Source: Chrysochromulina tobinii (taxonomy: Eukaryota). From it: a DNA stretch of 58,296 bases. The translations under genes were made by a program, and so were the position numbers. A model generated the notes under the pieces. That model was not told the DNA's origin, did no database searches, and saw nothing but the letters and a program-made list of their open reading frames with translations. Positions within the stretch are counted from its first letter, which is position 1. Every line of letters begins with the position of its first letter. This document shows positions 1 to 58,296 of this stretch, piece after piece. The stretch is from positions 1 to 58,296 of the forward strand of contig JWZX01003314.1 of NCBI GenBank assembly GCA_001275005.1, read 5' to 3'.

Positions 1-1
1 G

Positions 2-3000
2 GCGGCAGCGGCGGAGGCGGAGGCGGAGGCGGAGGCCAATGCCAAGCCCGTCGGCATCGGGCGGCCGATGGATGCGATTGAGAGCCTCGACCCACCCAAA
101 TATAGGACGTCTGTGGAGCGAATGGTCGATGGGAACCGCCCGCTGATTGTACGTCTCCGTTGCGGCCTCGACTCCGAGCAGACGGGCATGATCGCGCCGG
201 GCGGCAAGCTGCATGTGCTAGAGACGCGCCTCGCGGCCGACGGCTCCCTCCGAGCCTTGGTACTCGTCGACGCGACCCAGGCGACCGTCGTGATGTCGCC
301 GCGCGAGCGAAGCGGCCATGCTCCATACGACGCTCCGCCCTCGCCGCGCTCGCCACGGCGCGCGCGTGTGCGCCCGACGGTGCCGCCGGACTCGTGGGTC
401 GCCGAGGGTAAGTGGGATGAGGTCGAGACTTTCGACCCCCTCTCTCCATTCTCGTCCGACTCGTCGCCGCACGCCCTGAGCAGCTTCAGTCCGGTTGGGA
501 CCCCTTACGGCACCTCACGGACGCACCGAGCGTCCGTCGAGCTCTTCGCCCGTGATTTCGGTCCGCCGGTGGCGCCCTCCTCCCTCCGCGGGCATGACGG
601 GCACCACGCCTTTCGACGGACGCGAGAGCTCTCGGAGCCCAAACCGCCTCCAGTTAGCGTCGTGCCGGGCGCGAGGACGCGCAGCCCCTCGCCCGCCCTT
701 CAGACGGGCGCCGTGTCGGGCGAGCCGTTGGACGAATTAACAGCGGCAGTCGAGTCGTTCACAGCGGACGTGCTCAGCCTCACGCACGGCTGGGTGACCG
801 CCGCGCGTAACGGGCACGAGCTGCTGGCGCGCATTCACCAGGGTATCGACGCGGGCGCGCGCCGCCATTCGATGGAGCTCTGGGAGCGTCGCAAGGCCGC
901 GGACCGTCTCCTCTCTAAGGTAGTGCAGCATATCGCGTCCGAGGACCGCGGCACGGACGACGCCGGGTCCAAGAAGCTGAAGCTGCACACGGCGGACATG
1001 GCTGAGCGGCGCGCCGGCCCGTCCCTCGCTCACGAGCTCACCAGCATGGCTGAGGATCCAGACGGCATTGGCTTCGCATTCGGTGGCGCGGATCCGGGCG
1101 TGTTGCACGCCCATGGGCAGGTGAGCAGCGTCCTCTGATGACCTCTGAGTGTCCTCCCGATGACCTCTGATTATCCCTTCGGACCGGTATTGCATGCCCA
1201 TGGGCAGGTGGTCAAATTCCATACTGTCCGTTACTCGATAGGGCTCGCCGGCCGTTACTGGCTGCACGTTGGCCTGCGCCAGCAGGAGACCCGGCTGCTC
1301 GGCTCGCCTTTTTTGCTCGAAGTGTCGCCTGGCGCAGCCCACGCGCGCTCGTCCCCCTTGCCGGCGGACGCACTCCCTCTCACTGGGCTGGTGCGTCCTC
1401 TGAAAGGAGGAGAGGTGAGTTGTGAACTGCTCGTGACGCTCCGCGATCGTATGGGGAATCGGTGTACGAGCGGTGGCGCGGCGCTGACTGTGAACACCGT
1501 GATCAACGTCGCGGGCGAGGAGAAGAAGAAGCTCAAGGAGAACGAAGCGGCCGCCGTCACCAACGTCGTCAGCAAATGCGTCGACAACAAAGACGGGAGC
1601 TACCGGCTTGGCTGGACCTCCCAGGTGGCGGGCGTGTACTCGGTGTCGATCACCATCGACAACGTTCACCTGGTCGGCTCTCCGGTGATGATGACCTTGC
1701 AGGCGGGCCCGCCCGAGATTGACCAGATTCAAGTGTCCGGCGACGGCACCCAGCAGGCGCAGGCGGGTAAGCCTGCCCTCGTCGTGCTCAAATGCAAGGA
1801 CTTTTTCGGCAACGTCGCCTCGACGAGTGGCTCTGCGATCTTCTTTGGGCTCCGACTGCTGATCCGCGACCCCAAGGAATCCAAGGTGATTGCCACTGAT
1901 GGCCACTGATGACCACTGATTGCCACTGATCGTCCATGATTGCCACTGACTGCCACTGATGACCACTGATGACCACTGATTGCCCCACCCGAATCGAAGG
2001 ATGCGTGGAAGGACACGTTCCACACTTTCACCTCGATGGCCTTCGAGACGACGGTCGTCGAGGACCAGTACCAGATCTGGTACAACGCGCAGCAGGCTGG
2101 CGATTTCGCGCTGCATCTGTGGACCGACTCGGTGGCGGGCGGCAAACGCAAGCTCCTCCCCGGCTCGCCGTTCAACGTGCGTGTCACAGGCGATAAGGCG
2201 TCCGCCTCCGGCTCCTTTATTCGCGGCATTGAGGCGTACAGTTACGGCCCTGCCGAGGCGTCCGACCTCCTCGCGGTCGCGTCGGTGGCGCGGAAGCGTC
2301 ACGGCAGCACCGAGATCCCCGAGATGCAAGTCAAGGCTTCGGTCGTGGCGGGCGATAAGCTTCAACTCTTCCCACAGCTGCGCGATGAGTTCGGGAACGC
2401 ATCGTTCGCGTCCGACCAGTCGCCGTTCGTCGCCTTCGTCGAGCACCTCACGGGCGCCGAGTCGGGCACCCGAAACGACGTGCCGCTCAAGCAGCTGCGC
2501 GATCTGGGCAAGTATGAGGTGACACAGGAGCTGACGAAATGCGGGCTGCACCGGCTGAGCATCCTTCTCGACGGGCAGCATGTGGGTCAAGTTCCGGACA
2601 AGTTGCCACCAGGGATGGTAGGCTCCCCAGTCTACATCCTCGTGAGCCCCGCGGCGCCGGTGGCGAACAAGTCGATCCTCAAGCCGCCAGAGGAGCCGCC
2701 CACTCAGCACTCGACATGCACGCTCACTCTCGAAACGTTTGACAAGTTTGGCAACCGCATGAACAAGGGCGGCGCGACGATCGCGGCGCGCACGGTGGGC
2801 ACCGGCTGCTCGCCCATCACCGTCGTAGATGGCAAGGACGGAACGTACTCCCTCTCGTTCTCGTGCTCGATCGTGGGCGAGTGCAAGGTGGTCGTGCGCC
2901 TAGATAACGTCGAGATGCCGTCGCTGACCGTCGGGTTCGTCAAAGGCGAGGACCTTGAGAAGGATTTCGAGAAGGAGAAGGAGCCGGAGAAGGGGAAGCC

Positions 3001-3043
3001 TGGCGCGCGCGGGGCCAAGAAGAAGGAGATATCAGATATCTGA
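2..3043 (+). CDS. Filamin/ABP280 Ig-like repeat protein, 5' end outside the window; exons <2-1120, 1208-1885, 2000-3043
   Basis: Repeated filamin-type motifs (LRDRMGNR..GG, DNKDGSY, CKDFFGN, RDEFGN, FDKFGNR..GG, DGKDGTY, GSPF). ORFs 68-1138, 1160-1909 and 2036-3043 are in one frame and joined by two GT-AG introns. The frame is open back to base 2. Confidence 0.8.
1121..1207 (+). other. 87-bp intron with motif A insert; 3' end is a copy of the upstream exon end
   Basis: CAG|GTGAGC...GGGCAG|GTG. Contains CTCTGATGACCTCTGA and an in-frame TGA. The last 21 nt copy the exon end with 2 mismatches. Confidence 0.85.
1886..1999 (+). other. 114-bp intron consisting almost entirely of a 10-mer array (CCACTGATGA/CCACTGATTG)
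   Basis: AAG|GTGATTG...GAATCGAAG|GAT; phase 0/0 restores the frame. GAATCCAAG (exon end) versus GAATCGAAG (intron end). Confidence 0.8.
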
Positions 3044-3505
3044 ACAAGGAGAAGTAGATATCCGATTCCTCGGATTCATCAGAGATGCAAAGCGAAGACG
3101 TCAGATTCATCAGAGATGCATATCGAGCAGAGGTGCTCCACTCATCCCATGGCGCATGCATGAGGCATGTATGTGCGCGTGATGGTCGACGGTGTCAACG
3201 TGTTCAAACTCGGAATGTGGCTGCTGGCTCGCGATGCAAGCGGGAGTGCAATTGTGCAGGGTCCAGGGAGTAGCAGCTAGCACAGTCGGAGTATCATAGT
3301 TGGCAAGGCTGGCCGCTACAAGCAAGGCAACGAGCGCTAGCGGGAGGTTTTTGTAGCTTGTACAGGTCCGTGTGTGTGTGTGAAAAGTACAGGCTGCAGG
3401 AATCCGTGGGCCGAGGGCCCCGCGCCATCTCACAGCCACGCAGGGGCGTCGTTTTGAGCGGATTCGCCAAACCTCACGCGGTCCGAGAGTGCGTGAATCG
3501 GCCAA

Positions 3506-3898
3506 ATGGACATGATGCAGGCCGACAAGAGCGCGCCACCGGCGAAAATCGCTGTGGCGCTCCTCTTGATCGTGACCATCGTCGGCGCCATTGTCTTCTC
3601 GCTCAGCACACTCACGGACGAGATCGAGGAGCATTACCACATCTTCCACCCGCAGGCCAAGAAGGTTGACGACCACGGCAAGTCGGGGTCCAACCTCATC
3701 TTTCTCATCGCGCTCTACCCGATCTTGAGCGTAATTGGCCTCCTGCTCGTCATCCCGCTGTTTATGTACATAACGGACCACTCTCCCTTTCAGAGGCTTA
3801 ATCTTCTGAACCCGTTCCACTTTGCCAAGCTGCTCAAGATGGTCTACACTGCGTGGAGCCAGGCTGAAAACGGCAAGATGAAGAGCAAGGATATGTAA
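3506..3898 (+). CDS. Small hypothetical membrane protein with two predicted TM helices
   Basis: ATG-started 130-aa ORF with coding-like codon use and two hydrophobic stretches (IAVALLLIVTIVGAIVFSL; LIFLIALYPILSVIGLLLVIPLF). Confidence 0.6.
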   Translation: MDMMQADKSAPPAKIAVALLLIVTIVGAIVFSLSTLTDEIEEHYHIFHPQAKKVDDHGKSGSNLIFLIALYPILSVIGLLLVIPLFMYITDHSPFQRLNLLNPFHFAKLLKMVYTAWSQAENGKMKSKDM

Positions 3899-4631
3899 AT
3901 TAGGTCGTACTTTAGGTTGCGTGCCAGTAGCTTCTTCCGGGAGCCGGATTGCAACGCCTGTAAATGATAACTTGCTGCCAAATAAGCAGAAATGTGGCGC
4001 GGTCCTGTCGCACAATCGACAACGTTGGGGTCAATGCACATCCGTCATCCCATATGTGTCGTGTGTGATCCGATCGGCTGATCGCGCCCCCCGGGGGCCG
4101 CGCGCAGTGCGTCGGGCCGGGCGGTGAAGCCGGGCTGCGCCCGACAGGTCGCAATATTGGTCGCAATATTCTTGTTCCGCGGCCATGCGACGAGCGTCCC
4201 GCCCGCGCCGACCGCTGCGAGCGGGCCCGTAGCGTACGTGTGTACGAGAGGTGGATACGCGCCGGCATGGCATGGGCGTGGCGCGGTACGCGCCCGTGCG
4301 GCCCTGCAGTTGTACAACGATCAACGTGGATTAAGCGTGCCGGATGACGACCGGAGCACATGCCGGAGCAGCGCCTTCGTGGAAAAGTCACTGAAGTCAG
4401 AGGTCAATCTTGAACACTTCGCAGGTGGAGCTCCGCTATACGACCACCTGAATCCATGCCTGAATCCAAATCCTATCGGCGCGCGACACCTGTGCCTCCA
4501 CCCTCCACTGGCACTGCCTCCAGCGCTTGTCGACCCCGCGACCCTCCGCACACCGTACACGCCGGACATGGTATAACTCCGCTAAGCGTGAAACGGACCG
4601 CAGCGTAGAGCACTCATGTTACCTACCCCTT

Positions 4632-7600
4632 TTAATCGGAGCTCAGCTCGCTACCGATGGCCTTCGTCAACAGCGCAGCTAGAAAGCCGAAGAGACAAGC
4701 GACGCCGATCATGCTGCCGCCGTGCTCGAAGGCCTCGGGGAGAACAGTGGAGGCGATCATCGTGAGCATGGCACCGCCGCACATGCCCTCAATGCCCGCG
4801 ATCGTCATCTTGATGCCGTCGCTCCGCCCCTCGGGTCCCACGGGAGGGAAGGCCAGAGCTCCGAGCCCTGCTCCGATGCCAGTGCCGATGAAGATGGCGG
4901 TCCACATGAGCATGATGACGCGAGACTTCATGCCGTAAGAGGACATAATGGCGGATGAGGACATGGCCTCGGGCAGGTTGGCGAGGAAGACGCCGACGAC
5001 GAAGGTGATGAGCGAGGGCATGTCGCCCGCGTTAGCGAGGATCCCAAGCACGAAGGACTCTGGGATGCCGTCCAGTCCGATGCCGAGCCAGATCATGATC
5101 GCCGCATTCTGTGGGGGGGATATGGGAGGGGCAGGGGGCAGGGGGTAGGGAGAGATGGGGGAGATGGGGGAGATGGGGGATAGGGGAGATGGGAGGGGCA
5201 GGGGGTAGGGCATGGTGCACGCCCCCCGTGCACATCCATATTGGGCGTCTGGCGGTAGCGGAGGAGAGGCGCTGTGTAACAGACAGAAGCTCTGGGCAGA
5301 CCAGAGGATAGCGGAGGAGAGGTGCGGGGCAGCTGTGTAGTAGCACTCTGACGCGCCTCACCTTGCCGTTGCCGCCGTTGCCGTGAGCATCTTCAACGTG
5401 CTCGTGCAACTGCTCCTCGAGATTCTCGCGAGATCGCAACCCTTGCGTCTCGTCGCTATGCAGCTGGAGATCGTCGAGGAGGTTGGCGATGTGCCTGTAC
5501 AACTTCTGCGTCTCAGTCGGCGGCAAGTCGGCGCCCGTGGCGAAGGGCATGAACTGGCCCAAGATGCGCGCCTGCTTGGATGTTTGGATGGCTCCGCGCG
5601 CCATCAGCTTGATCCATCCCGCGTCGCTACGTGGCGCCTCGACTTCGGGCTCGGCCTTCCAGCCATAATCGGCGAGAGAGGGATAGCCGTGCAGGCACTG
5701 CTTCAAGCGCGGTTTGGTGCATCGCAACGAGAGGCCCCGCATCTCGCCGCCGGAATCGAGGTCCTGCACACGGCTTTCGGCGAACCTCAGCGACCTGTTG
5801 ATCGTCGACGCCCTCCGACTGCGCGCCGGGTTGGGCACAGGCTTCTGTTCGCGAAGGGCGCCAGCGACGCCGGCCAGAGAAGACGAGGAATCTTGGCGCA
5901 ACCCCAAATCGACTTGCGCCGCCAGATCCTTCGGCTTGGCCTGGGACTCTTGCCTAATATGGGTCTCTTGAGCCTTCTCTTGCCTAATATGGGTCTCTTG
6001 AGCCTTCTCTTGCCTAATATGGGTCTCTTGAGCCTTCTCTTGCGCGCGCCCGAGGGTGTTGTCTTCAAAGAACCGAAGGCGCTTTGGCTGGGCCGTGGGC
6101 GGCGGCTCTCCCGAAGCCCCCCGAAGCTCCCCCGAAGCCCCCGAAGCCCCCGAAGCCCGTTCCCGCTGTGCGCGGCGTTTCGCGCCGCCGGGCGCGTCGT
6201 CACCTTCGCCGCTGCGCCGGCACACGCTGCCCCGGGACGCCATAGAGAGCCGTTGGAGCTTCTTTGAGCTCCTCATAAAGCTCAAGCCGCGAGTGAGGCC
6301 GTGATGGAGCGAGAAGCGTGCAAAGGAAGGGGATATGGGCTTGTCTCCCCCCTCAGGCGAGCCTCCCTGTGGCCCCTGAGCCTCGGGAGGCACTTGTGGC
6401 GCGAGCAGCCGTCGAAGCAGGTCTGGGGGCCAGCCGGACGGAGGCGGCGGCACATTGCCGTTCGGGGCGGGCGGACCATTGAGGGGCGAGGCGAAGGGGG
6501 GTGGCGAGACGAAGGGGGGGAACCACGCCAATCGCACCTGATCCGAAGCGGCCGGATCAGGCGAGGTGGACGCCCGATACAACGCGACCGCCTCCTTGAG
6601 TGGCTGATGCTTGGCGGTGAGCCGATCGAGGTCGGCGCGGGCGATCGTCAGGATCGTCGAGGGCACGCGCACGACCGCCTCCACGCGCAGCTCCTGCCCG
6701 TAGATATAGTGATGCAGCCCTAGGATGTCGTTGGCGCGAAAGGCACTACTAGTCGTCGCATTGAGCTTCAGGTCGACGATGCCGAGCAGAATGAGCACCA
6801 TCGGGCTCTTGTCGTCGATCGCCTCGAAGAGAACGTCGCCCTTGCTCACCTCCGAGTCCTGCATGCACCCCGCGAGCTCGGCGAGCACTGCCGGCGGAAG
6901 ATCCCTAAAGACGCGAGTGTCGCGCAACCGGGCGGTACCCATCTCTCTCATGTGGCGACGCACCTGATGAGGGAGGCAATCAGAGGTCATCATCAGAGGT
7001 CAATGGGAAGGGCGGTACCCATCTCTCTCATGTGGCGACGCACACGCGGATGTTGAGAGACCCACTGATGCAGCGATCTCGATTCGATCTGGAGCACCTT
7101 CGTGTTCGGGCTGCTCGTGGTCACTTCACACGCGGCGGCGATCCCGCTCAGCAGCCCCACATCGCCGAAGATCCGGTCCTTCGACAAGTAAAAGTCCTCC
7201 CTGGGCCTCGTGTCGGCGGCGGTGGCTGACGGGTCGGTGTCCTCGTCTTGGTACATTGTGACCCGAACGGAGCCGCGCAGCACAAAGAAGATGACCGCGT
7301 GGTGGTCGTTCACGCCGTCGTGCTGGTCGGCGTACGAGAACACCACGCTCCCCGTCTTACGGTACACCTTGCGGCGCATCTGATGCGTCAGCTTCTTCAG
7401 ATCGCTTGTCGGCAGGTGGTGGAACATCGGCACGATCTTGAGCCGGTCGATCAACGCCACCTTCGTGCGGTTGATCGCGCTCATCATGCCGTGCTTGAGC
7501 GTCGACCGCTTGCGCATGAAGGCGCCCTGATCGTTCAGCACCTTGTTGAGTGCGCTGAAGAACACCCCACCGAACACCGCCGCAGCAATCGCAATCAGCG

Positions 7601-7874
7601 TGCCGCCGATTCCATCCTCTTCCTGATGGTGCATGATGGCGCCGAACAGCTCGATGGTCAGCGCCTCGATGAGCGCGCCCCCACCAAAGGCCATCATTCC
7701 AGAAGTTACCATGGGGCCGGGCTTCGCGACGATGCCGATCGCAGCACCGATTATAAGCGAGAGCGCCGAAACCAAGCCCCAGCCGCACGCGACGCCCATG
7801 TTGAATACCGTGTCAATTTCCAACGCAGTGTAGTTGGCGTATCCAGAGCCCGAGCCCGAGCCTGAGGCCACCAT
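4632..7874 (-). CDS. ZIP (GufA-like) metal transporter with two cyclic-nucleotide-binding domains in the cytoplasmic loop; exons 7874-7044, 6963-5362, 5108-4632
   Basis: N-terminal TMs (WGLVSALSLIIGA, MMAFGGGALIEALTIELF). Two CNBD-like segments (VPMF..L..FFVLRGSV..FGDVGL; RVFRDL..LILLGIV). C-terminal ZIP signatures GIGLDGIPES, FLANLPEAMSSS, GAMLTMIASTVLPEAF. Both introns are phase-compatible. Confidence 0.85.
5109..5361 (-). other. 253-bp conventional intron with a (CCCCATCTC)n pyrimidine tract and no flanking duplication
   Basis: AAG|GTGAGG...CCCACAG|AAT, phase 0/0. Confidence 0.85.
5945..6041. repeat. 30-bp coding tandem repeat x3 (QEKAQETHIR) containing TTGCCTAATATGG
   Basis: Three near-perfect copies of tcttgcctaatatgggtctcttgagccttc. 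Confidence 0.95.
6964..7043 (-). other. 80-bp intron: perfect 34-bp exon duplication plus motif A insert
   Basis: 6930-6963 = 7010-7043. On the minus strand, donor GTGCGT lies in the first copy and the insert ends CTGATTGCCTCCCTCATCAG. Splicing restores the frame. Confidence 0.9.
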
Positions 7875-8629
7875 CGCACGCGCCGCGCCTCCCGTGCACA
7901 GTGTGGGTCAGTGGGCCCGCCACAATTCCTCAAAACAGGGGGAGTTGAATCGAAACTTGTTTTGGCGAATTGAAAGTTACATGCCCCCGATCTTTCGCTT
8001 GCTTGCTTGCTTGCTATCGCCATAGGATATAGCCTCCGTAGAATATAGATAGCGTGAAGGTGTGCTGCGGCTACCGCGCACCAACATAAACCAATTAGAG
8101 GGAGTGCCCGGGTGCGGCGGCGTGGCAATGCGGCGTGGAGTGTGGGCGCGCGTCGGGGCTGGTGTGCGCTGTGGGTCGGTTTGCGGCGTTTCAGGCGACG
8201 GCCGGACGGCGGGACCAGGAGATGTGTGTGATATGTGGCTTGTCGCTTGTGGGGGAACATGTGGGGGAAGGAAAAGGCACAAGTCGGGGTCCCGTCACCT
8301 CTGCTCCTCTCGCTTTATTGTAGATATTGGCCGCGTCGCGTTTTGAATGTCGCGGGCCGCGTCGCCGCGAGGCGAGGCGTGATGGCCTGAGACACGTGAG
8401 GCTACGTGAGGCTCGCGATACATCGGTTCTGGCGGTCCGTTAGGCCCCGTTTGTAGCGCCCCCCGTCCCGTCTGGTCTGCTCCCGGGACACAACGCGCCG
8501 CCCCGAGGTCGGGTGCTCTCCCGCACGGCAGCTATGGACACGCACAGCACAGTCTGACTGCAGAGTTCCGCCACGTGCCCCCACCACGGCTGACAGGCCT
8601 GACATCGCACATGAGCTGCACGCACGAAA

Positions 8630-8692
8630 GCTGATGATGAGCGTCCGAATTGACGAATCGCTGATGATGAGCGTCCGAATTGACGAATCGCT
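8630..8692. repeat. 30-bp tandem repeat x2
   Basis: gctgatgatgagcgtccgaattgacgaatc twice. Confidence 0.9.
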
Positions 8693-8704
8693 CGCGTGCG
8701 CTCC

Positions 8705-9844
8705 TCACGGGCGTCCGAATCCCGGCGCCCAGACGACCTCGCCATTCCGGCGGGGCACCTCCGGCATCGGTAGCGTGGGTGCGTGGGTTTCATCGATGGC
8801 GAGGCGGCGCAGCGATGGGGCACTCTGCGTGTGAGCGAGGGGCTCCCCATCTCTCGAGTCGAAGCCGGAGCGACCGGCTTCGAGACGCTCCTCATCATCC
8901 ACAGAGTCCATGTGCGGATCCCACGAGCTCACCCCCGGCAGCCGGGCGTAGCCGCGCCCGTACATGAGCGATGGAGCCACTCGATCGCTCCAGCGGGCGG
9001 GGGCATAGCAACGGAGAGGTGTGAGCATAGTCGACGTGGAGGTGACTTCCCCGGCCGCCCTCGCATTGGCCAGGCGCGTCCGCTGCAGCCGCTGCTCCTC
9101 GCGTCTCGATGCGAGCGAGCGCACGGAGCCACGGGACACGTCGGCACGCAGAGGGCGCAGCCGCCCCGGGGAGGACGACGAGGGTGAGCCCGGGGGCGAG
9201 ACTGGGTTGAGGAGTCTCCGATCGTTATTCGAGGGGGAGGGGGAGCGTGAGAGCCTCGTGGGGCTCTGGGAGCGGGAGGGGGGCGTGTTGAGGCGGAGCG
9301 CCTCGAGCTGCTGATGGCGCACGGGCGTACGAACCTGGCTGTCCAACGCATGCAGCCGCGCCGCCGCGGCGTGTGTTGCCATCATGCGTCCCCCGGAATG
9401 CGTCGTGATCGGCCGATACTGATCCGGACTGGGCGTGATGCGATGGCGCACCTCCCGCGGGACGCGCGGCTCGGCCACGCAGATGGGCGCGAACGCCGCC
9501 GACTTGTTGAGCTCGGCGCCGTTGAGATCATGCATGTTCCATTCAGACCCGTTCGGCCGGAGCAGCGGGGTGTAGTCATGGGGAGCCGGGTAAGGCTTAT
9601 GGCGGATCTCCGAGGGCACGCGCGGCTCGGGTCCGATGCGGATCGGCGCGAACGCAGCCGACTTGTTGAGCTTGGGGCCGAACAAGTCGATCATGTTCCA
9701 CTGGGTGCCATTCGGCTGGAGCAGCGGCTCGTAGTGGTGAGGCGCCGGATACGACTTGTGCCGGATCTCGACTGGCACGCGCGGCTCGGCGGTCCGGATC
9801 GGTGCGAACGCAGCGGATCGGTTGTAATACGCCCCACCGAGCAT
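8705..9844 (-). CDS. Hypothetical protein with three ~50-aa Pro/Tyr repeats (SHIPPO/ODF3-like axonemal candidate)
   Basis: Repeat NKSAAFAPIR..EPRVP.EIRHK.YPAPH.Y.PL..PNG..WNM.DL; first ATG at 9844. Family assignment rests only on the P-x-P-x-x-Y pattern. Confidence 0.65.
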   Translation of the reverse strand: MLGGAYYNRSAAFAPIRTAEPRVPVEIRHKSYPAPHHYEPLLQPNGTQWNMIDLFGPKLNKSAAFAPIRIGPEPRVPSEIRHKPYPAPHDYTPLLRPNGSEWNMHDLNGAELNKSAAFAPICVAEPRVPREVRHRITPSPDQYRPITTHSGGRMMATHAAAARLHALDSQVRTPVRHQQLEALRLNTPPSRSQSPTRLSRSPSPSNNDRRLLNPVSPPGSPSSSSPGRLRPLRADVSRGSVRSLASRREEQRLQRTRLANARAAGEVTSTSTMLTPLRCYAPARWSDRVAPSLMYGRGYARLPGVSSWDPHMDSVDDEERLEAGRSGFDSRDGEPLAHTQSAPSLRRLAIDETHAPTLPMPEVPRRNGEVVWAPGFGRP

Positions 9845-10044
9845 GTCCCGGCGACGCGGCGGCGAAGGCGAGGCCGGCGCGTGGAGCGCGCGCGGCGCGG
9901 CGGCGGAGAAACACCGAGTGTGCGCGTTACCTGGGAGATGGAACAACTTTTACCGCAAGTTTGCCATACTTGTAAAACGTGTCCTGGTCCCCACAGGCGC
10001 CGCGGGACTCTGGTGCGAACCTCGCCTGTGCTGTTTCTGCTCAA

Positions 10045-10420
10045 CTCCGCCGACTCGACTAATTTGATCGTCCTCCCGAAATCATCCAATGAATTCTTTC
10101 CCTTCAATATAGGTTCCATCTTGGGATCCCAAGTACATGTATCTTGGGTGTCCCTACATGTAAGCCCCAAGTATCTTTCTAGAAGCTAAATTTCACATAT
10201 CCGCCGCCGCGATCACTAATTGGGGTCCTGGAGGCTGGTCGCGCTATCCCCGCAAGTATCTTGACTGTGCACTGTCGCTAATTTTACTGATCCGCCGCAT
10301 CGTTCACTAATCGTGAGCCTGGAGGCGGGTCGCGCTATGCTACACTCTCCGCCGACCACGACTAATTTGATCGTCCTCCGCCGGCCACGACTAATTTGAT
10401 CGTCTTCCCAAATTCATCCA
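10045..10420. repeat. Intergenic nested direct-repeat module
   Basis: CGACTAATTTGATCGTC occurs x3 (~10056, ~10360, ~10388). Two internal ~50-bp degenerate copies (~10197, ~10289). Palindrome CTTGGGATCCCAAG at ~10120. Confidence 0.75.
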
Positions 10421-10818
10421 CTTCGTGGGTGGCGCCGCTGTACCTGAACACCAATTTCGTTTCTCTAGCCTCTGTGCAAGTCACGCTATGTTCCGGGGGA
10501 AATTGCACGCCATTCCCAATCGAAACTCTTCTCCTGTTTCTTTTCGCTCCCGAATTTGCCTGACCCAACGCGCTCGAATAACGCAGCCATCCACATGCGC
10601 CTCGATGAGCTCCGTTGCTGCGGCTGCCGACGCTCCCAGCGAGGAGTTCGCAGCGCTCGCCGATTACGCTGTCGACCAGATCATGTAACGTTCCAAACAA
10701 GAGCACCGCCGCCCGCCGGTCGTGTCGATCGCGGCGGTGAAATTCCTGGCGCTGAAATGCATGCTGTCACGTACCAGTCAAGTTTCTCGTCTCCCGTGAT
10801 CTCCCGTGTCCTTTTTTT

Positions 10819-11973
10819 GTGTGTGTGGTCCATTTCTCTCCCTCATTTCTATCCGGAACAAGCTTTGGTTCAGGTCTCCGGTGTTCGCGCGTTGGAGACG
10901 CGGATGGCCGACGTGGCGCTCCGGACCGCGGATGCGTCGGAGCTCGCAACGTACCTGTCTCACGTGTACCGCCAGCCTATACCCACCGACCATGTCGCCA
11001 TGAGAAATGCCAGCACCAGCACATGCAGTGGCTCTGGAACTTTGCGCCACTGCCTCTGAAAAAACTGTGCGTACACAGGAGGGAGACAAATGTCACCGTA
11101 TTGTGCGCAGCACATGCCAGACTGCCCGCGAAAGCTGTCGGAATTTCGATGATGAGTCCAAACCTAGGGCTTATTCGACTCGAAAAGTTCGGCGTCGCCT
11201 TACCGCAGTGCATTCGTGGTGCTGGCAGCGTTGCGACGCTGGCGTTGTTGCCCATGGGCACGCCTGGGGCACGCTGGGATGCTCCGGTGGTTCGCGCCGG
11301 CGAAGAAGCGTTCGTGGAGGTCATTCGCATCGACTATGCGGCTTATGTGCGGGGCAATGACTTTTTCGCTACTAGGGCTCAGCGGGAGGGCAGAGGTAAA
11401 TCGGTGACCGCCATGGACAAGGAGGGTGGTCCGAATGGCTGCTGGTTCTTGACTCAACGTGGCAGTGGTGTTTTCGTGCGTGCTGGGCGCGTGTTGCGCG
11501 TCGCCGACCGCTCCGAGCTCGTCGAGCGCCTAAACATCAGCCTCGTGCATCGCGGCAAGCGCCATGGCCGCGACGACCTCAAATTCATCAATAGGCTCGA
11601 GGACTTCATGCCACTCTGCCCGCATGTGCGCTCGCACGGCTTCGACACTCTGATCTTCGACAATCATGGGGGCTTTGGGGCCAATGGAGCGCTTGAGCTG
11701 GTCAGCTGCCAAAGAACGTGCATCGATCACAAGCTCAATAGTTCGTGCGTCCCTGAACTGCGCACTGGCTGGGGCGCGTCGCTGCCTTGCTCGTGCAACG
11801 GCTCGCTGCCAGTCGTCAACTGCGCGCTTACTGGTGTGGACCAGGTGGGCCCATGGCCAGCTATTCGGCATCACTACGCGGGCGGGTTTCAAGCTCCCCT
11901 AAATGTTGGCAGGTGGATCCCGCGCTGGCCGGTTATGCCCACGGTCAGGCTGCCGATGTGCAAACATGGGTGA
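10819..11973 (+). CDS. Hypothetical Cys-rich protein; 5' structure unresolved
   Basis: Long ORF with globular-looking motifs (FVEVIR, GCWFLTQRGSGVFV, ELVSC, LRTGW..PCSCN..VVNC). The coding-like upstream segment (ELATYLSHVY) is in another frame. Confidence 0.55.
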   Translation: MCVVHFSPSFLSGTSFGSGLRCSRVGDADGRRGAPDRGCVGARNVPVSRVPPAYTHRPCRHEKCQHQHMQWLWNFAPLPLKKLCVHRRETNVTVLCAAHARLPAKAVGISMMSPNLGLIRLEKFGVALPQCIRGAGSVATLALLPMGTPGARWDAPVVRAGEEAFVEVIRIDYAAYVRGNDFFATRAQREGRGKSVTAMDKEGGPNGCWFLTQRGSGVFVRAGRVLRVADRSELVERLNISLVHRGKRHGRDDLKFINRLEDFMPLCPHVRSHGFDTLIFDNHGGFGANGALELVSCQRTCIDHKLNSSCVPELRTGWGASLPCSCNGSLPVVNCALTGVDQVGPWPAIRHHYAGGFQAPLNVGRWIPRWPVMPTVRLPMCKHG

Positions 11974-13021
11974 AGACTGGCTAGAGTGGTTGAATAGTAA
12001 GATTCCCCGCGTCTATAACCGTCTTGCGTCTACTCGAGTACACAAATAAGCTGGCTCTCCCTGCATGCCCTGAAGGACAGACGGCCACCCCAGGTCAACA
12101 CAAGTACCTCGAGTACTCGCTATTGACTCGCTCTTATCGCTCTCCAGGGAAGCAGGTAGCGCTCTGAAGGACGCTCTAGTGGGCTTGTACGTCAATATGT
12201 TGCTCGAGTGAGATCGTCGCTCTCCCAGCGCAAAAGGTGATCCCTGCCGCTCGGTGGGGCAGCCACGGAAGGAGTGATAGTTTTAATATTTAACGAACAT
12301 GACGTGCCCCCAACCCCCACGGGCGCACACGGGCACACGGATCACACAGACGCTGAGTATCTTTACTGTCGCTTCCCGTTTGACAGGCAAGGCTCCGGAC
12401 ACCGTGTTTATCTTTGTGCACTTTTACCAAATGATCGAGCGCTCAGCACGACGCAAATCGGCGATGACGTTCTCTCTCCTGGGAGCTCTTCGAGTCTTCA
12501 TCGACCTGAAGCGCGACATCTCGGCTCGCTACCGTTTATACCGTATCGCTAAGTTCGCTACCATGCCCACAACTCTCCCGCGCAAACTCCCGCCGCGAGC
12601 ATACATGTATGTTAGGGACCTGACTGTGGTGTAACTGTTGTGTAACTGTGGTGTGCACCGTGTGCTCTCGTTCTGTGGTGTAAGTGTGTGGTGTAACTGC
12701 GGTGTGTCGCGCACGAACGCCCGGCCGAGAGATAAAAGCTGCTTCCCCCCTCCCCACCTCCCCCAACATCCACAGCGAGGGATCGGAACCGAAAACGACC
12801 GCACAAAACTTCACCATGTCCTCACTCGGATCATGATCTTCTTGAGTACACTCCATGGGTGCATGTGAATGTGATGCGGCGCTGGCCGTTGCCGCCCCGA
12901 AGGGAATCGGCAATCGGGGTCTTCTTCAAGCATGCATGCTCCAAAATTCCAGCCCAGCCCAGCATGCAGCCCAGCCACGTCGCCACATCAGCCTTTCGCC
13001 AGTCCAACATATTTGAGACGG

Positions 13022-16000
13022 TTACCAGTCCATCCAGACGGCATCCCACTTGTTCGTGTCGTACCCCGGGTCATGCACGATGGGCTCGCCTCGCCAATCG
13101 ATGGGCCCAAAATTGGCATCGTCGTCCGAGCCTGTCAGCTTGGGCACAAAGGGCGGCGGCATCGCGCCGCTCAGCAGGCCGTCAAAGTCAAAGCCATGGA
13201 ACCAAATATGCGCCTTGACATCTGCGGCATCCTCGGGCGACGAGCCGAGCCGAATCGGCTCCGTGGGAAGACGGTTGGCGCTCCCATGGTTGGCACTCGG
13301 GAGGGCGCTCCCTTTGTAGTTGGCGATCGGGAGAGATGGTCGGAGCAGGGCTGCCACAAAGTCTCGCACGCATGCCGAGGGAGGCGTGTGCGGCCCCACG
13401 GGGGCCTTGGAGTTGGGCGTGCGCCGCGGCTCCTTGGGCCACGTGCATGCTCCGCGCTTGATGGCGGCGAAGAGGCTGCGGTCGCTGCCGTCGGCGCTGT
13501 TGAACGGCAGCTCGCCGTTGAGCATCTCGAACACGAGGACTCCGAGGGCCCACCAGTCGGCCGCCTTGGTCGCCCCTTCGGCCCGTAACACCTCAGGTGC
13601 GAGGTACTGCGGTGTGCCGACCACCGTCATGGAGTGCTCGGTGCGCATTGCCAGCCCTAGGTCGCACACCTTGAGGTAGCCCCGCACGTCGAGGAGCAGG
13701 TTTTCAGGCTTAAGGTCTCGGTAGATGAAGCCCGCATGGTGCAGGTGGCCGAGCGCGAGCATCACTGCGCCCGCGTAGTACTTCACGGCGGGCTCCGGGA
13801 TCATTTCGAGCTCCTCGATGAGCGCGAAGATCTCCCCGCCGATGGCAAGCTCCATCGCGAAGTAGAGGTGCTGCGCGTCTGAAAACGTGCCGTACAGCCG
13901 CACGATGCATGGATGGGCTGCGCACGAGAGGGCCTCCTTCTCGGCGAGCACCTGGTGTACCTTGTTCTTCTTGACGACGACCGACTTGAGGATGCACTTG
14001 AGCGCCATCAGCTGCCGGCGAGGGCGGGGGTGCAAGGCACAGGTAATGTACAGGAGTCCAACGTCAAAGGGATCGTGTGAGGGAGGGTGTGTGCGTGCGC
14101 AGCGCAGTCGGAAGGGGGGCGGTCCACATATTTTACCGTGCCCGTCTCCTTGTGGCGGCACATGAAGACGTTGGCAAAGGCACCCGACCCGAGGAACTTC
14201 ACTGGCTCAAGGTCATTCGGCTGCGTCGGTGCCTTGGAGGCGCTGCTGGCGGCACCCGTGACCGTGGCAGTGAGATTGGGCGCCGCCTCCTGCACATCCT
14301 CCACGTTCTCGGCGGCCTTGAGCTCGAGCGACGAGTTGCATAGCGTGACGGAGGCCCAGCTCGGGCCGTATGGCAACGGGGGCCGCATAACAGCGACGGG
14401 CGACGGCTCGGGCACCTGCTGAGGGGTTGGATTCGAGGACGGGGAGGGCAGGTACGAGGCGGTCTCGGTCGCCTTGTAGCTTGGCCGACCGGTGATGGGC
14501 GCGCCTTGGCACGAGCGCGGCCTCGGCGGCAGCGGTGCCTCGGGGCGCGATGACTTCCGACGCAGCGCGGCCCGATGAGCCTGGATCTCCTTGAGGTCTT
14601 CAAAGGGGAGGCAGGCGACGGGAGAGCCTGCGATGACGGCGATGGCGCACACCCAGGCCCACAGATACGATGCGATCCCGTACGCCTGGCGCACCTTGTC
14701 GTAGCTCACGCTCGTGAGGTGCACCTCGAGAGGCGCGAGCTGCGCAGCGCTGATCGAGTCGACCTCGAGGGTACGCAGCGCGTGGCTCGCGGCGATCGGA
14801 TCGAGGGCAGCCCATCTGGGAGGATGCAATGCCGCCTCGGCCGCGGGCACGCGGCTGGCCGGCGGCTCAAGGGCTGCGTTGTTCTGGCGGATGAGGGTGG
14901 GCTCGAGCAGGACGAGCGCCCCTTTGATCACGTGCGCGAGCAGCTCGGGCGGCTCCTTGATCTGGAGGATTAACTGAAGCGATTGCGGATTGAGCGCCTC
15001 GACCGATCGAGTGATGACATGGTACGCGGACACAACGCGGCTCATTTCGGCTTCCATGGCGATTTGGTCGATGAGCAGATCGCTCAGCGCCACATGGCAG
15101 ATGCGCAGCCCGAGGGCGGCCGACGTACGCACTGCACGAAGCGCCGCACTGTCTTCCAGACCATCCTCCTCCCCCTCGAGCGGCTTGGCAGTGGGCGCGA
15201 GAGCTGGCTCAGGTTTGGGCGGCTCATCGATGCAGAGCGGCTTGACAACGGACCCGCTCGGCATGCCGCCCACAATCGAATCCCTTCGAAGAGGATTGTG
15301 CGACGGAGGGGCGCTTGAAGCGCTCGGGATGCCGGCCACGGTCGAACCCCTTCGCACAATATTGTGCGCCGCGGGCGCGAGGTTCGAGGCGAAGCCCGCC
15401 GCCATTGGTGACTCGTCCGCGCTGGCGATCGACATCCTGCGAGGTCGTACCGACATGCGGAGTGCGTTGGTCTTTGCGGCCAACTGCGGGCGAGCGCGAG
15501 CGAGCGCAAGCGAGCGCGTGTGAGCGGCATCCGTTGCAAACATGACGACTTCGAATAGAGAGGCGCGGGCGAGAGGCATGGGCGATGGGCTCGCGCTAAG
15601 ATAGCGCTAAGACATTGGGACGAGGGATTACGCAGCAGCGTACCGCGGCGCCCATCTCGGTTGCGGTCACCACTTGCTGCGTTGGCAACGGCGGCGTACT
15701 AGAGGGCGAGGGCGTCGAGGAGTTCTTGGAGGCCGAGCTCTCGAGGAGGCGAGCAGCGACAGCGGCAGACTCGAGGGCCGCCAACTTTGGCAGGCGAAAG
15801 TCGACGGCTGCCGGGTCGACTGCTGCCAGATCAACGGCCGATCTTTCAGGCTTGGACAACGAGAGAGAAGATAGCTTTGGCGAGGTGTACACTTGCTCGG
15901 GCATGGCGGTGCTTCCGAGTAGCTCGGCGAGGGACGGCCAACCATGGACATTGGCGCCATCCTCGGGTTTAGCGACGAGATTGAGCGACGGAGACGTGGC

Positions 16001-16594
16001 AGTTGATGCGGTTGCTTCAGAGCCAGAACCACTGGTCTTCGAGCTGTCGGTTGGGAAAAGCTTTCCCTTGGACGACACGCGCATCGACGGTTGTTGAATC
16101 CCCGCCGGCGTGGCACTCTCCTCATCAGCCCACGGAGACGACTTTGGCGTGGCACCCGTGTTTCTCACTGCCATTCTTGCATACGGTGTGCGCGACGGCT
16201 CCGTCGGTCTCGGGGAGTGGGGTGGTGTGCTGGAGACTGGCGAGTATTTGACCCCGACGCGCAAAGAGTTGTTGCGAGCGAGAGACGGCAGCAGGGAGCC
16301 CGCTGAGGATTTGAGCGCGGCTGCCTCGAGGATCGCGACGGTCGTCAGCCTTGGCGTTTCTAAGGCCGAGCGCTCGCGTGCCGTCGCCACGTTGGAGCTC
16401 GCGGCCTCGGCATGAGTCTCGGTCAGCATGATCATGATGCAATGCGCGCAACGAATGGCAAACTTTGTGCGCCGCGCGTGCGGACGAAGCCGGTCTCGCG
16501 CGGCGTCCATGTTTGGAATTCCTCGCACCTCGTGGCGCGCTATGTGCTGATTCACGTCGGCGCAAGAAATGACGCCCATCACGGCGCTCTTCAC
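13022..16594 (-). CDS. AGC-family (PKA/PKG-like) Ser/Thr kinase with a long low-complexity N-terminus; exons ~16594-15644, 15483-14137, 14011-13022; start uncertain
   Basis: LGSGAFANV, MALK, YRDLKPEN, DLG, GTPQYLAPE, DWWALGV and AGC tail PPPFVP..DDANF. Introns 14012-14136 and 15484-15643 are GT-AG, phase 0. Confidence 0.88.
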
Positions 16595-16665
16595 AGAAGG
16601 AGCCCTACCAACGTCCGTGGTCCAGTCCGTGTAGGTAGGAGAGCGGGTTCAGCTCAAGGTCAGGC

Positions 16666-19600
16666 ATGGTGCCAGGCCGCTATGAGAGCCTGGGTTGGGC
16701 CACAGGCCAGAGCAAGGCGTGGCAGGCTCATGCTTCACAGCAGGAGCTCGCGCAAAAGTTGGACGACGACCCAGCGCCACGACGTACACTCGCACGCCCG
16801 CAATCTGCGCCGTCACTTCGCAACGCGCCGACGCTGGGTGAGTCCGCCACACCGGAGCGACCGGCGAATCAGCGCACTGAAGTTCAGCGCCCAGGGACGG
16901 CCAATGCAGCCACGCGCAGAGCTACGCAGCTCAGTCGGGCTCCGAGCGCGCAGCAGCTCGACCCACCTCCGCCTCCGCCGGAGCAGCAAAGGCCAGCACC
17001 ATCTCTGCCGAGCAGTGCGTCGACGGTGATGAGGCCGCAACTATTGGCGGTTGCAGGGCCCGCATCGGCCCCGGCACTCCTGGCCGCCGAGGCGGCCGTT
17101 GCGGCCGTCTCCTCCGCGCAGTCGAGCAAGCCCAAGCACCGACCACCACTCTTCCATCGGCCCGCGCCGCTGCCCAGCTACAATCCTCGCGGTGATCCAT
17201 TCATCCGGCCCGGGCAGCGGCTGTCCGCGGCGTCGTCGGCGGCCATGCATCCGCTCGCTGACCACCTGCGCCCGCCGGGCGCCAGCTCCGCCGAGCCACC
17301 GCCTCCGAGGAGCATTCAGAGCACCCGGCCTTTTTTCCGGGCTGCCGACGACGGCCGTGGCGGAGGCGGCATTAAGGTGAATGTGCGTGAGATGCTGATG
17401 CTGCGCAAGCAGGCGGATGCGGGGCGCTCGCGCCCGCCCGCGCACATCACCAACCCTCCACCGCGCCGACCCAAGGACAAGCTGCCCGGTACGAAGCGTG
17501 CCCAAATGGAGGTTTTGTCGGCGAGTCTGGACTACAAGGAGGTCATCGCCCGCGCCACGCGGGAGAGTCATCGCGGGAGTCGGTTCGTGCTGATTGAGAA
17601 CAATCCGCTCATTGAGGCTGCGTCGCTGCCGACGAACTTTCCACGAACTTTCCACGAACTTTCCACGAACTTTCCACGCACCCCAGCTCGCATGGAAGTC
17701 GATGGCTGTGAGGGAGCGGTCGGCGACGAGGTCGACGAGGAGGCGGAGGCGGAGGCGGATTGGGTCGCGACGCGAACAAAGTACGCGCCGCCAACGAAGT
17801 GGGCCGCTGCGCTCGACGACTACTACGACGAGCAGCACTCCACTTTGGGCCAACGCTCGGCTCCTCCCTCGGATCTGCTTGAGCGCTTTTCGTGCGCGTC
17901 AGCTGCCAACGCCGCCGACGAGGGGTGCGGCACGACGGACGCATTCCGCAGCACGGACGATGCCGCGGCCGAGGCAGCTGAGCGTGTTGACCTCAGTGGA
18001 CTGCCCTCCTTTACCTTTGGCGAGCTGCGGATGCTTCGGCGCTGCTTTGGGCACTCTCGCGAGGGAGCCGCTGACTACGGTGGCGTTGCGAGTGCGGCCG
18101 CGGTACGTGAGGCACTCCGGCGGGTCTGGCCGCAGCTCAGCGCCAGGCAGCTGGCGTCTCTCGTCGACCAGATGGCTGGCAGCATGCCTGGGGGGGGATC
18201 AGATGGAGGGCGCGAGACGGATTTGGTTGGGGAAGGTGTGCCTGAGGCGAGCCTGACGTATCGATGCGTGCTCGACTTTCTCGCGCGCCATTGCCAAAAG
18301 CTCGCGATCGCAATCGATGAGCGCACCGCACCACTCTGCAACACGTTCGCTGAGCCGCCCGACACGGCGCCACCCGCCTGGTACACGTTGCATGCGGCGC
18401 CGCTCAGCCAGATCCTCGAGCTGCCCGCCACAGCGCGCTGCAACCGGCACAAGTTGCTCACGCACTCGTCTGACGGCGTCATCGGGCTGTGGAGTTCATC
18501 CTCGCTCCGACCGAGTACCACCTTCAGCGTGCGCCGCCACGGGCAGCTCGACGGGGTCGGGATGTGGAATGCGAACGAGGACATGCTCAACGTTGCGCGC
18601 CGTCCGCTGTGCGCCGCGTACGTGGCGCAGCACGAGCTGGCTGTGCTCGGCTGCGTCGATCGTCATCTGTACCTGTATGACTGCGAGCACATTGACGGAA
18701 CTGGTGAGCGCTGTGCGCATCGAGTGTGAGTGCATGCTGATTGCATCTCTGAGCACATGCTGAGTGCCCCCTTCATCAGGTGAGCTCAGTGCACATCGAG
18801 TGGGTCATTGGCCGCTTCCCGCTCTGTGCGTGCCTACGTGCTTGACAGCCTTTCTGGATGGCAAAGGGCACGGCAAGCTGGCGATTGGCGACAAGGAGGG
18901 CGCCGTGACGATCTGGGACTCGGAGGCGCTCGTGGCCGGCGCCAAGGGTCTCGCGCGTGGCAAGCGCCCAGCTGGGGGTACAGATGGGGCATGCGTCTTC
19001 CGTCTCCCCAAGGCCCATGCCGATTGGGTCACTCAGCTCACGTACACGACCTCGTTATTCTCGGGTGCCCTGCTGAGCTCGGCGATGGACGGCGTGATCC
19101 AGTGCATCGACCTTGGCGCGGGGGCGGTCGGACGCTCGCTTCGAGGGCATACGAAGGGTGTCTATACCATCGCCATGTGCGAGGCCTTTGGAGGCGGCAA
19201 GCTGGTCTCAGGCGGCCTTGAGCGTGATCTGTATGTGTGGTCGCTCAACACTCCCAAGCCGCTCGCAGTGCTGCCGGGCCACCGGGCGCCCATCAGGCAG
19301 CTGGCCTCCGACGACGACTTCCAGCAGGTGATCTCCCTTGATTCGCTCGGAGCGATGCGTGTGTGGGACTTGCGCATGATGCGCTGCGTGCAGTCGCTCA
19401 ACGCGCCGCCGGCCGAAGGCGAGAATGAGCCGCCGCCACCCATATTAGGCAACGGGCTCGCGGAGGGTGACGTGGGCGCACCCTCGCACAACTCGCTGCG
19501 CACAGCCGTTTCGGCGATCTGGTATGACCGGGGCCGGCGCAGGCTCATCGGCGGCCATCAGCACCTGACCGCGTGGCACTCGCACATGCCCCCCTCCGAC

Positions 19601-22600
19601 CTCTCCCCGCCGAGCTCCCCTCGCGCGCGACGGAGTCAGTCCTCCTTGTTGGAGCCGCCGGTCCAAGTACGGCTGTCGCAGGCGAATGAGGCGGCCATCG
19701 AAGAGGCCGAGGCGGCGCTCAAGGCGGCCAAGGCGGCGGCAGCCCGGCCGAGAGCCACCACAGCGAATTTCCCCACACGGACCCTGGGCCGTGAGGCGGA
19801 GGCGGCGGCAGCGACGACCAAGGCACCGCCCACCAAGGCGCCGCCCACCAAGCCGCCGTCCTCCTCACCGGACGACGAGGACGGCGACGGCGACGAGGAG
19901 AGCGGTGCCGTAATGGGCGGTGCCGAGGATCAGCCCGCGGCGGCGCCGTCCCTGCCCTCTCCGCGCACCCTTGCCCAGATCCGCCTGGCAACGACCGGTA
20001 CGCCTCTCACACAGCTCGTGTACTGATGACCTCTGATGACCTCTGATGGCCTCTGATGGCCTCTGATGACCTCGGATGACCTCGGATGACCTCGGATGAC
20101 CTCGGATGACCTCGGATGACCTCGGATGACCTCGGATGACCTCGGATGACCTCTGATGACCATCCTCATCAGGCACGCCTCTCACTCGGCTCGTGTACGC
20201 GCACGCGTATGGCTTGGTGGCTGTGGGCGACGCGGCTGGGGTGCTGAGCGTCTGGGCGGTCGCGACGGGGCAGCTGGTGCGCTGCGTGCGCGATGCCCAC
20301 GGCGGCGCTCCGATCACCTCGCTGAGTACCGACGCGCCCGGCCGAAGACTCATTTCCGGTGCGCACGACGGCTCGGTGTGCACGTGGACCCTGGCAACGG
20401 GCTGTGAACTCAGCTGCCGCCTCGCGCCGCACGACGTGGGCGACGGCCTGGGCACCGAATTGACGACGCTGATCCACCTGAGCGTGGCGCGAGGTGCGAT
20501 CTCGTACGTGCTCGGGAGCGGTTGGGGGCGGCGCGTCGTCTTGTGGAGGGATGAGGTGGCGCCGCAGGGCGTCTGCGCCGAGCCGGGCGGCGGGCCCGAG
20601 TGCGTGTGGGCCTCCCCCCCCTCCCACACGGATGACGTCCTGTGCATGGCACACCACGCGCCTTCGACGCTCGCGACGGCGCCTTCGACCCTGGCTACCG
20701 GTACAGCGGATGGCGTTGTGGCCTTATGGGAGCTCGATACGAATGCATTGAGTCAGCATGGTGGCATGGGCCGACCCGTCCAGGCCCTCGACAAAGGAGG
20801 CACCGCCTCGTTGAATGCGATGCGAGTCAAGCGCACGTTACGTGTGCCTCCGGCGGCCTCGGTGCCGGGCGCCTCCTTCGCCGCCGCCGTCTGCTCGTCG
20901 CCGCCGATAGCCTTAAACGCGGATCTCGTCGATGCCAGTGCTGTGGAGTGCGTCTGCTGGCTGCCCTCGATCGCGCCGCCGCTCGTGCCGCTCGTCGCCG
21001 CGACAACCGACGGCCGGCTGCTCGTGTGGGGAGCCGTGACGCGCCTCCAACCCGGCCAGCCCGCCATCATCGACCTGCACGAGTCCTTGGGCCATTGCGA
21101 TGAGGACGCGCTTGTCGCTCTCGTGACCGATGAGCTCAACACGATTCTCGTGAGCGCCGACGGCGGCGGCACCATTAAGGTGTGGAGTCTGACGAAGCTC
21201 GCCGCCCACCTCGAGCGCAGCTACCAGTGCTCCGTCCTGCGGGCCGGGGGCACTCCTCCAAGCCCAGCCAAGGGCGGCGGCTCGCATGCCGAGGCCACCG
21301 GCTCCACGCTCCCGATGGCCTCCCTCGGGGAAGCGCTCGCCTTCTGGCGCGTGCGAGATGGCGGGCTGGTCGCGATGGAGCTCGTGCCCTCCAGATCGCA
21401 ATCTGGATCTCCCCTCGTGCCCTCCAGATCGCAATCTGGATCTCCCCTCGGGCCCTCCAGATCGCAATCTGGATCTCCCCTCGGGCCCTCCAGATCGCAA
21501 TCTGGATCTCCCCTCATCCTCACTGGCGCGGCCGACGGCACCACCTGCTTGTTCACGCTCAGCGGCGCGCTCGTGGGCACATTTGGCGCCAATGCGATCG
21601 GGTGGCGGCTGGACGATCCCAACACGTATGCATGCCGCACCGCCCAGTCGCCGAGGCCGTTTTGGCAGCGGCGCCAGAAGCACCTCGAAGACGCGAAGCT
21701 GTCCAAGCGCGCGCAGCGCCTGTGGGGATCCGCCAGGGTGCTCGCGCCACCCCTGTGGGGATCCGCCAGGGTGCTCGCGCCACCCCTGTGGGGATCCGCC
21801 AGGGTGCTCGCGCCACCCCTGTGGGGATCCGCCAGGGTGCTCGCGCCACCCCTGTGGGGATCCGCCAGGGTGCTCGCGCCACCCCCGGCGTCGGACGAAG
21901 ACGTGATGGCGTCCGCCACGGCGCTGGCCGTCGCGACGGCGCTCGAGGCGGCGGACGCGCCCACGACGACGCGAGCTGCAGGGCTCCATCACAACTCCAC
22001 CGCGCGCGCGGCGGCGGCGGCAGCGGCGCGCGCGGCCGCGCTTGTGGCGGTGGCGGCGCCGGCGGCGGTCTCAGAGGCGGCAGCGCCAGCGGCGGCGGCA
22101 GCGACAGCGGCGACAGCGGCGGCAGTGCAGCGCGCTTCGAGCGTCGCCTCGAGCGTCGCCAACCCTTCACCGCCCCCCTTCCGCTCCGGCGTGCGTTTCG
22201 TCAAGGGGCCGAGTGCCGCCGGTGGCGTACCCACCCGTCGTGCCGACCTGAGCTCCACTTGGGAGAATACTCTGCATGCGCAGTCGGCGCTCAGCGGCGG
22301 CGACCTGGCGGCGGCGCAGGCGGCGGCGGCGCAGGCGGCGGCGGCTGCGCATCGTCAGCACGTGCTGCGCGCCAAGGGCTTCGAAGTCCAACGGCCGCCG
22401 CAATCAACGAATGAGATTCACAGCTTCCTTAAAGGGAAGTCCGGTGCCCAGCTCGGCGCGTCGTATGAGGGGGGCGTGGGCCCGACGGTGGGTGCATCGT
22501 ACACGGCCGCCCGCCCACCCGTCCCTCAGCTGCATGCAAGTGCTCACCACGGCGCCTCCTCCCTCTCCCCACAGGTGGGTGCATCGTACACGGCCGCCCG

Positions 22601-23039
22601 CCCACCGCCGCTCGATCCAAATCGGGTCGCCGATGCCTCGATCTCCCTCGAGCGAGATTTAGAGAGGGTGCTCCATTCCACAGCAGTCGTCGGCGGTTAC
22701 CATTCCGGCCCGGCCATGCGCCGCACCCGATATGGCGGCCGGCCGGCGGCGCGCGGCGAGACCCCAAGCATCGGGCCATGGCGGCAGGTGCTCACCAAGC
22801 AATGGGAGGCACCGCCCGACAACCCGCGACCCGCGAGCGTCGGCGAGCTTCGTCAGGCCGTCGCGAGCGCCGTACCGGTGCCCGAGTACGCGAGTTGGGC
22901 CTTCGGCTCGACTGGGCGCTCCAAATATGGCGTGGGCATCGCGGCAGAGAGCGAGCCGCAGAGGAGGCCAAAGGACGTCGCCTGGGGTCTCGCGGTCTCG
23001 AACACACACGAAGGTCTCGTCGCCGCCTCGGATTCGTGA
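16666..23039 (+). CDS. Large WD40-repeat protein with a degenerate EF-hand-like region (WDR49/WDR64/EFCAB8-like); introns 18704-18779, 19998-20172, probably 22488-22574
   Basis: WD motifs (AHADWVTQL, GHTKGVYTI, GHRAPIRQL..VWDLR, AHGGAPITSL, SHTDDVLCM, GTIKVWSL). Three ORFs are joined in phase by GT-AG introns. Subfamily is an inference. Confidence 0.8.
17632..17678. repeat. 11-bp tandem repeat x4 (ACGAACTTTCC)
   Basis: Read directly; lies inside the ORF and may be intronic. Confidence 0.9.
18704..18779 (+). other. 76-bp intron: 24-bp exon duplication (3 mismatches) plus degenerate motif A insert
   Basis: G|GTGAGC...CTGATTGC...CTTCATCAG|GT. 18703-18726 versus 18779-18802; phase 1/1. Confidence 0.88.
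19998..20172 (+). other. 175-bp intron: 27-bp exon duplication plus ~14 copies of the 10-mer CTC(T/G)GATGAC
   Basis: G|GTACGC...CATCCTCATCAG|GC. 19997-20023 versus 20172-20198 (3 mismatches); phase 1/1. Confidence 0.9.
21381..21515. repeat. 33-bp coding tandem repeat x4 (LVPSRSQSGSP)
   Basis: Read directly; the unit contains the hairpin CCAGAT-CGCA-ATCTGG. Confidence 0.95.
21720..21884. repeat. 33-bp coding tandem repeat x5 (LWGSARVLAPP)
   Basis: Five identical copies read directly. Confidence 0.95.
22488..22574 (+). other. 87-bp probable intron: perfect 33-bp duplication plus motif B insert
   Basis: 22487-22519 = 22574-22606; insert TGCATGCAAGTGCTCACCACGGCGCC..CTCTCCCCACAG. It is in frame and stop-free, so splicing is not forced. 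Confidence 0.75.
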
Positions 23040-24220
23040 TCATTTACCTTCCTGCGAGAAACGAGATTGTCCGCACACGACAGGCGCGCGTTATTGCGCG
23101 TACACTCAACGCACTGTGATCCCACGCAGCTGTTCCTGCGCTGTGTAGCATTTTTCTGCGTCGATTCCAGTTCTTTGCAGTTTCCAGAAGCGCGTTTGCC
23201 GCGTGTTAGTAGCCGCTACGCGCTAGAGTTACGGATAATTCGGATTCAAAATCACACGCTCCACGGGGAGGCGGGAGCCCGACACGGTCTCTGCCGCCGC
23301 ACCGCGCACACCGTCGTTCTCGTTGGTGATGGTTAGGTGATGGTGACCATGCATGGTGTAACCCAACAAGCGACCGGACATACAACATACATGATAGATG
23401 ATACAACATACCGGCGGTACAAACCGGGCCGGTACGGCATTAGTACGGCAGACCGGGCAGAGAGAGATCTCACACTGACTCACGAATGCACATGTTACCG
23501 AGCCACTCGTTGCACTCTCAGACACACAGATAATGGCGTGGTTCGTCAAAGGGTGCACTGGTGGGTGCCCGCCTCGATGCCCTTACCGTACGAAAACGTA
23601 CGATGCCCAGCCCTTCGACCCCGCGCACGGACCGGCGCACGACCCCGCCCGCAGCGAGGCGCACGCAGGCGTCAGCTGCGTACTACTTGCTGAGGCGACT
23701 GACGTGGCGACCCATGCTGCGTCCACGTTTGCGGCGAGGGCTTTCGCCAGATTGGTGTCGTTGTCACAATCTTTTCGGAGCGCGGCGGCCGTGGCGAAAG
23801 TAGCAAGTTGTACGCCTGGTTATACGAGACCAATGGCGACTGGCGCTCGACGAAAGCTTCGGGCATGACGGCCCCTGCGATCGTGAGCGGCTTTGGGCCG
23901 ACCCGGCGCGGCGAATGCATGATATCCCCGCGCCATTCCGCCTGTTGGCACGCGCACACGCACAGACACGACGACGGGTGAGCGGGGGGGCGGTATTGGG
24001 TGACGGGTGGGGCCTTTATTGGGGCGTGAGCTCGTTGCGAGCTGGGGGGGCTCCACAGTGTCTAGAACTCTCAAGTGCTCTGGACCAGCACGGACCTGAA
24101 GACGGGGCGACTGCATGGTGCTTGGCTTGGGCATCCTGGACGGCTGAGGAGAGGCACGGCCCGTGGTGGCACGGTCTGTTGGCGTTTCCATGACGGGTTT
24201 GGGAAATCTGTTACACGAGA

Positions 24221-25213
24221 ATGTGTCGTTACACATCAACATGCAAATTTGGGCAACACAACACCGATCACTACGACGCAGCTTTCTACAAGATCAGAAC
24301 GGGAGGCAGCCTGAACTTTTCTGAAATTCACGAAACCAAAACACGAGCACGAGGATGGTTGGCTCCGTGTGAACTCTGTCGACCAGGTCGTCTCTTGGTG
24401 CGCTGTGTGGAAGAAGATCAAACCCTCGGCAGCCTCACTCCGTGTGCGACGTCCGACGGCAAGATCATTGTGCTCCAGTGGCGTAAGCACCACGAGGAAA
24501 TCGCTCGACTAGTCGGGGCCGCCTTTGCGGGCACGGAGAAGACAGCGCCAGAGAGGCCATGCAGTTGGTGCGTGGGACCAAAGTTTGCCACCATTGGTGA
24601 CCCGGCTCGTGATCGCATGGTGTCATTTTGCATGACACTTCACCTGTCCGTGAAAGGACCGAAGAGCACTATACTTTCGGTTCGCGACGGGAACTGCATT
24701 GCTGCAGTTGCCATCGTTCAGAAGCTAAAGCGTGTGCCACCCCCAAAAACCTTCATGGACGGCGTGCGGATCTTTGGCACGGTTGCCTCGCTCCTCGCAA
24801 GGCGGCGCATGCCTCGTGGCGCAACTGCACTTCAGAAGCGCGGCGACATCATCGACCAAGAGTTCCACAAGCTGCACACAGCTGCATGCGTTGGGCCACA
24901 CATCTACTTGGCCATCATCGCGACCGCTCCAGCACAACAGGGCAAGGGGTACGGTGGAGCGCTCCTGCGCGCCATCAATCGCGTGGCCGACTCGGAAGGG
25001 CTGCCCGCCTACCTCGAGACTGGCGAGAATAACCGCAGCCTCTACGAGCATTTTGGTTATGAGGTCGTGGGGCGAACGCAGCTCGACGGCGGCCATCGCA
25101 GCGATGAGGAGGGTGAGTGGCCGCCCTGCCCGTTGCTCGGGATGGTGCGACAGCCTGTGAAGTCAGCATCAGCAAGCTCTTTGGTCGAGACGACTTCCGA
25201 AGGAAATGCTTAA
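24221..25213 (+). CDS. GNAT-family N-acetyltransferase; start uncertain
   Basis: HIYLAIIATAPAQQGKGYGGALL (motif A, QGKGYG), PAYLET, NRSLYEHFGYEVV. Confidence 0.88.
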   Translation: MCRYTSTCKFGQHNTDHYDAAFYKIRTGGSLNFSEIHETKTRARGWLAPCELCRPGRLLVRCVEEDQTLGSLTPCATSDGKIIVLQWRKHHEEIARLVGAAFAGTEKTAPERPCSWCVGPKFATIGDPARDRMVSFCMTLHLSVKGPKSTILSVRDGNCIAAVAIVQKLKRVPPPKTFMDGVRIFGTVASLLARRRMPRGATALQKRGDIIDQEFHKLHTAACVGPHIYLAIIATAPAQQGKGYGGALLRAINRVADSEGLPAYLETGENNRSLYEHFGYEVVGRTQLDGGHRSDEEGEWPPCPLLGMVRQPVKSASASSLVETTSEGNA

Positions 25214-25797
25214 CACAAGCCTAGGCGAATCGAATGCGGCCCGCTCGGCCGCTTAGACGGATCGAATGCTCGGCCGGACCAGGCACTTGCCCGTTGGATG
25301 GTTCTCACCGAGCTCCACCGTCACGTGTTAGTGTGTGCCCCCTGAGTGTGGCCCTTGCCCCTTTGTGGCCCCTGGAGCGTGGCACCGCGCCCCGATTGCC
25401 TAATCGGGCGCGAACTTAGAATCGCGATCACTTCCCGCAAGCGCGTGTTTTTCCAGGCGTGAGTCGGGGGTTGTTTGTCTAGAACACCCTTTGCGCACTC
25501 CGCGCGCGACGTCTAAGGTTACTCACCACTACTCAAGTAGTCACTCTTTCCCGCGGACGACACCTAGTACCTAATCGGTAACGAACCGGAGTGCGGAGAA
25601 AAACGGACGGGCAACGGACGAGTGAAGCGAGACTTTGCGATAGCCGCGACTGAGCATCGGTATAGGCGTATACGTGTACGAGTACAGCACTCAGCGTGAG
25701 CGAGCCAGGTGGTCAGACCCATACATGTACTAGTACAGCACTCAGCGCGAGCGGAGCCAGGCGGCCCATTCGCAACCGCCCACGCCTCGATAGTGCG

Positions 25798-26805
25798 TTA
25801 GTCCGCGTGAGCCCTCTCGGCCACGTGGCCCGCGCGTGCTTCGAGCGCCGGGTCCGCCCACGCCGGCAGCCGATCGGCCGCAGGGCCGTCCGCGGCGTGG
25901 CCAGCAGCAGCCGACACGTCCTTCGCCTCCCACCCACTCTCGTACTCGCGGTACGAGCCCATGATCCGATCCCAAAACATCACGTACTGCGCATAGTTGG
26001 TGGTGGGCTTGCGGTGGTGCGTCTCGTGGCTGCGGACTGAGTAGTCGATGCCGAGGAAGGTCACACGCACGTCGTACCCCGTGTGGTTGAAGCACGCGCC
26101 CAGCGCCTTGAAGCCGAAATGCGCGCCGACTGCGGCCACGTGCAAGCCAGCTGTGAAGGCGACGATGTGAACAGCCATCCAGTGGAGAGTGAGGGCGGAG
26201 ATCTGCTCGACAGGGTGTTCGTTGGCGGCGTCGATGTACCCGCGCGCCGGGTACGTGTTCCGATGATGATGCTAGTGCACGTACTTGTAGATCGACTGGA
26301 GGTGCATGAAGCGATGCAGCGGCGCATAGAGCATGTCGTCGACCACGAGGAGGAGCCAAAAGGCGAGCGGGCCGTTGAGGAGGCCAAGGAGCTCGGGCGC
26401 ACGCACGATGAACGGCGCGTGCCACAGCAGGTGCCCGATCTGCTGCGCGAACACGTACTCGATCGTCGAGTTGATCAGCAGGTAAGTGACGTCCATGGCG
26501 TTGATCTGGTGCTGGTAGACGGGCTTCGGGCCGACGCGCGAGGGCAGCGGCGGGAGCCTCGGCGCGAGGAACCACACGACGCCGTCGACAAAGCCTAGCA
26601 GCGCCACACGCACCGCGGCGTAGCCCGACAGCCACACGAGCAGGCTCACCTCCCACGGGTTGAGCAGCGCCGCGAGCGACATCTGTGAGCGCCGCATCAG
26701 CGCGGCGGCGATGACGACGACGAGGGCAGACGCTGGATTGAAGACGATCGTCCGCATGACCTCGTGCAAGCTCTGCAGCAGCGGAGGCTGCTTGAGCTTC
26801 TCCAT
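25798..26805 (-). pseudogene. Fatty acid hydroxylase/sterol desaturase family gene with an in-frame TAG in the second His box
   Basis: His boxes HRFMH, VH*HHH and HETHH; also EHPVE and FWDRIMGSY. ORFs 26272-26820 and 25798-26178 are in one frame, separated only by TAG at 26274-26272. Confidence 0.8.
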
Positions 26806-26944
26806 GCCACCCGGGGGCAAGCCGAAAGCTCAAAAGCGGATCGCCGCAAAGGGCTTCTTTCTCGCACTTTTCTCTTTTGAAGTAAGACCGGAAAAATGAG
26901 ACATGTGACACCATTATCGTACTCATTGATTAACCTGAACCTGA

Positions 26945-29900
26945 CACCTGACTTTTCGTGCTGACTTTTGTTTTCCCTATCGCATTCTTATCTCTCCTCT
27001 TGAAGTGTGGATTGATGAACTCGCTGCCTCGGCCGACGGCTCTGCGTCAGCGCGCTGGACCCTCCTGTCTGCCCTCGAATCTGCGGTGGAAGCGCACCTC
27101 ACCACTGCACGTGCTGCGGTGCGGCTGCAAGTGGCGCGACCATCGCATCCCGACCAGCGATGTGCCTACGGCATGTACCTCGTACAGATGCGTCTTCAGG
27201 AGGGCGTGCCCACTCCTTATGGACCGTGGTTACACGACTCGGCGCAACCGGGTTATGTTCTCATGCACGGCGTGCTGGATGATCTCATAAGCTGTCTTCG
27301 CTCTGCTCTCGCTTCTAAACCCAATGCTCCTGGCACGCAGTTCTACTGGCGAATAAAGATTGGTACTTTTGCGACCGTTACCAGTCCCTTCACCGCTGCG
27401 GAGGACCCGGACGCTGCCATGCGACTACCGCTGGCCGGCGCAGCCCTCACCGACGCATCGGCCCCATCATCGCATGCCGTCGTGCCTCATCACCCTTCAT
27501 TCGAAGCGGCTTTGATTCGTGGTGTTTCATGCGACAGTCCCTCGCCCTCTGCTGATGAGACTGGTCATACATCTTCCTTCGACGCTGCTCTCGCGCACAG
27601 CCATGCAGACGCAGTCCCTGCTACTCCTTGCACACCCGATCGGAACGGCCCCGCACACGCTGTCTCCGCGTGGGACGATGAGGAAGCGCTCCTTCTTGCC
27701 ATTGCGGCCGAGTGCTCTTCACCGCCCTCAAATGCTAGGGCTTCCTTGCCTTCTGCCGCGCTCCCGCGCGATGATGACGACCCGTCCGATGTGCGACCGC
27801 CCTTCCACATCTGCGCGACAGATCCTTCTCTCGCTCTACCCGCCGCCTCGAGTTCTGTGACTCTCGCGCCGCGCGACCCCGCTTCAGTCTCCTCCACACC
27901 CGCTCGCACCGTTCACACTGCCAACCTGGTCGCGGGCTTGATGCCACCGGTGATACCGCCTCCACCTCGACCGGAGACGCTCCTCGTTTGGAATGCGGCA
28001 GGCTGGTGGAGCGGCGACAGGGAGGGCGGCACTGATGAGCAACAAGCTACCGCCGCCGCGCGCTACGATGTGCTCGATCCTCTCTTGCGAGGCCACGACG
28101 CACCGACGTACATCGTACTCAACGAGATTAGTGGCTCCTTACACGACTCTACACATTCGCGCGGCCTTCGTGCGTGGCTCAGTGCTGCGGGATACGGTCA
28201 TTATTTCTATCCTGGCGGGTCGTCCACACGACGGCGCTCTGATGGCACGTCGAGCGCGACCGGCGGTCTTCTTTTGGCGTGGCTCCTGCGCGAGACGAGT
28301 GCCTGCGGCTCGCCACACTTCGACTCCAAAGCCATGACGATTGCTCTCGACTTTCGGCATCGACAGTGTTCCATCGACGCACCCCCTATGCGCCTCATCG
28401 CCGCCTACGGCTCCCATCAACGCAATGGTAAGAAGCACGCGCTACAGACCATTGCTCGTCATGTCCTGCATACGCGCGGGTGCATCGCCGCTGGCGATCT
28501 CAACGTTGTTCCTGGTCCTCAGTGGAAGTGCCGCGCTCGACGGACAACCGACGATGACGACGCATTCGCAGCCCTCACCGGCGGTGGTGAGCTCCCTGAT
28601 GCGGGTACCTCCATGGTCAGCATTGTTGACCTCGGTCTTCAACATGCTCACGGACAGTTCACACGCGCACATTGGACGGAACGCCTCGCAGACGGCTCTC
28701 CCAAGGGCACGGCCACGCTCGACCACGTGCTCACTGCGGGCAGTGAGCGCGGCAGCTGGCGACGACGCGCGGCGTGGTTTGCCTTCGACACCAATCACAG
28801 GCTGGTTTCGGACCACATGCTTATTGTTGTCGAGCGCGCTCCACGCTGTGCTCCTACTGATGATCATGGCGTTCATAGACCGCCGCGCTTTCTCGTCGAG
28901 CGCTGGACCGAAAAACAACGCGCTGCTTTCCTCACCTCCTTCGAAGAGGGCCTGCTACAACTTCAGGCGAATCAATGGCGTGCTCGACCAGAGGATGCGC
29001 GCCAATCTCTAGCCACTGGTGCCGCGGCTATCGTTCAACTCGTTGCCCTTCTCAACGCTGCTGCCCTTTCTGCAGAGAGCGTCGTACAGGGCGATTCGCA
29101 AGGAGACCGCCTTCGCCGCGTGCACGGTGGCGGAGGCGGCATCAAAGGCGTTAAGGCGCAACTCAAGAGGCAGCAAGGAATTCTTCGCGTTGTGCGGACT
29201 GCGCGACTTGCTGTTGAACACGCAGCCTCTGCGCTTGCGGCGCTGCGTTCCGATGCTCTTGCCCACTGTCGGCTACGCGCCGAGCTTCGTCTCCAACATG
29301 CCCTTGCTTCGGAGCGCGCGCTGTACACGCCTACTTCGTCCACGTACTTTGCTCGCCACGACCGCAATCTTCATCTCGCTATCACACGGCCCTATCGCGG
29401 CCCACCGGCGCAAACCACCGCTTCACGTACCTTTGCTGTGGTCTCGCGACTTCAACGTGACATCTCGTACTACAGTCAACAACTACGCAAGCTCGAGAGG
29501 CGGGCTGATCGACCGATCTGGCAAGGCATTCAAGATGCGATGGCGGGCGGCGGTCGAGATGCCATAGTCGCCGCGATGCGCCGACCGACACAGCACGATG
29601 GATCTCACGGTGGCATCCAGGGGCTCTTTCGGGGAGACCTACCCAAGGTCGTACACAACGGTGTGCAGGTCCCAGGCGAGTGGATCAGCGAACCCGCGGC
29701 CGTACGCGCCGAGGCTGGCGCCATTTATCGGAGCATCGATGACGCCAACTATGGCGCTGGCACTGTTGAGCCACGTGTCCTCGGCTTCCACGCTGCTATG
29801 TGTCAGCCTCAATGGCCCGAGCTCCTCGGCCGAGACGGCGAGACGTGGACACTTCCAACCGAGTGTGATTACGACGCCTTCTGCGCTCTACTCCAGCGGA

Positions 29901-32900
29901 TGCACTCAAAGAAGGCCACCTCTCTAGATCGTATTTCCAAGGAAATGCTCGAGCTCCTTCCGGAAAATCTACGTCGCCCTTTCTACGTCGCGGCCATGCA
30001 GGTCGCCACCCCCGATGCTAACGGCGCTCGACACAAACCGGCGTACTGGGCGCGAGTCCCGGTCAAGCTGCTTAACAAGAAAGTTCCATCGCCGTGCGTC
30101 GCAAAGAAACGTGATATCGGCCTCCCGTCACAGTTGCTCAAGCTGCAGGCAGGTCTCTATATGCCTGCGTACGCATCCATCATGGGCCGATTCCCAGGCA
30201 ATTTCGGGTGGACACCGGGCGTTGCAGCACGCGGGGCTGCTTTGTGTGGCAGCTTCGTCCTCGACCAGGCCCACCTCCTCTCCCATCTGCTTATCGTCAT
30301 ATACGCCGACATCCAACGATTCTTCCCCTCAATGGACCGCGGCTTCGTTCTCCTCTCTGAACAGTGGCGCGGGCTACCGCGCGACGTGCGCGACGCGACC
30401 CTGGCTTTGTACCACGACGCGTGTTTCTTATACGAGACGGAGCATGGACTCGCAGAGGGGGTTGCCCTTCCTACACGAGGCCGCGGCGGCGCGGATCTTG
30501 AATTTACAACCGTCCAGTCCAGATGCGGCTACTTTCAAGGGTGCCTTCTATCCACAGAAAAGGCCAAAATCTTTATGGCCAGCCTCAGCGAGGCGATCGA
30601 CACGGTGGTGGGCGGTGGGGGCGTTCGTCTGTGGAACGGCACTCTCAGTGGCGGTCGACGCTACCCTAGCGTGCTGTGCGCCGACGACCTGTTGGGCTGT
30701 GTCACGAGCTGGACCGCCGGAGCCGTCTTCTTTCGGCTTCTGGATGAGTGGGCTGACGTTTCTGCAAGTCACTTTGGCATTTCGGACGATGCGTCTAAAA
30801 CGACTTACTCTGCTGTCACCATCGATGGCTCGGGTGTTCCGCACGAAGCTCCCGCGCCACCCGAATTTCTCGCCGCAGCGGTTATTGGAGGGCGCACTAT
30901 CCCGCGCCTTGCGTACGACGCCACCTATGGACACATCGGCGATCCTCGCAAGCTTCAAGGAGACCAAAGCCCTGCTCGCAGCAAAATGACTGGCCTCTGT
31001 ATGGCGTGGCTTAAGCGCATCGAACAGATGTGCCGATGCAGCCCTCGTGAATTTGAGCGTGTTACTGGCGTTGGCCTCGCCGCCGTCATCGATGCGTACG
31101 CGCCGTTTGGGCCGCTCACATTCGCAGCGTCTGAGGCACTGGAGAGGGTCAGGCGCTCCATTTACAAACGGCGTTTCCGAGGGACAGTCTCTGCGGCCTG
31201 TGCTGATCGATACTTACCAGACGTGTGGCATGCGGCTCCACAATACGGCCTTCTCACCTCCGGGCTGCCGGAAGCTCGGCGTGTGGGCGATGGCTGGATA
31301 CATTGCGCCTCCCTCAATGCCGCCAGCGTTCACGCGGCCATCTCGTCTGCCCTTTCCGACGGCATCGACAGCCAACTTCGGTTCTGTGCCCGTGCCCTTT
31401 TGTCGCTCACGTGCTTTCTGTGGGGCAGCTTTGGTAAGCACCCAGCTGCGTGGTCGTGGGTGCATCTTGAGCACCTTCTTGCCAACCCGGATCCTGCGAT
31501 GGGATCGTCACCGGTGGGCCGCGTCTTTGCTACCGAGGTGTACATGAAGAACGTCGCCATGGTTCGCCGCCTTGCCGCTCTCTCTGATGAGGCCCTCGCA
31601 CCTGCGCTCAATTTCACCATGGAGCACACTCCACCGCCGGGCGACCCGTTCGACTACTCCGCTCCTATCTACGCGTCCTTATCTACCGACGACTTACGTC
31701 TCTTCGAGGGCGACCTCATCTCCGAAGCCACGTGTCTCCAGCTTGGACGGCGCCGTCGGCCAGTGTGGCTCCTCCTGTCTGCCGGCATCGTTGTACGATC
31801 ACACACGTGCCGCGATGATGGATCCGACTTCATGACGTTCGATGAAGCTGCGAAGGTCGTGCCTGCATTTGCGCGGCGCACGGACTCCGCGCTCTTTGCG
31901 TCGAGACGCGCCTGGGACCAGCTCATCGCAGACCTTCGTGACCTTGACATCGACACCGTACCGCGAGAGGCTGTCATTGACGCGCAATCTGTCTGGCGAG
32001 GCACCGCAATTCTCATGCCAGGGGCTCCAGACGGCGCAGCCGCCACGGGACCACGCGAGGACCTCGATGCTCTGGTGCACCGCTTGTCCACCGGAGACGT
32101 TGCGGCGGCTCAGGAGTGGACCGATGCCTATCGCACATGGGCAGCGGCACCTCCACCCCCTCGCACGGAGCGCCCCCTGCCGTCGCCCACGACCGACGAG
32201 TTATGTGGGCCACATACTCGATACCGAGTACCGAGCCGCGAGGGGGTCATCGACACCATCACCCGAGGCAAACCTGCCCCTGCTTGCTCTGCTGAGGACG
32301 CGGCTGAGCTCGCGCGGCTCCGCGCTCAGCAATGGCGTATCGCACCTGACGGACGCTCTATCACTTGCGCACTTGGCACCCCCATACAGCGAGCCTCCGT
32401 CATCGTACAGCTGTACGCGGCTGCGCTCCCCATTGCACTCACCGCCTTTGACGCCGCGCAAGCTGCCAAGGTCGCGCGGCGCCAAAAGGTAAACGAGAGG
32501 CGCAATCTCGCAGGACTTGACCCGCTACCTCCTGACACCCCGACTGCAGAGGAGCGCTCCTGGATGGGTGGCCCTGGGTTCTGCGTCCAGCTCGCTAATC
32601 TGACGCTAGACGAGATGCTCGACGACGAACAGCAACAGGGGTTTGCGTACACCGCCGCCGTCGCGGGTGATGGCTCGTGGGACCCTCGCTCGAAGCGCGT
32701 CTCCCGCGCCGCGCTTCTACATGATGGCAGGCGCCTCGGAGGCGCTCTCGCCACGGACGACCTGGTTGGAGGCACTCGCGACAACTATGATGCGGAGCTC
32801 GCGCATCGCGTCGACGCACTTGCGGTCCTCGAAGGACGGCGAGTACTCTACGTCTTCGATTCCACCTCCCCCATCCTAGCCGGAGAGCACTTTCGCCGCT

Positions 32901-35075
32901 TGAGTCTTCCAGCTCGATCTCGCATGCTGTGCAACGACTGGCTCGCGTGGGCCATGGCGCACGAACAGCGGCTCGAATCGATCACATATTGGTGGTCGCA
33001 CTCCCACTGTGGGCATCTACCCGAGGCGGCGGTGGACGCGATTGCCAAGTCGTTCCTTCCCCGCGACCCCTCCCCGCTTCCCCGGCCCTGTGAACCCCCT
33101 CGCCTTCGATCTATTCGCCACTACGCCAAGGGATCGGAGCGCGACCTCATGCTGCACGTGCACAATCTGCATGTTGTGCGCACACAATACACTGCGCCTA
33201 CCTCGATGTACGCGCAAACAGGTCACATCGAGCTCCTTCGGCTCGCTCAGCTCAACGATCAGCAGCGCTCTATGGTCATGGCCATTCGCGATGACCGAGC
33301 TCGACTCCTCGGCAGCCGCGTCTTCCGAAACACTGGTCCGTTCTCTCTGGGCGCGATACTGGACCGACGCGGATGTCCCTGCGGCAAGGGCCGTCAGACG
33401 GTTGCGCATGTCCTGTGGGAATGCGAACTCGCTAGTGTTACCTCCCGGCGCACCTCCCTTCTCATTCCTGCGTGTGCCACTCTTGGCGCTGCACTCGACC
33501 TTTGCGAGCCCGTCACACGCGACCACGCTGTATCTTCCATCGTGCGCCGCGCTCTCGAACGCGGACGTCATCCAGAGGCGTACAGCACCATCATCGGCGT
33601 CACGCCCACGCGTGTCACAAGCGAGGAGGCGCGATCTTCTGCGCTTGCGCATGTTCTCGGTATTGTTCGAGAACCCACGGACTGGTTTCGCCCTACGGTA
33701 CGGCTCGCTCGTCCGCTCCTCCGCGCCTCCCTGGCGCTCATTGCTGCTGCGATACAGGCCTCGGCACCTACGCTTCGAGCCGCCGTTGTTGCCAGTCGCC
33801 GCCAAACTGCCCTTCACCGCGCTTTACAGCATCTCCGATACCATACGTGGACGCATCTCAAGCCGGCGGGCGAGCCATGTCGATGCTGCGCTGGAGGTGT
33901 TCATGTACTTCGGTCGAGACGACCGATCGATGGGGTGCGCGCGAGACGTGCAATCGAGCAACGTGAAGGGGTGCGCGCGAACGGCCCACCCCAGCTTGCG
34001 AGTCTTCATGCCTTTGTGCTTCGCACTGAACGTGAGGCGCAACAGGAAAGCCTGGCCGCGTATACGGCCTCCTTCCAACTTCTCCAGGATACTGTTCCGC
34101 TCGACGAGTTGGTCGCCACCGCCCTCGCGCACGTCGATACTACCGGTTCTTACGCCGATGCACTCGAAACAAGCAACCTCCCTTCTGCACAGGCCCGCGC
34201 GGATGCGGATCGCGCTCTCGCCGCTCATCGCGCTGCTGTGATCGAGGCGGCCAACGCGATGCGTCTCTCGACCGTCGCAGAGGCGCACTTTCGCGACCGC
34301 CATACGCGAGCTCACCTTATTTCCATCTTCTCGAGCTGGGCAGCGCAGACTGTGTCTGGACTCATCCGCGAAGGGCAGCGGGCTGCGGTCAAGGCGCACA
34401 TGGCCCTCCAGGCGGCAGCTGCCTCGCTTAGAGCTGCGCCGATACCTCGTCTCACACCTGAGGAGCGACGGGCGCTCACCGTCAGGCGCAAACGGCGCCT
34501 TCGGGAGGACGCTGCGACGGCCACCGCCATACAGTGTGCCCAACGGGAACGCGCTCACCTGCTGGCGATGCGTCGCCTTGCCGCTTGTCCTGGGGCAGCC
34601 GACACGGTGGAGCGCGCTCGACTTGCTGCCCGGGCACGTCGCGCTACTGTTGTAGGACTCGACGATCAGGTACGTGACTTGCGCCGCGCTGCTAGCATGG
34701 CCAACCACGACACCCTGCGTGTAGCGCACGAGGAGGCTCAACGAGAGGTACAGGAGTTTACCGAGCGCTCAAGGGCTGCTGCGCGCGCGTGGCGTGCGTC
34801 TGCGCTAGCGCGGAGGAGGAGCACACGGGCGGAGTATGAGGGACGGGGGCAGCTGCTGCTTACGGGCGTTACGCCCCCGCGGCGCTCGCGAGTACGAGCT
34901 GCTGCAGCTGAGGCCGCCGCCAATAGCGGCCCTATTGGTACTACTGGTATACATTCGGGGGAAGCGGGGCACCTATTTGGCACAGATGCTAGATCGGCGC
35001 TCTCTCTTCCCCCAAGCTTCGCCGATTAACGGCCTGTGTTAATACGGGTGTTGTGTTAGCACGGGCTGTGTCGGC
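26945..35075 (+). mobile_element. Non-LTR (LINE-like) retrotransposon; boundaries approximate
   Basis: Single intronless 8-kb ORF with APE-RT-RNase H-Zn finger order and T-richer codon use than host genes. No LTRs are visible. Short degenerate ACGG..TGTGTT repeats follow the stop codon. Confidence 0.85.
27005..35029 (+). CDS. Retrotransposon polyprotein: AP endonuclease, reverse transcriptase, RNase H, CCHC-type zinc finger (2674 aa)
   Basis: APE: LLVWNAAG (~27980), IVLNE, GDLN, LDHVL, SDH (~28810). RT: YADIQRFFPSMD (~30302), QGCLLS (~30537), CADDL (~30677). RNase H: GDGS (~32666), DAEL, VFDS, WSHSHCG..AVDAIAK. Zn finger: CPCG..TVAHVLWEC (~33374). Confidence 0.93.
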   Translation: MWIDELAASADGSASARWTLLSALESAVEAHLTTARAAVRLQVARPSHPDQRCAYGMYLVQMRLQEGVPTPYGPWLHDSAQPGYVLMHGVLDDLISCLRSALASKPNAPGTQFYWRIKIGTFATVTSPFTAAEDPDAAMRLPLAGAALTDASAPSSHAVVPHHPSFEAALIRGVSCDSPSPSADETGHTSSFDAALAHSHADAVPATPCTPDRNGPAHAVSAWDDEEALLLAIAAECSSPPSNARASLPSAALPRDDDDPSDVRPPFHICATDPSLALPAASSSVTLAPRDPASVSSTPARTVHTANLVAGLMPPVIPPPPRPETLLVWNAAGWWSGDREGGTDEQQATAAARYDVLDPLLRGHDAPTYIVLNEISGSLHDSTHSRGLRAWLSAAGYGHYFYPGGSSTRRRSDGTSSATGGLLLAWLLRETSACGSPHFDSKAMTIALDFRHRQCSIDAPPMRLIAAYGSHQRNGKKHALQTIARHVLHTRGCIAAGDLNVVPGPQWKCRARRTTDDDDAFAALTGGGELPDAGTSMVSIVDLGLQHAHGQFTRAHWTERLADGSPKGTATLDHVLTAGSERGSWRRRAAWFAFDTNHRLVSDHMLIVVERAPRCAPTDDHGVHRPPRFLVERWTEKQRAAFLTSFEEGLLQLQANQWRARPEDARQSLATGAAAIVQLVALLNAAALSAESVVQGDSQGDRLRRVHGGGGGIKGVKAQLKRQQGILRVVRTARLAVEHAASALAALRSDALAHCRLRAELRLQHALASERALYTPTSSTYFARHDRNLHLAITRPYRGPPAQTTASRTFAVVSRLQRDISYYSQQLRKLERRADRPIWQGIQDAMAGGGRDAIVAAMRRPTQHDGSHGGIQGLFRGDLPKVVHNGVQVPGEWISEPAAVRAEAGAIYRSIDDANYGAGTVEPRVLGFHAAMCQPQWPELLGRDGETWTLPTECDYDAFCALLQRMHSKKATSLDRISKEMLELLPENLRRPFYVAAMQVATPDANGARHKPAYWARVPVKLLNKKVPSPCVAKKRDIGLPSQLLKLQAGLYMPAYASIMGRFPGNFGWTPGVAARGAALCGSFVLDQAHLLSHLLIVIYADIQRFFPSMDRGFVLLSEQWRGLPRDVRDATLALYHDACFLYETEHGLAEGVALPTRGRGGADLEFTTVQSRCGYFQGCLLSTEKAKIFMASLSEAIDTVVGGGGVRLWNGTLSGGRRYPSVLCADDLLGCVTSWTAGAVFFRLLDEWADVSASHFGISDDASKTTYSAVTIDGSGVPHEAPAPPEFLAAAVIGGRTIPRLAYDATYGHIGDPRKLQGDQSPARSKMTGLCMAWLKRIEQMCRCSPREFERVTGVGLAAVIDAYAPFGPLTFAASEALERVRRSIYKRRFRGTVSAACADRYLPDVWHAAPQYGLLTSGLPEARRVGDGWIHCASLNAASVHAAISSALSDGIDSQLRFCARALLSLTCFLWGSFGKHPAAWSWVHLEHLLANPDPAMGSSPVGRVFATEVYMKNVAMVRRLAALSDEALAPALNFTMEHTPPPGDPFDYSAPIYASLSTDDLRLFEGDLISEATCLQLGRRRRPVWLLLSAGIVVRSHTCRDDGSDFMTFDEAAKVVPAFARRTDSALFASRRAWDQLIADLRDLDIDTVPREAVIDAQSVWRGTAILMPGAPDGAAATGPREDLDALVHRLSTGDVAAAQEWTDAYRTWAAAPPPPRTERPLPSPTTDELCGPHTRYRVPSREGVIDTITRGKPAPACSAEDAAELARLRAQQWRIAPDGRSITCALGTPIQRASVIVQLYAAALPIALTAFDAAQAAKVARRQKVNERRNLAGLDPLPPDTPTAEERSWMGGPGFCVQLANLTLDEMLDDEQQQGFAYTAAVAGDGSWDPRSKRVSRAALLHDGRRLGGALATDDLVGGTRDNYDAELAHRVDALAVLEGRRVLYVFDSTSPILAGEHFRRLSLPARSRMLCNDWLAWAMAHEQRLESITYWWSHSHCGHLPEAAVDAIAKSFLPRDPSPLPRPCEPPRLRSIRHYAKGSERDLMLHVHNLHVVRTQYTAPTSMYAQTGHIELLRLAQLNDQQRSMVMAIRDDRARLLGSRVFRNTGPFSLGAILDRRGCPCGKGRQTVAHVLWECELASVTSRRTSLLIPACATLGAALDLCEPVTRDHAVSSIVRRALERGRHPEAYSTIIGVTPTRVTSEEARSSALAHVLGIVREPTDWFRPTVRLARPLLRASLALIAAAIQASAPTLRAAVVASRRQTALHRALQHLRYHTWTHLKPAGEPCRCCAGGVHVLRSRRPIDGVRARRAIEQREGVRANGPPQLASLHAFVLRTEREAQQESLAAYTASFQLLQDTVPLDELVATALAHVDTTGSYADALETSNLPSAQARADADRALAAHRAAVIEAANAMRLSTVAEAHFRDRHTRAHLISIFSSWAAQTVSGLIREGQRAAVKAHMALQAAAASLRAAPIPRLTPEERRALTVRRKRRLREDAATATAIQCAQRERAHLLAMRRLAACPGAADTVERARLAARARRATVVGLDDQVRDLRRAASMANHDTLRVAHEEAQREVQEFTERSRAAARAWRASALARRRSTRAEYEGRGQLLLTGVTPPRRSRVRAAAAEAAANSGPIGTTGIHSGEAGHLFGTDARSALSLPPSFAD

Positions 35076-35191
35076 CACACCTCCGTCCATTGCGACAGTG
35101 GCCCTCGTGCTTGGGGGTCCGGAGAGTGTGCGCGCGTTGTGTTGAACAGCAGCAGCCCTATCGCTGCAATTGCGGCGCGCTTCGCACGCAC

Positions 35192-38100
35192 ATGGCGAGC
35201 TCCCAATCGTCAGCCGTAGCTCGCCAGAACACGGGCGGTCGCCGGCGGCCGCACCTGACCGACGCGGTGCTGGACGACGCACCTGATTCATCTCAACTGG
35301 AGGAGCTCAAAGCTCAGAATGAAGCAGCGCTCAATTGGAGAGAATCCTTGATCCACTTGGGCAGCGGCGTCTTGAGCATGTTGCACGGCTTCCTGCTTCC
35401 ATTCCGCGCGTGTTTCACGTCGACCACCTGGGGCGAGTATGCGGACCGGCCGGCGTTGCAGTATCCCGAGCTTGCTAACTACTGCGTCTCTCTCTACCTC
35501 GTGGACGTCGCTTTCCTCGCACTCCGCATAACTCCGCTGGTGCGCGAGCATGTTCGACGCCGCGCCGCCCGCTCCCAGGGGCAGCTGCGTTCACCGACAG
35601 AGCTCGTCGAGCACCGGACGATCGGGGCGGCAAGGCAGGCCGAGGCCGAGGCTGGCGACGACGAGGAGGGCACCCCGTTCTGGCGCTCCTTCCGCCTCTG
35701 CCTCGCCATCCTCGAGATCCTCCGCCGGCTGTTGGCGTGGTCGCCCATCGACCTGGTCTTCCTGCTCAGCAACGCGTCGCTGCGCACCTGGACCAATGTG
35801 TCGCTTCTGCGCGTGCTGCGCCTCTGCCACCCGCGAGGCAATCCGGTTCGCGCCACTTACTGGTTTCTACGCTTCCAGGCAGGCTTCAATGTGGGCTGGG
35901 CGCGAATCTCGTCGTACTTCCCCATGTACATCTTGCTGCTGCATCTGATGGCGTGCGGATGGCAGGCGGCGGGCACCTGGGCCGACGAAGGGCCCGGCTG
36001 GCAGGACATCGACATGGTCGCGTTGGGCAGCTCGTGGTCGCCGGCAACGTGTAGCAGTCGCGGTGCTGAGCTCGCACCGCCTCCGTCGGGTGCGCCGCCG
36101 CCGGATGTGTGGTGCCCGTCACAACGCGATCGCGCCCGCCACAGCGCGCCGAATGTGTGGTGCCCGTCACAACGCCCAGCACCGCGCCCGCCACAGCGCC
36201 CACCACAGCGCGATCGCGTGCTGTGTCTGCTCACCTCGCGCGCGCCACCGCGCTCACCACAGCGCGCGCTCGAGTCTCTCGGTGGCCGTTAGACCCTTGA
36301 TTGCCACTGATGACCTGCCTTGCATGCAAGTGCTCACCACAGCGCGCGCTCGAGTCTCTCGGTGGCCGTTAGACCCTTGGATCCTCTATGCTCGCTCGTT
36401 CTATTGGTCGAGTGTCACGGTGACCACCGTCGGCTTCGGTGACATAGTACCCACCAAGATGGAAGAGTTGATCTTCTACATCTTCTCCACGCTGGTGGCC
36501 GTGGCTACGGCGACCACTTCGATCGGGCTGCTCATCCCGACGCTCATGCGTTCAGACGTGCTTAAGGAAACGTGGCTCGCGCGTGTCGAGCGTGCTGACG
36601 CCGTCATCAAGAGGCGCAAGATCCCCCCGGAGCTCGCGAGGCGCATCCAGGAGTACCTGCAGTACCAGTGGCTCTTCCTGCGCGGTGCCGACGAGAGCAC
36701 CTTCTTTGAGGGGCTGCCCGCATCCCTCCGCTCCGAGGTACGCTTCGCTCTCAATCACAAGCTGCTCCGCTCTATCCCCTCTTTTAAGAGCTTGGATGCG
36801 GACACGATCGCGGCCCTCGCCGGGCTGCTCTACCCCGTGATCTACACGACGGACGAGCATTTGCTCAAGTGCTCGAGAGGCAATGATCGTGATGGCACCC
36901 TCACGATCGTCCCGCAGACGTGCTCGACCGCGTGGCTGCTCGTCCGAGGCAGGGTGCTCGAGTTTGGCATGATCGAGGAATTGGAAGACGTCTCCGTCAA
37001 GGGATCTATACGCCAACGCCCAAAGGCGCAGCGGAACTCGAGCGATAATTTAGACTCCGCTGCGAGTACTCCTGCGTCCGCTGCGAGTCCTCCTGCGATG
37101 GCTGAACTTTCGTCAAAGCGCAGCCCGTTGGCCGGGAATTCTTTAAAGGAGAATTCGCTCAAGCGCTGGCGGTTCGTTCGTCAAGCGGTCAAACGCCTGC
37201 GTCAGATCCACACATACGAGGAGGGCGACTGCATCCTACCTTCCGCTGCGACGAGAGAGGTGGAAGCCCGCACCGACTTCCGAGCGGCGACCTTCGTGGA
37301 GGTCCATGCCTTGCACTGTAACGACGTGGTGCAGCTGCTTGCGGCGCGCGAAGCTGCTGCTGCTTCGTCACAATCGCCCCTCGTCTCGCCCAACACACTC
37401 GACGCAGCACCCCTCGTCGCTCCCATCACACTCGAAGGTGCTGCTTCGTCGCACGCGCCCCTCGCCTCGCCCATCGTGCTGGACGCAGCGCCGACCCGGG
37501 CGAACGGGGCTAAGCCAGCGTCCCGGGTCGTTCGGTGGTCTGTGGGTGCCGGCGGCGATGTGGGTGACGTGAGCGAGCCACCGCCCTCCCCCCCAGCCAC
37601 ACCGCCCGAGTCGGAGCCCCTTTCTACGGAGCCTCCTACCTCCCCCCCAGACGAGGATCTCGATCTCGATCTCGATCTCGATCTCGTTCGCTCCAGGCCT
37701 TCAATGCTCGACCGGAGTGTTCATGGCGTCATGGCCGTCGGCGCGGCGACCTTACACGGCGTCGAGCATGCCGTCGAGCATGCCGTCGAGCAGTCAGTTC
37801 ACGGCGTCATGTCGACCATTCACGGCGTCGAGCGTGCTGTCGAGCAGTCAGTGCATTCGGCAACCGGATTCTTCTTTGGTCGTTCAGGCGAACGCGTCGT
37901 CATGGGCGTGCAGGCGTCCAAGGGGATCATGAGCCAGGCGCCGGCGGTGGACAACCGGCCGTCGCACGATGTGGTGCTGCCATTCCTTTGGCTCACGCTG
38001 CGCTTGCTCACCGCCGGCTACCTCGCCCTCGTGCTCCCTCTCCGCTGCGCCTTTGAGGGACGCGCCGGCCTCAACCCATGGTGGCTGGTCGCCGACGTCG

Positions 38101-41100
38101 TGACGGACCTCGTCCTATGGCTGCAGCTGTGGAGCCAGCACAACCACGCGCGTGTCGCCGCGCTCCATCTCAACTGGCTCATGCCCCCAGGGAAGCTCCA
38201 GCGCGAGGAATTGAGACGGAGCGACAGTTCCAGGCCTACCTTATTTGGAATCGCCGTCGACGTCCTGTGTTGCCTTCCATGGGAGTGGGGTGGGTACGCT
38301 TGGAACCCTTCGCCGTCGGGGACGCCGTTCCTCATGCTGCCGCGGCTGGTGCGCCTGCGCTGCACGGGCAGTTGGACGGACGAGATCTTCGACTACATGC
38401 ACCAGAGCTGCCCGCTGCTCTCTCCGTCCTTGCGCATCCGTCGCATGATCTCCCTGATCTTCGCGTGGCTCATCAGCTTGCATTGGGGCGGGTGCATCAT
38501 GCTGTGGCTTGGCCTCGTCCGGAGCGACAATGCATTTGCTGGCGCGTCTGACTTCGGGACGGGCGGCTCGTGGCTCACATGGGACGCGATGTACCTGCGC
38601 GAGCTCGCGCGAGATGACGAGATCGCATCTCCCGATGACGAGATGAGCCCCTTCCACGCGTACGTGCGCTCGGTCTACTGGTTTATCGTCGCGGTGAGCA
38701 CGATTGGCTTCGGTGACATCGTGCCAAGGACCATCGCCGAGACTTGGGCTATGGGTATCTTGATCGCTCCCGGCGCCATGCTGTACCCGGCGATCATCTC
38801 GGCGATCATGTTGCTACTCTTCGATGCGATCACCGCACGTACCGTGCTTGCCACGACTGTGCGCGACTTTGTGCACCGCAACCGCCTCGCCGAGCCGCTG
38901 CGCTCTCAAATCACCCTAGTCACCGAGCTCGGCGAGCGCTTTCGCGCGGAGAGCAAGCTCCTCCGCTCGCTACCGCCCTCGCTCCATGTGCTCATCTCGG
39001 CGCATCTATACCTTGGCATGGTCCGCGCGCACTGATGGCTGTTGTTTTGCGAATGAGTGCCTCTGATTGCATCTGTACCTTGGCATGGTCCACGCGCACT
39101 CGCTCTCGTGATGATGGCCGTGATGATGGCGGTGTCGTGATGATGGCGGTCATCATCTCGCTCTCGTGATGATGGCCGTGATGATGGCGGAGATGATTGC
39201 CGTGAGGAGCCTCTGAGTACCAGTGAGTGCCTCATCAGGTCCGCTCGGTCTCGTGCTTCCGCGAATGTACCGAGGCGTTTCTGCTCGAGGTATGCGCGCT
39301 GCTGCACACCGAGCTCGTCGTCCCCAACTCATTCATCGCTCAGACTGGTGACGTGACGACCGGCATTCTCATCCTGACGAAAGGCGAGGCGCACCGACGG
39401 CTCAAGCTCCGCAACAGCGCACCGGACGCCGCCGCCGCATCGCTGTCAGCGCAGCACAGCACACCATCCGCCGCCGAACCGAAAGGAGCGCGGGAAGGCG
39501 CAGCCACTAGCGGCTCCGTCTCGTCCTTTGATCTCGCCGATCTCGCGCTTTCGTCGGCCCAGCTCGACAGAACTGATCACTCCATCGACAGATCCACACA
39601 GCTCGACAGCAGACCCAGCCCACCCATGCCGGCTCTCCCTGCAGGGATGGATCTGTTCCAGCAGGGTGGCCTGGGGGTTGGGGGCGGGGGGGTGGCGGGC
39701 TCGCCTTGGCCTTACCGGGCCCTTTCCTGGACGGCTCTCCTGGAGGCTCCTTGGCGGGTCGCTTCTCGCTTGAGAAGCTCGCCCGCCTCGAGAGCGTACT
39801 CTACGGCGACCGCTCGTCCTACTCGCCCGGAGGCACAGCTCGGCAGCCGACCCCCTCTTTACAGCAGACCCTCTTCACAGCTCGGAAGATACCCTCTTCA
39901 CAGCAGACCCTCTTCATTGCTCGGCAGCAGATCCCCGCGGTCGCTCCTGCGCGGACGTCCATCTTCTCGCTGCGTCCGGGCGCCAAGCTGACAGACATGG
40001 AGGCGGACAGAGTGTCCAAACTCACAGGCATGGAGGCGGACAGAGTGTCCAAACTCACAGGCATGGAGGCGGACAGAGTGTCCGAGGTGTCCAGCAGCGA
40101 GGGTCGGGCGACTCCCACCGTCGACGGCTCACCGAGTGTTAGCTCGACTGCCCCGAGCTTCAGTTCGAACATGCTTCGAAGGGCGCCCGACCCTCTACAT
40201 CGACGGGAGGCCGAACCGGCTTTACCGCGAGCCGCCATGCCCGATGTGATGGTGGATGCGATCGCGAATACGATCCTGATCGAGAAGGTCGATGAAGGCG
40301 GCAACATCGGCGCGGAAGAGTTCGTGTTGGGCATCACGCATCGGTACGACATCCTCGCCGTCCAAATGTGCGAATGCATGCAGCTCCGCCGCAAGCCCTT
40401 TAACGAGCTTCTGAGCCGCTTCGCCGAGCTCGGCCCGACGATCCGAGCGAATGCATCGGACGCCATTCGAGCGAGCTCCGAGCGTGACGAGGCGGCCGTG
40501 CGCAACTTCATCAAGTCGCCTTCATCAAGTCATCAAGTCATCAAGTCATCAAGTCATCAAGTGCGCAACTTCATCAAGTCACCTAAGGTCCTGAAGCAGC
40601 TCGGCGTCGGGAGCGGGGACCTCGGTGTGAATGGCCCCAATTCCCTTCGCATTTCGTTACCAGGACCGGCACCGGTGCGGCCGGGGCATCGCCGTAGCGG
40701 CAGCGCCGGCAGCGCCGGCACTGCGCTGGCATCGCTGCAGCGGCATCGCCGGCATTTGTCCGACGGCTGCACCTCTGTAGGTGCGCCTGAGACTGGTGCG
40801 GATGGGCGTGCTCTCGAAGACGCCGCTGGTACAGGCGGCCAAGGTGCGGATGGGCGTGCTCGCGAAGATGCCGCCTCCATCGCGGTCGCCGAAGTCCGCG
40901 ACCAAGAAGAGGCTATGGCGGCGCGCGACCGTGGGCGCCGCCTGCATCCATGTCACCGGACCCTCGTTTTCGCTGTCCAGAGGCTTGGCTCCTCGCATGC
41001 CTGGTCGCTTCTGCTGTTCATACTGCTCCTCTACCGGATGTGCGGCGACACGTTCCGGGCGAGCCTGCACGAGCACTTTGCTCTGCCGATCGAATGGTCA

Positions 41101-44100
41101 GAAGCGCTCCAACTGACGCCTGCCTTGTACCGCGACCGCCTTGAGGCCAACGAGGCCTGGGGCTACCAGCCTTGGCCCCTCTATCCACAGCCCACTGGCG
41201 TTCCCACAGCCCAAAGCCCATCGGGCATCCAGGTTTGCGACCCTAGGGGCCCCGGCGCACAGCAGTACTACGACTCGGTCGGGCTCTGCGTCTTCGACTT
41301 TTTCGTCGACGTGGCCATCGGCATCGACCTGCTCGTGGCACAGCTGCATACAGTGGGCGGGAGCGCCGCCAGCACGGCGAGGGCGGCTGACGCGCCCACG
41401 ACGGCGCGGCGCACGGCACGCCACATGCTCTTCTTCTCTTTGCTCTTCCTGGTCGCGGTGCTTGTCCTCGACATACTCTCCATCGCGGTTGCCGGCGTGC
41501 GCAGCGGCGGAGGCGCGGTATCGGACGCGGCGGCGCAGACGGCGAGCATCGTCTGGGCCGTACGGCTGCCGCTGCTCGTCCTCTTGCCACGTCACCTGTA
41601 CAGCCTAGAGGCGTGGCTACTCGAGCGCTCGCCGTCCACCGACATTCAGCACGTGCGCCTCGGCCGAATGCTTCTCGCCATCTTCGTGACCTCGCACCTT
41701 GCAGGCTGTATCTGGGCGATCATCGGCTTGCGAGATTTCCAGGCGACCTTCGTGTCCAATACGAGCGAGCACGCGTGGTCTGCGTACTCGTGGTGGGCGG
41801 GCGATGTTCTCATCATCGAGGGCGTGGCCACGTGTCAGTCGCTTGCGGTACTGGCGTGGCTGCGCGGCGTTTATATCGCATTCGGCACGCTCCTGATCAT
41901 CCCGATTGGCGACGTCGCGCCCACCACGATGAACGAGACGTACATCATGCTCTTCTTCATCCTCGTCCTGGCCACAGTGGTCGCAGCAGTCGAGGGCACG
42001 GTCGTCAACGTGATCGCGGCAATTGGCAAGGATGAGCACATGGAAGAGTGTGTGCTGGCCAACACGAAGAAGGTCATGATGAGCCATGCTGTCCCGCCGG
42101 TGCTCCAGGACCGCGTCATTCGTTACCTAATCGGGTCGGCCTACCGAGGCGTCGGCAAGAATCGCGCCGTGTTGAGCAAGCTGCCGCCGCAGCTCCAGCT
42201 GGAGACGTCGAAGGCGATCCGCCTTGAGTTGCTTCTCAAGACGAAGCTGGCTGAGCTTCTGCCGCGGGCCGTCCTCGGGTACATCACCAAGGAGATGAGC
42301 GATGTTTTCATCACGCCCGGCGAGCTACTCATGATCGAGGGCGACACAGGCACGTACGACATGTACGTCGTCGTCGAGGGCGTCTTCGAGATCGTCACGA
42401 CCGGCGGCCGCCTCAAAGTGCTCCAGACCCCCGTTCAGCGCCGCAAGAAAGCCGAAGCCCTCCTTGGCGAGAAGATGAGCTTCACCGAGCAGCAGATCGA
42501 ACACATCAAGTCGCAGGTTGTCGCCACTGTAAGCAGCGGCGCGGTGCTCGGCGAAGTTTCCTTCTTTCTGCAAGGCACCGCGCGCAATGCCTCGGTGCGC
42601 GCGGTGACGCGGGCGCACGTCATCCAACTGACGCGCCGGCAGCTCGACGCGGCGTGCGCGCTCTTCGGGCTGCATCGCGACGCGGCGTTCCTCGCGAAGC
42701 TCGAGTCGCTGGTGCGCACGATGGGCGTGAACCAGCGACTGATGAACGAGCGCATCGTGCGTGAAGCCATGGCGGAGGAGGCCTCGCTCCCCGGCACGAG
42801 CGACACGGATCGCTCCAGAAATGTCGGTCGAGGTCACGACACGGCGGTAGGGCTGGCGGCCTTGCCAAACACGAGCCATGCGCCCTCGACACCGCTCCAC
42901 ACGGCGCCCCGCTCCTTACCTGTTCGAATGTTGGCTGAGCCTCTGCGTTGGCTGAGCCTCGCCATCCCGAGGCGTGAGCGGCGGCCGCCCAGCACGGCGC
43001 CCAGCGCGGCGCCCAGCGCGGCGCCCAGCTTGCAGGTCGTGAGCGTCAGTGCCGAGGACGTCGAGAGCTCAGCTGTGACGCTCAGCAGTGACGCTGGGGT
43101 CGAGTTGCCTAATATGGTCAGTGTCGCTGGAGTCGAGCGCATTCCACAGCCGGCAGCGGAGCCCTTCGCTCAGACGGTAGCGAAGCCCTCTGCTCGGCCG
43201 CCAGCGGTTGAGGCGCCCGCCTCGCGACAGTCGTCAAGGCGCCCGAGTCAGGAGCGAGCCCTCCCCTCTGCCCGGCGGCCGGCGACTCCCCGGAGGCACG
43301 TCTATCCACCCTCGACGCTGCCGCGGATGCTGTGGGAATGGCTGATGACCGTGATCTCCTTCTATCTCGCGATCTCGATCCCGTTCATCATCGCCGCATT
43401 CGGTCCACGGAGCCCGGTGAGCGTCGACAGCGCGTGGGCCATTCTCGCGACGCAATGGGCCTGCGACGCGATCCTGCTGTGCGACTCGGTGCTGCGTGCC
43501 AACTGCTTCCCCTTCCTCCCTCGCGGGCGCGAGGTGTTCATGAAGTCCGAGCTCACCCACTCGGCGATGCGCGCGCACTACGTGCAGGCCAAGCTGCGCC
43601 TGGACGTGCTCGCCACACTGCCATATGAAGCCTTGGCGCCGATCGGGTTTGCGACGACGGGTGATACGAAGACGATCCTGCTCGCCGTTGCACTCCTGCG
43701 CCTGCCGCGCTTGCTGCGCTGCTCGCGCTGCCTCGAGCACTTCCGCGTGGCCTTTGGTTGGCTCCCCCCTCAGCTTTGTCTCTCGAAGGCTCAATCACGG
43801 ATGCTGCTGGTGTGGAGCCTCTGGCTCTACGTCGTGCATGCCTTCACCTGCTTTTTCCTCTTCGATGCGTACACGCTCCCCCTCTCCGCCCTCGGGCGCA
43901 ATTGGATGACCGAGGACCTCGCCTGGAAGCGTGCGGACTGGGCGCACGAGACCATTGGGCACTCATACGCGCGCGCGGCGCACTTTGTCCTCTCGCACAT
44001 GGCGACCCCCGGGCTCGGCGACGTGCGGCCGCAGAACGCGTGGGAGACAGGCTTCATCATGGTCCTCGTACTTGTCACAACTGCTCTCTATTCTTGCGTC

Positions 44101-45141
44101 ATCGGCTTAATCTCCTCGTATGCACGCCTCGGCGATGTCGAGGAGGAGCTGCTTATGACGCAGACCGACTACCTGCAGCACTACATGAGAAATCACCCGC
44201 TGCCGCACAGGCTGGCCAAGCGCATCACCTCCTACTATCGGCTGCTCTCGTCCAACCCCCGCGTCTCGCACGCGCACCTCCTCCAGGAGCTCCCGATCTT
44301 TCTGCGCCGCGACCTCGGCCTATGGATGCACCGCGACCACCTGCTCAACGTGCCCGCGCTCGCCAACCTCTCCTTCTTCCCTCTCGTCGAGCTCTGCGTC
44401 GCGCTCCAACCCGAACTCTTCCTCGAGGGCGACAACGTCATCACCAAGGGCGCACCCGCCACCAAGCTCTACCTGGTCGATGTGGGCAAGCTCCTGGTGC
44501 ACAACGGGAGCGAGCCTGCCGCCCGTGCCCGGTACAGCGAGACCGAGACCGATCTGTCCACGAGCCCGCCGCCGACCCCGACGGCCCGGCGGCGGTCCCT
44601 CTTGTTCAAGGACGCTCCCGACGTGCATTCGGCGGTGCTGGGGACTGTGGGGGTTGTGGGGACTATGGAGACTGCGGGGGAAGTGGGGGTTGTGGGGGCG
44701 GTGGGGACGGTGGGGACGTTGGGGACAGTGGTGACTGCGGAGACTGTGGAGGTTGGCACGGCCGATCTCTGGACGAGCGATCCATCGAGAGATGGCGTCT
44801 CGTCGGGAGATCTCTCGGGAGATGGCAAGGTGGGCGATGGCGAGGTAGACACCATCTCGTCGAGGCGGCACTCGATCTCGAGGGTCGCAACCGACGCGGC
44901 CCTCGAGCAGCTGCGGTCAGTCAGCCGCGGCTTCGTCGTCGGTCGCAAGGAGGCCGTCAACTATGTGGGGGTAGAGATGATTGCCTTCAATGGGTCGCAA
45001 TCGCCCGTGCTGTATGAAAGGTTCGTTGAGGCGGCGACGCACTGCCATCTGTTTGGGCTCAGCCTTGGTGCATGGAAGGGTCTATGCACCAAGTTTGCCG
45101 ACGAGCTCGGCCCAATCAGCCGAGGGGAGGCAGGCTTCTGA
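35192..45141 (+). CDS. Four-repeat cyclic-nucleotide-binding-domain cation channel (CNGK/tetraKCNG-like architecture)
   Basis: Four S4-like segments (LLRVLRL, LPRLVRL, VRLPLL, LRLPRLLR), four pore loops (TTVGFGD ~36423, STIGFGD ~38697, IIPIGD ~41897, ATPGLGD ~44002), each followed by a C-linker and CNBD. Intron 39021-39238 is in phase. Junctions at ~36100-36342 and ~39500-39990 are unresolved. Confidence 0.78.
36100..36379 (+). repeat. Complex duplicated, probably intronic region with a 48-bp direct repeat around a composite A+B insert
   Basis: 36252-36299 = 36332-36379, separated by ATTGCCACTGATGACCTGCCTTGCATGCAAGT. The reading frame changes across the region. Confidence 0.75.
39021..39238 (+). 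other. 218-bp intron ending in motif A (CCTCATCAG), with an internal copy of the exon-intron junction and GTGATGATGGC repeats
   Basis: ATG|GTCCGC...CTCATCAG|GTCCGC. 39002-39033 is recopied from ~39069; phase 0/0. Confidence 0.85.
39985..40084. repeat. 33-bp coding tandem repeat x3 (KLTGMEADRVS)
   Basis: Read directly. Confidence 0.9.
40498..40584 (+). repeat. 24-bp duplication bracketing (TCATCAAG)n; in-frame 63-bp insertion
   Basis: 40498-40521 versus 40561-40584 (1 mismatch), with about five 8-mers between them. Confidence 0.9.
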
Positions 45142-45997
45142 GCTGGAGAGGCAAACTTCTACGTGGCGTCTTGCGTTTCACGGGCGATCAAGGCGGTTGA
45201 GTAGACGGTGTACATGCGGTGCAGCGGGCTCACGGGTTGTGAGGTAGGGCAAGCAGTCTCACCTTTTCTTGAGCAGCCGTGCGGAGCGCGATGAGCGCTG
45301 TGGTGGGCGCGATCTGCCGTTGGGAAGAAATCGATTCGGATGTGGGACTTCTGAGTGGCTCGAGGATTTCGAAATAAGAGCGCATCTGGCCTTGACTGCG
45401 TGAATTTCCCGTCCAGGAGCAAATTTTATACGTATCCCGCTTGTTGGGATGAACTTGTTGAGATGAGTGTGCAGCGCGGCGTGAAGGCGGCGAGGAACCC
45501 ATTTGCCTATTGGGTCTCCGCTCGTCCCGCTTTCAGGGTCGGGTTCGGGTTCTAAGGCAACCATCGTGGCACGTGGGTTCGGTTAGGGTTCGCGGACCGA
45601 GTGGCAGTGGACCCAAGCTCCGTGGCGTCACAAAAATGACAATAACCCCCTCATAATGACATGCCGGTACGGTACTGTGCTCCTAAGAGACCCGGCTCAC
45701 CGCGCGGGAACGACCGCAGCACCCATGGCGGTCTAGGATCATGGCAGCACACCACTGGGGGGGGACACCGGTCGCATCTCGCATGTTCTCGCATGCTGCT
45801 CAAAGACGCATGATGCTCGCTACTCTGGCACTGGCTCCAGCGCCGGCTCCGGCTTCGGCTGAGGCCTCGGCACTGGGCATACCTCCGGCTCACTGATGTA
45901 CACCGTGGGCGGCTCCTGTGCACCATGCTGGCCCTTGCTGGCCGCCCGTCTCAAACTGAGCTCTGTCGACGCAACCGCGGGATGCCCGTCTGTAGCG

Positions 45998-46136
45998 GGG
46001 GCCGCGTTCGAAGCGGCAGGCAGGGCAGGTAGAGCGGCAGGTAGGGCAGGTAGAGCAGGTGGTAGGGCAGGTGGTAGGGCAGGTAGGGCTGGTGGTAGGG
46101 CAGGTAGAGCAGGTGGTAGGGCCGCGTTCTAAGCGG
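45998..46136. repeat. (GGTAGGGCA/GGTGGTAGGGCA)n array bracketed by an 18-bp direct repeat
   Basis: GGGCCGCGTTC(G/T)AAGCGG on both sides. Confidence 0.85.
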
Positions 46137-49100
46137 GGATCGGCAACATGTGCGCGCCACCGTCGCCGCGCTGTCGCAGAGTGATGTTCACCGCATAGTT
46201 AGCGTCTGGAAGGCGTGTGACAACGGCGTGGAATGGGGCCGCCTCCGCCTCCGCCTCCGCCTGCGCCTGCGCCTCCACCTCGCCAAAGGTAGCCTCGAAG
46301 AGGGCAGCCGCCAAGAGCTTCTCCGCCAGCGCCTCCACCTCCGCCTGCGCCTCCACCTCCGCCTCCGCCAGCGCCAGCGCCTGCGCCTCCGCCTCCGCCT
46401 CCAACTTGCCAAAGGTGATCTCGTAGAGGGTATCAGCCAAGAGCTCCTCCGCCGCGTTCGCTTGCAAATCGGGCTCTGCTGCGACCTCGGGCTGTGCTTC
46501 CACCTCGGCCTGTGCCTCCGTCTCGGGCTCTGCTGCCACCTTGGCCTGTGTCTCCGCCTCCGTCTGTGTTTTCGCCTCGGCTTCCAGATTGCGATCTGCC
46601 GCCTCTGCTTCCAGATTGCGATCTGCCGCCTCGGCTTCCAGATCGCGATCTGCCGCCTCGGCCGCCGCGGATTCGAAAGGCGAGGTGTCGCGAGCACGCC
46701 CGATTGCGCTCGCAACAGCGTTCACAACAGCGCTCAGATCGTCGCGAGCACCGGCGAGCGTGTGAATAGGCACGCCATGCGAGGCGAGCCACGGTCCGAG
46801 CTTTGCATCGGCACCACGGCTCGCATCTCCGGCTTGGACAGCGAGCAGCAGCGGCCCCGCTGCAGCGTGCAGCTTGTGCAGCTGGGAGCCCAAGCGCGGG
46901 AAGTTGGAGAGGATCACCGGCGGGGGGGACATTCGAATCGCATGCAGCAAGGCGGGAAGTAGCTGTGGGAAGCTCGGCAGCCCTCCCTCGCTGTCCAGCG
47001 TGATCAGCTCGGCACGACGCGTGATCAGCTCGGCGAGCGTGCTACCGACGGCGGCGTCGGCAGCCTCCTCCTCCCCATCAGCACCTTCCCCATCGGCCAG
47101 TGCCTCCGCCATCTCTGCCGCCACGCCAGCGAGGGTCTCGACATCGATCAACGTGCCTCCACAGCTGGTCGCTAACCGTCGACTCGTCTCTGCATGTTCA
47201 GACCCATAGACAAGGACGGTCGGCGAGGAGCACGGCGGCGGCGGCGGCGGCGGCGCGGGCGCGTCGCCGTTGCCGAGCCCGTCCCCGACAATCCGAACCG
47301 AGTAGTTGTCATCAGGTCCGAGGGTGATGACGGCCTGGAAGGGGGAGGGGGAGGGCGCCATCCGAACCGAATAGTTGTCATCAGGTCCGAGGGTGATGAC
47401 GGCCTGGAAGGGGGAGGGGGAGGGCGCCGTCTCGGGCGGCTCAACGTCCGACGCGTTAGCAGCCGTTGGCTCGACAGGCGCCGTCTCGGGCGCCGCCTCA
47501 CCGGTCGGCTCGACGGGCGCCGTCTCGGGCACCGCCTCACCGGTCGGCAGAGGGGTCTCCCGAAAGGCGATGCCCGCGGCACGCATGGCTTCCAACACGG
47601 CGCTCACCTCCGCCTCCGACGCCGTCGGTGCCCTGTGAACGTGAATGCCGCAGGCCTCGAGATTGCGATTCAAGCCCTCGTCCGTCGCGTCGCTGAGATC
47701 GCCAGCGAGCACCACCAGCGCCAACGGCCCCCCGATCGCCTGCTGCATCTTCGTGACGTGGCCGACCATCCGGGGATAGCCGTTGAGAACAAAGGGGGGC
47801 TCTCGCACCTTGATCGCCTGCAGCAGCACGGGCAGCACGTGCTTGAACTGGAGTAGGGCGCCGCCTGCCTGCATCGCAAGCAGCGCCGCGCCCTCAACGG
47901 TCGGAATCTCCGCCGCGAGATCGCAGAGCGCGGCCAGATCGAGCAGAGTGCCGCCACAGCGCGCTGCCACCGCCGGGCAGAGCGATGCATGCAACTGGCC
48001 AAAGAGAAGCACCACGGGCGCGGCGCCGTGATGGGCGCCGTGATGGGCGCCGTGATGGGCGGGCGCCGCGAACGCGACGGGCGCCGTGTCGGGCGCTCGT
48101 GTGTGCTCCAACGGCGCTCGCGACGGCGCTCGCGACGGCGCGGCTGTGTCGGCCGAGGCAGTGCCGGCCGTCTCAGGCAACTCAGCGACAGGGAGGATGC
48201 GAAGGAGATACTGCCGGCTGCCGTCGGCATCGTCCACCGGCCCGATGCGGGCCCGATATGGGAGAGGAGAGGGGAGGACGGTCCCTGTGGGGAGGACGGT
48301 CCTTTTGGACGTCGGGGAGGCGGCAGCTGGGGAGGCGGCAGCTGGGGTCGAAGCGCTCGTCGCGGCAGCCGTCTGCGCCTGCGCCTGCGCCTTCGCCGCC
48401 GCGTCCGCCGCCGCGCGCGCGGCTTCAGCTGCTGCTTTCGCGGCCGCCTTCGCGGCCGCCTTTGCGGCCGCCTTCGCCTCTGCCTTTGCCTCCGCGCGCG
48501 CAAGCTCGGCGGCGGCCTGCGCCTCGGCCGCATTCGCCGCCGCGTCCGCCGCCTCGAGCGCTAGCGCGAGCGCGTCCGCGATGATGGCGCGGGTGGCCGC
48601 CTCATCCGCCTCCGCCGCCAGCATCTTCTCGAGCTCACGAGCCTCAGTGGCGGCCGCCCGATGGTGTTCCACATCCACCTGGCCGCCTCTCCACATGGCC
48701 GCCTCGGCCTCGGCCGCCGCCTCCTCCGCCATCTCCGCGCGGTCACTCGCCTGCCTGTGCTGCGCCTCCTTCGCGTCCGCGAGCAGCTTGAGCTCTACGG
48801 CGCGCGCGCGCGCGGCCTCGCCTCGGGGAGTGGGCGGCTGGTCGCCCAAGATGGCAGAGGAGCTGGCATCGGGGTCTGGTGGGAGGACGGCCTGGGAGGG
48901 GGAGGGGGAGGGCGCCGTCTCGGGCGGCTCGTCGTCGGCGGCGCCGGCGCTCGGGCTCGCCATATTAGGCAACTCGGTACTCTCCAAAATAGGCAGCTGC
49001 ACGAGCCGAATCGAGCCGTTGACGAATTCGTCCCAGGTGAGATCTCCCGAGCCATCGGCGTCGATCTTGGAGAACATCTTGCCAATCCCTTTGAGGTCCT

Positions 49101-51947
49101 TCCCTCCAAAGTATTTGGCCATCACCTGCTGGTTCTTATGGACCGCTGAGCCCCACTCCTTGCCGCTGACCTTGCCGTCGCCGTTCTTGTCCAAACGATC
49201 CCACAGGGCCTTGAGCTCGGCCGCCCCTTGTTGGCTCTCGAGGGCCTGAGCGAGCCGCACGCTCCAGTCCATTTGCTGCAGCGCCGTCTCAAACTCGCCC
49301 CACGTGAGGTCGCCCGAGCCGTCCGCGTCGAGCTTCTTGAACATCTGGCCCACCTCGCCGATGGTGAGCCCGCCGAAGAAACGCCCCATCAGCTTCCAGT
49401 GCTGCCCGATAGCCTTGCCCCACTCCTTGGACGAGACGACGCCGCTCCCGTCGGTGTCGATTGAGTGGAACAACCTCCGCAGCTCCGCCTTCCCCTCCTC
49501 GCTCTCAAAGGCGTCGATGAACGCCTTCATCGGCGCGGCGAGAGAGCCCGCCGCCGCCGTACCCAGCGCCGTCGTCGGCGCTGCGGGCGAGCCTTGCGGT
49601 TCGCTCCCAGTCTCAGGAACGTCGGGCGGCGGCTGCAGAGGGGGCGGCGCGAGTGTGCCCGACTCGGCGCTCGGCACGTCCATATGAGGGCTGCCCTCAT
49701 CGCCCTCCTCCGCCCACACCGAGTTGGGAAGCGCCGTCTCGAGCGGCGGTTTCGCGTCCCCCGCTGCGCGAGCGTCGTCCTGAGCGTCCTCTGCGCGTCG
49801 TCGCGGGCTCCCCGGCGGCGCCACCTTGGGCGGTTCCACTCCCGGAGGACGGCGCATCTGGAGGATCCGCTCGAGCTCGGTCACCTGTGGGGAGAGGGGG
49901 GCAATGACGCCGTGGTGAGCACGTGCATGCTCGGGGCGCATCTGGAGGATCCGCTCGAGCTCGGTCACCTGCTGCACCAGCAGCTCGGGGGTAAGCGAGC
50001 CGCGGCTGCCGAGGGTGCGGCCCGCGCCCACCACGGCGCCCACTCCTCCGCCGGCGCGTCGGCCGTTGCCCGCCCAAGAGGTCACACCGAGCTTCGCCTG
50101 CGCGAGCTCGATGAGTTTGGCCGCCTCGTCGAATCGTAACGTCGACACGTCAAAGTTCGCGAGCGAGCCGCCGCCCGCGGGCGCCGTGAGCTCCAGCAAG
50201 ATACGCAGCACGCGCGTCGCTGTGGAGGCGTCCACCGTCGACGCGTCGGGCGAGGGCGTCGTCTTGGGCAGCCCGGCGCGAGGGAAGCTCGCGCCGTCTT
50301 GGGCGTCGCCCATCGCGCCGTCTTGGGCGTCGCCCACCCCGAGCGAGCTGCTCGAGAGCGCGGCGCTCAGCACGGCGCTGCCGGATCCGCACCCATTTGA
50401 CGAAACGCCGCGCGGGTCACCCGACGGGCCGCTCGCGTCGTTCTGGGCGCCGAGCTGCCGGGCGGCCTGCAGTGCAGGCGCGGCGCGGCGCGTGCCCTCC
50501 CCTCGGCGGCCCCCCTCCCCCCGAGGGCCCGCCAGCTTCGGCGCCGGCTTCGGGGCGCGCAACCCACCGCGCGCCATGGGCGACGCGGGTCGGGTGCCCA
50601 CAAGAGGACGTGTGAACACCTCAAGAGGACGTGTGAACACCCCGCTGGCGGCATACCCAGCGGGCGCCGTGGTGGGCGCCGTGTGCGGCGCCTCGGCTGC
50701 GCCGCCGGCGCTCGCCGTGGTGCGACCAAAGATGGCATTCGGGGGCTCTACGTAGCCTGAGACGAAGCCGGCTGGGGTCGTTCGGTGCGGCAGGGCGTGC
50801 TGCGTGCGGAAGGGCGCGAAGGCGCCGGTCGGCGGCGGCTGCTGTCCCGCGTCTCGGGGCGGCGAGGAGCCTGTCAGATGCCCGGTCAAGTGCGCCGTCG
50901 AGTGCTCGCGTGGGGAAGCTTCGGGAAAGTAGAACTCGAAGCCCCCAACCGTTGGCGGCGTGAGGCGCGCTGGGGCCGTGCGCCAGAGCACACCGACGGG
51001 CTGCTGGGACTCCTTCACATCCTGCTGCTGCTGGCGCACCTGTGGGGAGAGCAGGGCGCCGTGGTGAGCACATGCATGCTGGGACTCCTTCGCATCCTGC
51101 TGCTGCTGGCGAACCTGCTGCTGGCGCTGAAGCTCGTGGCGGTGCGCCCGCGCCACCTGCGCGCAAGTAGGACGCATGCATTCAGGCAGGGGCTCTTTGC
51201 AAGCAATCACCTCTGCCTCCGTCGGCAACCTCATCTCCCACGGCGCATGCAATCAGAAGGCAGGGGCTCTTTGCATGCAATCACCTCTGCCTCCGTCGGC
51301 AACATCTCCCACGGCGTAGGCGTGATGGCCGTCTGGCGGTCATCCCACGCGGGCTTGGCCCTGGGGCGCGGCAGCACGGGCGCCTTGCGCGGCCGTGGCA
51401 CCTCCGTCAGCGTCGCGTGCTCCGACAGCCTCACGCCCCCGACCGCCGCCGTCCGTGCGCTGCTAGCACCGAGCCGCTGGCTCGCCGCCGCCGCCTCGCG
51501 TACAGGGCTGTCAGCGCTCGCCGGATCCACGGGCCCCGAGGCGGCAGAACGCGGGCGCATCGCGCCGTTCTCGCTCGCCAGGAGCGAGCCCTCGGTCCGC
51601 GTGCTCGAGCCGCGCGGGGCGCTGTACTTGTAGCGCAGCGCGTCGGCGCTCGCCGACGTGTGTGCGAGCAGGTCGCCGAGGAGTGCCGCCGCCTCCGCGT
51701 CAGGCATCAGCTCCCCGTCCAGGAGCCGCGAAAGCGCCAAGTCCGCGCCACGTGCAGTATGGCGAACGGACTCGGCCGTCTGGAAAACTGATGCGAGCAG
51801 ATCGTCCTCGCGTTTGCGCGACTCGTCTGAGTGGCGTCGCTGCCGCTGCTGCTGGAGCGCCGCCTCCGTCTCGGCGAGCTTGGCCTTGAGCGCCGCCTGC
51901 CTCTGCTCGAGGACGGTGATTTCCTTTCCTGGCACGGCGTTCCTCAT
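46129..51947 (-). CDS. Large EF-hand protein with coiled coils and two degenerate adenylate-kinase-like domains; intron 51157-51284, probably also 51040-51114 and 49885-49968
   Basis: Four canonical EF loops (DTDGSGVVSSKE, DADGSGDLTWGE, DKNGDGKVSGKE, DADGSGDLTWDE). AK-like motifs FVLNGYPR and VILSNFPR, without an intact P-loop. Confidence 0.8.
49885..49968 (-). other. 84-bp probable intron: perfect 37-bp CAG|GT duplication plus motif B insert
   Basis: 49851-49887 = 49935-49971; insert GCATGCACGTGCTCACCACGGCG..CTCTCCCCACAG. Confidence 0.78.
51040..51114 (-). other. 75-bp probable intron: 41-bp duplication (2 mismatches) plus motif B insert
   Basis: 51002-51042 versus 51077-51117; insert TGCATGTGCTCACCACGGCGCCCTGCTCTCCCCACAG. 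Confidence 0.78.
51157..51284 (-). other. 128-bp intron starting GTGATTGCATGCAA, with an internal ~60-bp copy of the exon-intron junction
   Basis: GAG|GTGATT...GCGCAG|GTG, phase 0/0, joining ORFs 51231-51947 and 46129-51252. Confidence 0.82.
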
Positions 51948-52864
51948 TCCAGAGCCAACGACCGGCCTAGCGCTGTCGTGAGCGGTTCACAGCGGCACAC
52001 TCCGCACGCATGCACAACTGCATAAGCCCGAGTTGAACGGCATGGACGGCACCATTTCCAGTTACGATGCCGACACGCGCTACACGATCTCTTGGGCTTT
52101 CGATTTTACCTCCATGTGCGAGCGAGCAGCGAGGTGCATGTGTGGGGCAGTCTGCCCTAGTACTGCCCAAGGCCCAATAAAACGATGGTGAATAACGAGG
52201 TGAAGACCATGGGCGCGAAACGCAAGCGCGGACGCGCCGGCCAGAGGGTAACACATGTGAATGGCTTTCATCCCCACATCTCGCCACACTACTACATCGC
52301 GATATACCGCTCTGAATTGAAATGTAAATTTAATGTTGTACATTGTAATCACGAAAAAACAACGTATTACGTAAAACGTCTCTCTCTCTGTCTTGTCTCC
52401 AATTGAGCCCTGCAATTTCCCTATTCAATTTGAGTCTGAGTCACTCTCGGTACACCTACGGTTCAGCGTACACCTACGGTTCTACGGTACACCCACACCC
52501 ACGGTTCTACTCCACCCAGCACAGCACGGCTTACCCACGGCTACGCCTTGCACTTTCCACTTACGTTGCACACTTGTACTACATGTAAGTGCTGTGTCAA
52601 GTGTGCACTGTGCATGCACATGCAGCGCCTGTTGCGCCTCGGCCTGTACAAGCCTCACCCCTCGGCCTTTTATAGCCTTGCGACCATGCGACCCTCGGCC
52701 CGCCGATCCGCAGACCCCCCTTCACACATCTCCCCTTCACACTTCTGTGCACTGTGCTCGTCATCTTGTTAAAGTTATGCTCAGACGGCGTTGGGGTCCT
52801 CCGTCCTCTTCCGTGGGGTCTGGTTACCCTTGGGTGATTACTAATTGCGTGGACACTCATGTGT

Positions 52865-53980
52865 TTAGGCGGCGTTGGGGTCTTCTTCGTCCTCCGCTGT
52901 TCCCCCCGCCACATTCTTGCCCACAAGGCCCGCCGTGTACGCCTCCTTGAGAGCCTTGTCGAGAATCGAGAGCAGCTTCAGATCGTTCTCCTTCTGTTTG
53001 TCGTCGGCCTGTTTTTTCAGAACTTGGCGAAGCGGCCATTTTTTATCAAGCGTCGTATTGATCTTGTACACCTCATAGAGGCTCTGGAATAAAATGAAGG
53101 CCGCAAGGAACCCTGCGGCGACTCCGATCACAAATGCCGCCTCCGAAAAGAAAGGGGATGAAATCCGGATGGTCATGACGGACACGATTCCGAAGAAGGC
53201 AAACCCCATTCCAGTACAGAATAGAAGGTGAAGGAAAAGGAACGGAACCCGAAGGTTGGAGACGAGGACATCGACTTCCTTGTCGACCTTGAGATCCGTT
53301 TGCGTGCCAGAGCACACAATGTAAAGGAACGTCGTGTACAAGACGGTGATCAGCAGGAGCATGGAGCCGCCGCCATTGCCGATGATGAAGGCCAGCTCCA
53401 GATTCCATGCACTGAAAAGGCCGCACCTGATGGTCTGTGAGCAGCATTCCTTGTCAGTTCCTTCGATGCTCATAAAAGGATCCCCTCCATCTTTCGTCCA
53501 CTCACGGTACACGTCGGTGCAGTAGAACTGCGCGCCCCGTGTCCATCTCTGCTTGCTCAAATATCCAACTCCGCCGAGTTTCGTCTGGCTCGTCACCTGG
53601 ATGGTCGAGTTGCAGGATGCTTTCGCGAACTCTTGGCATTCGTCACTCGTCATCCAGACCCCGACGTAATTAATCCAGGCGTCCGAGCCGATCGCAGCGT
53701 AATTTGCAAACGTCATGGTCAGGATAAGCGCAGCGGCCAGGCCGTAGTTCACGCAGACGCTTTTCATGGCCTGCAAGTTGCCCGCTAGATCCATCACGCT
53801 TGCCGATACCTTTTCGGTAAGCTCTGCTAAATTGCTCTTTTGCTTGGTCAACTTTTTCTTCTCCCGTGCCTCCGCCTCCGCCGGGACCGCCGCCGCTCCA
53901 GGCGTCGAATTCGACGAGAACCGCGTCGACCCCTTTACCGGGCTTGACAAGTTCTGCTTCTCCTGTGGTTTGACATACAT
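52865..53980 (-). CDS. Intronless hypothetical membrane protein with ~4 TM helices and a Cys-rich loop
   Basis: Long ORF with first ATG at 53980; hydrophobic segments YGLAAALILTMTF, MLLLITVLYTTFLY, FLFLHLLFCTGMGFAFFGIV, AFVIGVAAGFLAAFILF. Lower GC than neighbouring genes. Confidence 0.75.
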   Translation of the reverse strand: MYVKPQEKQNLSSPVKGSTRFSSNSTPGAAAVPAEAEAREKKKLTKQKSNLAELTEKVSASVMDLAGNLQAMKSVCVNYGLAAALILTMTFANYAAIGSDAWINYVGVWMTSDECQEFAKASCNSTIQVTSQTKLGGVGYLSKQRWTRGAQFYCTDVYREWTKDGGDPFMSIEGTDKECCSQTIRCGLFSAWNLELAFIIGNGGGSMLLLITVLYTTFLYIVCSGTQTDLKVDKEVDVLVSNLRVPFLFLHLLFCTGMGFAFFGIVSVMTIRISSPFFSEAAFVIGVAAGFLAAFILFQSLYEVYKINTTLDKKWPLRQVLKKQADDKQKENDLKLLSILDKALKEAYTAGLVGKNVAGGTAEDEEDPNAA

Positions 53981-54414
53981 GGTCTCCTGCAACTATGCAA
54001 GTGAGGGCGTAGTGAGGGTGAGTGAGCACCCGGTCGTCAATCCTCGGGTCTTCTCATATTTTCGGGGCCGCCGAAAAGAAGTTCCTGTTGGAAGTTCTGT
54101 AGAAAGTTCTACGCCGAACTGAGGCACGGATGCATGCATGCATGAACCCCGGTCTATTCCTCGCGCGCTTCCTTCGTCCATTGGTTCCACGTCATTTTGA
54201 ACTTCTTGCGAAAGGGTCAGTTGAATCGACTTCTTGCGTCACTTCACACTTCTCGTGTGATCGCCACGAGCTCGAGCACCGGCTGCCTTGTGTGGCCAGC
54301 GGCCCGACTCCGCAGCTCGTCTGCGGTGGACGTCTGCGGTGTGGCTGTCGGCCTGGCAGGTGACTTTGCGACCGGGTACTCGTCAAGAGCCGCATCCTCG
54401 AGCCGAACAAGCCG

Positions 54415-56639
54415 ATGTGCAGCCTCGGCGGTGCAGCCTTGGAGCTTCGTACGGCCAGTGCAGGCACGTGTCACGCGACTGGGGCTGACGGCATCCGTGT
54501 ATGCTTTGAAGAGACCTCCCGTGATCCGGGTGGTGGCTATGCCGGCGTGCAGGGCGGTCTCGTGGGACGTGTGGAACTGCAGCCGCTACTGCACGCTCAT
54601 CGCAACACGACGACCGGCGCCGACGACTTGTGGTGGCTTCTCCGCGTGAGTGGCCCGCATCCGCAGACAGTCCTGTTTGATGGCACGCGGGGCGGCGATT
54701 GGGTCGCCCGCTTTCGGATGTGCAGCCCGGGCGTGTACACGCTCTACGTTCGCGAGGTGCTCCGAGCGCCGTGGGCGCAGTGGCGCGACGACCGTTGGGA
54801 GGAGAGGCCCGGTACGCCTCCGTGCGCGCACGGCAACTGGACTGCTGGGGTCCGATTGCGCCGGTACGCCTTTCGCTATCGTCCTGCTGCCTCTGGAGCG
54901 CTTGGTCAATTGCTTCGTCGCCCTGCCTCTTGCAGCTCCGGGCTATGGGCATGGTCCCGCAGCGCGATTGAAGAGGCGTGCGACCCGTCAACCGGTGAGC
55001 CGTCCGGCCGTGCGCGGGGTGAGCGAGCCCGAGCGCTGTCCCGAGCGCTGACCCTGTTGGAGGAGGTTCAACCGGTCCCTTATCCAGAGCATGGCCTCTT
55101 TGGAAACGCAAACGTGAGCGGCGCGCTCGCCTACGTGGAACGCGAGCGAAGCAGCGACGGTACGCTCCCATATTTGGAAGGAGGGACGCTCCCTAATTTA
55201 GAAGGCGACGTGCTTCCAAATACGGCTAGCCAGAGGAGCCAAAACTGCAGCAGGAGCAAAAACTGCAGCAGGAGCAGGGCGGGCACCGCTTGCCGGAGGG
55301 GTAACGACACGCTCATTTGCCTCATGGGGGACAGCCAGATGCGCACACTGGCGGATGGGTTGCTCTCGTCGAGTGCTATGTTAGGCAACAGCTGTGCCGA
55401 GCTCGAGGCCGCAGCCGACATGACGACCTCGATGTCGGCCGAAGGGTCTCTCGAGGCCGTAGGGTCTCGCCGCGCCGCCGCCGCCGCCGCCGCCGCCTGT
55501 ACCGGCCTACGTCAGTGGCGACGACTCTGCCCGAAGGGCACCTCCTCGCAGCCGCCCGGGCGTCCGAAGCTCAAACAGATGCCCTGCCCGAAGAATGCCC
55601 CTTCTTCCGCCGTCTGTCAACGAAGCCTCTGTGACGGCGTCCGCCTGCACTATCTGCGCGTCAACTACGGGGATGAGCTCATCAGCCCGTTTCCCCACAA
55701 GCGAGCGACACAGAGCCTCGCGGAGCATGCCGCGCAGCACTGTACGGCGATCGTGCTCAACACGGGCCAGTGGTGAGTGCTCTCGACGGCGCCCTAATGA
55801 CGGAGTGCCTTTTGATTGCACCGCCAAGTGCCTCCTCTGAGGACCCTCTTCCCCCTATCAAGGTGGACTCCTTCGAACTGATCGCCCTCTGAGGGGCCTC
55901 TGATGGCCTCTGATTGCGTCCCTCATCAGGTGGGCCTCGTGGAAGCGGGCGTCTGCGCTACTGATTGCCCTGGATGAGCCTTGATTGCCCCTCTCATCAG
56001 GTGGGCCTCGTGGAAACCGTCGAAGCCCGAAGGGGCGCAGGAGCCGGCGCCACCGGGCAGGTATGCGCGCACCCATCGCGAGCGCTACCTCTCGCTGATG
56101 AGCCTCTGATGAGCCTCTGATGAGCCTCTGATTGCGTCCCTCATCAGGTACGCGCGCACCCTTCGTGAGCGCTACCTCTCGGTGCTACAGGACGCTGCAC
56201 GCCGCTACGGCACCCACCTGGCCTTTGCCGCCACGAACCCCTATCCCCTCAATGTGGGAGGGCCCCAGTACGCGTCGAGGCGCTCGAAGCCATATGATAT
56301 GGCCGCATGCAACCCAACCGCACGTGAGCGGCGCTACCCGCACGTGCTGCGCGAGTATAATCGGCTTGCTCGGCAGGCGTGCGCCGCGCTGCGCATCCCA
56401 TATCTCGACATGTGGGAGATTGCGCTGCCCATGTTCGACATCAGTGGGGACGGCGCTCACTACGCTGCGGACGCGACGCCGGTCGGACGAGCGCAGGTAC
56501 GTTGATTGCATGCTGATGGCCTGCCTTGCATGCAAGTGCTCACCACGGCGCGACGCCGGTCGGACGAGCGCAGGCGGTGCGGCTCTTGCACTGGCTCTCG
56601 TCGCTCCCTTGCATGCAAGTGCTCACCACGGCGCCCTAG
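54415..56639 (+). CDS. SGNH-like (PC-esterase/NXPE-type) hydrolase or acyltransferase; exons 54415-55772, 56001-56060, 56148-56496, 56574-(3' end unresolved)
   Basis: CLMGDSQMR (GDS block), IVLNTGQW, YLDMW..DGAHY (DxxH). The introns restore the frame. Confidence 0.75.
55773..56000 (+). other. Compound intron of three stacked motif-A units with AG|GT junctions at 55862 and 55929
   Basis: Donor GTGAGT. Acceptors TATCAAG, CCTCATCAG and CTCATCAG are each followed by a copy of GTGGGCCTCGTGGAA (first copy degenerate). Confidence 0.82.
56061..56147 (+). other. 87-bp intron: 37-bp duplication (3 mismatches) plus (CTGATGAGCCT)3 CTGATTGCGTCCCTCATCAG
   Basis: 56058-56094 versus 56145-56181; phase 2/2; in-frame stop if retained. 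Confidence 0.9.
56497..56573 (+). other. 77-bp intron: composite A+B insert followed by a perfect 26-bp copy of the upstream exon end
   Basis: 56472-56497 = 56549-56574; CAG|GTACGT...GCGCAG|GCG. Confidence 0.85.
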
Positions 56640-57429
56640 GCGGTGCGGCTCTTGCACTGGCTCGCGTCGCTCCCTTGCATGCGAGTGCTCACCACGGCGC
56701 TCTTGATCAGCGTCCCTTGCATGCACGTGCTCACCACGGCGCCCTCGGATCGTTCCCTTGCACTGGCTCTCGTCTCTCCCACTGCGAGGCTGCTGAGTGC
56801 TGGCGAGGGTTCATGGTGAGAGACGGTGAGAAGTGCCAGAGCGTCTTCCGTCTACGGGTCGAGAGAGAAAACAGCCCCAGCCCGCCCCGTAAGCGGACCG
56901 GTAACCGAAACCGTGCACGCTGAGACCTGTGAATAAACCTACGTGAGTTGCGGTGCGGCCGCTTTGCCTCCCGCGAAAGTAACCGAGTTTTTTGTGGATG
57001 CCGATTGCCGTCGTACACGGTTGATGCACACGGATACGAAGTATCCGTTATTCGCGCGCCGTACGTGGGGTACGCGGGCGCGCGGCCCGTACTACGGTAC
57101 TAGTATTGTAGTATTCGATTCGCGCCCCACACGGACACGCGCGCGGTGAGCCGTGAGCCGATCGTGTGACCCCGGCGAGCACTATCAACGAAGCCCGCGA
57201 TCCCGGCGGATCTACACACGCGTCAGAGCACATTGTCGGAGAGACTGCAGACCACCAACAGACCATCGGACTCGCAGACCACCGGACTCGCAAACCCACA
57301 AACATGGAACGACATGGAACGACCACGCCCTAGTGCGGTACCCGCCATGATGCGCGGGAAATGTGAGTGAATGTGAATGTGTGTCAGTGTGTGCTGCTCA
57401 CGTGGGTGCTGTTCACATGCACGTGCTGC

Positions 57430-58141
57430 TCACCATATGAATATTCCATGTGTGATTCCGCGCGCCTTGCACGCCTCCTTCAGCGCAGTCGAATCGCCGT
57501 CGTTGTCAGTAAAGTCGAATTTCTTGAGCGCCGGCGCCGCGCCCTCGCGGATCGCCGCCGCCAGCGCCGCAATCCCGCGCGTGCCGATTTCGTTAGCGCT
57601 CAAGTCGAGCGTCTCGACGCGCCGCAGGAGCGGCAGCACCTTGGCGAACGCCTCCGCGTCCGCGTCCGTCCACTCGAGGCCGCTAAACTTGAGATCCCGC
57701 GCCTCGCCGAGCGCGGCGCAGATCGCGTCGGCGTACAGCCGCGCCACCACCTCGCAGTCGGAGCCGTTGGCGAAGACCTTGCGCGACAGCTCGGCCGCAA
57801 ACTCGCGAGGGTGCATCGGAGGCGCGCGGTACCCGTGGGTGATGCCGCGCGGCACCGCGGGGTCGGCGAGGCGTCGAAAGGAACACGCTGACCCCCTCTT
57901 GACAAAGCCGCTCACGGCGCGCTCAAACGACGGCCACCCCTTGCCTCGGAGCCAGCCCTCGGGGAAGAAGGGCGCGGCCTCGGCCGACCGCGGCCAGCCC
58001 GGGGGCAGCTCGCTCAGGATGACCGTCGTCGTCAGCCGGTGGGCGTACCACGTGTTCACGGTCTTCAGCGCGGTTTTAAAGGCGGCTTGCTCGGGCTTCG
58101 TCCGCTGCCCGTCGGCGTCCTTTTGGTGTATGCTGCCCCAG
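57430..58141 (-). CDS. Last exon of an RNI-like LRR (NLRC3-like) protein with an upstream HET-like region; 5' part not resolved in the window
   Basis: (D)WGSIHQKD..VNTWYAH..KGWPSFE, then LRR motifs VETLDLSANEIGTRGIAALAAAI and LKKFDF. Acceptor CAG at 58144-58142. Confidence 0.75.
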
Positions 58142-58296
58142 CTGCGCGCATCGTGGGACGACACACACACGCGAACCCGATCAGTGCGCGTAAGCGCGCC
58201 GAGGTTGCACAACGCCGGGCCAATCAGGCGCGCCGTCGCGGCAGAGGCGCAAGGGGGGGCTGCGGCGGCGTCGAGTGGCTACTTTCGGGGGGGGAG

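Follow-up and report, generated by a model that had tools for sequence, protein, structure and literature searches.

Introns built from exon duplications and copied intron ends in Chrysochromulina tobinii: a possible template-switching route of intron gain

Introns and related units in the window

The window, a 58,296-nucleotide stretch of Chrysochromulina tobinii (contig JWZX01003314.1), is GC-rich eukaryotic DNA, nearly all of which is covered by mixed-culture DNA runs and part by six RNA runs. Its genes include those for a putative DEAH helicase, PRP6, a myosin and a TBL-like protein, labelled by their motifs. An intact LINE-like open reading frame (ORF) of 2,694 codons lies at 26945-35029; its endonuclease match is weak and sub-threshold, and reverse transcriptase (RT) motifs were recognized by eye. 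The initial annotation had described 14 introns in six genes, each combining a duplication of adjacent exon with an insert carrying one of two motifs. Both motifs are present at these positions. Motif A consists of 10-mer units such as CCTCTGATGA and terminates in CCCTCATCAG, and motif B consists of GCATGCAAGTGCTCACCACGGCG followed by a C/T tail terminating in CCCCACAG. The duplications are of more than one kind: clean single units account for nine of the 14 loci and composite structures for four, while the duplication at the remaining locus, 1886, is at chance level. Exon copies in the clean units span 24-41 nt and lie far above the random-pair null, in which a score of at least 12 arose in about 1 of 3,000 pairs and a score of at least 15 in none.

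Table 1. Duplication-bearing introns and related units in the 58,296-nt window
Feature	Position	Strand	Observation
Clean mirror-type intron, 87 nt	1121..1207	+	A-type insert; 1100-1123 = 1187-1210, 22/24; splicing predicted from frame
114-nt intron	1886..1999	+	A-type 10-mer units; exon duplication 9/10, chance level (null 4-17%)
Clean 80-nt intron	6964..7043	-	Downstream exon start copied 34/34; A-type end
Clean 76-nt intron	18704..18779	+	Exon copy 21/24; A-like end; spliced in RNA contigs, retained in DNA contig
Clean 175-nt intron	19998..20172	+	Exon copy 24/27; expanded A array; spliced in RNA contig
Clean 87-nt unit, predicted intron	22488..22574	+	Exon copy 33/33; B end; in frame, no stop
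Composite (~36300)	36252..36379	+	48/48 duplication (acceptor-like end + exon start) flanking 32-nt A+B insert
Composite 218-nt intron	39021..39238	+	Internal 30/32 copy across donor; exon-only match 9/10; A-type acceptor
Motif C unit, no intron	43086..43137	+	17/19 duplication; 14-nt motif C insert, in frame in ORF; same design
Clean 84-nt unit	49885..49968	-	Exon copy 37/37; B end
Clean 75-nt unit, predicted intron	51040..51114	-	Exon copy 39/41; B end; in frame; also in L044
Composite 128-nt intron	51157..51284	-	74-nt tandem duplication across donor
Composite 228-nt intron	55773..56000	+	Three stacked acceptors; 18/18 exon copy only in last unit, 55930-56000
Clean 87-nt intron	56061..56147	+	Exon copy 36/40; A-type end
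Clean mirror-type 77-nt intron	56497..56573	+	Insert = GT donor + A + B core; acceptor = 26/26 copy of upstream exon end
Three additional B cores, tandem units, gene 3' end	56574..56745	+	Absent from the initial annotation

In the main geometry, the intron opens with a duplicate of the start of the downstream exon, which supplies the GT, and the insert supplies the acceptor. At 1121 and 56497 the arrangement is mirrored, and the acceptor is provided by a duplicate of the end of the upstream exon. Among the composite loci, the reading frame at ~36300 is not restored by removal of 80 nt alone, and 55906-55931, inside intron 55773, matches the last part of intron 56061 without a difference. A third acceptor-type motif, motif C (CCTAATATGG), occurs at five sites in window ORFs, three times sense and twice antisense; in L030, it terminates an intron-like AG|GT.

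RNA contigs were compared with the window over 17800-21330, a segment that holds two of the 14 loci, neither of them B-type or mirror-type, and these contigs report skips, not retention rates. Contigs from RNA runs X12 and X14 join 18702 to 18779, skipping 76 nt, and a contig from X14 only joins 19996 to 20172, skipping 175 nt. In RNA run X13, no record bridges 18704; one piece ends at 18724 with three differences, which fits spliced RNA aligned onto the intron copy. A single 2,403-nt contig from DNA run X4 retains 18704 with 0 differences. The proposal that splicing removes one exon copy together with the insert is thus borne out by exact skips at both introns tested, which, like U2-type introns, are removed from mRNA at GT/GC..AG ends; for the other 12, removal is predicted from frame. 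Sequencing depth over the A array is very high and does not represent a copy number.

An allele from a different assembly (L044, 97.4% identical) has the 49885, 51040 and 51157 structures, which makes an assembly artefact unlikely, and its 5-nt deletion in the intronic copy of 49885 implies that 49885 is spliced. That the duplications are assembly artefacts or retained coding repeats is a very improbable explanation. It could draw on units 22488, 49885 and 51040, all in frame and free of stops, and on the RNA comparison being confined to two of the 14 loci, but it is contradicted at 18704 and 19998 by RNA skips alongside DNA retention. The independent allele also opposes it, as does the even spread of unit lengths modulo 3 (25/25/24) among 74 units from other assemblies, described below.

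Motif B units in other assemblies

An exact search for motif B in a metagenome collection returned 141 stretches from 3 of its 64 parts; the resulting estimate of ~2,800 motif-B stretches counts pieces of many assemblies, not genomic copies. The 198 B matches were reduced to 158 sites by removing 40 (12 with short flanks and 28 redundant), and 20 of 140 loci (redundant, or a single viral match) were removed before the locality, motif-free, junction-position and donor-motif analyses. A viral scan for the motif gave one match. A gene at the motif-B locus L007 shows 99% identity to a cluster with Chrysochromulina tobinii KOO30830 among its members, the next named organisms being Tisochrysis and Isochrysis.

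The scan for flanking direct repeats suggested by the initial annotation was run on these assemblies. A repeat scoring at least 12 flanks 121 of the 158 non-redundant B sites, against 4.2% in the null, and the other 37 have no duplication above this threshold. The 121 sites divide into a main class of 74, a class of 31 in which the copy abuts the core, and 16 others. Duplications in the 74 main-class units span 14-57 nt (median about 32), in agreement with the earlier description of them as long and variable. For units shorter than 100 nt (n=72), the duplication measures 31±8, the insert 48±9 and the whole unit 79±8 nt. Overall, the introns join 15-55 nt of duplicated adjacent exon to about 36-80 nt that another intron has in common at its end. 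Longer duplications tend to go with shorter inserts (rho -0.42); selection on total intron length would produce such a relation, and boundary calling can contribute to this value. The mirror geometry was found in 8 of 22 donor-motif hits, with duplications of 17-39 nt. A motif-free search for such units gave 291, against 0 in shuffled DNA, the 129 'no motif' rows shown being mostly reverse-strand views or coding repeats.

The inserts themselves do not fit the small shared vocabulary, or single master, that had been envisaged: 68 of 72 tails differ, and donors can be traced to other introns, sometimes of the same gene. A 23-nt B core is conserved beside these variable tails, a conservation that weighs against the template-switching reading given below and is partly an effect of the exact-match search. 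Terminal inverted repeats (TIRs), already judged absent from the window introns, were not found in 148 inserts and 157 introns, where 15-nt end-vs-end scores were mostly 3-4 and reached 8 at most.

We considered whether a short non-autonomous element, with an A+B master of ~69 nt as in L014, could have been spread by a dedicated enzyme through target-primed reverse transcription (TPRT) or copy-in, with truncated copies and target duplications of long, variable length as the result. The conserved B core fits this reading, as do a recurrent leader, the complete GT...A...B...AG form of L014 with its 6-nt duplication, and a main class whose 5' boundary varies while its 3' boundary lies at AG. So does a 72-nt introner family of 618 copies in a marine Chrysochromulina MAG, which the available part of its source gives as positive for target-site duplications (TSDs) and negative for TIRs. 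We nevertheless regard it as unlikely. The mirror geometry leaves no fixed 3' end, the tails differ, and three unrelated motif families act alike. Some inserts contain host-specific exon fragments of neighbouring introns (L062). Rfam searches of six loci gave three hits, all below the gathering score, and within the LINE-like region no A or B unit is intact, the matches there being isolated 8-9-nt stretches of its opposite strand. Together, the lack of inverted repeats and of a single master, the AG|GT microhomology and the antisense copies described below indicate that one mobile element is likely not behind these introns.

Donor introns, junctions and orientation

If these units are gained, related sequences should include an empty site with a single exon copy, as the initial annotation had anticipated. 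One such new site was found: L113 has an 81-nt unit that is missing from L017 and L053, with flanks 97.7% identical. The unit is in frame, consists of a perfect exon copy plus an insert, and overlaps with the target by GGTG and GC. Over 53 nt, its insert and junctions agree exactly with the 3' end of the intron that follows, which in L017 lies 518 bp downstream; this match occurs at no other place among the 140 loci and the window, and the L113 sequence stops short of the donor intron. A gain at this site is favoured over a loss, with polarity not proven, as precise loss between the repeats yields the same empty allele.

Other loci also connect inserts with particular introns. The insert of a downstream intron in L062 includes 6 nt from the exon copy that belongs to the upstream intron, placing the donor upstream of the recipient. 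For motif B, sharing of at least 20 nt beyond the core is seen in 5 of 105 same-locus pairs, all from three loci, versus 24 of 20,530 others, and an overall rank test of locality shows no shift (p=0.36). For motif A, local sharing is seen in 20 of 69 same-locus pairs and 273 of 2,610 others, these pairs not being independent. Of 62 units, 8.6 have their best match within the locus, versus 1.8 expected, and ~53 have it elsewhere; distant or decayed donors are thus the majority. Donor polarity was taken from hand-read cases, the automated search being swamped by two loci with core-like exons. In L077/L086, the common segment extends beyond the AG into the exon, which points to DNA or unspliced RNA as the template and not to an excised lariat.

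Plain tandem duplications are also polymorphic between alleles, and L032/L068 and L012/L046 differ in the copy number of whole units. These differences, like the composite loci 36300, 39021, 51157 and 55773, would be accounted for if local tandem duplications spanning a splice site renewed the ends of introns at old positions, in some cases with the older part lost, and no new positions arose. As a general account this is improbable, because it fails on the empty allele whose insert matches another intron and on in-frame exon insertions of intron ends. The tandem copies at 51157 have allele-specific bases in common, so copy identity cannot serve as a clock.

At the junctions, the second copy starts 0-3 nt within the acceptor in 64 of 83 units, and GT begins both the intron copy and the exon in 58 of 74. 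This pattern is consistent with priming on G|GT and also with selection for a donor. Microhomology at the 5' junction averages 2.3 nt versus 0.74 in the null, in a small sample of 25 rows, two of them duplicated, and it centres on AG|GT.

Intron-forming units lie in the sense orientation, and the statement that inserts are always sense stands for the 14 loci. It does not extend to the process as such, given the antisense motif C sites and L020, where an antisense, in-frame 69-nt duplication plus B unit has its leader and variant in common with a sense intron 1.5 kb away. Strand agreement within loci is high (91 of 105 pairs for B and 68 of 69 for A), which fits an RNA template too. A codon-based strand model called 94 of 110 correctly, with one training piece out of frame and known sense sites miscalled, and is not used as support. 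The in-frame exon insertions, some of them antisense, and the units stacked on existing introns suggest that the sense bias is likely due to selection.

In an alternative RNA route, RT acting on unspliced pre-mRNA might change template to the end of an intron before returning, with the resulting cDNA then recombining into the gene; an RT template-switching model of intron gain is named in section 6 of PMC3443670. The nearly complete sense bias, the donors within the same gene and the microhomology at junctions would all be expected of it, and the LINE-like ORF could, judged from its sequence, be an RT source. Against this stand the antisense copies and the adjoining introns, which are kept, not lost; moreover, Pfam and PDB searches with the LINE-like ORF gave no RT domain, in either profile or structure. 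We consider this route possible but doubtful.

A candidate route of intron gain and its relation to known systems

The reading we prefer, at a probability of about one half, is that pieces of existing introns are copied by microhomology-guided template switching, probably in DNA repair. At a nick or staggered break, a growing DNA strand would be led by microhomology to take the end of an existing intron as its template and would later return. An exonic 3' end would anneal through 2-6 nt, usually G|GT, AG|GT or CAG|GT, common to the target and a splice junction. About 48 nt of an intron end, from the same gene or elsewhere and including a branch-point-like motif and the acceptor, would then be copied, a step for which the donor is identified at one site and presumed in general. 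Rejoining ~20-40 nt back on the target would duplicate the exon, so that the first copy begins with GT and acts as donor; in the mirror event, an intron 5' end would be copied and the duplicate would provide the acceptor. Splicing, seen for two introns, takes out the copy and the insert and restores the mRNA. Selection would retain sense-strand units of ~57-95 nt, and every new intron could itself turn donor, so that the process may feed itself. Theta-mediated end joining is the nearest known chemistry, its polymerase being a candidate only. More tentatively, we propose a self-propagating, transposase-free mass intron gain, in which AG|GT junctions prime the copying of half-introns into exons, the products become new donors, and a large share of this genome's introns may have arisen in this way.

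The design fails the defining tests for introners and for SINEs. Introners, as far as the accessible parts of the literature describe them, share with these introns the existence of many related copies, with one splice site from the insert and the other from duplicated target. Their reported TSDs have a short length that is constant within a family (3-8 nt, as in dinoflagellate ILEs, bioRxiv 2020.10.14.339549) and their elements are alike at both ends, whereas here one end is shared and the other is a locus-specific exon copy, duplications are long and variable (14-57 nt in 74 units), TIRs are absent, and neighbouring introns are among the donors. The view that the mode is distinct from described introners is upheld on these points, although a both-end comparison might admit a small number of full-length A+B introns, L014 among them. 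Presence/absence at new exon sites, a further introner hallmark, is seen in one pair (L017/L053 vs L113). Of the SINE/TPRT features, variable-length TSDs and 5' microhomology are found, and a fixed 3' end with a tail from one master is not, given the tails and the mirror and core-abutting classes. The templated synthesis inferred earlier is supported, but its TPRT variant, from a fixed RNA 3' end, is disfavoured by the two mirror geometries.

Published screens provide limited points of contact. In the available text, the Gozashti 2022 introner screen demands similarity at both 5' and 3' intron ends and reports a Chrysochromulina sp. family that has a 4-bp TSD, lacks a TIR and brings its own 5' site. 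The accessible portion of supplement file 1 of PMC9860276 gives 12 families for the marine Chrysochromulina MAG, names C. tobinii only in the genome list and yields no text match to motif A or B; family 5 of this MAG is set apart from the present introns by description only, not by sequence. Gozashti 2025 gives C. tobinii 0 introner families (12 of 14 supplements searched), and in the accessible text of the C. tobin genome paper introns receive a single mention (PMC4580454).

Several other systems resemble this design in part, again as described in the accessible portions of the papers cited. New introns of Daphnia pulex, attributed to staggered double-strand-break repair (PMC4202315), are likewise polymorphic, with a direct repeat of adjoining exon and internal repeats, but those repeats are 4-12 bp, against 14-57 nt here, where the insert copies another intron's end that is shared genome-wide. 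In tandem genomic duplication of an AGGT-containing exon, the duplicate similarly provides a splice site without altering the mRNA (PMC3443670), whereas here the second splice site and the branch-point-like motif come from a foreign insert of 36-78 nt. Under RT template switching, or intron transposition (PMC3443670 section 6), the new intron is also related by homology to one already present; the units seen here differ in being half-introns, not whole ones, with long duplications, an unspliced template and some antisense copies. Theta-mediated end joining has duplication at staggered breaks, junction microhomology, which is found here too, and templated inserts (PMC5730883, PMC7202663). Its templates map mostly within 40-250 bp of the break, closer than the 0.5-2.5 kb here, and those papers describe it as a mutational signature, not a route of mass intron gain. 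Stwintrons have no TSD (PMC8469720), and replitrons use a Rep HUH transposase and carry the element's own short direct terminal repeats (PMC10288648), in contrast to the target-specific repeats here.

The mode resembles repair-filler intron gain, but is supplied by existing intron ends. A literature search, with most subscription journals beyond its reach, found no description of this design, and the introner sequences in the authors' repository, figures and remaining supplements, which lay outside its scope, could bear on novelty. We conclude that the mode of intron creation is real and apparently undescribed.

How new introns come about is an old open question, and mass gains have been attributed to transposons. 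In this cultured alga, introns appear to be gained from copies of intron ends, with donor, target and junctions traceable and at least one site segregating, and such traceable events make repair-driven and RT-driven gain directly testable against each other. Screens for similarity at both ends would miss these introns, a possible reason why C. tobinii was listed with 0 families, and a one-end design could go unnoticed in other lineages. The same process may offer a way for stacked acceptors to arise and for introns to be lost precisely between direct repeats. If it is true, introns would multiply without a transposon.

Acceptor-type motifs and duplications in coding sequence

A third acceptor-type motif, C, lies within open reading frames of the window (Table), and its site at 49689 carries an additional 27-nt duplication-plus-insert in L044, a 97.4% identical allele from another assembly. 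A 24-nt tandem duplication near 50310 in the window is absent from this allele. Perfect tandem duplications of 30–69 nt are numerous in ORFs (5947-6043, 21381-21512, 21719-21885, 39983-40070 and 47291-47428). At 51157-51316, comparison with L044 revealed allele-specific bases common to both tandem copies; this sequence pattern suggests homogenisation or independent re-duplication. The stacked acceptors are a candidate for recursive splicing. The two frame-restoring introns, ordinary-looking, serve as controls.

Table. Features of the window
Feature	Position	Strand	Remarks
Acceptor-type motif CCTAATATGG within ORFs	5953-6022, 19449, 43108, 48969, 49689	both orientations	
23/24 duplication flanking TCAAGTCA repeat insert	40498-40584	+	63 nt, in frame, channel gene
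LINE-like ORF, intact	26945-35029	+	2,694 codons; endonuclease match weak
Three stacked AG|GT acceptors	55773-56000	+	
Two frame-restoring introns	14012-14136, 5109-5361	both -	without exon duplication or A/B ends

A LINE-like ORF and a gene with an in-frame TAG

By eye, the LINE-like ORF contains RT-, RNase H- and CCHC-like motifs; Pfam and PDB gave no RT match for it, and no clear target duplication was found around it. In a gene at ~26272 (-), which we take to be desaturase/hydroxylase-like, an in-frame TAG falls within a histidine motif and could reflect a pseudogene, a strain mutation or readthrough.

Motif-B loci from other assemblies

In L007, at ~3370-3500, ~80 nt presumed from their motif to resemble a PRP6 exon are joined to B inside an unrelated low-complexity ORF, itself with many in-frame B-like repeats; capture from another gene is possible. 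L140 holds a single B copy with an acceptor on a contig filed as viral, which is likely host DNA. At the B site near 2591-2613 of L028 (- strand), six additional nucleotides separate the acceptor from the exon copy, which would mean two added codons.
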